64,000 bases of DNA from Chiloscyllium plagiosum (lineage: Eukaryota), in contig NC_057718.1 of the NCBI RefSeq assembly GCF_004010195.1, positions 88,015,424 through 88,079,423 on the forward strand. Reading direction: 5' to 3'. Below are positions 1 through 64,000 of the stretch, piece by piece. Numbering within the stretch: position 1 is the stretch's first letter; every line of letters starts with the position of its first letter. Below the pieces are notes generated by a model. The model had not been told where the DNA came from and made no database searches. It saw only the letters and a list, made by a program, of their open reading frames with translations. A program made the position numbers and the translations under genes.

Positions 1-599
1 TCACCTATGTATTCCCACTTTACTGGAACATTTTTTGGCATCCTGATTTCTAATACAATCCTTCATGTATGACTTATTTGCATAAATTTAGTTGCTAGCT
101 CCTCATCAATTGTTTCTCAGCTGTGAATTTTTACATCCCTACATTATTTTCTGGGTCTTGCTGGTTTAAATGTTTGCTCCTTACCCTCATAATTAATGTA
201 CCTTGTATTGTCAAATTTTGGTCAGCTGGAACTTGTTTTAACAGATCTATGCAAATGACCACCTTTTCCACTTTCCATCATACGCTTATCAAAGCTGGGC
301 CAGGTCCCAATCTGGTTTTAACATGCTATTCATCCTATTGGTGGATTTTTCTTTGGTCACGGTTTGACTGGTGAAATTTTGAATCTGTCAACTCTCTCCT
401 TTCCAATCCAATCCACACTGAAATTTCATTGGTGTCTTAATCCTGGCATTTCACATCTAATGTCAATATGTGGTAGCCCAATCATAGACTACAGTGATTT
501 AAAGATGGACATCACTTCACCTTCCAGGAAGGTGGGCAGTATATTCAGCTTTTCAAGACTCCTCTTTTTATTTCAAAAATACTCTTTGGAAGGTTAGGA

Positions 600-975
600 T
601 TAAAACATAAATAGATCAGGAATAGCTGTGCATGCTTTGCCACTTAATACAATCCAGTCTTGATTTCCTGAGAATCAAAAATCTGTCTTATACTCTATCA
701 TTTGCGTTTCCTGGAGTACAGAATTCGCAAAGGTTCCCAACTCTTAGTAAATTGGTCCTAACCTTAGTTCCAAATAATTGTCCCCTTATTGTGAGACATT
801 GCCTTATTGTTCTAGCTTCCCAACTATGGAAAGTCACTTCTATCTACTCTTTCTAAGCCCCTTTGGAATCTTGCACTCTGACTTCACTTCACAATCTTCC
901 AAACTCCAGACAGTATAGGTCAATTTATTCAGCTTTTCATTGTAGGAGAACGCTCTTATCCCAGGAATGAACCAA
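600..975 (-). mobile_element. Old CR1 LINE 3' fragment
   Basis: Degenerate similarity to the CR1 3' tails at 7060-7500 and 12050-12660. Confidence 0.45.
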
Positions 976-1039
976 TAAAGCAAACTAGCTATTTATTGTA
1001 AACTTAATTATAACTTGAGACATACAGATATGTAATTCA

Positions 1040-1792
1040 TTGAAAGTTGTCACAGGGTGGTAAAGAAAGCATTTGGCACATTTGCATTCATTACTCCGAC
1101 TGTTAAGTGATTGAGGTGGGATGTCATGTTGTGCTTGTAAAGGACGTTGGTGAGGACACTGGAGTATTGCGTACAGTTCTGGTTACCCTTCTATAGAAAG
1201 CATATTATTAAATTGGAGAGGGTGCAGGAAAGATTTTAAATGAGTTTACTGGGACTGGAGGATTTGAGTTGCAGGGATAGGCTGGGACTTTTTTCCCTGG
1301 AGCACAGGAGGTTGACGGGTCATCTTTTATAGAGATTTTATAAAATCATGGGCATAAGCAAGATTTTCCTGAGAGTAGAGGGTTTCAAAACCAGGGGACA
1401 TAATTTTAAGGTGGAGGAGAAGGATTTAAAAAGAACCTGACGGGTCATCTTTTATAGAGATTTTATAAAATCATGGGCATAAGCAAGATTTTCCTGAGAG
1501 TAGAGGGTTTCAAAACCAGGGACATAATTTTAAGGTGGAGGAGAAGGATTTAAAAAGAACCTTGGGGACAACTTTTTTCAGTGGGTGGTTTGTATGTGGA
1601 ATGAACTGCTAGAGCAAGTGTATATGCAGGTGGGGTTACAACATTTAAGAGTCATTTGGAAAGAGACACAAATAGGAAAGGTTTAGGGGGATATAGGCTA
1701 AATGCAGGCAAATGGGACGAATTTATTTGGGGAAACTTGGTCCCGCTTGGACAAATTGGATTGAAGGTTCGGTTTCCATGCTATATGACTCT
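1040..1792 (+). mobile_element. CR1 LINE 3' fragment (RT C-terminus and 3' tail), decayed
   Basis: Encodes remnants of LVRPxLEYCVQFWxP...KDIIKLERVQ; 3' tail matches other CR1 copies in the window. Confidence 0.85.
1313..1561 (+). repeat. 125-bp tandem duplication inside CR1
   Basis: 1313-1437 and 1438-1561 are identical except one G in a homopolymer. Confidence 0.9.
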
Positions 1793-1822
1793 AAGGCATT
1801 TTTCTTTTAACTTGCCTGATAT

Positions 1823-3076
1823 CAGAGTTGTAGAGATGTACAGCACAGAAACAGACCCTTAGGCCAACCGAGTCCATGCTGACCAGATATCCCAATCTAA
1901 TCTAGTCCCATTTTCCAGCACTTGGCCCATATCCCTGTAAACCTTTCCTATTCATATACACATTCAGATGCCTCTTAAATGTTGCAATTCTACCAGCCTC
2001 CACCACTTCCTCTGGCAGCTAATTCCATACACGTACCACCTTCTGGGTGAGAAATTTGCTCTTTAGGTCCTTTTTATATCTTTCCCCTCTCGCCCTAAAC
2101 CTATGCCCTCCCCCACCATAGGGAAAATACTTTGTCTATTTATCCTATCCATGCCCCTCATGATTTTATAAACCTCCTGAGGTCACCCCTCAGCCTCCGA
2201 CGCTCCAGGGAAAACTGTCCCAGCCTGTTCAGCGTCTCCCTGTAGTTCAAATCCTCCAACCCTGGCAACATTCTTGTAAATCTTTTCTGAACCCTTTCAG
2301 GTTTCACAACATCATTCCGATAGGAAGAAGACTAGAATTGCACTCAATGTTCCAAAAGTGGCCTTACCAATGTCCTGTATAGCCACAACATGACCTCCCA
2401 ACTCTTGTACTCAATATTTTGACCAATTAAAGAAAGCATACCAAAGGCTGCCTTCACTATCCTATCTATCTGTGACTCTACTTTTCATGGAGCTATAAAT
2501 CTGCAGTTCAAGGTCTCTTTGTTCAGCACCACTCTCTAGGACCTTACCGCTAAGGGTATAAGTCCTGCTCTGATTTGCTTTCCCAAAATGTAGCACTTCA
2601 CATTTATCTATATTAAACTTCATCTGCCACTTCTCAGTCCATCGGCCCATCTGATCAAGATCCCGTTGTAATCTGTGGTAACCTTCTTCGCTGTCCACTA
2701 CACCTCCAATTTTGGTATCATCTGCAAACTTACTAACTATATCTCCTACGTTCATATCCAAATCATTTACGTAAATGACGAAAAGTAGTGGACCCAGCAC
2801 CGATCCTTGTGACACACCACACTGGTCACAGGCCTCCAGTCTGAAAAACAACACTCCACCACCACCACCATCACCACCACCACCTTTTGTCTTCTATCTT
2901 CTAGCCAGTTCTATATCCAAATGGCTAGTTCTCCCTGTATTCCATGAGATCTAACCTTGCTAACCAACCTCCCATGGGGAACCTTGTCAAAGGCCATACA
3001 GAAGTCCATATGGATCATGTTCACAGTTCTGCCCTCATAAATCCTCTGTTACCTTTTCAAAAAGCTCAATCAAGTT
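1823..3076 (-). mobile_element. 5'-truncated CR1 LINE (RT and 3' tail)
   Basis: ORF 2462-2854 has [21 protein letters not shown]...SKFADDTKIGG, typical of CR1 RT; (CCA)n expansion at ~2857-2884. Confidence 0.93.
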
Positions 3077-3489
3077 CAGCTCTGGCTCCTCTGAGAGTTC
3101 AAGCTACTTATCTTTTCTGGGCTTTTTAGGAACCGAATCAGATTTTTTTGTTTTGTCCCTTCCTATTTTACCAACCTCCTGGGGTGAGAAATTTCATTTT
3201 TAGTGACACAGTTGAATATTTACAGTTTTTAAAATGGCACATAATGTTCCACATGTGGCCTTCCCAAAGAACTGGTGATAAAATGCCCTTGAGATGCATC
3301 CCAGTCCTTGACTGAGCTTGTTTCAGTCATAACTATTTTCTTGAAAGAAAATAAACTGATTTTTTTTTCTCCTGCCACCCACCCCTGTTTTTTAAAATAA
3401 ACACTTCATGTTTTCATGATTCATCATTTTGTGCTTGTTCTTATGATTATTATTAGCTAGCCAAGCCCCTTTTTCCAGACCATCTGGAA

Positions 3490-3835
3490 ACAGTAGGCAT
3501 AAATGGGTCATTTTCAGGTTGGTGATCAAGATTAGTGCTTCAGTTATTTACAATGTATTAAAATCTTGAATGAAGGAACCAAATGTACAGTTGCTGAATT
3601 TGCCAAAGACTCTAAGGTTCTCTTCACAAATTATATTCCTGCCTTGGTGTAGATAGGTTAGATAATGGGCAACAAAAATTGTCTGCTAGAATATAATATA
3701 GGAAGATGTGAACTTGTCTTCTTTGGCAGAAAGAAAAGGAAAGCAGCATATTTTTTAAATGGGGGGGGGGAGAAACTGAGCCTCAGAGATTTGAGAATCC
3801 TGCTATATCAATCCCAAATAGTATGCAGGTATAGC
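3490..3835 (+). mobile_element. Old CR1 RT fragment
   Basis: Decayed vaEFAKDSK (FADDTK equivalent) and YNIGRCELVFFGRK motifs. Confidence 0.6.
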
Positions 3836-3837
3836 AA

Positions 3838-4040
3838 AGTGGTGGTGATGGCCTAGTGATCGTGTCATTGGACTATTAATCTAGTGACCTAAGTAATGTT
3901 CCAAGAGCCTGGGTTCAAACCCTATCATTGAAGATGGTGCGGTCTGAATTCAATTTAAAACAATCTGGAATTAAGAGTCTGATGACCATGAATCCATTGT
4001 CAGCTGTCAGAAAAGTCCAATTGGTTCTCTAATGTCTTTT
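3838..4040 (+). mobile_element. tRNA-derived SINE, second shark-type family (related copies ~5660-5925 minus, ~15720-15960 plus, ~23833-24235 plus)
   Basis: A-box-like TGGCCTAGTG and B-box GGGTTCAAACCC. The family body GGTTC(A/T)CTAATGTC...GGAAGGAAA...TTACCTGGTCTGGCCTA...GTGACTCCAGA recurs among the copies; this copy ends after CTAATGTC. Confidence 0.7.
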
Positions 4041-5345
4041 CTTTTTTTTTTCTACAGAGTCTTTGTCTTTTTACTGCTTTGGAAACATTCTGGTGCAGTA
4101 TGCTGGCTTGTTAATGTCATTTAGACAAGCCAAATACCCATTAAAATTATAAAATATTCAGGTGATAGTAGGACTACAAGTTGTAGAAGCAGAGACCATT
4201 GGCCTAGAGTGTGCTCCATTATTCATTGCAATCATAGTAATTTGGCATTCGGGTTAATTTTTACACACCACAAACTATTTGTGTGCAAGGAACTCTGGCT
4301 CACTGGTCTAATGGATAATATTTGTGCAAGGACACTCCAGAAGGTTGCTTTCAAACTCGAAAGGTAATTGCAGTGAAGTGCTACAGTTATGCTTCTACTC
4401 ATCACATGTTAAAGAGATTCTAGACCAAATGTTCAAATAAAAACATCTGTGTGGACCTGGTTGGAAAGAATTCCAGATTTGACTAATTGATCCTGAAGTA
4501 ATGCATCGTAGGTTAACCTAGATAATGTCTAATAAAATGTCTAGCTTCACAACTATGGATGCTGGCTTAATTAATGTTTCCTTTATGTCCTTCTTTTCAT
4601 GTATTTTTTTTCTCTTGATGCATTGCTGAGTCTCGTTTGTGACTGTCCTGGAAACATTATCTGAACTTGTGAATTGTGTGTGTTTGTGCTTCAACTACTT
4701 CTGGTCTTGTCTCCATTTTTTTTTTAAACAAAGTAATAAACCTGACAAGTATAGGCCAATCAGACTAATGTAACTGGCACAAAATATTTGCCAGATAGCA
4801 ATTAACTGTTGTTTGAGAAAATCTGGGTTAATAAATGGTGGCACGCTTGGATTTATTGACAGGACAGCCCAGCAATGATATGATGGTAGCAGTGAATGAT
4901 TTTGTTTTTTTCACAATGAGCAAAGTACACACCTTTTGTACAAAAGGTCAGCATTCAAGTTTCTACCCTAATGACCTAAACTAGAGAGAATTTCCATGTT
5001 TGACTTAATTATAACAAACTGAATAGAATAATAACCAACCTTGAGAGGATATAGACAAACTGGAGAATAGATTACATCTGTCATGTGGCCATAAAATGTA
5101 GTAAAGTGAAAGTGTTGAATCTTAATTGGAAGCATTAGAAGTTTTCAAAATAAAGTAATACAATATTATTAGATTGAAAGAACAGTAACTATATGTACCT
5201 AAAACTTTGAATCTGGAAAAGTAACATAAGGCATTTCCTTTCTCAAATGTAAGATGGATATTTCACTTCATGATAACAGGAATAAAGTCAGAAGACAGAC
5301 TAAAATAGCATCTCCAACAATGCAGTATTCTTAAGAAGAGAAAAG

Positions 5346-5640
5346 AATCCCTACAATGTGGAAACAGGGCCTTTGGCCTGATAAGTCCATACCGACCCAC
5401 CGAAGAGTATTCCCACTCAAACCCATGCCCCATTTACTCTACTTTTACCCCTAACCAACACATCACTGAACACTATGGGCAATTTAGCATGGTCAATGCA
5501 CATCCTTTGACTGTGGGAGGAAACTAGAGCACGCAGACACGCTGAGAATGTGCAAACTCGCCACAAACAGTTGACTGAGGCTAGAATTGAACCCTGGTGA
5601 TGTGAAGCAGCAGTGCTAACCACTAAGTCACTGTGCCACC
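5346..5640 (-). mobile_element. HE1-like V-SINE
   Basis: Reverse complement starts GGGTGGCACAGTGACTTAGTGGTTAGCACTGCTGC, then B-box GGGTTCAATTC, V-domain and CR1-like tail. Confidence 0.85.
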
Positions 5641-7059
5641 CCTATTCCCTTGGCTCAGAGAGCAGTTGAGAGTCAACCACATTTGCTGTGGATCTGGAGT
5701 CACTTGTAGGCCAGACCAGGTAAAGATGGTAGTTTCCTTCCCTTAAAGGACCTTAGTGAAACGGATGGATGTTTAAAAAAATCAACGATTGGTTAATGGT
5801 CATAATTAGACTCTCAACACTAGACTTTTTAATTGAATTTAAATTCTACTATTTTCCATGGCAGGATTTGAACCCAGATATCTAGAACGCTTACGGTTGA
5901 GTGGTAATACCACTAGGCCATGACCTACCACTGTAAAAGTTTAAAGTCTTTGTGTTAGTTTAGTAGAAATTAAAATGTGTCTGTCCATACTTTGAAACCT
6001 CACACTGATTTCTTTCCAAATGGCAGTGACGTCAGCCTTGCTACAGTACTTCCTGTCATAGTGGAAGAGACCAGTGTTGCAGTAGGACTGATGTCACCAT
6101 CATTTGGGAAGTCCAACTGAAAGCACACAGGATGGAACAAACGAAGAAAATTTCAGACAACCTTGAAAATATGATTGCTGTTTTCAGTAAGTAGTATTCT
6201 ACTCTGGAAATTCTCAAATTTGGAAAGGGTGGTGCATGGGATAAGATTGTAAAGAAAACTGACTAAGCAATGGGTCTAGCATGGTTGCTGTGTAGAGGGT
6301 TAGCAATGATGTGGTAGACTAAGTCACATCTTGTATTGTAAACAGTCTTTGTGAGGAGTGTAAAGGAGACAGTTGGTGGCAGAAAAGAAACTGAATGCTA
6401 CCTTTGTGCAAAGATGATCCTAGATTAGTGAAAAGTTTTGGTAGAGGACAGCAGAAAACTAAGGTGTGAAATGGTGCAACAGGACTTGCCACTGAATGGT
6501 TAAACTAGCTGAAAGCTATATAGTTTGAGGTCTGTATCTCAAGAGAATTAAGGTGAACAATAATGCCGAGAGTGCAAGAGATTTTTAGGAAAATCTTGCA
6601 ACTGATGCAGTTTGTATCTCATGTATTTAACCCTTTCTTAAATACAAAGCCGTGTACTTGATTTCATGACCTGTCATGGCCGGCTGAATTCACTTTTCAG
6701 GAGACAGTGGTGTACTTTTAAATTCTTCTTCAGGAACCTGTGATGACCTTTTCCTTTTGGGTATAAACTTTCAAATGAAGAGAAGTTTCAGAAAAGTGAG
6801 GGCAGAGGCTGTTGCTGCAGGCAATTTTTTTGACTGTTTGCTTCAAATCCAAGATCCTTTTTTATTTCAATCCAAAAACTGGTTTATGACCATTATGTTG
6901 CGGTCTTGGGTTTTCATCCATGCAGCTTGTTCCTTGCAAATACAACACTGCTGTTCAAGCTGGTCATTTTTTTTTTTTGCTTTTCACTGTTTCATCCAAA
7001 AGTTCCAGATTTCATATACACACACCCAGGTGTACTGTCAGGTCAATGAAAACTTGGGA

Positions 7060-8420
7060 AACTGAGAGCAGAAGTAGGCTGATCCTCTATTTTGATGCCA
7101 TTATTCTAGCTTTCTCCCCATGTCACTTGATGCCCCTAACTGTTACCTCTGTCTTTCCTGAATATATTCAATGACCTGGCCTCCATCGCCTTCTGTGGGC
7201 AAGAATTAGATAGGCTCACTACCCTTGCAAGCGAAGAAATTTCCTCCTCTCATTGCTAAATGGCCTACTGATATTCTGAGCTTAAGTTCCCTGGTTCTAG
7301 ATTCTTCAATTGTAGTAAACCAACCTTCCTGCATCTGTCTGTCTAGTCATGTTTATAATTTTACATTTCAATTAGATCCCCTCACCCTTTAAATTATAAA
7401 TGGGTTTAGGCCCTACCAAACCAATCACCCCTCATTTGATGGTCCTGCTATCTGCAGTTTTAGCCTAGTGAACCTCTACACTCCCTTTATGGCAAGTAAT
7501 CCTTTCTTTTATAGGCCAGCCAAAACTGTATGCAATACTGTAGGCATAGTCTGAACAAGGAACTCTACAACTGCAGCAGGACATCCCTGCTTCTGAACTC
7601 AAATCTTCTCAAACTCAATATACCATTCACCTTTCTAATTTATTTACTGCATCCACTTGTGTACTTTCCTTGACTGGTATACAAGGTTACCCAGATCTCT
7701 CTATCCATCCACACTTTTCAACATATCATAATTTAATGCTTTCCTGTTTTTGCACTCTAAAATGTATAACTTCCCAGTTAGCCATGTTGTACTGCTTCTG
7801 CCACGTTGGTCAGTTCACTTGACTTGTCTAAATTATTTAGAAGCATCGGTATATTCTGCTCATAACACTCAATCCTACTCAGTTTTGTGTCATCAGCATA
7901 CTTGGAAATTTTGCATTTGGTTCCCTCATCCAGGTTATTTACATAAATCATGACTAGTTGGGGCTTAAGCACTGACTTTTATGGCATCCTACTAGTTACA
8001 GCCTGCCACTTGGTAAAAGACCCATTTCTTTCGATTCTGTTTCCTGTCTGTCTCACTCCATATTATCCCCATCCCATGTACTTAAATTTGTCCACTAATA
8101 CCAATGAGGTACTGTATTAAGGTACTGAAGAAGGGCTTATGCCCGAAACGTTGATTCTCCTGTTCCTTGGATGCTGCCTGACCTGCTGCGCTTTTCCAGC
8201 AACAAATTTTCAGCTCTGTATTAAGGTACTGTACTTCCACTGAATTGCTGTTGCCAGACTAGGAAGTTTAGTAAATACACCATGTCCACTGGTTCTCATT
8301 TTTCTAAGTTCCAGTAGATTTAATCATAATGTACTTTTAATAAACTGGCTTTATCCAATCCCATTAAAGCTTTCCACATGTACAGTTATCACAATAATAG
8401 GCTCTAGTATTTTCCCCACT
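7060..8420 (-). mobile_element. Old CR1 LINE fragment, interrupted by a hammerhead element
   Basis: ORF 7778-7972 IYVNNLDEGTKCKISKYADDTKL; CR1-type 3' tail toward 7060. Confidence 0.8.
8125..8218 (+). mobile_element. Short hammerhead-bearing non-autonomous element (family A)
   Basis: Starts CTGAAGA-A-GGGC(TTAT)GCCC-GAAA-CG-TT; flanked by 16-bp direct repeat CTGTATTAAGGTACTG (8112-8127, 8216-8231). Confidence 0.85.
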
Positions 8421-10616
8421 AATGAGTACAATATAATTAGATATTACAAATTAATATTTGAGATCTTTTATCACTGTTTTAATTTAAGAAACACAGCCGG
8501 ATAGTGAGATAATGAACAGACAATTTCCTTTATCAACTAATATCATTTAATACCCTGGACACTGGGCAAAACTCTTTTTTTCTAAATGGGGTTGTAAATT
8601 ATTATTTTACTTTCACCTGACAGCAAGCATTGTTTATGGTTTCTCTGCAAGATGGCACCTTTTTAAAACTGCAGCGTGACCACTCCAGGTTCTACACTCC
8701 AATTTTGAGTGCGACAAGGCCACTCACTGAATCATGTTTAATGTAAAGCTAGTGTCCTGTGTTCAGAGACTCAAGACTGCTTCTAGCTCAACATAATTTT
8801 AAACAGCCATATTGTCTTAAAATTAGCAATCCTGTTTGTTTTTCCTGGGGAAAATAAGTGAACTGGATGTGAAACCATTCCTCAAACCTGTTTGTGTTTT
8901 TTTGGTGCTGGCTTTGTACTATGTTGACATCCAGGAATGAGGATCTACAAAAGTGCTGTGGACTCGGGTGTTTACTAATGGAAAGCTATTTTCTCTCCGA
9001 CTGATGGAGTGACTTAATGATGTGCCACACCTTTTCCATTGAATTGCTATTGTCAGGCTAGTAAATTTAGTATTCTGAAAGGAGTCTTTTTAAATTAGAA
9101 TTCCTTGCAAAATTAGCAAGGAGTGCAACTGGTGTTCTAATAGTGTTTCAGTGCTTTTCCTCTTTATTGCCAATCAAGTTTAGTGGGCACTCTGCCTCAG
9201 TACGTACTTAACAAATGAGTGACATTTATTCAAGAGCTGAAGTACTTATTCAGCAAGAGACCTTTTAATGTTGCAGTAATTTTCTCTGAAAATAAGACTT
9301 CAGCACTGACCTATACTGTTAAAGAATGCATATTGACCTATTTCTACACGGTCTGTTTAGAATGCTGTCGTGAATCAGTAGTCACACTCAGCTGCAATGT
9401 AAAAGCACTAGTATCAATAGAGATTAACTGCTAAATATTAAACTGGGCAAAGTCCAAAGTTTATTAAATAACTCCTAATTTGCTTTCTAAGATTTTTCAA
9501 TTAAATCCATCTATGGAATGTCTCTCAAACTCATCCTGCTTATTAAGTGTACTTCAGTTGTAAAGGCACTGTATCATGAGTAAATTTTTAAAATATGCCA
9601 CACCATTATAAGACATCTTCCCATCTGAGAGGTGTTTTTTCTTACAACAAGGGATTACTTTCCAAAGTGTTTTTCAGTCAACCACATTCTTGCACCGTGG
9701 TCTCACGTACAGCAATGCAATTTAGGCCAAATCACCTGCTTTTAACGGTGTGGTTGAGGGATTGCCAGGATTTGGGAAGAGCTCTCTTGCTGATTTTTGG
9801 AATTGTGCCTTGGGATCTTTTAATGCTCCCTAAGGTTTCTCTTTGGGATTGCTTCCAGTAGTTTTCTGGAAATGATTTTAACTTTTTTTTGCTTTCCTTT
9901 TAATATTGGATAAGATTTGGAAGTGAGGGATAAGGTTGTTTAATAGTCAAGAATTGTGCATTTGGATAACAGAATCTGAAAGTTGTCCAATCTGTACCAT
10001 TTTTCCCCAGACTCTGGACACTTGGGTATCTAATGGTGGAAGTTTAGGAACACTTGGGGCAGGAGATCATTTTTGTGCAAGTTCCAGGAATATAACTAAT
10101 CAAAGATTGCAGTCCTAACTGTCATTGGAAGGCATACAAGAATCAACAATATATCTTGTGACATGTGGAATACTGAGGGGACATCAAAGGCTTGGTTTCC
10201 AGCAAATACTTTGAGTGTCTGACTTGACATGTCATCTTTTTAAATGAATGCAAGAATCACAATCAAAAAAATCCATGTGTAAATGTTCATTTCAATTACT
10301 TTTCCCTGAATTATATAAATTGAAATAGTGAAAATTCTAAAAATGAGACAGGCCTGTTTGCATCTGTAAAGAGGAAATGTTAGTTATAATAAAGGCTCCA
10401 TAAACTGAATCATGAATTTTCTCTTCTCTCCAGGTGTTGACCGTGTATCCAGCATCTTTTTCTTTTGAGATTACTAGCATCTGTATTTACCTAGTTTTAA
10501 GTTCAAATGGAATTGCGATCCCTGATGTACATGCTCAACAAAAGTTTTCAGCTGAAGGTTTTGGTCAAAAATGGCAAACCTTGTTGGATCTGTTCACCGA
10601 GCTGGGAATTTGTGTT

Positions 10617-10656
10617 GCAAACGTTTCATCCCCTGTCTAGGTGACATCCTCAGTGC
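10617..10656 (-). ncRNA. Minimal type I hammerhead ribozyme (family C, inverted copy)
   Basis: Reverse complement reads GCA-CTGAGGA-T-GTCACCTAGACAGGGGAT-GAAA-CG-TT-TGC; core intact, G-U closing pair in stem II, GUU triplet. Confidence 0.75.
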
Positions 10657-11238
10657 TTGGGAGCCTCCTGTGTAGCGCTTCTGTGATGTTTCCTCCGGCA
10701 TTTATAGTGATTTGTACCTGCTGCTTCCAGTTGTCAGTTCCAGCTGTCTGTCGCAGTGGCTGGTATATTGGGTCCAGGTCGATGTGCTTATTAATTGAAT
10801 CTGTGGATGAGTGCCATGCCTCTAGGAATTCCCTGGCTGTTCTCTGTTTGGCTTGTCCTNNNNNNNNNNNNNNNNNNNNNNNNNNNNNNNNNNNNNNNNN
10901 NNNNNNNNNNNNNNNNNNNNNNNNNNNNNNNNNNNNNNNNNNNNNNNNNNNNNNNNNNNNNNNNNNNNNNNNNNNNNNNNNNNNNNNNNNNNNNNNNNNN
11001 NNNNNNNNNNNNNNNNNNNNNNNNNNNNNNNNNNNNNNNNNNNNNNNNNNNNNNNNNNNNNNNNNNNNNNNNNNNNNNNNNNNNNNNNNNNNNNNNNNNN
11101 NNAATAAGCACATCGACCTGGACCCAATATACTGGCCACTGCAGCGGACAGCTGGAACTGACAACCGGAAGCAGCAGGTACAAATCACTATAAATGCCGG
11201 AGAAAACATCACAGAAATGCTTCACAGGAGGCTCTCAA

Positions 11239-11278
11239 GCACTGAGGATGTCACCTAGACAGGGGACGAAACGTCTGC
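11239..11278 (+). ncRNA. Minimal type I hammerhead ribozyme (family C, in a PLE terminal repeat)
   Basis: GCA-CTGAGGA-T-GTCACCT(AGAC)AGGGGAC-GAAA-CG-TC-TGC: stem I GCA/TGC, intact core, stem II with one mismatch, ACGU palindromic stem III, predicted cleavage after GUC at 11275. Confidence 0.85.
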
Positions 11279-11479
11279 AACACAAATTCCCAGCTCGGCG
11301 AACAGAACCACAACAACAAGCACCCAAGCTACAAATCTTCTCCCAAACTTTGAACACCATTTTGGAAGACCGTTTTATGTAAATGTTCTCTCAACTATTT
11401 GCTACTGACCCCAACAGTGTACTCTGCCAACAAGTTGTCATTCAGATTATTCCTGAAGTCCAGCAACAAAAGAGTTTTG

Positions 11480-11772
11480 TTTCTTAGTCGCATCCTCATG
11501 TTCAGATCCTTCCATGGCTTCTCTCCTCACAATAACCCCTTGCACATTCCTGATGTTTAATTATTATTCAGCTGTCTAGATGTTAAACTCTGGAATTCTT
11601 TCATTAAACCTCTTGTGCCACTTTATTTTTTCCTTTAAATTATACTTTTAAACCTACTTGGCCCAAGTTGTTAGTCACTTGCCCTAAAACTCCTTTATTT
11701 AGCTTGGGATCACATTTTAACTATTTGCTGTCCTGAAGCACTTGGAATGTTCGTGTTAGAAGCACCATATAC
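11480..11772 (+). mobile_element. L2-type LINE 3' tail, decayed (similar pieces ~25030-25550, ~36920-37130)
   Basis: AAACTCTGGAATTC...AAACCTC...TCCTTTAA...AAACCTAC...GTCACTTGCCCTAA...TGAAGCACTTGG resembles recalled fish/shark L2 3' ends. Confidence 0.5.
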
Positions 11773-12049
11773 ATTTTTTTTATTCTAGATGACACTCTCC
11801 AAAAACATAGCTTTAGTTTTAACTTGTATAGGGACAACACCCAGCTCTACATAACTATCTCTTGATTCCTGCTATGTTTTTGAATAGTTGGACTAGTTAG
11901 ATATTATTAATCAACCTGGTCAGATGTTATGATATGTCTGAAGGAGGTTAAATTTTAACCTAGGTTTTCTGAATCAAGATGTAGGGATGGTACCATTGCA
12001 CCACAAGAAAACCAATTAGATAGTCTATCTCCTATTCAGTAATAGACAA

Positions 12050-12660
12050 AACATAGAAAATGAGAGTAGGTTATTTGGCCCTTCAAGCCTGTTCCACTAT
12101 TCAGTATGTTTTATGGCTGATCTTCCAACTCTGTATCCTGTTCAAGTTTTCTCCCCTTAAACCCTTTTCTGATCTTTTTTTCAGTCTTAAGAACTTGGTC
12201 TTGAAAGCAGTGTTTTTGCCTCTGACTTCTCCTCTTGGTGCAAAATTGCACAGATTCACACACTCTCTCTGGGTGAAGAAATTTCTCCTCATCTCAGTCC
12301 TAAATGGCTGACTTGTATCCTTGGACTGTGACCCCAAATTCTGGACTCACTGGTCATTTGGGAACATCGTTCTTGTGTTTATCCTGTACTCCTGTTTGAA
12401 TGTTATAGGTTTCTTCTAGGAGATTCTTTTCTTCTCTCCTCGCCTCCTTTCTTACCAACCCAGTCCTACCCTCTCCTGTCCAGCAACTAGAGTCCTCACC
12501 AATCCAGTTTCAGTCCCACCATCTTGGGGATCAATCTAGTAAACCTCGTGGCACAATCTCCAATGCCAGGTCATTCCTCCTTCAGAGAAGGAGACCAAAA
12601 CTGCGTGCACAACTCCCAGGCATGGTCTCACCAGGCCCTATACAATTGCAGAAAGACCCC
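12050..12660 (-). mobile_element. CR1 LINE 3' fragment (older subfamily)
   Basis: ORF 12101-12337 FRTEMRRNFFTQR..VNL is the CR1 ORF2 C-terminal motif. Confidence 0.8.
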
Positions 12661-13770
12661 TCTACTGTGAAGTGTCTTAGAATGTTTTGCTATGTTCAAA
12701 CCAGTTTCTCATTCTAGCTCCGTTCTATGATCAAATTCAAATAAAATATTTGACATGTTCTCCTCAATCAAGGAACAACTTAATTTTAGCTGGTTACATT
12801 AGTCTTTGGGATAGAACTGCAAAGAAGCTCAATGGTTGATTATTGTTGTTATAGAAGTGCTGCTTTACTCCCCATAATCCTGTCTCATAGCAGTTGAGAT
12901 TGTACACTTGAATGTGCTTGCCTGTGCAAACAGGTATTTCTTTCTATGTGACTAGCCACCGGCAGAATTTACAATTTTCTGTGAATCCATCTAATTTCTC
13001 TATTATAAATCAACCTCTTTTGAAGCTGCTCTAGAAGTTTTGGTCTATATTTAAGAGCAAATAACACCTCCTGTAGTGTTTGCAAGTTGTTAGAATTACA
13101 GAATGTACAGTGCATGAACTGACCAACTGGATCGTATCAGTGTTTGCATTTCACACAAGCCACCTCCTGCTGCTCTTTAAATATCAGGAAGTGAGGCTTG
13201 CATATTTCTAAAAGTAAAAGGAATCTGACCCCGAAAGCCAACAGCACGTTAGTCTGACTTTCAGTTATATACAAGATGACTGAAAGACTCCAATGCATTG
13301 TACAAACATCTAACAAAGAAGGGGTTAATGGGGACTCTCAGCACGGTTTCGGGATTAAAAAAAAACTTGATTGGAAATGCATTGGTCTAGCAGCATTGGG
13401 AAAGAGAAACGGTTGGTGTATCAAGTCAAATAACTGTTGAAATTGGTAAAATGCAAACAAACATTCTTACACATCTGCAAGATGATCAGCATTGGCAGCA
13501 CTGCAATATTCAGGTTCTGCACGACAAAGCAACAGTGAACAGGGTATTGGAATATATTGGCATGACTACGTTAAATGAGAAATACTACTTGCCTGTAAAA
13601 GGGATGTTAAACCAGGATAGACAGTGATAAGAGTATTTTGTGACCACCCTCCACCTATTGTTTAGACTTTCAAAGAGATGATATGGAGATCATAAAAGTA
13701 TTTCAGGGTCCAAATAAATGAAGTTAACCTGGTGTTGTGATTTTTATAGTCCAACAGGTTTATTTGGAAA

Positions 13771-13805
13771 CACTAGCTTTCAGAGCATTGCTCCTTCATC
13801 AGGTG
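13771..13805 (-). ncRNA. Minimal type I hammerhead ribozyme (family B) downstream of a PLE GIY-YIG remnant
   Basis: Reverse complement CAC-CTGATGA-A-GGAGC(AAT)GCTCT-GAAA-GC-TA-GTG; core intact, G-U at the base of stem II. Confidence 0.8.
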
Positions 13806-14852
13806 GTTGTGGTGTATAAGAGCGTAAGACACATAATTTATAGCAAAAGTTTACAATTGATGGAACTGAAATTATATATTGAAAAAGACCTGGATTGTTT
13901 AAGTCTCTCATCTTTTAGACTGAACATGTTGGTTTCAGTTCTTTCATATATAATTTGCAGAACTACTTTGAAGTTACATTCTCAAGTGAACTTTAACAAT
14001 TGGTGTCATGTCGGTCCATTTAAGGTGTGAAGTGACCTGTCTGTGCCACAATGTTCAAACTGATTCTAATCTAAAAAAAATGGATTTACAGAATTTAACA
14101 TGGATTTATGCTGTTTTTGAGAAAAATAAAATGTAATTCTGCGAGTACAAATTCACTCCACAAACTTGGGTAGGGTAGGGTGGGGATGGGGGGGATTGTT
14201 ATGAGCCTCCGTGAGAGGGTGTGTGTGTGAATGTAAAGGGGTCTAAGTCTTGTGTGTGTGAATGTAAAGGGGTCTAAGTCTGTGAGAGGGTGTGGGAGTG
14301 TATGAGAGAGGGTGGGTGTGTGTGTGGGGTGCAGTGGGGTCACCTGTAGTGTGACATGAACCCAAGGTCCCAGTTGAGGCCATCCCCATGGGTACCAAAC
14401 TTGGCTATCAGCCTCTGCTTGGCCACTTGCATTGTTGCCTGTCCCAAAGTCCACCTTGGAGGACAGTCACCCGAAGGTCCGCGATTGAATGTCCTGGACT
14501 GCTGAAGTGTTCTCCGACTGAGAGGGAACACTCCTGTCTTTTAATTGTTGTGGGGTGTCCATTCACCTGTTGCCATAGCCTCTGCTCGGTCTTGCACAGA
14601 CAGTCTCACTTAGGGCACCTCCCACCTTTAAATGCATTATCTGGGCCGAAAAGACTCCATTGTTAAAATGCACTTGAGAATGTAACTTTAAAAAAGTTCT
14701 GCAATTTCAGTATGAAAGAACTGAAACCAACATGTTCATTCTAAAAGATGAGACTTAACAAACAATCCATAATATAATTTCAATATATAATTTCAGTTAC
14801 ATACTGTAAACTTTTGCTATAAATTCTGTCTTACAATCTTATACTCCTCAAC

Positions 14853-14886
14853 CACCTGATGAAGGAACAGTGTTCCAAAAGCTAGT
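14853..14886 (+). ncRNA. Hammerhead ribozyme relic (family B), catalytic core mutated
   Basis: CAC-CTGATGA-A-GGAAC(AGT)GTTCC-AAAA-GC-TA-GT; GAAA changed to AAAA (CpG-type decay of G12), so predicted inactive. Confidence 0.7.
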
Positions 14887-15078
14887 CCTTACAAATAAAC
14901 ATGTTGGTCCATAACCTGGTGTTGTGATTTTTAACTTTGTCCACCCCAATCCAATACCGGCATCTCCAAATCATGATTACCAAATAAATGAGCAATTGTG
15001 AGCTCCAATGTATAAGAGGACCAAAGGATGCAAAGTTTCCGAAACCACGGGACTGGATTAGATTCTGTTTTTCTCCTA

Positions 15079-15220
15079 GGTAAAAACAATGACTGCAGAT
15101 GCTGGAAACCAGATTCTGGATCAGTGGTGCTGGAAGAGCACAGCAATTCAGGCAGCAGAGCAGCTCGTCGGATGCTGCCTGAATTGCTGTGCTCTTCCAG
15201 CACCACTGATCCAGAATCTG
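15079..15220. mobile_element. Hairpin-shaped family A (A2 variant) element
   Basis: Perfect 48-bp inverted repeat (15110-15157 / 15173-15220); 13-bp direct repeat TCTGTTTTTCTCC at 15064-15076 and 15217-15229; body nearly identical to the 32661-32791 element. Confidence 0.88.
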
Positions 15221-16627
15221 TTTTTCTCCCGTCTGTTTCTGGAATGAATCGTTGACTTCTGACGATAATGAAAATCATGTGGATTTTGCTGTAGGTTGGA
15301 TGATCTTGATGTGGGTTTGAACTAGGGGACAGCTGAACATTGATCCTAATGTGTGCTATGTGAAATTCCGAATGTACCAAGATAGGAAAGATTGTAGAGC
15401 TGCAAATGCAGTTCAAATTCGTTAGCCATTTTTGGTGCAAAGCATTTAGCTATTCAATGATACAAACCTTTCCAGGTAAGAGTGAAGTGGGAAACCACCT
15501 GTTAGAAAATAATGGTTAGAAGGCACGTGGAAGCAATATTATCGCTAGCTTAGTCATCTCTTTTGTGAAGTTATTTAGTACCCAAAGTGGCCTGCAGTAT
15601 ATATGCTTGAATTTTAAAATATTCCAGTTGCATCAAGGCAAATTTTTAAATGGAGTACAGTAAGGAAAGTCAATTTGCATACAAACAATTAGTTACATTG
15701 GAGGACATGGCAGCTAATGGAATTTGAATTTTCAATTAATTTGTTTTAATTGCAGATTGTTTGTTTGTGTGTTGTGGAAATCCATTTGGTTCTTTTCTTG
15801 AAGAGAAGTCTGTTAAGCTCACCTGTTCTGGTCTAAATGTCACTGTAGATCCATCAGAAAAGTGGTTGATTCTTAATGCCATCTGCGGTGGCTTAACAAG
15901 CAACTTTGTTCAAGGCCAGTTAAGGATGGGCACCAATAACTAATATTGCTGACAACACCCATATCCCATGGTAGGATTATAATTAAAGTTGATGCACTGT
16001 TTGGAGTGGAGTTTGAATACTGAGCTGCCTGATATTTGGCAGGATTTTGTCATTTCAGCCAAAGGACGTTCTTCCATAGGTGGTAGTTTCAATAATTAAT
16101 GCTCACTTTTCACATCGTGAACAATTAAGCTTCATATAACTTGAGACTCCAAACTCCACTTAAACCTTCCACAATTGCTATTTTGCCATGCACAACCATC
16201 CTTTAAAACTGACTACTAAATGCCTACTTGGGATTGATAACTGCGAATGTCTTCCGAGTGAAATCACTATGAATTGAAGTATGAATAGGGAACAAGAACA
16301 AGCAACTGGGTTGTTTCAGCCTGTTCTGTCATTCAATAAGGTCATGGCTGACTTGATTTTAACCTTACTCCACATTCCTGCATATCCCTTTGGTAATCCA
16401 GAATCCAGCTGTGCCTTTAAAAATATTTTTAAAATTAATAAGTTTCCTCATCTGTGTTAAATTGGTGACCCTTTTTTCCCTTGTTCTGTAAGTGTCTCAC
16501 CCCATAATTGCTCATTGTTGTTTGGTCACATGTCAATATTCCTAGTACAGAGCTTTCCAGTTGATTTGGAAAGGCGAACAGGCTATTTGCTATCTGTCCG
16601 GATAATTCTTGACTATTCCACAAACTG

Positions 16628-16756
16628 AGAGAAAGTGAAGGCTGCAGATACTAGAGATCCGAGTCAAGAGTGGAGTGATGGAAAAGCACAGCAGGTCAGA
16701 CAGCATCCAAGGATCAGGAGAATCCACGTTTTGGGAAAAGCCCTTCATCAGGAATT
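16628..16756 (-). mobile_element. Family A element with a decayed hammerhead
   Basis: Reverse complement TTC-CTGATGA-A-GGGCTTTTCCCA-AAAC... followed by the family body ending CTGCAGCCTTCACTTTCTC. Confidence 0.8.
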
Positions 16757-16911
16757 CACAAATTGCCTTTCCAAATCCAATATTTTTGTTAACAGTGAGC
16801 AAGTACTCAAAAAGTCACAATTTGATTACTCCTATGATTAATCTTTTTAATTCCTGAACATTGCAAAGAATTTCTGGAGTTTCAGTAATCACTAAACTTG
16901 CTGTTGATTGC

Positions 16912-19335
16912 ATAGAATCATAAAGCTGTATAGCATGGAAACTCAGTCCAACTCATCCATGCTGACCAAATATCCTAAATAAATCTAGTCTCATTTGGCC
17001 CATATCCCCTCAACCCTTCCTATTCAAATACCCACCCAGATGCCTTTTTTAAATGTTGTAATTGAATCAGCCTCTACCATTTCCTCTGGCAGCTCACCAC
17101 CTTCTGTATGGAAAAAGTTGCCCCTTCGATCCCTTCTAAATCTTTTCCCCTCTCACCTTTTTAAACCTGTGTCCTCTATTTTTGGACACTGCTACCTTGA
17201 AGAAAAGATCTTGGCTATTCCTCCCATCCATGCCTCTCATGATTTATCAACCTCTAAGGTCATCCCTCAGCCTCTGGTGCTCTAGGGAAAATAACTTCAG
17301 CTTATTCAGCCTCTCACTATATCTCAAATCCTCCAACTCTGGCAATATCTTTTCTGAACCCTTTCAGGTTTCACAACATCCTGCCTAAAGAAGTGGACGC
17401 ATTATTGTGTCATCTGCAAACTTTGGTGGACATACCTCCTCTGTTCACATCCAAATCACTTTTTTATGTAAATGACAAAAAAAAAAGTGGACCCAGCATT
17501 AATCCTTGTGGCACGCTGCTGGGCACAGACCTCCAATCTGAAAAGCAACACTCCTCCTCCACCACGCTGCCACCTACCTTCAAGCCAGTGTTGTAACCAA
17601 ATGGCTACTTCTCACTGTATTCCACGTGATCGAACCTTGCTAACCAGTTCCCCTACCATGCAGAACCTTGTTGAATGCCTTACTGAAGCCCATATAGATC
17701 ACGTCCACTGCTCTGCCTTCATCAATCCTCTGTTATTACTTCAAGAAACTCAATCAAGTTAGTGAGACATGATTTCCCACTCAAAGCCATGTTGACTATC
17801 CCTAATCAGTCTTTGCCTTTCCCTAATCAGTCTTTGCCTTTCCAAATACACACACATCCTGTCCCTCAGGGTTCCAATCAACAACTTGCCTACCACTATA
17901 GTTCCCTGGCTTTTCTTTAGCACTTTTCTTTAATTAATGGTGCCACTTTTGTGGGCAGCACGGTGGCGCAGTGGTTAGCACTGCTGCCTCCAGGCGCCAG
18001 AGACCTGGGTTCAATTCCCACCTCGGGCAACTGACTGACTGTGTGGAATTTGCACGTTCTCCCCGCGTCTGCGTGGGTTTCCTCCGGGTTTCCTCCCACA
18101 GTCTAAAAATGTGTAGGTCAGGTGAATTGGCCATGCTAAATTGCCCGTAGTGTTAGGTAAGGGGTAAATGTAGGGGTGTGGGTGGGTTGCGCTTCGGTGG
18201 GGCGGTGTGGACTTGTTGGGTTGAAGGGCCTGTTTCCACACTAAATAATCTAATCTTTAGCTAACTTCTAGTCGTTCGGCACCTCACCTGTGGCTGTCGA
18301 TGATGCACATATCTCAACAAAGATGCCCAACAAATTTCCCTAGTTTCCAACAAAGATCAAGTGTACCCTAGAATAGGTCCCAGGGATTTATCCACCTTTT
18401 ATACATTTTAAGATGTCCAGCAACTTTTGTAATATGGACATTTTTTCAAGATGTTGTTTATTTTACCAAATTCGCTAGCTTCCATAGCCTCCTTCACAGT
18501 AAACTGGAGCAAATACTCATTTAGTATCTTTCCCCCCCCATGTTTTGCAGTTCCACACAAAGACTGCCTTGCTGATCTTTAAGGGCACCTATTCCCTCCC
18601 TAGTAACCCTTTGTCCTTAATGTGTTTGTAGAATCACTTTTGGATTCTCCTTAACCCTATTTGCCAAAGCTATCTCATATCCCCTTTTTGCCCTCCTATT
18701 TTCCCTCTAGTATACTCCTACTGCCTTTATACTCTTCTAAGGATTCACTCAATGTCTCTTGTCTGTACCTGACATATGCTTCCTTCTTATTCTTAACCAA
18801 AACCGCAATTTCTTTAGTCATCCAGCATTCCTACCTACCAGCCTTGCCCTTCACCCTAACAGGAATATACTATCTCTGGACTCTTTACCTTATCTTTGAA
18901 GGCTTCACATTTTTCGGCCATCCCTTTACCTGCAAATATTCACCCCTGGTCGAAAGTTCTTGCCTAATGCTGTCAAAATTGGCCTTCCTCCAATTTAGAA
19001 CTTCAACTTTTAGATCTGGTCTATCCTTTCCCATTACTATTTTTAAAACGAATAGAATTACAGTCACTGGCCCCAAAGTGCTCCCCCACTGACACCTCAG
19101 TCACCTGCCCTGCCTTATTTCCCAAGAGTAGGTCAAGTTTTGCACCTTCTCTAGTAGGTACATCCACATACTGAATCAGAAAGTTATATTGTACACACTT
19201 AGAGTTTCTCCCCATCCAAGCCCTTAACAGTGTGGCAGTCCAGTCTGCGTTTGGAAAGTTAAAATCCCCTACCATAACCACCCTATTTTTCTTACAGGTA
19301 ACTAAGCTCCCCTTACAAAATTGTTTCTCACTTTC
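16912..19335 (-). mobile_element. CR1 LINE ORF2 (endonuclease to 3' end) with deletions
   Basis: RVVMVGDFNFP, PTREGAKLDLLLGN and EHFGASDCNSIRF APE-endonuclease motifs; RT and 3' tail toward 16912. Confidence 0.92.
17953..18256 (+). mobile_element. Young HE1-like V-SINE inserted in CR1
   Basis: GGGCAGCACGGTGGCGCAGTGGTTAGCACTGCTGCC (A box), GGGTTCAATTCCC (B box), V-domain TTTGCACGTTCTCCCCGCGTCTGCGTGGGTTTCCTCC, CR1-like tail ending (TAATC)n; CpGs retained. Confidence 0.92.
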
Positions 19336-19339
19336 TCGG

Positions 19340-22300
19340 GGTGATGGATTCTCAGGGGAATGTAGCACAAACAGCCAAGTTTCTGACATAGAGACTAGCT
19401 CTAATGCAATGAGGGGTACGTCGAGTTCAATTGTGTTAGGGAACTCTCTAGTCCGAGGCACAGACGATTCTCTGGCCAGCAGCGAAAAATCAGAATGGTG
19501 TGTTGCCTGCCTGAAGCCAGGATCAAGGATGACTCAGAGGGTGCAGAATGTCCTCAAGAGGGAGAGGGACCAGCAGGAAGTCATTGTACACGTCAGAACC
19601 AATGACATAGGAAGGGAAAAGGATGAATTTCTGAAGGGCAAATATAGAAAGGGGCAAAATTAAAATTCAAAATATCTAGGTTACTCTCAGTGCTGTGAGC
19701 TAGTGAGGGTAGGAATAGGAGGATACAGCAGATGATTGCATGGTAGAGAACTGAGGGAGGATATTCCTGGAAATACATCCAGGGAAGTTATTTGGGTTGA
19801 ACTGAGGAATAAGGAAGGGATTGGTCACCTTTTATTGGGATAGTATTATAGATCTCCTGATAGCAGGAAATTGAGAAACAAATTTGTAAGGAGACGTCCG
19901 TTATCTGTTAGCATAATAGAGTGGTTATGGTCAGGGATTTAACTTTCCAAACATAGACTGGGATGGCCTAGTGTTAAGGGTTCAGATGAAGAGGAATTTG
20001 CTAAGTGTGTACAAGAAAATTTTCTGATTCAGTAATGTGGATGTATCTACTAGAGAAGGTGCAAAACTTGACCTACTCTTGGGAAATAAGGCAGAGCAGA
20101 TGACTGAGGTGTCAGTGGGGGAGCACTTTGGGGTCAATGAACATAATTCTGTTAGTTTTAAAATAGTGATGGAAAAGGATAGACCAGATCTAAAGGTCTG
20201 GCAAGAACTTTCAAAAGTTTATTGGGGCAGAGCGCATGTTCGCAGGTAAAGGGACGGCTGGAAAAAGAGATGAGTCCAGAGACAGTATATTCCTGTTTGG
20301 CTGAAAGGAAAGGCTGATAGATATAGGGAGTGCTTGAGGACTAAAGAAATTGAGGGCTTGGCTTCGAAAAAGTAGGAAGCATATGTTGGGTATAGACAAG
20401 ATAGATCAAATGAATCCTTAGAAGTATAAAGGCAGAAGGAGTATACTTAAAAGGGAAATCAGGAGGGCGCAAAGGGGACATGAGATAGCTTTGACAAATA
20501 GAATTAAGAATCCAGTTTTTACAAATACATTAAGGACAAAAGGGCAACTCTGGAGAGAATAGGGCCCTTCAAAGATCAGCAAGGCAGCCTTTGAGATGGG
20601 AGAGATACTAGACAAGTATTTTGCATCAGTGTTTACTGTGGAAAAGGACATGGAAGATATAGAATGTAGGGAAATAGGTGGTGACATCTTGAAAAATGTC
20701 CGTATTATAGAAGAGGAAGTGTTGGATGTCTTGAAATGCAGAAAGGTGGATAAATCCCCAGGACCTGACCAAGTGTACCCTAGAACTCTGTGGGAAGCTA
20801 GAGAAGTGATTGCTGGGCCTCTTGCTGAGATATTTATATCATTGATAGTCACAGGTGAGGTGCTGGAAGTCTGGAGATTGGCTAACATGTTAGCCAATGT
20901 TTAAGAAGGGCGGTAAGGACAAGCCAAGGAACTATAGACCAGTGAGTCTGACATCAATGGTGGGCAAGTTGTTGGAGGGAAACCTGAGCGACAGGATGTA
21001 CATATATTTGGAAAGGCAAGGACTGATTACGGTTAGTCAACATGGCTTTGTCATGGGAAATCCTGTCTCTCAAACTTGAAGTAACAAAGAGGATTGAGGG
21101 CAGAGCAGTGGACGTGATCTATATATGGATTTCAGTAAGGCATTCAACAAGGTTCCCTATGGGAGACTGGTTAGTCAGGTTAGATCTCATCAAATACAAG
21201 GAGAAGTCTGACATCAATGGTGGGCAAGTTGTTGGAGGGAAACCTGAGCGACAGGATGTACATATATTTGGAAAGGCAAGGACTGATTACGGATAGTCAA
21301 CATGGCTTTGTCATGGGAAATCCTGTCTCACAAATTTGAAGTAACAAAGAGGATTGAGGGCAGAGCAGTGGACGTGATCTATATATGGATTTCAGTAAGG
21401 CATTCAACAAGGTTCCCTATGGGAGACTGGTTAGTCAGGTTAGATCTCATCAAATACAAGAAGAACTAACCATTTTTATACAGAATTGGCTCAAAGGTAG
21501 AAGACAGAGGGTGGTGGTGGAGGATTGTTTTTCAGACTGGAGGCCTGTGGCCAATGGAGTGCCACAAGGATTGATGCTGGGTCCACTACTTTTCTTCATT
21601 TATATAAATGATTTGGATGTGAGCATAAGAGGTACAGTTAGTAAGTTTGCAGATGATACCAAAATGGGAGGTGTAGTGGACAGTGAAGAAGGCTACTTAA
21701 GATTACAACGGAATCTTGACCAGATGGGCCAATGGGCTGAGAAGTGGCAGATGGAGTTTAATTCAGATAAATGCGAGGTGCTNNNNNNNNNNNNNNNNNN
21801 NNNNNNNNNNNNNNNNNNNNNNNNNNNNNNNNNNNNNNNNNNNNNNNNNNNNNNNNNNNNNNNNNNNNNNNNNNNNAGGACTTATACACTTAATGGTAAG
21901 GTCCTAGGGAGTGTTGCTGAACAAAGAGACCTTGGAGTGCAGGTTCATAGCTCCTTGAAAGTGGAGTCGCAGGTAGATAGGACAGTGAAGCCGGTGTTTG
22001 GTATGCTTTCCTTTATTGGTCAGAATATGGAGTATAGGAGTTGGGAGGTCATGTTACAGCTGTACAGGACATTGGTTAGGCCATTGTTGGAATATTGCGT
22101 GCAGTTCTGGTCTCCTTCCTATCTGAAGGATGTTGTGAAACTTGAGAGAGTTCAGAAAAGATTTTCAAGGATGTTACCAGGGTTGGAGGATTTGAGCTAT
22201 AGGGAGAGGTTGAATAGGTTGGAGCATCAGAGACTGCGGGTTGAGCTCAGAGGTTTATAAAATCATGAGAGGCATGGATAGGATAAATAGACCAAATCTT

Positions 22301-22613
22301 TTTCCCTGGGGTGGAGGTGTCCAGAACTAGAGGGCCTAGGTTTAAGGTGAAAGGGGAAAGATTTAAAAGAGTCCCTAAGGAGGCAACATTTTCCCAGGGT
22401 GGTACGTGTATGGAATGAGCTGCCAGAGAAATTAGTGGAGGCTGGTACAATTGCAACATTTAAAAGGCATCTGGATGGGTTTATGAGTAGGAAGAGTTTG
22501 AAGGGAAATGGACTGGGTCCTGGCAAGTGGGACTAGATTGAGGTGGGATAGCTAGTCAGTATGGATGAGTTGGACCAAAGGATCTGTTTCCGTGCTGTCC
22601 ATCTCTGACTCTA
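19340..22613 (+). mobile_element. Near full-length decayed CR1 LINE: ORF1 SGNH-esterase remnant, endonuclease, RT, 3' tail
   Basis: IVLGNSLVRGTD...VIVHVRTNDIGR (esterase blocks), GAKLDLLLGN, KSPGPDQVYPR, NYRPVSLTS, GVPQG...FADDTK, LEYCVQFWSP; many frameshifts; gap at 21783-21876. Confidence 0.95.
20945..21462 (+). repeat. 260-bp tandem duplication within CR1 RT
   Basis: AGTCTGACATCAATGGTGGG... starts at 20945 and again at 21205; only a few substitutions differ. Confidence 0.9.
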
Positions 22614-24299
22614 TGGAATGTAATTCCATCTATCCATTGCCACTTAAAATTGGTGGTTCATGTCAAAAGGGCACTTTTTAATGATCTGTAATTCACAATT
22701 ATGAAATGCTACTTGACCTTCAAGACAGACAGGGAATAATGAAGCACCAATTCTCTTGTCTGCAGATAGTAAACTGCTGCTCAACATTTTAAACATAACT
22801 TTACCAATCATGGCAATGTGTTTGGTGAATGTTTGTATATTGGCACATCTACCTGTCATTGTCAAGGACCAATATAGCAACACCAAACTCAACTGTTACT
22901 TTTCCATCTCTTTCCCTCTCTTCCTTCCTCTTGGTCCACACTTTCCTTCTGTTTCTGACTTGAGTTCCTCCTATTTCCATCTTGGTTTCTTTCTCTGTTC
23001 TTCTACTTTTGGTTAAGGATTGGGTGTGACTATGTCCCAAATCCCCTTTTTATGCTGCAAGCCGATGATATATAAATAGGAAGATATGAAATCCAATTGA
23101 TATCCCTTGCTGTGAGATGTGCAATTTCTGACCTGTTTAAAAACTGAACACTCGTTCTTATAACTACCATGATGGAATTTGACCTAGTTCTCTCAACCTT
23201 TTTTAAGCAGAAATTCCACACTAATGCACACTTAGATCAGGAAATGGCAATTGGGACTGTTCCCTCATTAGATGGTTTTGGCTTGTTAAAATAATTCACA
23301 AGCAGTAAGAAAAATTTGTTCACAATCTGATTAGCTCTTCCCTCATTAGTGAATGAAGAAGTGGGCCAACCCTGATGTGCTGTAGAGCCTTTTCCTTTAT
23401 GCTGAGATGCTCAATAATTTAACATTGAAACTTACCCTTCCTGAAATGGGGTTTCCTGTGATAAGAGTTTGTCTATGAGCTCAAAGCTTCCTGACTACTA
23501 TTTTTGAATTTCTTGGTTCACAAAGCTGTAAAATAGAATGACATTGTCCCTAGGTTGCTAGGTGGAGGATTTTGTTTTAAATGGAAGGTTCAGATTCTAT
23601 AGGAAAGGTGGTTTATTTCATTACTTCCCATATGAAGTGAAATAGATAGGGACAATCAGCTTGAACCAATCAAAAAATGATTTGCAATTTTTGATTAATC
23701 TGACTGCACACTTGTCCTTGGAAGACCTTTTTTAGTAATTAGAAAAGAAGAAACAACGTTGTTACTGGGTGTTGTTCAGTTAACCCTATCTCAACTGGTT
23801 AGTGTCCTTCTGTTGTCTAAGGATGTTATTTGGGGGAAATGGTGGCATAATTGCATCACTGCTGGACTAATCCACAGCTTTTGACTAATGTTCTGGGGCA
23901 TTGATTTGAATCCTTCCATGGCAGGTGGTGAAATTTGAGTTTAATTTTTTTTTTGAGCAATAAAAAGCAAAGATAGCCATGTAACCATTGTTGATTTGTT
24001 GTAAAAACAGTTCTGGTTCACTAATGTCCTTCTATTGGGAAGGAAATATACTGTTGTTACCTGGTCTGGCCTAAATGTGACTTCAGACCAGAATTCCTTG
24101 AATTTCTTTTCCCCCAGCATAGGTTAGAGGTCCATATGTGGCAGCCATTTTCAGAACTGAGTATACTGTGATCAGTCTTGGAGGGGATATTGCTTCAGAC
24201 CCACACAAGAGATTGACACTTAACTGCTGTCTGGGAATAATGTAAAGAGTTAGTGACTCTTTTTAATTTAGTAATTTAGAACTTTAATTTAAAACATGG

Positions 24300-24630
24300 G
24301 CTCTTATCTGTGGAATGGAAGCTAAAAATCTAGACTGACTCTTCCACACATTTTTGAGAATATGCTGCATTATTGAGTATATTGTCTTTCAGATGAAATG
24401 TCAAACCAGGGGCCTATTTGTATCCTTGGTGGCTGCAAAAGAAGTTGCCATGACACTAATTGTAAGAAGATCATGGATGTTTCCTCTGGTGTCCTGGCCT
24501 ACATTTAACTTTCTTTCTCTCACTGTGATATTACATGGTCAATATTTGGCTCTGCATTGTAGGAGCTTGCAGTACTTGAAGTGGCTACTGCAATTATGAT
24601 GCACTTCAAAAAGTACTTAGTAAACTGTGA
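24300..24630 (+). mobile_element. SacSINE1/Deu-like SINE, decayed
   Basis: GCCATGACACTAATT...GGTGTCCTGGCC...GGAGCTTGC...CACTTCAAAAAGTAC body shared with 34358, 53222 and 60972 copies. Confidence 0.6.
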
Positions 24631-25811
24631 TATATCATGCCTACCTCACTTTGGAAAGAAAACAAAAAAACACAGGGCCAATAAATCTAAGGGAATTCCA
24701 AAGTTTAGCACCTGGACAGCCAAGGTAAAGTGTTGGTGTGCCTTAATATTGTGAAAGGTGCTCATCTGTTTTGGCCAGTACCTCAATCACATCTTCCTGT
24801 CCTGATGTTCTGACAGCATATGTTTCTTCCTCTATTTGCCTTTAATTTCATGGTTACTTCATTTCGTTCAGCTTTACAATCCCTGCTGGATGGTAGTTGA
24901 TTTTAATGTAAACTGGTCAGTCATAGTAGGGAGCCTTTCCCATTCGCTTTGTGTCTGGCTATTAATGAAACAGAGCTAACCAGTCTTAAGAACCAGTGCT
25001 GTGCCCTTCGGAAGCAGCGATTCCAAGAAGAAAGCTGGATAACCCAAAGGTCTGCACATCCTAACCTCTACTAAATCCCATTTCACCACCGTCTTTGTGT
25101 TCTGAGCTACATTGGTTCCAATTCTAACAACAGGTTAAATATACAATTGTTGTGTCACACCTCCATTGTCACAGTTTTTTTAGGCTGCACTCGGCATAGA
25201 TCCATCATTTCTTTTTGGTAATGTTTGAAGTTGTTAATCACTGTTATCAACACTCCCCTCTTTTCTCTTTCACCCAGATTGTACGTGAAATTCTTTTTTA
25301 AACCCTGAATTGAATTTAATTTATCCTCATGTGTACTGAGGCACAGTGAAAAGCTTTGTCTTGCGAGCAGTACAGGCAGATCACATAGTTAAATAGCGTA
25401 GATATATGACATTGCCAACCCACTGATTCTCTGTACATACCACCCAGCCTTGCATTTCTGCAATTATGGTCTCTTGCACATCTCTCTCATTTTAAACACT
25501 TCTTCATTGCTAGCCTGTCTAGGTGCTAAACTTTGGAATTCCCCTAGATTTATTGGCCCTGTGTTTTTTATTTTGTTTTCTTTCCAAGGTGAGGGGGGCA
25601 TGATGTATGTAATCCTGATGCTCCAATCCTTGAATGTGGGCTAGTTTGATGGGAATTAGTCTCCTCTTGTTTATTTTTCAGTAATGTATGTTGTTAGTTT
25701 GACAATTACTTTTAGCCATGTGACAGATTTGATGTGTTGTCCGAGCCACTTGTTACATTAGTTTCCCCACTTTGATCCATTTGAGTGTTGGTTTTGGATT
25801 TGATTTAAAGC

Positions 25812-26770
25812 ATTGTATATACTTGAGGTTGATCTCCTGTAAAGGTCAATCTCCTATTTTGGCCGAACAATCTGGAATTTTCCATACCTCGTGTAAAAGT
25901 CAACCCCAGTTCTTCACAGATAACCATTCAATCTTTGTGAGTCAAGGTATTGTCCCATTTATAAAAGTTACGATGAGGAAATTAATTTTTTGCGCTATTG
26001 TGTGTTTTGATGCCCAATTCATCAATTTGGCATGAAATTTTATGATGCATCAGAGTCTGGCAACAACTTCTTTGTGTGCAGCTCAGCTGAACTCCGTTCC
26101 CTGTAGCACTTGTGGAATACAGTCCTATATACCTGGTTGAGGCTTTGAAATTTCTTGATTTTTTGTGTGAAAATGCCCTCCAGAACGAAAACAAAAAATA
26201 CACAGCAGAGTTTAAATTGAAAGTCATTGAAGTTGCAGAGCAGAGAAATAACTGTGCAGCAGCAAAAGAATATTGTGTTTCTGAGAAACCTGAGAAGGAT
26301 GTCGAACCAGCTTCAGACAATGTCAAAGCAAAAGTGTGCAGCAGAGTTAAGCCTAGCAAGTGGTCACAATTTGAGGAATATATTGCTGAGTGGATATTTG
26401 ACAATTGTCAAAAAGGAAAATGCGTTAGCCATGAAGCCATCTGAGTCTGTGCATGAAACTAATCCAAGGAGGATGGAATTGCAGATTTTAAGGCATATGT
26501 TGGACGGTGCACCAGGCTCGTGAGAAGGCATGACTTAGTATTTCGGCAGAGAACTAAGATTACAAAAGAACTGGTAGGTAAGATATTAGTTTCACCAGTT
26601 TGTAATCCAAAATTGCAGAAGGAAGGCTTCTGTTAATGATACAATATTTTGGACTGTATCATGAATTTCAGCCCTTCAAAAGAAGTAACAATTTAATAGT
26701 TGACCCCATAAATTTAACTGCAAAATAATAAAATCTCAAAAATTTGACTTTTACACTAGTATATATGGTA
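25812..26770 (+). mobile_element. Internally deleted pogo-family (POGK-like) DNA transposon
   Basis: KKYTAEFKLKVIEVAEQRNNCAAAKEY (Brinker-type DBD), KWSQFEEYIAEWI and FKAYVGRCTRLVRRHDLVFRQRTKI (CENP-B HTH); degenerate TIRs TGTATATACTTGAG (~25814) and CACTAGTATATATGGTA (~26754-26770); subterminal TAAAAGTCAA repeats; no DDD domain seen. Confidence 0.85.
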
Positions 26771-27279
26771 TGTGATTGCATTAGAAACAGTGCAGAGAAG
26801 ATTTGCTTGCCTAGTTCTTGGAATAAAGAGTTTGTCTTGTGTGGAAAAGTTAGGCTTGTGTCCATTGGTGTTTAGAAAAATGAGATCATCATATTGAAAG
26901 AGGAGATTCTGAAGAGACTTCACAGAACAAGTACTTTTCCTTGTGGGAGAGACTTAAAGTAGGGGGAAAACCATTTCAAAATAAGGGATGTCTCATTAAG
27001 ATTGAGAAGGAGGGATGTTTTCCCAATGGATAGTGGTACTTGGAATTTTCTTTCCCAGATGATAGAGGCAGGATTTAAGGATGAATTGGATTAATGACTG
27101 GTAATTGAGTCCAAAGCAAAGGCCCTGTTCAATTAGTCATGATCTTATCAAGAAGAACAGGCTTTGGGAGCCAAATGCCTTACTCTTTCTATTTGCTTGC
27201 ATGTAAGCTCACTCCAGGATCCAAAATATGATGGGAGTCACTTTGTGTTAGCAACTTTTTCAGCATTGTTCTGGAATAG

Positions 27280-27570
27280 CTGGCTGGTTCAGTGGTTAGC
27301 AGTCTGCCTCACAGTTCCAGAGACCTGGGTTCAATTCCACCCTCAAGTGACTGTACAGTCTCCACACTGACATTCCCCCGTGTTTGCATGGGTTTCCTCT
27401 GGGTGCTCTGATTTTTCTCCCAGGGATGAACAGGTTAGGTGGAATAGTCATGGGAAATGCAGGGTTATGGGGGTTGGGTCTGGGTGAGGCTCTTTTTGTA
27501 TTTTGGAATGTTGTTGTTGATTCAATGGACTGAATGGCCTGCTTCCATTTGAAGGGATTCTAAGATTCTA
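27280..27570 (+). mobile_element. HE1-like V-SINE
   Basis: GGTTCAGTGGTTAGCA...CCTGGGTTCAATTCCA, V-domain and tail. Confidence 0.8.
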
Positions 27571-29329
27571 CATCTAGAAATTGAAATTAGTTAGTCACTA
27601 CTGTGTGCAACCCAGGGCAAATATCCAAGGGATATTTTAAACCAAAAAAATATTTTTGAGCATTCTGACGTTGGGGAAAATAGGCTACCTAAATGAAATA
27701 ATTTTAAGGTGAGGTCATGTGATGAAGCCACCAGGAATACATCTGACCAGAGTCAGGAATTCCTCAGTACTTATCTGTTCATACAGTTCCTGTAAGTTTT
27801 TTTCAAGAATAATAGGAAGTAGTGCAGCTGGGAAGAACTGGAACTGGAATTCACATGGAATTTGATACCAAGGAAAGTCATTAAACTCAACTTTTTGACT
27901 GTTCAAAAAACGACTGGATTCTCTTTCTAGAGAAAAGGATCTAGTGATTATTCAATTATGTGCAAGGTATTAGCTCTTCAACACTCTTTGAAATAGTAAG
28001 AATATGGTTGAGAAAAACAGTAACAGTTTGTTAGACTAGGTTGAATGGAAGTTAGGAAAAAGTCCTCTGAAAATTATCCTGAATGTAGTAGCTGAGAAAT
28101 AACATTCTTCAGTTTGAAACTGCCAGTTTGTACATACAATAGCTTTCTTTTGAATTAAATAGAAGTTTTTTTCAGTTCTTGCATGTTGCACACCTGAGAA
28201 CTTTTTCGGTTCCAGTTGATTGGACTCCATTCCCTTGAATAAGTGACAATACAATTCTTTGTGCTCTTTAATGACTTGAGTCACAGTTCACACGCATTTG
28301 TGATTATGATCAGTGGGTAGTGAATCACTCCTTAATGATTTGGCTCCACTTATTGTCATTCACCCAGGGACCAGAACCTGTTTCTCTGGTGTATGAATGA
28401 TTCTTGGTTTGGATTTTGTTATACTTCTAAAAATGCGCGCACGAACAAGAGGTGGCCATTCAGCCACTCGAGCCTGTTTATCCATTAAGTTAGATCATGG
28501 CTGATCTGTATCTTTCTTCCCTTGTTCACTTAATACCATTTTCTCAACAAAAGCAATCTGTTGATCTCAAACTTTAAAGCTTCAATCGAGCCCTTAGAAT
28601 CCATATCATTTCATCAAAATATTGTGGGGGCTGGAAGAACGAGCCAGATGTACAGTGCACTTTCCATGAAATTTGACTATAATTCTAATATAGTGCCCTT
28701 TGTTCTGAATTTTCCCAACTGAAGAAAAGTTGATAGATCAATAATCTTAAACATTTTCTAATACTTAAAAGTTAATTTAGTGGAGGCATTCATTGTTCAA
28801 CCTCCTCTCAATTTAGTTAACTCTCTCTTCGTGCAGTTTCACTAGAATGATGTTAGGACTATGTGAAGGCTAACATATACTACTTAAGTTGCTGTGTCTG
28901 GACGAAATACAGCACTCCTGGTGGAGTCTGACCAAGCTCTGATTATAACTGAAGCACAATATCCCCTTCTAATTTTATCTAATGAGTGCTGCAGCAGATA
29001 AGTGGGCATGAAGGAAGGAGTGCAGCAGTTCTAGTACATCAATGGCCACATAAAGGTGACCTCTGTGACCAGGAGTGTCACTCCAGCATTGGTCTCTTCA
29101 GTCACAAGCGATGTTGCTTCAGGGAAGCAGGAAGTTAGTAAAACAAGGATGCAAACCCATGGTCAGCCATGACTGAAAGGGGCCTCACATGTATTTAATC
29201 CAGGTGATTGTTATATTGCCAACTTGCCTACATTTGAGATGGATTGATTACTCTTACCACACTGACTTGTACACATTGAACAGAAGTCTAGTTCTTGCTG
29301 AGTTTGAGTATGATTTACTGTTGTTACAT

Positions 29330-30345
29330 ATGTATGTAGTTTTTTGTGCTATTCAAGCACATCATGTCACACAGTGTATCAGACTAGTAGAACACAGTGC
29401 AGGATACACTGTATAGTGGTAGAAAATGTGCACAGAGAGAGATCAACATTAATGTTTGAGAGGTCCATTCAAAAGTCTGATAAGTGTCAAAGAAGCTGTT
29501 CTTGAATCTGTGCAGACTTTTATATCTTCAGCCCAATAACTGGGGTGGGAGGGGTCTTTGATTATGTAAGCTGCTTTCCTGAAAAAGCATGAAGAATAGA
29601 TGGAGTCAATGGATAGAAGGCTGGTTTGTAAGATAAATTGGGTTGTGTACATGACTCTAGTTTCTTGTGGAGAAAGTGAGGACTGCAGATGCTGGAGATC
29701 AGAGCTGAAAATGTGTTGCTGGAAAAGCGCAGCAGGTCAGGCAGCATCCAAGGAATACGAGAATCGACGTTTCGGGCATAAGCCCTACTTCTAGTTTCTT
29801 GTGGTCTTGGGAAGAGCAGCTGCCATACCATGCTGATTTGCATCCAGATTGGATGCTTTCTATGGTGTATCAAGAATAATTGGTAAGAGTCTTTTTCGAC
29901 ATGCCAAATTTCTTTAGCCTCCTAAAGGAGAGGTGTTGTGCTTTCTTGACCGTTGCATTGATGTGGGTGGACCAGGACAGATTTTTATCATCACTCCCTG
30001 GCATTTGACACTCTAGATCATCTCCACTCGACACCATTGATACAGACAGGGGCATACCCTCCACAACGCTTTCTGAAGTCAATGAGCAACTCTCCATTTT
30101 GCTGGTGTTGATGGAGAGATTGTACACCATGCCACTAAGCACTCAATCACATTCCTGTATTCATTCTCATTGTTTGAGATCTGACCTACAATGGTGGAGT
30201 TAGCAAACTTGTCATTGGAGTTGGGGCACAATTTGGCAACAAAGTAGTGTATAAGGACTGTGGTAGGGGTCTGAGTTTGCAGCCTTGCGGGGCAATGGTG
30301 TTGAAAATTATTGTGGAGGAGGTGTTATCGCTGAACCAGCAGCTT
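29330..30345 (-). mobile_element. Rex1/Babar-type LINE RT 3' fragment
   Basis: APQGCKLRPLPQSLYT, LSWSTHINATVKKAQ..LSFRRLKKFGMSKKTLTN and FRKAAYIIKDPSHPS motifs, typical of fish Rex1/Babar RT. Confidence 0.75.
29669..29790 (-). mobile_element. Family A element nested in the Rex1/Babar LINE
   Basis: Reverse complement GGGC(TTAT)GCCC-GAAA-CG-TC-GATTC...; 5' core truncated; 15-bp direct repeat TCTAGTTTCTTGTGG at 29656-29670 and 29790-29804. Confidence 0.88.
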
Positions 30346-32660
30346 GGATATCTCTTTCTGGAGCGCAAATACAAAAAAAAAAAAAATTTTGGCCTGCTTA
30401 AGGAAGTGTCTCAAAAGCTGAGCACTGTTACTGCAGGAAAAGATCCTATACCCAAGTCTGAATGTGAATGTTCATATCACGTAATTGGATAGTAATGACC
30501 CAGAACTTATACTGTCTTCTCATCGAAGTGAATCACATTGCTAGTCATAGTCAGAGTCCTAGAGGTGTACAGCATGGAAACAGACCCTTCGGTCCAACCC
30601 ATCCATGCTAACCAGATATTCCAACCCAATCTAGTCCCACCTGCCAGCACCTGGCCCATATCCCTCCAACCCCTTCCCATTCATATACCCATCCAAATGC
30701 CTCTTAAATGTTGTAATTGTACCAGCCTCCACCACTTCCTCTTCCAGCTCATTCCATACTCCGTACCATCCTCTGTGTGAAAAAGTTGCCCCTTAGGTCT
30801 CTTTTTTATCTTTCCCCTCTCACCCTAAACCTATGCCCTCTAGTTCTGGACTCCCCCACCCCAGGGAAATGTCTGTCTGTTTACCCTATCCATGCCCCTC
30901 ATAATTTTGTAAACCTCTGTAAGGTCACCATTCAGCCTCCGACGCTCCAGGGAATACAGCCCCAGCCTGTTCAGCCTCTCCCTATAGCTCAAATCCTCCA
31001 ACCCTGGCAACATCCTTTGTGAATCTTTTCTGAACCCTTTCAAATTTCACAACCTCTTTCTGATAGGAAGGAGACCAGAATTGCATGCAATATTCCAACA
31101 GTGGCCTAACTAATGTCCTGTACAGCCGCAACATGATCTCCCAACTCCTGTACTTCAGTACTCTGACCAATAAAAGGAAGCATACCAAACGCCGCCTTCT
31201 ATCCTATCTCCCTGCGACTTCACTTTCGAGGAGCTATGAACCTGCACTCCAAGGTCTTTGTTCAGCAACACTCCCTCTGACCTTACCATTTGTGTATAAG
31301 TCCTGCTAAGATTTGCTTTCCCAAAATGCAGCACTTCTCATTTATCTGAATTAAACTCCATTAGCCCATCTGGTCCAGATCATATTGTAATCTGAGGTAA
31401 CCCTCATCGCTGTCCACTACACCACCAATTTTGGTGTCATCTGCAAACTTACTAACTGTACCTCTTATGCTCGCATCCAAATCATTTATGTAAATTGCAA
31501 GAAGGACCCAGCATTGATCCTTGTGGCAATCCACTGGTCACAGACCTCCAGTCTGAAAAACAACCCTCCCACCACCACCCTCTGTCTTCTACTTTTGAGC
31601 CAGTTCTGAATCCAAATGGCTAGTTCTCCCTGTATTCCGTGAGATCTAACCTTGCTAACCAGTCTCCCATGGAAAACCTTGTGGAACGCCTTACTGAAGT
31701 CCACATCTACACAGCTGTCCTCATCAATCCTCTCTGTTACTACTTCAAAAAACTCAATCAAGTTTGAGACATGATTTCCCACGCACAAAGCCATGTTGAC
31801 TGTCCCTAATCAGTCCTTGCCTTTCCAAATACGTGTACATCCTGTCCCTCAGGATTCCCTCCAACAACTTGCCCACCGCCGAGGTCAGACTCACTGGTCT
31901 ATAGTTCTCTGGCTTGTCCTTACCACCCTTCTTATACAGTGGCACCATGTTAGCCAACCTCCAATCCTCCGGCACCTCACCTGTGACTATCGACGATAGA
32001 AATATCTCAGCAAGAGGCCCAGCAATCACTTTTCTCTAGCTTCCCACAGAGTTCTAGGGTACACCTGATCAAGTCCTGGGGATTTACCCATTTCTAGACA
32101 TCCAGCACTTCCTCCTCTGTAATCTGGACATTTTGCAAGATGTCACCATCTATTTCCCTACAGTCTATATCTTCCATATCCTTTTCCACAGTAAATAATA
32201 ATGCAAAATATTCATTTAGTATCTCCCCCATTTTCTGCGGCTCCACACAAAGGCTGCCTGGCTGATCTTTGAGGGGCCCTATTCTCTTCCCTAGTTACCC
32301 ATTTATCCTTAATGTATTTGTAAAGACCCTTTGGATTCTCCTTAATTTTATTTGCCAAAGCTATCTCATGTCCCCTTTTTTTTTGCATCCTGATTTTTCT
32401 CTCAAGTATACTCCTACTTTCTTTATACTCGAAGGATTCACTCAATCTATCCTGTCTATACCTTACATATGCTGCTTTCTTTCTTAAGCAAACCTTCAAT
32501 TTCTTTAGTCATCCAGCATTCCCTATACCTACCAGCCTTTCCTTTCACCCTGACAGGAATATACTTTCTCTGGTCTCTCATTATCTCATTTCTGAAGGCT
32601 TCCCATTTTCCAAATGTCCCTATACCTGCGAACATCTGCCTCCAATCAGCTTTCAAAATT

Positions 32661-32692
32661 TCCTGATGAAGGGCTTTTGCCCGAAACGTCGA
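32661..32692 (+). ncRNA. Minimal type I hammerhead ribozyme (family A), intact core
   Basis: TC-CTGATGA-A-GGGC(TTTT)GCCC-GAAA-CG-TC-GA; ACGU palindromic stem III, GUC triplet ending 32690; stem I is short. Confidence 0.8.
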
Positions 32693-32791
32693 TTTTGCTG
32701 AAGCTCCTCGATGCTGCCTGAATTGCTGTGCTCTTCCAGCACCATTGATCCAGAATCTGGTTTCCAGCATCTGCAGTCATTGTTTTTACCT
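32661..32791 (+). mobile_element. Family A (A2) hammerhead element nested in CR1
   Basis: 11-bp direct repeat TTCAAAATTTC at 32652-32662 and 32791-32801; CR1 sequence resumes on both sides. Confidence 0.9.
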
Positions 32792-33859
32792 TCAAAATTT
32801 CTTGCCTACTACTATCAAAATTGGCTTTCCTCCAATTTAGAACTTCAGCTTTTAGATCTGGTCTATCCTTTTCCATCACTATTTTAAAACGAATAGAATT
32901 ATGGTCGCTGGCCCCAAAGTGCTCCCCCACTGACACCTCAGTCACCTACTCTTGTGAAATAAGGCAGGGCAGGTCAAGTTTTGCACCTTCTCTAGTAGGT
33001 CCATCCACACACTGAATCAGAAAATTGTCTGTGCACACTTAACAAATTCCTCTCCATCTAAACACTTAGATTGGGACTGCCATAGTGTTATGTTTGGAAA
33101 GTTAAAATTCCCTACCATAACCACCCTATTATTCTTACAGATAGCCAAGATCTCCTTACAAGTTTGTTTTGCAATTTCCCTCTTACTATTAGGGAGTCTA
33201 TAATACAATCCCAATAAGGTAATCATCCCTTTTCTTCTTTCTCAGTTCCACCCAAATATGTTTTCCTGGATGTATTTCCAAGAATATCCTCTCTCAGCAC
33301 AGCTGTAATGCTATCCCTTATCAAAAATCCCACTCCTCCTCTTGCCTTCCTTTCTATCCTTCCTGTAGCATTTGTATCCTTAACACATGGATATGACCCC
33401 TGAAAGTTGTTTATTTTTCCTCCTTCAAACAGTTGTTACATGAGGATATGTATCAGAAGAATTGTTATGACGGCAAGTCTGCAGGTGTTGTTGTAGTTCT
33501 GCCAGGCTGTGGTTTGGATATTGAGACATCTTAATGTGGTATAGTCTTCCTGAAAGTGGTGCGAGGAGCTCTGAGTGAAAAGTTGGAAATAATGTTTGTC
33601 ATGCAAAGTACTTTGGGCTAGAATTTTCTTGCAAGCTAATGGTAAATTAAATTTGTATGTTTTTTTTAAAGGCACTCAGCAACTTATACTAAGAAAGATG
33701 CCTCTTAAGTTGCAAATTGCCACAAGTTCCTGATGATTGAGGTGGGACCTTGCTGTCAGCCTGCCCGAGTGTTTCAGTAAATTGCTGCATTTGTAATACT
33801 ACTATGAATTAAGCTGTTATCGTGAATTATTCCACTTTTTTTTTAAATGAAGAAATGTG

Positions 33860-34140
33860 TCCAGCACCAGGGACCAGGTTTGATTCCTGCCTCAGTCAAC
33901 TGTCTGTGGCGTTTGCATGTTCTCCCCGTGCCTGCGTGGGTTTCCTCCAGGTGCTCCGGTTTCCTCCCACAATGTGCAGGTCAGGCGAATTGACAATGCT
34001 AAATTGCCCATAGCGTTGGGTGCATTCGTCAGGAGTAAATATAGGGTAGGGGAATGGGTCTGGATGGGTTACTCTTCGAAGGGTCAGTGTGGACTTGTTG
34101 GGCCGAAGGGCCTGTTTCCATACTGTAGGTAATCTAATCT
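33860..34140 (+). mobile_element. HE1-like V-SINE, 5'-truncated
   Basis: B-box-like GGTTTGATTCC, V-domain TTTGCATGTTCTCCCCGTGCCTGCGTGGGTTTC, tail ending TAATCTAATCT. Confidence 0.88.
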
Positions 34141-34357
34141 AAAAAAATGTGTGGCTCTGCATTACCACCCAACCTTTCCAGTCTCGAAAGGAAAAAGTAT
34201 ATTGTGGCATCTCTGCAATGAATTGTCATTGGTGATTTGTACTTTTTCATTTCCTTCAACTTTTACATTCCCCGCCATACTGCCCCTTTGTTTTCTATTC
34301 ACTTTAATTTCTTTTCAATGGGCGTTGTTCCTTTCTAATCTTTTTTAATACCAAGAG

Positions 34358-34725
34358 TGTGACTCATTTGGTAGCATGTGCCTCTGAGTCACAAGGTTGT
34401 TTGTTCTAGCCCCTCTTCTCAAAACTTGAGGCCTGAAGGGCTGTGCTGGATTTGGATGATGTATTAAACTGAGATCTGACTCGCCTTTTCAGGTAAATGC
34501 AAGATATCTTGGCACTACTTAGAACAGGAGGGGAATTTTCCTGTGTCCTGGCCAATGTTTATTCCTCCATCAATATCACTAAAACTGATTTCTTCTATAA
34601 AATTTGACAATGAGTTTTTTGTTTGTGGAAGTTTGCTATGTGCAAATTTGGCTGCTACATCTCCTACGTTAGTGGTTGCAGATCAAAATGGTTGTGAAGT
34701 GTTATTTAAATGCAAGACATTTTTC
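34358..34725 (+). mobile_element. SacSINE1/Deu-like SINE
   Basis: tRNA-like head GACTCATTTGGTAGCA..GCCTCTGAGTCACAAGGTTG, Deu-like core GGCACTACT...GTGTCCTGGCCAATG, tail ATTTAAATGCAAG. Confidence 0.7.
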
Positions 34726-37700
34726 TTAAATCCCTTTTGATTGAGGCATTACTCTTGGTCTCCCTGTTCATCAAGTCCTGGATGCACTGTTGGCTTCTTG
34801 TGCAAAGTTAATTGAAGCTGAATGATGACCAAAAACAATCCAACTTGTGACACACACACCATGAGATTTTTTTTTCCCCTTTTCAGTAAATTTTGGTGCT
34901 TTTAAAACAATTTTCTGTGACATTGTGTGGTTTTGGTAAACTTTGCTTGTTTGTTTATGACCTTCTTTGTTAAATCAAAATATTGTCAAAAATATTGTTG
35001 CATTTCAGCTGTTGATCATTAGGGAGAGTATCTGGCCTCTCTTCTCTCCTTTCCAATTTAAGGCCTTGGAATTCTTAAATTGAATTGAATTGAAATTTGG
35101 AAGTATTCAGGGCTCCTGTTTTCCCTACAAGAATTGACCCGTAGAGCTTTAGCTTGTATTGCACTGAAGAACTGTGATATGACAGGAGGGGGTTCAGACA
35201 TCTGTTTATCAAGTTGGAACTTCAAAGAGGTTTTTTAACTATCTATGTATTTTATGTTCCAGAACTCATTGGATTTATTTCCTGATGTGGTTTGTGGGGA
35301 AGGGTGGGGGTGTGGGTGAGAGAGCAAATATTTTGAAATGGATGTCTTCCTGTTTTTATGATCTTGAGTCTGAGCTTGTACATTCTGATTTGGAATAGTA
35401 TGGACAGTTAGAATTGAAAGTATAGAAAGATGAGCTGGACAGATATAGTGCAAATGATAAAATCAAGGGTGACGAAGGAAGTTTGATTCAAATCTGACTG
35501 TATTAAGGAACTTCATGATCTTGTAATTTAGAGGAAATTGCAAATAAATGAATCTCTGGACTGGATCCCCTCAAGTAATGAAAGATGTGATGTTTTTAAA
35601 CTTTTTCAGATGATTTGCTCCAGAGAAAGTTTGACCAAATGGTGGTTGAACTAACCTGTTGTTTTTAGAGACTTTTAGACAGTGAAGCAAACTAAAAGAA
35701 CTTGTATTTAGTCAGGCCTAGTTTTTGCAGGGATCCTGTCTCACTGATATTACTGACCCTGTTGTGTCCTGGGAACTGATATGTATATGTCACCTGAGAA
35801 CCTTTTTTGTTTTGCTTCCATATTAAGGAAGAATGTTCTAAGATCCCTCTTTCTCCTGGACAGTTGCAAAAGAAAATGCACAGGACCTGATAATGGATGG
35901 TCATTCCACAATCCCTTTGTGTCTGGCCTAATCTTTTACTCTCTTGCTGTGGTGTCTTTCTTTATCACCTGAAGTTATGATGAGTACTCCAAAAACCTTT
36001 TCTTACAATCGCATTCTGCGTATTGTACTTTGAATCCCCTCAGCCTCGAACTGTGGTATTCTTTTCTATCTTGGTCTATGCTACTTCAATCTTTTTGCCT
36101 TTTTATGCAAGAAGCTTGTTGTAATCTTATTTTCTAATCTATCTTGTTAATTTAATATATCTTGCAGTATAGGATTCAGTCCTACATTTAGTGTCTCAAG
36201 AAGCAATGCAGTTAATTGGGTCACTTGTCTCACTGGCTTGCAAGTTTTATATTCTGTGATACTGTAACCTTGTAGTTAGGTTGTTATAACCAAGTTATGA
36301 AGAATGCTATTGGAATCAACTTTTAACTTTGTTTCTCTCTCCACAGATACCGTCAGACCTGCTGAGTTTCTCTAGCACTTTGTTTTTATTTCAGCATTCA
36401 CAGTACTTTGCACTTGCTTGTAACAGCCGGTTTCAATGCGCAAGAAACATGTTTTAATGTTTTGAAAACTGATTGCGATGCTTAAAACTCAAAATTAGTA
36501 TTGAAGTTCCATCTTTGATTTAGAAAGAAATAATAGTTTCTGTCATGCCTTGCTCTGCCTCTATTTATGAGGTCCTATTTGAAATGTAGTCACAGTTACA
36601 ATGCAGACAGTCAATTTGCACAACAATTTTACAGAAAATGATGGTGACCAAGTGACCTGTTTATAGGTGTTGGTTAAGGGAAAAATTATTGGCTAGAACA
36701 CTAAAGATGATCATTCCTGTTCTTCTTTGAAGTGGTGCCATGGGATTCTTTTTGATATCTGTCCTCTGGTTTCATGTCTTGTATCACTGACACTTCAGCA
36801 CTGCCTCAGTTTTGCACTATTACCTTCAATTAAGTCCTCATTTTTAAAAATGGAACTCAAACATCCAAAGTTTTTGAGTTGAGAACATTGCCAACTGAAC
36901 CACAGTTCGTCTCTGTTCATTTCAATCTCTAGCCTCCTGTGTATTCCCTGATGGTCTGCATCCCACTAGTATCAGCTGTGCCTTCAACCACTCAGATCCT
37001 TCTTTTTACCTTTTAAGTCTTTCTACATCCTTTTTTTTTTCCCCCAAAACAAAGTTTCAAAATCCACTTTTCTGACCAACACTTTGTCATCTTTCCTTTT
37101 GATTCAGTTTCCTTTTCATTTGTCCCTCTGTAACGCCAGTAATTATCTGCCCCCACCTTTCTTGGACTCTAACTGGTACAAAGTTCAAACTTGCATAAAG
37201 TTGATTTGCAATCTGATAGCCCCAAAGGTACAATTACCAAATGATTGTTGTGCTTATTGTGACCCATAAGGCTGCTTAGCATTCAGTCTGTGGAATTTCA
37301 ACATTTCATGGGAACAAAGGAAATAGCAGTTTTGATATTTCAGATATTGGGCATGATGTGAATGCCCTGAAAAGTATTGATGTCTGTTTTAGTTGGAGTA
37401 CATATTGTTGTTTTTAGATGTTGACCATGAGTTGGTGGATACTACTAGAGTTCAAGTGGTTAGTTTGTGGGGAAGATGTAGGAACGTGGATATGAGGAAT
37501 GTTGAATCAATTGAATGGCAGAGCAGGCATGAACTGAATGGCCTATTCCTATAACTATTGCTATGGTCTTCAAGCCTTGTGCCTGATCACTAATGCACCA
37601 CTTCCTTTAGTATTAGATTGAACTGTCAGAGGTATCCCTTGTGTATAAGAGGAAAGAAGGGAGATCTCCCAAACTCAGTTGGAGAGTGCCAATTCACAAA

Positions 37701-38214
37701 GGATGAGAATAGACTTGACCACTCAAGTATCAATTCAAACCTGGACCGGTTACATTGCAAGCCATAGGAATAGTTGCACCATGGAGCCTTGAACAACAAA
37801 ATGCTGCATTTTGCAAAGGAAGAAACTAGCAGACTACAGGAAGGTTGGAAAACAAATGAAACCTTACAAATCAGCACCCTTCTCAATCCCAAATTCAAAA
37901 ATGATCTATGACAAACTATGTATTACTTGAAGTGTAGCCTCTGGTGTGCTATAGGAAATCCAAGCTGATTGTTTAAGGACCTTGTTAAATGCCAATGATG
38001 TTTTCATTGTCCACCTAAGAAATTGCATGACAATCACACTCATTAGCATTGATTGCTGACAATCATGACCAGATCATCTGTTAATGATATTTGCTCCTCC
38101 CTCAACATTTGCCCAGGTGACTGGGGTGAACTCTCTTACCGTTCTTGACGGAGTGCCTCTTATGGTGCCTTTATAAGGCATGCCTAAAAGTGCAGAGGGC
38201 CGTAGTTAGAATTA

Positions 38215-38840
38215 TCTCATAGAAACTTATAAAATTCTAACAACAGAACTAGACAAGGTAAGCACAGGAAGGTTGTTCTTGATGACCTGGTGGCTCAGTG
38301 GTTAGCTGCCTCACAATGCAAGGCATGGGTTTGATTCCAGCCTTGGGTGACTCTGGGTTTCAGCCAAGTGCTCCAGTTCTTCCCACAGCCCAAAGATGTG
38401 CAGACTGGATGGATTGGCCAAGCTCAATTGCCAATTGTGTCCCGGGATGTGCAGGCTAGGTGGACTAGCCATGGGAAATGCAAGATTATGGAGATAGGAT
38501 TGGGGGCTGGGTCTGCGCTTGATGCTGTGTTGATTTGGCCTCTTCCTGCACTGTACGGATTCAATGACTGGGGAGTCCAGAACCAAGGGTTCACAGTCTA
38601 AGGATACAGTGTTAGCTGAGTTGAGAAGAAATTTCTTAATCCTGTGAATTTCTCAGCCACAAAGCAGTTGAGGCCAAAACATTGAATGTTTTCAAGAAGG
38701 ATATAAATGTAGGTCTTGGGGCTAAAGGGATCAGAGTATGGACAGAAAGTAGGAACAAGGCACTCAGATGATCAGCTGTGATCATACTGAATGGCGAAGC
38801 AGGCTCAAAGGGCAGAATGGCCTACTGCTATTCCTTTTTT
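38215..38840 (+). mobile_element. CR1 3' fragment interrupted by an HE1-like SINE (~38288-38563)
   Basis: CR1 text GGAAGGTTGTTCTTGATGAC resumes as ATGACTGGGGAGTCCAGAACC after a SINE starting TGGTGGCTCAGTGGTTAGC. Confidence 0.8.
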
Positions 38841-40421
38841 ATGCTTCAATATTAACATTGCATCTTGAGTGATGGCACATCTGAGTGTAGCATTCTTTCT
38901 GAAGCGAATTAAGGGTTTAAATCTACTCAAATATAGATTTCAAGAAACTGAACAAAACAAACTCCATTGTTATTGTGCTTCTGTGTTCATCTATGTTATA
39001 AAATAGAAATCAGTCCAAAAAGTGGTAATTGTAATAATCAAGATCATACCTTTTTTCCTAAGTGCTCTCATTAAAGAGTACCCATTTTTAGTTTGGTATG
39101 TTATATTTTGGTTATCTTTTCAAAATAGATTACTGTTTGTTTAATGTTGTTTTTGTTGCTGTCTGCCCTCACTATTAGATTCAAGATCCATTGATGTCAT
39201 TTCAAGGAAAGTGGGGTTTGTTTTGGTGAACTGGCCCAATACTTGTCCTTCAGTCAGTTTTACTGAGAGATTTTCTGGTCATTTATCACATCATTTATGA
39301 TGTTTTGCTCTATCCAAAATTACTGTGTTTCCAACATTGCAGTTGTGACCATACGTGGCCAATCTTTTTTTTAAAAGAAGTGTATGTTGAAATTTCAAAA
39401 TGGTAAAAGTATAAATAGATAAAAAGTACTGTTTATTGGCAAAGATCTTGTGAATGAAGATGTTGCTTTTGGCTGTAGTTATACTTGTCTAATATCTGTA
39501 ATCTCACTTCAAAAGATGTACACATCAAATCTTGTTGGCATTCTCCAGAGTAGTTGTTGCTTTCCTAGGTTTGTATGCACAAATCTAAACTTCTATCCAT
39601 TCCATTTGATAAGACTGATTTGATTGCTTATCATTTAATCATATAACTGCTGTAGTCTCCAAACTCTCCTGAATGAATCTGTATTAGCTAATTACATGCT
39701 CACTACTATTCGGGTACATAATTATGTTGAAGAAAACCATGGTTTACTGCTATGATTTTACTCTTAAATGCAATCCTGTATTTTTCACGGCGTAACCAAA
39801 GTGCAGTTTTTTTTTCATGCTTCAGTTCTCAAAAGACTTAAATTTCTATTCTGTTGGACTTCTTTTCAGGTCATTCCAATTGGTTGCAAAACATTTAAGT
39901 TTATTTTTGTTGCAGTTTAATTGTTATTTGGAAATGGAAAAATCAAATTGTGCACAACAAGGTGCTGCAAATAGCTACGTGATGGTGATCTGTTCAGGGA
40001 TGAAAATCCAGGGATATCTCTGCTCTCTTTGTTTGAAATAATACCAGTATCCTGCTCCTAGAAATAGTTCAAGGAACAACTAATTGCAGCTGACTCACTG
40101 GGGCTTTGGCTGATGTCAGTTTGCCCCTAGACATATATAGTTCCTTTTGAATAATAAAAATCACCTTGCTGATAACTAATAACCACAACTAGCTTTAACC
40201 AGTACTACAAAAATGAAGTGAAATATAGGAGTGTCTTCTTTATTACATTTTTAAAGGTGCTGGTAGACGTTTAAGTTGCTATTCATTTCTTTCAAGGCTG
40301 TTCAAATGTTCCATTTAGTTCTTGACTGATTTCTACCTTCACTCCTATTATTCACCTTTTATAACTAATATCCCTTACTTCAGTTTTGTTAAAAAGGTTG
40401 CTATTAGTGTCATCATCTATA

Positions 40422-40650
40422 TCAATAGACAATAGGTGCAGGAGTAGGCCATTCGGCCCTTCGAGCCAGCACCACCATTCATTATGATCATGGCTGATCG
40501 TCCACAATCAGTATCCTGTTCCTGCCTTATCCCCATAGCCCTTGATCCCACTATCTCTAAGAACTCTATCATCTCTTTTTTGAAAGTATCCAGAGACTTG
40601 GACTCCACTGCCGTCAGAGCATTCCATACATCCACCACTCTCTGGGTGAG
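40422..40650 (-). mobile_element. CR1 3' end of a distinct, CpG-retaining subfamily
   Basis: ORF 40417-40764 TQRVVDVWNAL...LDTFKKEM; tail CAATAGACAATAGGTGCAGGAGTAGGCCATTCGGCCCTTCGAG on plus. Confidence 0.8.
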
Positions 40651-40879
40651 AGTATGGAGTTGAAGAGCAGAACAATTTTGGATCTCTGAAGGAATGTTTG
40701 GTGGTTCACAATGTTCCTGTAGCTGTGTCATTTGATTAATGCAAACTTTATCAGTTATTAACATGAAATAAATGTACCTTGCTAACTGAAACTTCTGATT
40801 TGGCCAGCAAGTTGTTTTCCTCTACTACGCCATATTAAGTGAGTCCTGCTTAATTTTAGTGTTCAAGTGCAGAGTCCCA

Positions 40880-41421
40880 CATAAAAGATTAATACGTATA
40901 ATTAATTGGGGTAGTGTATTGAGATGGATGGAAAATTGGTTAGCAAGCAAGGATTATTATTAATAATATTATTCAGAAGAGATCTGCCAGGATGTAGCTG
41001 TGAATGGAGGGTTTGAATTGCAAGGAATAGCTGAATAGGCTGGTACTTTACTCACTGGAGCATAGGAGGTTGAAGGGTGACCTTAGTTTTTAAAATCGGG
41101 TGTAGATGAGGTGTATGGCAGGTGACTTTTCCTTAGGGTGAGGGATTTCAAGACTAAGCATATTTTTAGGATGAGATGAAGATTTTAAATGCCATGAGGG
41201 GCAAACTTTTTTTAATGGTTCATGAGTGGAATGAACTTGTAGAGGAAGTGGTGGATGCAGGTGCAGTTACAATGTTTAAAAGACATTTGAATAGGTACAC
41301 GAATAAATATTTGGAGGGATATGGGCCAAGTGCAGGTAGAGGGGGGACTAGTTTTAGTTTGGAATTATGGTTGACATGGATTTGTTGGACCGAAGGGTTT
41401 GTTTCTGTGCTAAATGACTCT
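40880..41421 (+). mobile_element. CR1 3' fragment
   Basis: MVHEWNELVEEVVDAGAVTMFKRHL motif and 3' tail. Confidence 0.85.
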
Positions 41422-42289
41422 TGAGTATTCCCTATACTTGGAAATGCCAGCAACCCTCACTGTAAGACAAAGCTCCAACAATGTTGGAGCTGACACATCC
41501 CCATGAAACAAAAATATATCAGTCTTAGTCTTAACTTTCAGTTGGTTTTGCAGCATCCACAACTTGTTTAATGAATCTATATTTTCACTGTGTGGGAACA
41601 TGCCTTTTTCTGACTTCAAGATAATTGCATAAATATTTACTTTTTGGTGATTTAAATTTGTAATTGTGTACGTTAACTTTTATCATCTTGATCTTGTGTG
41701 GTCACAGAAGCTCCCCACCTTTAAAAGAAACTTTTATATTTTGTGAAAAGTGGGCAAGTCCCAAGGGACTTCAGCTATCAAGTATAAATAGTAGCTGGAA
41801 GTCACTCAGATAAAATGGTAATAAGTCACCCTGTCTTTGATCATGGAGTTTCTGCAGACGTGAGGTGATGCAGTAAACCTCTTGAGTTCCTTCCTTTTTC
41901 AATCTTCTGTTACCGTCTAGCTGGCCACACTAGTGACTGGTCATGATGTTCACAATGCCTGCTTAAACAAAAACGTCACCTTTCAGGCCTCATTTTCTCT
42001 CCCTGCAGTAAAGTAACCCCCCTTTACTGCATTGAGAAACAAGAAGCATTGTCTGCAGTGACAGGTTAAACTAGTCCCCTAGGCAGCTCTCTGCTGACTC
42101 ATGTTTAGGAGTCATAATTTGGTTATTATTTTGTGATCCTGGTCCAATACTTTGAAATACTGAATGTTTGTTCTTTTTTTTCTCCTATCTGATTGTTGTC
42201 TTGAGTGGAAATTTCTCTCCCTCACACGGCGTGAGTCATGGTGCATATGGTGACAAAATGGTGAGAATGGAAAAATTCTGGATGTGGAT

Positions 42290-42615
42290 GAATAGCTGAG
42301 GTCTTTTCTTTGCCCCCAAAGTAGGGGAGTTCAAAACTAGAGAGCATAGGTTTACTGTGAGAGGGGAAGGATTTAAAAGGGACCTAAGGGGCAACTTTTT
42401 CCATGCAGAGGGTGATGCATGTATGGAATGTGCTGCGAGAGGAGGCTGGTACAATTACAACATTAAAAAAGGCATCTGGATGGGTATATGAATAGGAAGG
42501 GTTTAGAGGGGTATGGGCCAAATGCTGGCAAATGGGATCAGGTTAATTTAGGATATCTGGTCAGCATGGATGAGTTAGACCAAAGGGCCTGTTTCCATGC
42601 TGCACAACTCTGACT
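42290..42615 (+). mobile_element. CR1 3' fragment
   Basis: Matches the 3' 300 bp of the other CR1 copies. Confidence 0.88.
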
Positions 42616-44473
42616 TTGACCTTCATTTTAAAAATGTTCTTTTTCTCTTGAATAGTGACATCAGGATCTTGGCCTTGAATGGTGGCTACTTTATTTCATG
42701 TATTTGCACATCATTAAAATCCCAACAACCATTGTTTACATCCCAATAGCAATTCTCTTGGCCTCCTTTTTAAAAAGAAAACTAGATGTAAGTTCCCAAA
42801 GGTCAAGACTGGTATTTTCAGATCACCAAGTATCTGTCCTGGCCATCCTGACACTGCTGTTAATGTACAACACTCCTCCATGCTCTAAGGTTCATCATCC
42901 TCCTTGACCTTTCAGCCACGTGACTCCACATCAGGCAACCACATTATGATGTTTACTATTGGAACATCTCAGCCATGACTTCAGTTCTTGAATGTTACTT
43001 TGGAGCTGTTGAATGCCTAGGACGTGCAAGATTTTGCCAGTCACTTTTTGTGTGCAGGGACAGCCGTGAATTTCTTGGGTCTACACAGTATGCTTTAGTG
43101 CTGACATAGACATTCATCCAAGAGCTCTTAGCTTGCTTTCTTGTTCCTCATTGAGTTACAGGCTGCAAGCCTTTGTATGGATTTTATTGCTTTCTTTTTA
43201 ATAATGCTTTGGGTCTTGAGTGCTCAGTTGCAGGCACCTCTGCAGTTTGCTTCTCCGAGCTAAAAAGCCAATCGGCTTGTGACAGGTGGAATGAGACACC
43301 AAAGAGTCAATGTGTCAGTCAGACAGTATGGCACTTTGAATTAAATGTAGCAGTGCTACAGCAGCTTATGTGGCAAACATGCTACATGAGTTTGAAGCAA
43401 GTGATTTTTGAAAGTTAATGGGGAAGGAGCCCTTGAAATGAAAGGGGTCTATCATAGATAGTTGAGGGCCTCATTTGATTACACAATGGTTGGTCCTCCT
43501 ATCTGAATTACAGGTTGGTCAGTTGGGGGCTGCCATGTACCAAAAGGATTAGTCATTTGGGAGGATGATGGTGAGAGGCGTTGAATGGACATCGTACATA
43601 TACTTATGAGAGCTGTAGTCCATCAGCCTTGTAACCTGTCCAGTAGTAAAGTGATGGGTACTGGCCTTTTTGGAGTGTGAGAAAGAAGAGAGGAGGTAGT
43701 GGCATTTACCCTTGAACATTAGTCAGCAGTGCTGCAAGGTCAAATGATCTATCTATATATTTAGACTCTGCATGGGTCAGTGCTGAATTATTTCTGACTA
43801 GGCTGGCTGGTCTGTTGGCATGCTGGTAGTGGTGTATATTTAATTCTGTCTTCCCATCTTTGCCTCTAGCTTTGGTCATGCAAACTTTTATTAATATAGA
43901 AACATTTAGCAAACTGCAGGAAAATGATATTAATTTGGGTAGAAACAGGGAATTAAACGCTGAAGAATTCTCTTGACAACTGGAGCTGTCTGAGAAATGG
44001 GAGGCCTTCATTCAATCTTATCAGTTGGTTGTGATATTTATTTCTGCAACTTTTTTGGTATTCAGTTTGGAGATATGATCATGGTTGGTGAAGCTGATTC
44101 TTGTGGCTTGGCAAGTCGTAGTGGAGGATATATGTCTGCTGATTTGGTGGAGGACTGCTTTCAGAAACTAGATAGTTTCTATCTAGCCCATTCCCCTCCT
44201 GCCATCAGGCAATAAGTGGTTATAATATCTAGAATCTGTGCATCAGAAATCACACTTTTCATTGTGTGGGTTTTACACAGCATGCACAAGCCAAGGGCCA
44301 AAGCACAACATGGAAAGAACATGTCCACATTATCGTCCTGCATGCCCTACTGAATTTATTGTTGACTATCTTCTATTTATTAATTTAAAAATAACACAAG
44401 ACCAGGTCATAGTCCAAAAGGTTTATTTGGAAGCACTAGCTTTCAAAGTGTGTTTCTTCTTCAGATGATTGAC

Positions 44474-44508
44474 CACCTGATGAAGAAGCAGCGCTTCGAA
44501 AGCTAGTG
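44474..44508 (+). ncRNA. Minimal type I hammerhead ribozyme (family B), intact
   Basis: CAC-CTGATGA-A-GAAGC(AGC)GCTTC-GAAA-GC-TA-GTG: stem I CAC/GTG, perfect 5-bp stem II, AGCU palindromic stem III, predicted cleavage after CUA at 44505. Confidence 0.85.
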
Positions 44509-44543
44509 CTACCAAATAAACCTGTTGGACTATAACCTGGTGT

Positions 44544-44731
44544 TGAAAAATGTGTTGCTGGAAAAGCGCAGCAGGTCAGGCAGCATCCAAGGAGCAGGAG
44601 AATCGACGTTAAGGGCTCATGCCCGAAATGTCGATTCTCCTGCTGCTTGGATGCTGCCTGACCTGCTGCGCTTTTCCAGCAACACATTTTTCAGCTCTGA
44701 TCTCCAGCATCTGCAGTCCTCATTTTCTCCT
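44544..44731. mobile_element. Family A hairpin element nested in family B element
   Basis: ~65-bp inverted arms (44544-44610 / 44627-44693) around GGGC(TCAT)GCCC-GAAA; 10-bp direct repeat AACCTGGTGT at 44534-44543 and 44735-44744. Confidence 0.88.
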
Positions 44732-46719
44732 AAAAACCTGGTGTGTGTTTTAACTTTGTCCACCCCCAGTCCAACACCAGTTCCTCCAAATCATGATTTC
44801 TATTTAGGAATCTTAGTTTTGGACTTTGCTATAAGTGAAAACATCTTTCCCTATAATCATCCTCTAATTGTAAAGATGATTACCCAGCTTGTTTTGATTT
44901 TTAATTCACATGCATGTCCCCCCAAGCTGTTTTCTTTGGTTAATTTTACTTTCATGAAAAGACAATACATTTTAGTTGTGGCCTGTTTTTCCTATTGGTT
45001 CATATTCCATAAAACTTCATTTCACCATGATCTGACTTTAACTGTACATTATTAAACATTGGGCAGATGGAAATGGGGTCTGCTGGAGAGGGAGGTATGA
45101 TGGTGTTTTATTTTTAACATCTCTCATTTAAAAATTTCTTTTACTGACCCAGATAAAAGGAGCAATGAAAATGTTCCAGCAAATTCATTCATTCCCTGTT
45201 CATTTTGATAAATGGTCAAATGTGACAGCATGACACATTTGAAGACGGTGGATGGGGCGGGGGTGGGGGGGGGTGACCACAAAATAAGAGTGCCTAACAG
45301 CAGATGTTTCAGATGCTCGGGAATACTGTGAAAACTTCTTGTGAAAGTCTTTTCTCATTTCCTTGACACACAATCACTACTTCCACTTTTCTTTTGCTCG
45401 CTAGCTCACACTCCCAATAGTACTTTGTCCTTGTTTCCACATCCATTTTTTAAGATGTTTCAAACTTCTAACTGGAACACAGTCCACAAATGAATATACA
45501 GAATCCAAACAGATTTGATTCAGGGTTAAAGGTAAGAGAAACTTGCACCTCTGATTTTATTTTAGTCCTGACTTAATGGCATTTGCTCACTTTTAACTTG
45601 TAATTTCTTTACATCTTTGGATTGATCTTGTCCACTTGATCAGTGGAATCCAGCACCTTAACCATTTAAAATCCTTTTCCTTTCTCTCCACCTCTGTACC
45701 TACTTGCTTTATTTGGCTGTCCTTGCAGATAACCCATCCTTTCCCACCAAAGTACTCACTCTGTTTTTGTCGTCTTTTCCCTGCATATGCCTCCTTGCTT
45801 CTCTTCCCTCCCTGATTTCTCTTTCTATGCATGCTGTCAAATTTTTCTCCTCTCATTACTACTACCAGTCAACCTTCATTTCAATTTTCTTTGACTATTT
45901 TGTGGTTCTGCATATGTCACTTCACAAATCCAGTTGTTAGTACTTTGCAAATGTATAATCAGTAACAGCCAGTGTGTAGCAAAATTCTGAAAAGGAATGG
46001 TGGGTCTAAGTCTCATTCATTGTGGCTTGTGCATCTACAAATTTTTGTTTTAACCTATTCAACAAATCTTGAGGTCAGATAATTATTGCTTTTTGTATCC
46101 CCTGTGTGTTCATGACTGGGAGGTAGGAATCTGTTCTCTTCCCCTTTCTCATTATCTTTCCTTTTTTTTATCTTTCCCATCTGCCTCATTCAGTCCCACT
46201 GGTAGGAGTGAGTCTCATTGCCATTCCCACTTCTGAATCAGAGTTTGAAAACTACTCCAGAGCTCCAGCTTTGACTTCTGCATTGACGTCTTATCGTTGG
46301 CTCTAGAGTTCGCTCTCTTATTCTCTCACTCTGTCCCCTCTGGCAGGTTTACCTGATCTGTGCTAGATATAACTGCTTGATAAGTTTTGTGGTATGATTG
46401 TAGGTAACCTCTAGGTCCCATCTTCCAATGCTTGAGAGCTATGGACAGTGTTGGTGAGTTGGCTCAGAATGAACTAACTGGGAAGTTGTCCCTTTCTCTG
46501 CAACAGTAATTTCATACCATCAACTCCAACAAGAAAAGATCCACTTTTCTGGAGTACCTTTCAAAACCTCAACACATCACAATGTTCCACAGCCAGTGAA
46601 ATACATTTTGTAGTCACTGTAATGATGAAAATGGTACACGATTTCCACATGGCATCACATATACAAAGATAAATAATCCAGTCAAACACTCCTGATGTTG
46701 ATCGAGGCATAAATATTAA

Positions 46720-46900
46720 TCAGAGTCTAGAGTGTGGTGCTGGAAAAGCACAGTAGGTCAAACAGCATCCGAGGAGCAGGAGAATCGATGTTTCAGGCAT
46801 AAGCCCTTCATCAGGAATGGCTCATCAGGGCTTATTTCTGTGCTTTTTCAGCACCACACTCTCAACTCTGATGTCCAGCATCTGCAGTCCTCACTTTCTC
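46720..46900. mobile_element. Family A hairpin element nested in a minus-strand SacSINE1-like SINE (~46520-47120)
   Basis: Minus-strand hammerhead ATTC-CTGATGA-A-GGGC(TTAT)GCCT-GAAA-CA-TC at ~46783-46818; direct repeat ATAAATATT(A/G)ATCA at 46709-46722 and 46904-46917. Confidence 0.82.
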
Positions 46901-47519
46901 TTAATAAATATTGATCAAAACATCAGGGAAATTAAAGACTTTGTGGCTCTTGCAAATGTTGCCATCGGATCTTTTATAGGCATTTAGAAGGGCTGGAAAC
47001 TACTGTTTTGTTGTCTTGCCTAAAAATGGTACTTCCAGTCCAACACTCCTTCACTTCCACACTGGAGCATTTTGAATTGGACTGGACCAATTATTTCTGA
47101 CTTGAACAAAGTGCTACTAATCAAAACATGGCTAATAACTGAATAGTCAAGAATTGCAAATGAAGTAATAAATGTGGACACAGATTTTTCTTTAACTCAA
47201 TGTCTGTAGAAAGTAGAAGAAATGGCAATGAGAAACATTTTTAGATGTTCAGGGCTCTTTAAATGCTCTTGTGGTGAATGTGTCCTGAATAGAAATGCTG
47301 CCCTGCAGTGCTGGCAAACTGCCACCTTGTGAAATCAGCAAAAAGTGGAGCCTCCTGTCTAAATTTTAATGTAGCTGATGGCTCATCTCGGCTGATCGTT
47401 AATCTTCTGACTGGTGCCAAGAGTTAGCTGCGGGTCAACTATGAGTGAGGACTGCATTCAGCACTGCTGCACATTGCGATGTGCACCTTTTCTGCACAGA
47501 CTCAGATGAAGAAAACCCT

Positions 47520-47703
47520 CATTGGCTTGGGTTGATCAGTGTTACTGCACTGGGTGAGGAGATTCCATGAAGGGTTTTTGCTTTTCTGTTTTTCTTGGAG
47601 TGAAAATTGAAGATGTGCTAATGAACTGTAATCGCAAAGAAATCTTGAAGTCTAAGCAATGCAGACTTAAATCATTGCAGGGAGGCCAGCCCACTGGGTA
47701 AGT
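47520..47703 (+). other. Candidate upstream (alternative first) exon of PLEKHG1
   Basis: Repeat-free region, ATTGG at 47521, ATG at 47567 open to a consensus donor TGG|GTAAGT at 47697/47698, followed by (TG)n. No transcript evidence. Confidence 0.35.
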
Positions 47704-50021
47704 TGTCGTGCGTGTGTGTGTGTGTGTCTGTTTTGTGCTTTTTTTAATCATTTGTTTTGAGCAGATGAACATGATCTCTAATCTGATTTCCTTTTAAAGG
47801 TTTGCAGTGAGCTGTCAAGTGGCAGCAGCTGCCCTGAGCTTCCACCCACCCTGAATAATTGCCCCTTATTTTAGGGTTATTATCCAGCTGATGAATGGCT
47901 TGCTGCATGGCTGAATGTTTAAGAGGTATAATGCAAAGGAGCTGGATTATAGGAGGTTTGTTTTTTTTTGTGAGACACATCCGTAATTTGAAGGAGCAAT
48001 TTTTGTCTGGAGCATAATACAAAAAGCGGTACAAGCAGTCATTTAGGCATAAAGCCAGATAATCAGGGTTTATCTGAGAGCTGTTTACCTTGTAAGTATG
48101 AATGTGACCATCTAACTAGATGGCCTTCTTGACTTGGACTCTATTCTGGACTTTGTTTCTAGTTGTCAATTTTCCCCAATTGTAGATAGAAATCATCTTA
48201 ACTGTTGAAGCCATGTTGTGATGCGACATTTCCATTAACCCAAATTTAACTTTCTTCCCTAATGGAGAACCTCTTTCCGCATTCCAGGCAAATCAAATGC
48301 TATGCTTCCATGGGGAAAGCGCTCAATATTTTCACGTGCTCTCTAATTTTCATTCTTTTTGGAGAAATTTTCTTTTGATTTATAAATTACTTTACTTTAA
48401 TTCACATTGTTGAGGAAGTGCCCAGGTTACAAACCATTGGCTTATTGTAAAAATCACAACTTCCTGACTGAGGAAAGGGGGGGGGGGTGCTGAGCAAGAC
48501 GCTCACCCATGTTTATCTAGCTTGCAAACTGGATGGTTACAAGGATGGATCAAAGCAGAAAGTTACCAGTATTTAAGCATGCTCTCCCTCTAGTCTACTC
48601 TTTCACCCAATCTCAATCCTTTGTATCAGACACCACCGTGTGACTGCAGTATGTTCAGCTTTGCATCCCAAGTCTGGAAATTTGCTGCTCACTCTGTCAA
48701 TGCATTTCAAGTCTGACTGACAATACCTGATTTCAATCTATGTTCATCTGTTCACTTACTGCTTATATGGTATCATCTGACACTCAGGACAAGTTACTTG
48801 AAGAAAACAGTACAAGGTTTCATCCTTAATTCGTGAACACTCTGTCCTATTGTAGTATTCAAGTGCCTTGACTAATCGGCTCCAGAACAGGTTTCTTGCA
48901 AAGGCATGCACTCTGTGTGAGAACTGCATTTTAAGGGGGTATGAACTTGAACCTTTAAAGACTGTTGGGAAAGCAGGCTATGTGAGGGTATTTCGCATCA
49001 TACATTGTCAAAGATTAATTTAATGGGATTGGTCGTCATCTGTTTGACCAAGCCCTTTGTTAGCCTGTAAATACACTTTTTGGAAGGTGTATTTACGGGG
49101 TGCCATATCTGGCTCAGTGGGAAGCACTCTTGTCTCTGTATCAAAAATGTTTTGGATTCAAATCCCACTTTTGGAGACTTAAAATGTTCTAATAGAATTT
49201 TTATAGAAGTGACTCGACGGTTTGTGCTTCAATAATGTGAGGGATCGTCCAACTGATTTGTTAATATCCCTGATCACTATTAAATTTATGGCCTGGCTCT
49301 CCAAATTTGTTTGTGACACAGAGGGTCACCAGATCTCATTTAAAACCTCTGACTCCTTCAAGGGATTAAAATTCTTCACTTTTTTTCAATGGTTTGGTTT
49401 CAGAACTCTGTCACAAATCTCTGACTTGGATTGCCTGAATAACTGCTAACATCTCGGTAGTTCAATTCCTTTTCTTTCCTGAGACAGGACTTGCAGGGAG
49501 CTCTCAAACTACTCCCAAGCATCTAATTACTAACACAATTGTAGGTTTTATCAAACAGCTAGCTTCACCTTCTGCTGCTGAATTTCTCCAATGTTTCTCA
49601 GTTACATTTCAAGCAAATACAACTTGTGGGCTTGCTTCATCCCACAATTCACTGTTGTGAGCTATCAAGGATTCCCACGGATTTATTTTCAGCCCAGCTT
49701 TTTCCAAGGCATGGAGTTGCCACTTCCCGCACCTCTCCTCAGCTTTAACTGCCTAAAATCTGTTAGTAGCAGCGCTTTGTTTCAGCATTCTCCCAGCTCC
49801 AACTGGAAGCAACTACTATTTCCCAGCAAACACACCGGATATATATTGAAACCAGTGAACCACCAATGCTTTGTGCTTTCCTTAACCTGACCTTTTGGGG
49901 TTTACTATCCCCAATTTCTAATAACTACTTCGATAAAAGTCAGCTTTACAACCTTTTCAGGGTTTACGGAATACTCTTTAAACTATTTTGGCTAATTTTC
50001 TATTCTGATTCTACCACTTTA

Positions 50022-50461
50022 GGGCAGTGTAGTAGACATGGTCTATATGGACTTCAGTAAGGCATTCGACAAAGTTTCCCATGGGAGACTGCTTAGCAAG
50101 GTTAGAGCTCGTGGAATACAGGGAGAAGTAGCCATTTGGATACAGAGCTGGCTCAAAGGTAGAAGACAGAGGGTGGTGGTGGAAGGTTGTTTTTCAGACT
50201 GGAGGCCTGTGACCAGTGGAGTGCCAAGGATCGGTGCAGAGCCCACTGCTTTTCGTCATTTATGTAAATGATTTGGATGCGAGCATAAGAGGTACAGTTA
50301 GTAAGTTTGCAGATGACACCAAAATTGGAAGTGGAGTGGACAGCAAAGCAGGTTACCTCTAATTGTAACAGGATCTTGATCAGATATGTGCCAATGGGCT
50401 GAGAAGGGGCATATGGAGTTTAATTCAGATAAATGCGAGGAACTGCATTTGGGAAAGCAAA
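50022..50461 (+). mobile_element. Internal CR1 RT fragment
   Basis: VYMDFSKAFDKVSHGRL...WRPVTSGVP...FADDTKIG. Confidence 0.9.
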
Positions 50462-51689
50462 TTTTTTTTCCCTATTTGGTTCCATAATCTATATTCCAGG
50501 AAACTGCCAGCACAAACATTCTTTGAAACACCCCTTTTATACCATTTTTGCCAATTGGATTGCCTTAGTCCATGTGTAGATTAAAAGCCCCTATTAGTAT
50601 AAATTGACATTGTGATAAGCACTTTACTCAACTGTCAGCAGGGCCTAAAAATTGCTGGTGGGAGCAGTTAACTGACTCTTGTTGTTCCCAATATCTATTA
50701 TTACTGGCTTTATGTTTCATGATTATCTGATTCAAATTTTAATCACTAATGACCTTATTCTTGATTATTGGGGCTACCCCATCTCTTTGCCAATCTGTCT
50801 GTGTTTTTCTGAAAAGTGTACCTCTAAATTTATTGCCTAATCTTGGTCACTTTTTGAAGCTATGTCTTTGTAATGATGAATCTAAACACTTCCTATATGA
50901 TCATGCTTTATAAATTCCTATCTTAGAAGTTATTTTGATCTGTGAGAAAGAGATCCCAGCATTCATAGTGGTAACAAAATCCCAATTAGAACTACAGGAC
51001 CTACTATGTTGATGGAGGGTTTTCACATCTGCAGTGAATACTAGAACAACTATTTCCATAGCAGTAAGGTAATGCTTAAATTTCTCCATTTGCTCTTTTT
51101 TGGCTCCCTGGCTGTGGAGATGCAACTTAAAAAAAAATGTAATTGTTCATTATGGGCAATTGTGATTAGACATGGTTAATTCCATGGTCATCATTTGTCT
51201 GCATTCTGCTTTAGGAAGTCAGTCAGGTATTCCTCTCCTGATTGCAGATTGACAAGTGCCCAGGAACTATCTATTACCATTGTTAGTTCTGTGGAAAATA
51301 TAGGCCATTAGTATCTTGGTCACACTGTAACATATTTGTTCGTTAGTGATTTAAAGTACCTATTTGGAGCTGTCCTTCAGATGACTTACAAATGTTACGA
51401 ATTAGTATCCCCAGAAACCTGTTCGAGTGAAATTAATTCAGGCAGGGATCGAAACACAGTTCGAAATACCACTCTACCTCACCCTCCCCGAAAACTAAAG
51501 GGAACTGTTGAAGGGGAGAGGGCAAATATAAATATTCTCTCAGAACCCACTACCCTTAACCATGCGAATTGCACGCTCCTTGTTCTCCAGCATTGCAAGA
51601 AAAATACAGGACTTGAAATAATCTCCGTGTTCCCACTCACGAAACAAAAATATTCTGGTACGTAAGAGTTAAGTGTTTTTTTTGAAACC

Positions 51690-52198
51690 AAAAAAAATGA
51701 ACACAACGCCATTCTTCCTGATTGAACCACAGGGGAGGGATGCCTCCTGATTAAATTCACTGCTTCCTTGGTAAGTACAGAGCTGAAAGCGTTTTCTCCT
51801 CCTATTGCACGCACAAAGCTGCGGAGGATCTGAAAAACTCCAGAACGTGACCCTCTGTTCCATCCCAAACAGCATCTGACTGCTGCAGCAATGTCGACCT
51901 ATTCCTGTCACCACAGCAACGGCTGCATCACAACTTAAACCAGTCTGATGTCCTGCAGTCTGCTGAACAAAGACCCCAGATCCAATGGTGGGTTTTTTGT
52001 TCGGAAGCGGATCAGAGCAGGCTGCTGATTGGCGCTCACGCTTGATTGAAAGCATCATGTGGATTAAGCGAGAGAGAGGGAACTCTCCAGTGAACTGATG
52101 ATCATTGTTGACTAAGATTTTATTTGCTTTTAAAAGTTGCAGTGCGTTTTTGAGGAGCACTGAGCCAGATTTCTGCAGAGCCTGGAGTCTGAGTGAGT
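51690..52198 (+). promoter_or_regulatory. Candidate promoter / non-coding first exon about 3 kb upstream of the coding exon
   Basis: Repeat-free, locally CpG-enriched, reverse CCAAT (GATTGGCG ~52027), donor-like sites G|GTAAGT at 51771 and A|GTGAGT at 52193. Confidence 0.35.
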
Positions 52199-53221
52199 AT
52201 GCCAGTTTAATAACTGTGGTGACGAACCGTACTCACTGAAGTGATACCAGACATGCAGGCCTCCCAGCGATAGATGTCAAGGCAGAGAAGCTCAATAGTG
52301 AATGTACCTTATTGTTTTTTGTTTGCAATAGTTCTGTGGTTCAGTATGTCTCAACAAACTGAATTATATAATTTTGTATTGGAGGCCATTCAGTCCATCA
52401 TCCTTGTTCCAATTCTTCAAAAGTTCTATCCAATTGCATCCACTCCATGCTCCTCACTCTTCGTTGCCAGCAGAAGTTTTCCTCAAGATATCTATTCAGT
52501 CATCTTTTTTGTTCTGTACAGATTTAAGACACTTTTTGCCCTTCCTGGAAGTGGATTCTAATTTTTTTTTTAAAATCCCAACTCCCCCGGCCAATTGTTT
52601 TACATCTATGACTCTCCTGTCCATGGATTTGCTTGCTCACTAATTGCCATAACATATTGTTAACTGTTTTGGCCCTCCTTGTTGCTTTAATAAATCATAT
52701 ATGGAAGTTTTCAAAATCTGGAAGAATAATGTTTCTGAAATCCTTGCTACTGGCTTTTAGTAAGCCTCCCTGTAACTTGTTTTCATCCGAGTGCAGTGAA
52801 AGTGAGGGGATTTCTGATCAGCTGAGTGCACTGCTAATAATTAGTGAGATGTCCTTGGGTAAGCTTTAAAGGTTGAAAAACTGAGCACTGCCTTCTCATT
52901 TTTAAGGGGAGAAAGCATATATGTAAGGGAAGGGCTCTTGTGCAGTGGTATCTTTGGAGTGGGAGGCCTGGGTTCAAGTCTTAACTTGCTCCAGAGATAT
53001 GTAATATACCACTGAATAGGTTGAGAAAATACTTAGTGAGGCAGCAAGGATTCAGGTACTAATCTCCTCCCTCCTCCCAGAATGTTAGCATCGGAATCTA
53101 TAACAATTACCGTTACTATTTAAAAACAGACATTTTTACCATACAAAAGTAACCAGTTTCTATGATGCTGTCTGATTAAACGAGCACATGCTTTTTGTAG
53201 GGAATTAACTATACTCTCTCC

Positions 53222-53600
53222 CTTGGCTAATTAGTCATATTTGTGCCTCTGAATCAGATGATTGTGGATTGAAATGCCACTCCATGTTTATTATAAAATT
53301 TTAGATCGGTACTCCAGTGCAGACTGCTGCTTTGTTGGAAGTGCGATGTCCCAGATGAGTCACTAAATAGAGTCCTATCTCCCCACTTGGGGCTGAAGAT
53401 TTTATTTTGAAAAGAGCAACTGGAGTTCTCCCTGGCATTCTGGCCAGAGCTCATCCCTCAACCAAAATCTCAACTGAAAGATCATTATTGCATAGTTTTT
53501 GGGAGCTTGCTGTATGTAAATTGGCTGTCATATTTCCTTATTTCACAAAAGTGACTTCTGATATCCTAAAGTCATAAAAGATGGCAACAAAAATAAATCT
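53222..53600 (+). mobile_element. SacSINE1/Deu-like SINE
   Basis: GCCTCTGAATCAG...CCACTCC...GAGCAACTGGAGTTCTCCCTGGCATTCTGGCCA...GGGAGCTTGCTGT..AAATTGGCTG. Confidence 0.7.
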
Positions 53601-53977
53601 TTAAGGTCGGAGTACAAATAAAGCCAAGGAGGGGGTGGGTAAGCCTTTGAGTTCTGAATGTTATCGATTGTATTGTTAGTCATTTGATCATAAAACTTTT
53701 ATTGTGCAACTTGAACTTCTGAAGATCATTTAAGGGCAAGATGAAGTGCTTCTCTGCAATTCATGTAAACTATAAGAATCACATTTTTCGATCAGAAAAT
53801 ATCTGTGCAAGCTTTTGAAGTTGATCCTCTACCTGATTTCTGCTGTACCTTCTATTCAGCTGGGACTGCACTGCAGTGTTGTGTTAGTGTCTGCATTGCG
53901 GGGCTCTTCAGTACACTCTGACACTGATAATGATCTGAAGAGTTTGAGAAATGAGACTGCTCATGCAGTCATATATT

Positions 53978-54520
53978 AATACAGCATGGAAACACATCTT
54001 TCGGTCTAACTCATCAAAGCCAACCAGATATCCCAATCTTACTTAGTTGCATTTGGTCCATATCCCCCTCAACCCTTCCTATTCACAAATCTATCCAGCT
54101 ACCTTTAAATGTTGTAATAGTACCCACCACCATGCTTTGTGTGAAAAAATTACTCCTCCGGTCCTTTTTTTTCTTAAATCTATCTCATCTAAAACCTATG
54201 CCTTCTAGTTTTGGACTTTCTTTTCTCTACCCTNNNNNNNNNNNNNNNNNNNNNNNNNNNNNNNNNNNNNNNNNNNNNNNNNNNNNNNNNNNNNNCCATA
54301 GCTATTCACTCTATCCATGGTCCTCATGATTTTATAAACCTGTATAAAGTAACCCCTCCGCCTCCAGGGGGGGAAAAATGCCCCAGCCTATATAGCCTCT
54401 CCCTATAAGTCAAAACCTCCAACCCTGACAACCTTGTTAATCTTTTCTGTACCCTCCCATCTTTCCTGAAGAAGGCGACCAAAATTGTTTGCCATGTTCT
54501 AAAAGTGGCCTCACCAATGT
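53978..54520 (-). mobile_element. CR1 3' fragment with assembly gap
   Basis: [26 protein letters not shown] motifs and 3' tail. Confidence 0.85.
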
Positions 54521-55319
54521 CAAACATTGCTCTAAATTGAAAAAGGTATTGTGGAATGATGTCATGTGTATGTCTAGTACAGTATGGACATGAATGGTAG
54601 TGATTTCAGAGCATTTCATGTTGAGTTCTTTTATTTTTGTTTGTCTCCCATTTCTGACATGGAGATTATATGGATCCTATTAGTTTTTAGTTGGAAATAA
54701 AAACTCAGCAGGTTTAGCATTATTGAGGTGACTAATAGGAAATGGAGCAAAATACTGAGGGATGACTACTTTATCTGGAGGAAAGAAGTCTATTATTTTG
54801 CACCCTGGCCAGCTCTTGCTGTCCCCATCTCACGGAGAAGCTCTGTTGCACTTGAATGGTTACAGAAAAGTGCAGGGCTGACTGATCACCATGTGGAGAA
54901 TTGTAGATCTTGCAACAGAAAAGGCAGCCGTTTGGTCCATCATACCCATGCTGCCTCTAAGAGATATCCAGTTAGTCTCTCTTTTTGCTTTTTGTTCATG
55001 GTACTCCAAACTTTTTTTTATTTGCAATTCTTGTCTGAGAGTGATTTTTGCTTTCACCAATCCGTAACGGAATCCCGACAATTTTCTTAACCACCTCTTC
55101 CCTGTTGTTTGCCCTGTCCAAAACCCTAATTTTACTGAAATGGTATAAAACTTTTGCACAAAGCACTGGAAAATCTATTTGTGACTCTTCAGTCCACGTT
55201 TTAAACTGTTAAAAGTTAGATTTTGCATGATTTAAATCTTTAAGTCTGTTTGACCGTTTTAAAGTGGGAAGTAACTTGACAACTCAAATGTTTCATTCTC
55301 TCTTGTTTTACTTTTACAG

Positions 55320-55870
55320 ATGAGTACCATGTTCTTCCAGATGTCTTGCCACCTGTTCGAGAGTCTCTGTCCCGTAGAGCGACCTTGACTGCGCCTATTG
55401 GCTTCTTGCACACAGATAATAGACGGTATGGTGGAACGAGAAGCATGGATTCATCTGACCGCGATCGCCCAGTCAGCTATAGTTCCACATCTTCCTCTGC
55501 CTCCTCCAGGGATAGCCACTGCTCCTTGAGCAGTGGGATGACCCTGGTCTCCAACAGCCACTTAGGCCTTCCTGGCCAAGAGAAGGAAGCTGGGGCCATC
55601 CGGCTGGAGCTGATCCCAGCAGGGCACTTGGCTGGCACAGATGATTGTGCAAAGGTTAATTTGCCACATACGAATTCTGGAGAGCTGGATGTGAAAAGGC
55701 CCGGATTCATTGGAATCAAAAGAGTTGACTCCAGGGTGCCCCACAAGAATCGTGCAATGTCACCAGGAGCTGCATCTGCAAGCCCCAAGCTGCTTTACGT
55801 GGACAGAGTGGTGCAGGAAATTCTGGAGACTGAGCGGACCTATGTTGAAGATCTAAGGAGCATTGTGAAG
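55320..55870 (+). CDS. PLEKHG1: Coding exon of PLEKHG1 (PH and RhoGEF domain-containing G1): N-terminus plus start of the Dbl-homology domain
   Basis: Translation [42 protein letters not shown]...EAGAIRLELIPA...[30 protein letters not shown] closely matches the recalled vertebrate PLEKHG1 N-terminus ([25 protein letters not shown]...[30 protein letters not shown]). Polypyrimidine tract and CAG acceptor end at 55319; ATG at 55445; AAG|GT donor at 55870/55871 (phase 0). The ORF-track tail beyond 55870 is intron read-through. Confidence 0.93.
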
Positions 55871-56194
55871 GTACTACTCATCTGTTGGATCAAAGAGTTA
55901 ATTTTGTCTTGTACTGATGAGTTCTGTTTTGGGCTTAGAAAATGCAGGCAGCAATTATTAGTTTATGTGGAATGTTGGTCTTATTTAAGAGATCTAGAAT
56001 ACAAATAGGTGTTAGTCGTATAAAGCTCTAATTTGACCATTGTAAAAAAAAAAAAGATGGTGAGGGTACTTGGAACAAAATACAAGGAGTGCTAAAAGTA
56101 GAAGTGCAAATGATTAGGTGTGAAAATGAGGAGAAAAGAGGTCTGTTTTGCTTAGAGCAATGTGAACAAGACACAAGATTATGGCTTTTAGGGT

Positions 56195-56450
56195 GGTGGG
56201 GGAAATTATTGAACTCCATCCATTTTGTGTCCTAAAGGCTATAAAGTACCAAAGTGGAAAATAGTGGCATTCCTCCAGCTCATGTGGAGTTTTGTTGTAA
56301 TACTGCAGTGGGCCCAGGACAGAAATGTTAACATTGAGGCAAGATGGTTCAGTTGAAATGGCAAGCAACTGGAAGATTTGGGTCATTATTACAGACCGTG
56401 GAGGGGTTCTACAAAGCAGACATTTACATAGTTTTGATGTTTCCTCATCA
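56195..56450 (-). mobile_element. Old Penelope-like GIY-YIG fragment
   Basis: Minus frames give NDPNLPVACHFN, NISVLGPLQ...ELEECH and MEFNNF, resembling the Neptune-type C-terminus LPVAxHFN...SVLGL...KLEEQHLIF...NIEFNNF. Confidence 0.6.
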
Positions 56451-59400
56451 GAAGCCATTGATTTATTTTTGTAATAGAAATCTGTTGGGTCATTATTAGC
56501 AAATCAAGTCTGAATGGCTTTGGTGGTTCTCTTTAAGTTCTGGCTGAGGGAGACACCTTGTTTATTCTCTACTTTTTTTGTTCTGTTGGCTGGCTGGAAT
56601 GTTCATACGTGCATGGAATGTTTACAGTCAGAGGTGGTGAGTTTGCTTTTGCTCGGATAGTTGCTAGAGATTATTGAAAGCCGCCAATGTGAACATAGAT
56701 GATCAATAGCAGCCATTTTAAATCTGGCAGTGTAAATTTTAAAATTTGTTTTTTTAGTTTCACACTCACACTCTCTCTTTCCTGTCAATAGTTACCTTCT
56801 GTGAATCATATAAACTTAATTAAAACATGCTCAAATTATGAATTACATCATTTATGTAGCATCTTCAGAAACCATATTAATGATGCTACACTTAAAATAC
56901 AGAACAAATTAGTTCTGTTTGACTTCTGTTGACTGGTATTGTATCAGATCAGTTGCTCAATTGTTGTTTAACCCTCATTTAAACTGTTCCAAATAGGCTG
57001 GATTTTGTACTGTTTTGCTTCGACAATATGAACAATCAAGGCAGTTATTTAATCTGCAGAATGTTATTGGAAATGTTGCTCACAAGATCTTGGAGGCTCC
57101 TAGCATTGATGGGAGGATGCTGAGGCTTTTCTCTCTTGACAGAGGGCACTTTTGCCTTGCACTCCAGTGTCTCCATTTTATATCTCCCTTTAGTTTCAAT
57201 TGGTCTGATTAATGATGGGACCTATCCATTGTCTGAAAGAAAACTGGAATTACTTTTGGACCATTACCTCAAGTCAATCATGTTGAAAGACAGCATATGT
57301 TGAATGTACGGAGTGTGGGGACTTTAAAGTGTTAATTGAATATTCTCCATAATGAACAAAGAATTTGTGGTGCGGGGGAGGAATTGGTCTTTCAGGATGC
57401 TCTTTTTAAGATTGTAGACCATCAAGTTGTACAGTGTACAATGTGTGGCCATCAGTACATTGTACTTGTACCAGCCCTTTGTAAGAGCTTTCTTAGAAAA
57501 GGTCTGGAGAAAGATACTATTTAATTGTGTAACTACAGGAATTCCCTTTTTTGCTTTTAAATTTATGCCTAAAGATGCTTTAACCGTCCATTCAAGTAAG
57601 GAATTCCAGATCATACTGGTACTTGGGTCAATTAATTTGATATAGTTATTTCCTTCATGCATGAAAGTGGGATATAGGGGGCTTCTGAAATGAGCCATAG
57701 GCAAACTAATCCGCAATAAACCATGATGTAATACTGTATCATTGACTGACTGTTTCATGGTATGGTACAATTAAGTCTCTTATTTATCATTATTATTGGC
57801 TACCAATTACCCTATTGTGGTGTAATATTACTAGTTTGACTGCCTTGGTACAATGGTGCTTTGTAAAAATAAGTCTTTAATTCAATGCACAAGATTTTGT
57901 TATTTTACTTTTGACTTGATCACAGATCAAATTCATGAGAATTTATTTAAGCCGAAGCAACATGTGTCCACAATATGCTGAAATGTTCCTTTGTACATAA
58001 GCTTTTTAAAGCATAGTGTCCTCAATTATTTCATTAAACATACTTTCTAATTCAGATTCTTCTAATTCATGTTATGCCCTAAACTCTTTCTCTCTTATCC
58101 CCCCACCCCCACCTCTTGCCCCATAGCAATAGTGTTCTTTTTGAAATATCCAGCTAAACTTTTGGGTCACCTACTAGGCACTGTAACAATTCCATATGAA
58201 ATGATTCAAACTTCCCTATCTCAATTCAGAAGACATCTGTGCAAGTTTCCGATTTCATTATGGAAGTGAGGAGTGCTCATCCACAAATAAATCCATGCCC
58301 CATGCCAAAACTGAATACATATTAAGTATCTTGATTGTTTCTACATGTGCAAGTCTTAAGTTGGAGAGTTTTTTTGGCACACTTTTTAATGAGGATAAAA
58401 CTATTATGGTGAGTCTTGTAATGTTGCCTACTTTTTACTTGTTCATTTTGTTATGATTTTGTTTCTATGAGCTGGATTTTACTCCCTTGCCAACTGATTT
58501 GAAGGTGGGGTCGTTCATAAAATCTAGCACATGTCCTTGCTGTTTGCCAATCATTATGAAATTTTACCAGAGTCGGTAGGAGGAGTAGTTGGAGGTATTA
58601 GCCTACCCACCCCTGGGCTAATTTGAGGCCCTGAAGTATCCAATTAAAGGCTGTTTTCTTCATGTCTAGTGGTAAGCCAGCATATTTAACTGTATAGACC
58701 TAGTGTCTGGCAAGGAGTGTATAGATTTTGCAGGGACTCTAGCTCAGAGACACTCTGATCCTTCTCTCTTTTATCCTCCCCTCCCTCTATTCATGCCAAC
58801 CTCTGCAACCTACCTGTGCTGACCCCCTGGCAAAATGAACCCCACTTAAACTTGGTGTCGAAATCCATTTGAAAACCTCTGCTGCAGGAAATTGTAATCC
58901 TACCATTTGCCCAGTGCTCCTTCCTGACACAACTGGGATTACAGTTGGTAGCCATTCAATTAAGCGCACAATGTCCCATGAAATCTAATCCCACCCCACC
59001 CCCAAGCGTTCTCTTTTTTTTAAATTTTCTGCTGTTGTCCACTACTTGATCTGTCTTCAGACACCTCTCACCACTTTTTGTTCCTCACACCCAACAAGCC
59101 AAAGGATGATTGTAGTTAGTACGATCAATGGAGAAGTAGTTGAAAAGAAGGGAACATTATGTTAGATGATTTGCTGGTTGTACAGTCTACAAATCCTTTT
59201 TAAATAGTCTGAGAACATTGGCATTGTTTTGCACAGATTCCCTGTGGTGCCACCAATTAGCAGAAGTAACATGGGCAACTGTTTGGATAAAGTTTTATTA
59301 GGGGTCAGTGCAACAGGTGGTGACCTTTCCAAGAGCCCTTCACTAGGCGAGAAGTCTCCTTTCATCTGGCTCTTTTAACGGCTGGGATAGAGCACAGGAC

Positions 59401-59603
59401 AATGGGCAGATTGACCTTCCATTCTGTTCAAACCATTAGCCTTTCTGGACAATGGAAGCATTCTTGACAATTCAGTTATTTTTAGTTGTGTACTGTTTAG
59501 CATCTTGCTGTATCAGGGAAATTTTCTGGGGGATTAGCTTGATTTGATTTGTCAAATTCAAGTCTACAAACAGAATATCAAAATTTTACAGCGCAGAAGT
59601 AAA

Positions 59604-60194
59604 TACAGGTAGTTCTGGGATAATACATGTTTCGCAGCGTGATTTGGCAATAATGTTGCTGAAGACATAGGACGGTATTTTGGAGTACATTTACCTCTTG
59701 GCAACAGTGTGATTCCACGGAAGTCAGTTTGCGTGCTTCGTTCTGTGCATGTGCTGAAATCTCCACGGCTTTTTGTGTATGCACCAATGTTCTTACATGC
59801 ATCCCTGTTCGTGCGTGTGTGGCGACTGTGTCGGTTTTCATGCAGTTCTGTGTATGCACCGATGCCCGCACCATAGTCTCTCCTCTTGCGCGTACACTGT
59901 CAGCTGCCGATAGAGCAGTTTTCTGAGGAACTGTCCAGAGAGGAGCTTTCCTATGTTTTTAAATATACTGCTTTAAGTTTTTTACTTTTTTTCTTTTCAT
60001 TGATAAATGATTTCAACCTTGATGCAGGCTGTACTATACTTTGCAGTATACTTCTGGGGGATTTTGTGTGAGATCAGGAGTGATTTTGTTTTGCTGTTCT
60101 GCCCCAAGCCCCACTTTTCCCATCGACCCCACTATTTCTACTAAGCGAGGTTTCACTGAAATGCAACTGCTGTGTTGTAGGAGAATTACCTGTA
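59604..60194. mobile_element. Tigger/pogo-type non-autonomous element (MITE), about 590 bp
   Basis: TA-CAGGTAGTTCT.. at 59604 and ..AGAATTACCTG-TA at 60194 form terminal inverted repeats with TA target duplication; no convincing ORF. Confidence 0.75.
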
Positions 60195-60269
60195 ATCATT
60201 TAATCCGGCTTTCTGAAAGAGCTCTTCCACTTCCTGGCAATTGGTAGCTTTTTGGATGTTGGCCTTGCT

Positions 60270-61365
60270 ACCGTTCTTTCTACCGGCCTCTGAGGCAGAA
60301 GGCTCGGGTTCAAGTCTCATATTGGAGATATGAGCACCCATTTAGGCTGATGCTATAGTATGCTATCTTTTACATGTGATAGTACATGTAGGACCTTTTG
60401 TTTAATGAGATTCCATGATACTGTCAAACACCAGAAAATTCTCCCCAACGTCATGCCAACATTTATCCTTTTATTAATGTTGGTAAGTGAAATCACTGGG
60501 TCATTAATCCCTCATTTTTAAAAAAAAGAACAATTGTGATAATGTATACAGGACTGGCTGCTGTTTTCTCTACCCTACAACAGTCTCTAGACTTTAAATT
60601 GGGTGAAGAGTACTTTGGGATGACCTGATGTTGTGAAAGGTGCTGGTTTTTCTTTGTTTCTAAAAAAAATATAAATGGATTCTGTTCACTCCACAGTATT
60701 GATTTGAGTTTCGAATTCTTAACTGCTCCCTTTTTTGTTTGGTGCATTTTCTAATGCCTTCCCTCCACTCCACTTTTGCATCTTAAATTTCTATAACAAA
60801 CTGCACTTCCACTCCAATTTCTGAAATAATTCTAATTCATCTACTTTGACTCTTCTATCATCCTCTCTATAAGGGGGTGTCGAGAATTACAGGTGATACT
60901 GCAACTGAGGCCTCGCCAATATTTTTCCTTGCTTTTTATATTTGCCTCCGTGTATAAAACTAAAGTGTCTGCTGTGGCTTAGTCATTGCTCTCAACTGAG
61001 TTAGATGGTCATAGATTTGAGTCCTAGAAGCTGGAGTTTATATTCCAGGCTGGTACTGTTGCAAGTGTCCTCTTTATTAATGAAGCAATTCAGGCCCTCC
61101 CTCCCCTGACCTGCTTTGGTAGAGTACAGGATCCCAGCATTCCAGTCAAAGAAGACCAGGAGTTCTCCCGGTATCTTGGTCAGTATTTATTCCTCTCAAC
61201 AAAATCTGATCCTTGCTGTTTGTGGGACCTTACTGTGTGCAAATTGAAAGCCATGCTTTCTAAATTACATCAGTAACCACACTTTTCAAGTACTTTTTAT
61301 TCATTTATGAATTATTTTGGGACATTGAGTTGGTGAAAAGTACAATATAAATATAAATTTACTTC
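60270..61365 (+). mobile_element. Two SacSINE1/Deu-like SINEs (~60270-60655 and ~60972-61365)
   Basis: Heads GCCTCTGAGGCAGAAGGCTCGGGTTCAAGTC and GTGGCTTAGT..; bodies GGAGTTCTCCCGGTATCTTGGTCA, TGCTGTTTGTGGGA, AGTACTTT..GGGA. Confidence 0.7.
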
Positions 61366-61734
61366 ATTTCTTGTTGCTCTAAAGCATGCCAGGAGGTGTA
61401 TTCCCTATTTGTCTGAAGCATCTCTGTTTGCAGGTGAGTGGAGCCTATAACAACCACTCAGTGATATCTAATACAGACTGTAAGGGTGGATTATCTTTTT
61501 TAAAATTCAATGTAAGGTGAAGGTTAAGTATCGTCTGCTTGGATCAATGAAGAAACTTGAGCAGAGAGGCAAACAGATCTCAAGCATGCACTTGTGCCAT
61601 CAGTCTGTTTTGAGCTATAGATGATGTTGTGGTGGTTCCCTTATCAACGGCTTACAGTTGCTGGAGCTTGTTTATGTACTGTGTGTTCTACAGATATCAA
61701 AGTTAAAATACACTGTTTACTTGGTAAAATTGCA

Positions 61735-64000
61735 AGCTTTCTCTAAATGAGATAACAAGAGTCCAGAGACCGTTTAAGCCTGTTAGGGTGAAAGGCAAGG
61801 CTGGTAGGTGTAGAGAAAGCTGGATGATTAGAGAAAATGAAGTTTTGGTTAAGAAAAAGAAAGAAGCATATATCCGGTATAGACAGGAGCGATCAGATGA
61901 ATCCTTTAGAGTATAAAGGCATTCATAGAGTCCTAGATGTACAGCATGGAAACAGACCCTTCGGTCCAACCCATCCATGCCGACTAGATATCCCGACCCA
62001 ATCTAGTCCCACCTGCCAGCACCCGGCCCATATCCCTCCAAATCCTTCCTATTCATATACCCATCCAAATGCCTCTTAAATGTTGCAATTGTACCAGCAT
62101 CCACCACATCCTCTGGCAGCTCATTCCATACACGTACCACCCTCTGCATGAAAAAGTTGCCCATTAGGTCTCTTTTATATCTTTCCCCTCTCAACCTAAA
62201 CCTATGCCCTTTAGTTCTGGACTCCCTGACCCCAGGGAAAAGACTTTGCCTATTTATCCTCTCCATGCCCCTCATAATTTTGTAAACCTCTAAGGTCACC
62301 CCTCAGCCTCCGACGCTCCAGGGAAAACAGCCTCAGCCTCTCCCTGTAACTCAGATCCTCCAACCCTGGCAACATCCTTGTAAATCTTTTCTGAACTCTT
62401 TCAAGTTTCACAACATCTTTCTGATAGGAAGGAGACCAGAATTGCATGCAATATTCCAACAGTGGCCTAACTAATGTCCTGTACAGCCGCAANNNNNNNN
62501 NNNNNNNNNNNNNNNNNNNNNNNNNNNNNNNNNNNNNNNNNNNNNNNNNNNNNNNNNNNNNNNNNNNNNNNNNNNNNNNNNNNNNNNNNNNNNNNNNNNN
62601 NNNNNNNNNNNNNNNNNNNNNNNNNNATGTAAATGACAAAAATTAGAGGGCCCAGCACCGATCCTTGTGGCACTCCACTGGTCACAGGCCTCCAGTCTGA
62701 AAAACAATCCTCCACCACCACCCTCTGTCTTCTACCTTAGAGCCAGTTCTGTATCCAAATGGCTAGTTCTCCCTGTATTCCATGAGATCTAACCTTGCTA
62801 AATAGTCTCCCATGGGGAACCTTCATATACTTAAAATGGAAATCAGGAGGGCAAAAAGGGGACATGAGATTGTTTTGGCAAATAGAATTAAGGAGAATCC
62901 AAAGGGTTTTATAAATACATCAAGGACAAAAGGATAACTAGGGAGAGAATAGGGCCTAACAGAGATCAGCAAGGCAGCCTATGTGTGGAGCAGCAGGAGA
63001 TGGAGGTGATACTAAATGAGTATTTTGCATCAGTGTTTACTGTGGAGAAGGACAAGGAAGATATAGAATGTGGGGAAATAGATGGTGACATCTTGAAAAT
63101 GTCCATATTACAGAGGAGGTGGTGCTGGATGTCTTGAAACAGTTAAAGGTGGATAAATCCCCAGGATCTGATCAGGTGTGCCCTAGAACTCTGTGGGAAG
63201 CTAGGAAAGTGATTGCTGTGCCCCTTGCTGAGATAGTTGTATCACTAGTAGTCACAGGTGAAGTGCCAGAAGACTGGAGGTTGGCCATTATTTAAGAAAG
63301 GTGTTAAGGAAGAGCCAGGGAACTATAGACAGTGAGCCTGACCTCAGTGGTGGGCACGCTGTTGGAGGGAATCCTGAGGGACCGATTTACATGTATTTGG
63401 ATAGTCAACATGGCTTTGTGCATGGTAAATCATGTCTCATTTATTTGATTGAGTTTTTTGAAGATATAACAAAGAGGTTTGATGAGAGCAGAGCAGTGTA
63501 TGTGATCTATATGGCCTTCAGTAAGGTGTTCGACAAGGTTCCTCATGGGAGACTGGTTAGTAAGGGTAGATCTCCTGGAATACAGGGAGAGCTAGCCATT
63601 TGGATACAGAGCTGGCTAGATAGTAGAAGACAGAGGGTGGTGGTGGAGGGTTCTTTTCAGACTGGAGGTCTGTGACCAGTGATGTGCCACAAGGATTAGT
63701 GCTGAGGGTCCACTACTTTTCGTCATTCATATAAATGATTTGGATGTGAACGTAGGGGGTATAGTTAGTAAGTTTGCAGATGACACCAAAATTGGAGGTG
63801 TAGTGGATAACGGAAAAGATTACCTCAGATTACAACAGGATCTTGATCAGATGGGCCAGTGGGCTGAGGAGTGGCTGATGGAGTTTAATGTAGATAAATG
63901 TGAGGTGCTGCATTTTGGAAAAGCAAATCAGAGCAGGACTTATACACCTTAATGGTAAGGTCCTGGGATGTGTTGCTGAATAAAGAGACCTTGGAGTGCA
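61735..64000 (+). mobile_element. CR1 ORF2 fragment running off the window, split by an antisense CR1 insertion
   Basis: GAGTATAAAGGC at ~61909-61920 resumes as TATACTTAAAATGGAAATCAGGAGGGC at ~62826; then KSPGSDQVCPR, QHGFVHGKSCL, FADDTKIGG. Confidence 0.92.
61923..62822 (-). mobile_element. Young 5'-truncated CR1 nested in opposite orientation inside another CR1
   Basis: [23 protein letters not shown] and a 3' tail nearly identical to the 30546 copy; gap at 62493-62626. Confidence 0.92.

What the first reader, a model, noticed from the sequence alone, without database searches (positions are those of the whole stretch)
8112..46917. A mobile, non-coding ~130-nt hammerhead-ribozyme element family (family A) with target-site duplications
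Seen: seven related insertions (8125, 15079, 16628, 29669, 32661, 44544, 46720) share a short body GATGCTGCCTGA..CTGCTG.GCT.TTCCAGCA...CCAGCATCTGCAGTC. Six begin with all or part of CTGA(T/A)GA-A-GGGC-4nt-GCCC-GAAA-CG-TC; the 15079 copy lacks it. Six have 10-16 bp flanking direct repeats and five sit inside other transposons. None has an ORF or Pol III boxes. Two 3'-end subtypes exist (..CTCACTTTCTCC and ..CATTGTTTTTACCT). Known: this core is the minimal type I hammerhead associated with Penelope-like elements, whose palindromic stem III works as a dimer. Inference: a recently active ribozyme-carrying non-autonomous retroelement mobilised by a PLE RT/GIY-YIG. At this density it could be very abundant genome-wide. 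I cannot tell whether it is already catalogued.
Basis: partly seen in the sequence, partly recalled or inferred. Interest (0 to 1): 0.85.

Follow-up and report, generated by a model that had tools for sequence, protein, structure and literature searches.

The report
Penelope retroelement stubs headed by hammerheads
The seven short inserts are real, but they are the ribozyme-bearing end piece of a very abundant Penelope-like jumping gene in a shark-like genome, not a separate mobile family; their ends likely record where the parent's RNA begins and where its reverse transcriptase starts copying.

Summary
All seven copies are present. The 130-nt unit is the terminal module of a protein-coding Penelope-like element (PLE; reverse transcriptase plus C-terminal GIY-YIG nuclease, Neptune-type linker). 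It follows the ORF in 24 of 29 nuclease-selected loci and also precedes the ORF start. The minimal type I hammerhead is real, with 46,872 exact copies of the core motif genome-wide and compensatory changes against a second PLE family, but only 1 of the 7 window copies keeps an intact core. I estimate about 4-6 x 10^5 insertions, 2% of the genome. The 3' ends fall at two sites about 35 nt apart (the PLE 'tail'). Head-to-head pairs carry one end of each kind in 36 of 39 cases. The 5' ends pile up at the ribozyme's front edge (68 of 134), not at its cut site (4 of 134). Target-site duplications are 9-19 bp. Most likely the stubs are short reverse-transcription products of the parent RNA. Solo minimal hammerheads, tails and inverted 5' copies of PLEs are all published. 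This scan reported the same family many times on other DNA of this genome. Verdict: new member of a known kind; self-cleavage untested.

The parts
8125..8215 (+). Solo PLE end-module stub, subtype ..CTCACTTTCTCC lineage, tail-less (ends at the proximal 3' site); hammerhead lacks the stem I 5' strand. Flanking repeat 8112-8127 / 8216-8231, partly overlapping the element ends.
15077..15216 (.). Head-to-head pair: left arm on - (about 15077-15157) ends at the distal site ..CATTGTTTTTACC; right arm on + (15164-15216) ends at the proximal site. No hammerhead. 13-bp exact target duplication (15064-15076 / 15217-15229).
16628..16756 (-). Older solo stub with tail (best other genome copy 91%); degenerate hammerhead; weak 9-bp flanking repeat
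29669..29789 (-). Solo stub with tail, 5'-truncated inside the core (no CUGA); 15-bp target duplication; inserted in another repeat
32661..32790 (+). Solo stub with tail, youngest subtype, 100% identical to 27 other listed loci; flanking repeat 32652-32665 / 32791-32804 (1 mismatch); inserted in another repeat
32659..32694 (+). Minimal type I hammerhead motif: core CUGAUGA 32663-32669, extra A, stem II 32671-32682, GAAA, loopless palindromic stem III (A-CG-U), predicted cut after C32690; stem I weak
   Evidence: activity not tested
44544..44734 (.). Head-to-head pair (left arm on -, proximal end; right arm on +, distal end), joined inside the hammerhead; 10-bp target duplication; inserted into a copy of a second PLE end family
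46720..46903 (.). Head-to-head pair (left arm on - with hammerhead start, proximal end; 18-nt spacer; right arm on + from mid-module to the distal end); 14-bp target duplication with 1 mismatch
44382..44797 (.). Host of the 44544 insert: head-to-head pair of a second, sequence-unrelated PLE end module (family E) with its own minimal hammerhead at 44477; it resumes after the insert

Best explanation
These inserts are the hammerhead-plus-tail end module of an abundant protein-coding Penelope-like retroelement, likely laid down as short target-primed reverse-transcription products of the parent RNA rather than by a separate non-autonomous family. Shown: the module stands after the ORF stop (about 200 nt of UTR between) and again just before the ORF start; copies end at one of two 3' sites about 35 nt apart; head-to-head pairs carry one end of each kind; 5' ends pile up at the first bases of the ribozyme; target duplications vary from 9 to 19 bp. 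[quoted passage not shown]
For: 22 of 30 loci matching 32661 continue upstream into a shared UTR (counted by eye) that leads to a GIY-YIG frame. Reciprocal test: 24 of 29 loci picked by the nuclease protein alone have the module downstream on the same strand. L065 shows module-ORF-module. The other subtype also runs into the same ORF start in L168 and L180/L181. In 0.965 Mb of position-chosen tiles: 50 head-to-head pairs, of which 36 are distal+proximal, 2 distal+distal, 1 proximal+proximal and 11 unclassifiable (p=3.6e-8 against 0.5; 28 of 28 classifiable TSD-validated pairs). TSDs in 26 of 43 close pairs against 0 of 129 shuffled. 5' ends: 68 of 134 in positions -3..11, 3 in -20..-4, 4 at the cut site. 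Only 17,877 of 43,981 exact copies reaching the edge keep the parent's next 6 bases. 7 of the 14 ORF-continuing copies that reach the ribozyme start stop at the same edge. 5 of 7 modules joined directly behind a piece of the ORF start begin at -1..3. Family E repeats both patterns: 14 of 16 pairs distal+proximal, and 23 of 47 5' ends within 2-12 nt of its core. Anole PLE: two internal RT start sites bounding the tail, both strands cut and extended, ribozyme cleavage not needed for insertion (PMC11167929).
Against: No RNA end was seen. In one single-cell poly(A) run 1,769 reads lay on both strands about equally over the module, with no start or end pile-up; a second run gave 0 reads. That is a weak test. 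27 of 134 arms run well upstream of the edge, so other templates exist. The two arms of a pair are usually the same variant (median identity 0.94 against 0.86 between pairs; one clear mismatch, L110), which fits one RNA or a snap-back as well as two RNAs. The initiator-like match at the edge is uninformative (0-8 chance matches per upstream UTR, and no evident match in family E). No gap-free, intact full-length ORF was recovered. In Drosophila Penelope the start site lies upstream of an intron that ends at helix I (PMC2377424, PMC4209133), a different arrangement. One insertion (L010) re-copied a solo stub with its flank.
Confidence: 0.78

Rival explanations
1. Same parent, but the stubs are ordinary 5'-truncated copies started at the 3' terminal repeat. 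The sharp 5' edge is a pause or drop-off point for the RT (folded ribozyme, bound protein, or the pyrimidine tract upstream), or an RNA trimmed back to the ribozyme, not a transcription start.
For: Heavy 5' truncation is typical of PLEs (PMC8557442). Coverage falls steadily from module to nuclease to RT to N-terminus. The edge hugs helix I in two unrelated families, which a structure-based cause would explain.
Against: A stall on structure should fall at the 3' side of the fold, not after it has been copied. Only 3 of 134 ends fall in the next 17 nt upstream. ORF-continuing copies and jump junctions stop at the same place.
Confidence: 0.3
2. One reading: a self-standing non-autonomous ribozyme element (retrozyme- or SINE-like) whose short copies are themselves transcribed, self-cleaved and remobilised by the PLE protein.
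For: Stubs outnumber ORF pieces by about ten to one or more. Only 814 exact matches read on into the ORF, against 18,528 for the tail of that subtype. L010 contains a re-copied solo stub plus about 290 nt of the unique flank of L028 inside one TSD-bounded insertion. Vertebrate non-LTR retrozymes derive from PLE termini (bioRxiv 10.64898/2026.07.22.740005).
Against: No tandem arrays (1 adjacent same-strand pair in 211 arms). No Pol III boxes. Ends do not match the cut site. Copies identical to 32661 mostly continue into the parent UTR. Both subtypes map onto ORF-bearing parents.
Confidence: 0.12
3. The palindromes arise by self-priming (snap-back), possibly on an antisense template, rather than by priming from both target strands.
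For: Proposed for rotifer PLEs (PMC3846280). Arms are usually the same variant. Many centres show short microhomology overlaps.
Against: It does not by itself explain why the second arm ends precisely at the proximal site, which is also the end of half the classifiable solo copies (50 distal, 50 proximal). L110 has different variants in its two arms.
Confidence: 0.2
4. A TIR DNA transposon or MITE.
For: About 30% of insertions are palindromic.
Against: TSD length varies from 9 to 19 bp. The two ends are unequal and the centres variable. The sequence is contiguous with an RT/GIY-YIG ORF.
Confidence: 0.01

Closest known systems
Minimal hammerheads (min-HHR) in the pseudo-LTRs of metazoan Penelope-like elements (Cervera & De la Pena 2014, PMC4209133; parts 1-2 of 4 of the text read)
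   Same: Loopless palindromic stem III, extra base between 9 and 10.1, G10.1-C11.1; mostly single dispersed motifs attributed to truncated PLEs; pairs on opposite strands noted
   Different: Stem II here is 4 bp and stem I is weak (U.U mismatch). Copy number (46,872 exact motifs) is far above the 4,000-9,000 they give for coelacanth and Xenopus. Sharks are not named in the parts read.
Poseidon of Anolis carolinensis, PAc (Frangieh et al. 2024, PMC11167929; main text read)
   Same: Hammerhead at the pLTR/ORF junction, two 3' end sites bounding an optional tail, repeat on both sides of the ORF, AT-leaning targets (TSDs 65% AT against 59% background)
   Different: The parent here has the CX4CxxC linker that Poseidon lacks. 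The ORF's first in-frame ATG lies about 40 nt beyond the tail instead of inside the ribozyme, so the module is likely 5' UTR.
Neptune/Nematis-type EN+ PLEs and their insertion architecture (Craig et al. 2021, PMC8557442; Arkhipova et al. 2013, PMC3846280; passages read)
   Same: RT, CX2-5CxxC linker, C-terminal GIY-YIG; 5' truncation, inverted 5' copy, 30-40-bp tail at one end only, partial tandems, variable TSD
   Different: The passages read describe these features qualitatively. They do not report a pile-up of 5' ends at the ribozyme's front edge, or stubs at hundreds of thousands of copies.
Animal non-LTR retrozymes (Cervera & De la Pena 2020, PMC7229834, passages; Li et al. bioRxiv 10.64898/2026.07.22.740005, parts 1-3 of 5)
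   Same: Non-coding, type I hammerhead, related to PLE termini, present in the one chondrichthyan sampled
   Different: Retrozymes are defined by head-to-tail tandem units. These copies are solo or head-to-head, and the motif is the minimal form.

Membership tests
EN+ Penelope-like element (parent) | RT followed by C-terminal GIY-YIG nuclease in one ORF | tested here: met
   One 504-aa and one 441-aa natural frame hold both. GIY-YIG is above the Pfam cut-off (22.9 and 23.2 bits); RVT_1 is below it (E 0.004-0.009). Homologues in sharks, rays and invertebrates. No intact full-length ORF was recovered.
EN+ Penelope-like element (parent) | Pseudo-LTR bearing a hammerhead on both sides of the ORF | tested here: met
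   L065: module at 427-554 and 3810-3899 around the ORF
EN+ Penelope-like element (parent) | Optional 30-40-bp tail at one end; inverted 5' copy; variable TSD | tested here: met
Neptune/Nematis clades | [quoted passage not shown] | tested here: met
   CX4CxxC and CxxC visible in the translations; criterion from PMC8557442
Neptune/Nematis clades | RT phylogeny separating Neptune from Nematis | not tested
   No labelled reference proteins were fetched and no tree was built
Minimal type I hammerhead (min-HHR) | Core, extra base at 9/10.1, G10.1-C11.1, palindromic 15.2-16.2 | tested here: met
   48 descriptor hits in 964,978 bases (41 family A, 5 family E, 2 other), 0 in the reversed control. Core 3.7% off the column majority against 11.8% downstream. 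Stems II and III change in compensating pairs between families A and E. Intact in 54 of 116 arms and in 1 of 7 window copies.
Minimal type I hammerhead (min-HHR) | Self-cleavage as a dimer or with protein help | not testable with these tools
   RNA reads showed no end pile-up (weak test). Monomer folding z-scores were -1.2 to +0.9.
Non-LTR retrozyme | Head-to-tail tandem units each with a hammerhead | tested here: not met
   1 adjacent same-strand pair among 211 arms; rare arrays elsewhere in the genome are not excluded
Non-LTR retrozyme | Unit-length linear and circular RNA | not testable with these tools
   Only poly(A) single-cell reads and contigs were available
SINE | Internal Pol III boxes and a tRNA/5S/7SL head | tested here: not met
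   No A- or B-box pattern in 7 copies; no Rfam family near threshold in the window
TIR DNA transposon / MITE | Fixed-length TSD and equal terminal inverted repeats | tested here: not met
   TSD 9-19 bp; unequal ends

The most novel reading that the evidence does not exclude
The stubs are complete cDNAs of the first 95-130 bases of the PLE transcript. The element's RNA starts at the first base of its hammerhead, and a dimeric RT-nuclease primes both target strands at once, one at each of the two internal start sites near the RNA's 5' end. It then jumps from that 5' end onto further RNA to build partial tandems. About 2% of this shark genome would then be a natural, half-million-copy record of the unresolved PLE insertion cycle, with the ribozyme placed to remove the cap-bearing first 30 bases rather than to cut out the mobile unit.
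Probability: 0.35. Interest if true: 0.55.

Novelty: new member of a known kind. Interest (0 to 1): 0.3.

Why it matters
As a family it is ordinary for a PLE-rich genome, though its scale (about 2% of the genome from a 130-nt module) matters for annotating shark repeats. Its value is mechanistic. How PLEs make their tail, inverted and tandem structures is called unresolved in PMC8557442, and the end statistics here give sharp predictions: an RNA 5' end at the ribozyme's edge, and one start site per target strand. Both can be tested with 5'-RACE and the existing anole in vitro system.

Tried and rejected
Rfam: no hammerhead model reached E<=1 in the window; the only hit was a chance mir-1245 match on the family E palindrome. 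RNA folding of single copies gave no significant stability. RNA evidence: no RNA holder was listed; one raw run gave two-strand coverage with 94% of reads running on into unlike sequence, and the other gave nothing, so both are inconclusive. An initiator motif at the 5' edge was set aside as too common by chance. A 3' splice site as the cause of the edge was set aside: AG positions differ among subtypes and do not match the peak. Comparing arms for one versus two templates was inconclusive. A pair count on the MAFFT alignment was not obtained, because families A and E are one column out of register; counts were used instead. Literature: searches for hammerhead+Penelope+shark, Penelope+shark+Chiloscyllium+transposable, Neptune+Penelope+hammerhead, Penelope+elasmobranch+repeat landscape and Penelope+template jump+twin priming+inverted listed no description of this shark family. 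Repbase and Dfam were not searchable. Lunse et al. (PMC5785218) was not held and is known here only through a review passage (PMC6765202). Supplements of the bioRxiv paper, which list chondrichthyan retrozyme families, could not be seen and may include this sequence.
Full report
Observation. A profile from 89 natural copies finds ten arms in the window, because 15079, 44544 and 46720 are each two arms head to head; it finds nothing in reversed sequence. Six have flanking repeats of 10-18 bp, and 16628 has only 9 bp with a mismatch. Three are shown to interrupt other repeats; the other two claimed could not be confirmed in 1.62 Mb of loci. Only 32661 passes a minimal hammerhead descriptor. Rfam has no matching model.

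Host and abundance. The window lies in a 3.56-Gb genome. The parent protein's closest named relatives are from Chiloscyllium punctatum (85-87%), whale and zebra shark (63-68%) and rays (51-59%), so the host is likely a carpet shark (inference). In 80 position-chosen 10-kb tiles (772,958 called bases) there are 161 arms covering 2.0% of the DNA. These form 123 insertions, or 90 with weak solo hits dropped (116 per Mb, bootstrap 93-142), which extrapolates to about 4-6 x 10^5 genome-wide. An exact 32-base hammerhead pattern occurs 46,872 times, against 0 for the reversed control. 28 of the 40 scored candidates are 100% identical to 32661 over its full length, one being the window copy, so activity was recent.

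What it is. Of 30 loci fetched with 32661, 22 continue upstream into one shared pyrimidine-rich sequence (by eye), which leads back to a GIY-YIG frame and RT pieces. In the reciprocal test, 24 of 29 loci chosen by the nuclease protein alone carry the module downstream on the same strand, mostly about 200 nt past the stop. The other five are gapped or cut short, three of them at one shared junction. L065 has the module, then the ORF start, RT and nuclease (with an assembly gap), then the module again. Thirty further loci show the module reading on into the ORF, whose first in-frame ATG lies about 40 nt past the tail. The ..CTCACTTTCTCC subtype does the same in L168 and L180/L181 and follows nuclease remnants in several loci. 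Natural frames of 441 and 504 aa hold RT and GIY-YIG together, with a CX4CxxC linker that marks Neptune/Nematis rather than Penelope/Poseidon by the criterion in PMC8557442 (no tree built). So family A is the pseudo-LTR end plus tail of several PLE subfamilies.

Ends. The 3' ends are bimodal: among solo arms, 50 distal, 50 proximal and 25 other. For one subtype, 18,528 exact matches to the tail's last 32 bases stand against 814 for an equally long pattern that reads on into the ORF. Of 50 head-to-head pairs outside the window, 36 have one distal and one proximal end, 2 have two distal, 1 has two proximal, and 11 have an unclassifiable arm (p=3.6e-8); all 28 classifiable TSD-validated pairs are mixed. 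Tail-to-tail and same-strand neighbours occurred once each. TSDs were found in 26 of 43 close pairs (0 of 129 shuffled) and 23 of 83 strong solos (12 of 246 shuffled); they are 9-19 bp long with a mode of 14-15. The 5' ends were mapped for 134 of 211 arms (77 dropped as under 88% identical to a reference or too short). With the A four bases before the core numbered 3: 68 fall in -3..11 (40 in 2..6), 3 in -20..-4, 27 further upstream, and 4 at the cut site. Genome-wide, 17,877 of 43,981 exact copies reaching that A keep the parent's next six bases; point change alone at about 4% per base would keep roughly 78%, though upstream sub-variants also lower the count. Seven of the 14 ORF-continuing copies that reach the ribozyme start stop at this edge. 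In 7 of those 30 loci a piece of the ORF start is joined directly to a second module, and 5 of these modules begin at -1..3, as expected if RT reaches an RNA end and jumps. A second, unrelated PLE end family (E; a copy hosts the 44544 insert; a nuclease C-terminal remnant lies upstream in L292) repeats both patterns: 14 of 16 pairs are mixed, and 23 of 47 5' ends lie 2-12 nt before its core, with none between 13 and 90.

Ribozyme. The motif meets the published min-HHR features (PMC4209133). Among 108 clustered arms the non-CpG core differs from the column majority at 40 of 1,073 cells (3.7%), stems at 5.7%, the downstream body at 11.8% and the loop and other free positions at 17.2%. The largest cluster lumps subfamilies, so this reflects conservation between parent lineages, not selection on dispersed copies. 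Families A and E share the core and differ by paired changes in stems I, II and III. Stem I of family A has a U.U mismatch that older subfamilies lack. Activity is untested. In the anole element, cleavage needed protein and was dispensable for insertion (PMC11167929).

Mechanism. Shown: position in the parent, two 3' ends, one-of-each pairing, the 5' edge, and variable TSDs. From the literature: the anole PLE cuts and extends both target strands and starts RT at two internal sites that bound the tail. Inferred: each target strand is primed at one site, and the edge is the template's 5' end, so most stubs are complete short cDNAs. Against or open: RNA reads gave no end signal and equal strands; a fifth of arms pass the edge; arms of a pair are usually the same variant, with L110 the one clear exception; and L010 shows that a solo stub with its flank can be re-copied, so stubs are occasional templates.

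Known and new. Solo min-HHRs from truncated PLEs, opposite-strand pairs, tails at one end and inverted 5' copies are published (PMC4209133, PMC3846280, PMC8557442). Five searches listed no account of this shark family, but Repbase, Dfam and preprint supplements were not seen. This scan has reported the same family, palindromes and 5' pile-up on other DNA of this genome (my reading was noted, before that look-up). Verdict: real, ordinary in kind, useful as a mechanistic record; interest 0.3.

Noticed in passing
window 44382-44797 and 14847-14978, 13744-13812: A second PLE end family (E) with its own minimal hammerhead (5-bp stem II, A-GC-U stem III, UA cut triplet); 56 arms in the 80 random tiles; same two-end pairing and 5' pile-up; nuclease C-terminal remnant upstream in L292.
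   Followed up: partly
L010 (G000:C18:55151877-55155006) and L028 (G000:C1:21707088-21710217): A 13-bp-TSD-bounded insertion at L010 holds a PLE ORF piece, then 375 nt 100% identical to the L028 locus (a solo stub plus unique flank), then a terminal module: a host sequence likely captured by template jumping.
   Followed up: partly
L104, L108, L113, L122, L129: Mini partial tandems: module, first 500-600 nt of the ORF region, then a second module starting at the ribozyme's front edge.
   Followed up: partly
L035, L042, L052: Three loci share the same break in the PLE 3' UTR followed by the same several hundred bases of other sequence: a duplicated segment or a mobile chimera.
   Followed up: no
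L111:850-1380: In run X19 the nuclease and 3' UTR part shows about a 2-3:1 strand bias in mates, unlike the module itself (about 1:1); the direction was not resolved.
   Followed up: no
window 1826-3047, 20272-22615, 30555-32290, 50021-50442, 61759-63945: Long dispersed repeats of another abundant family (direct and inverted, 70-93% alike), with a 300-aa frame at 21358-22260; not PLE by tblastn.
   Followed up: no
window 10585-11310: A 208-bp inverted repeat (93%) around an assembly gap (10860-11102).
   Followed up: no
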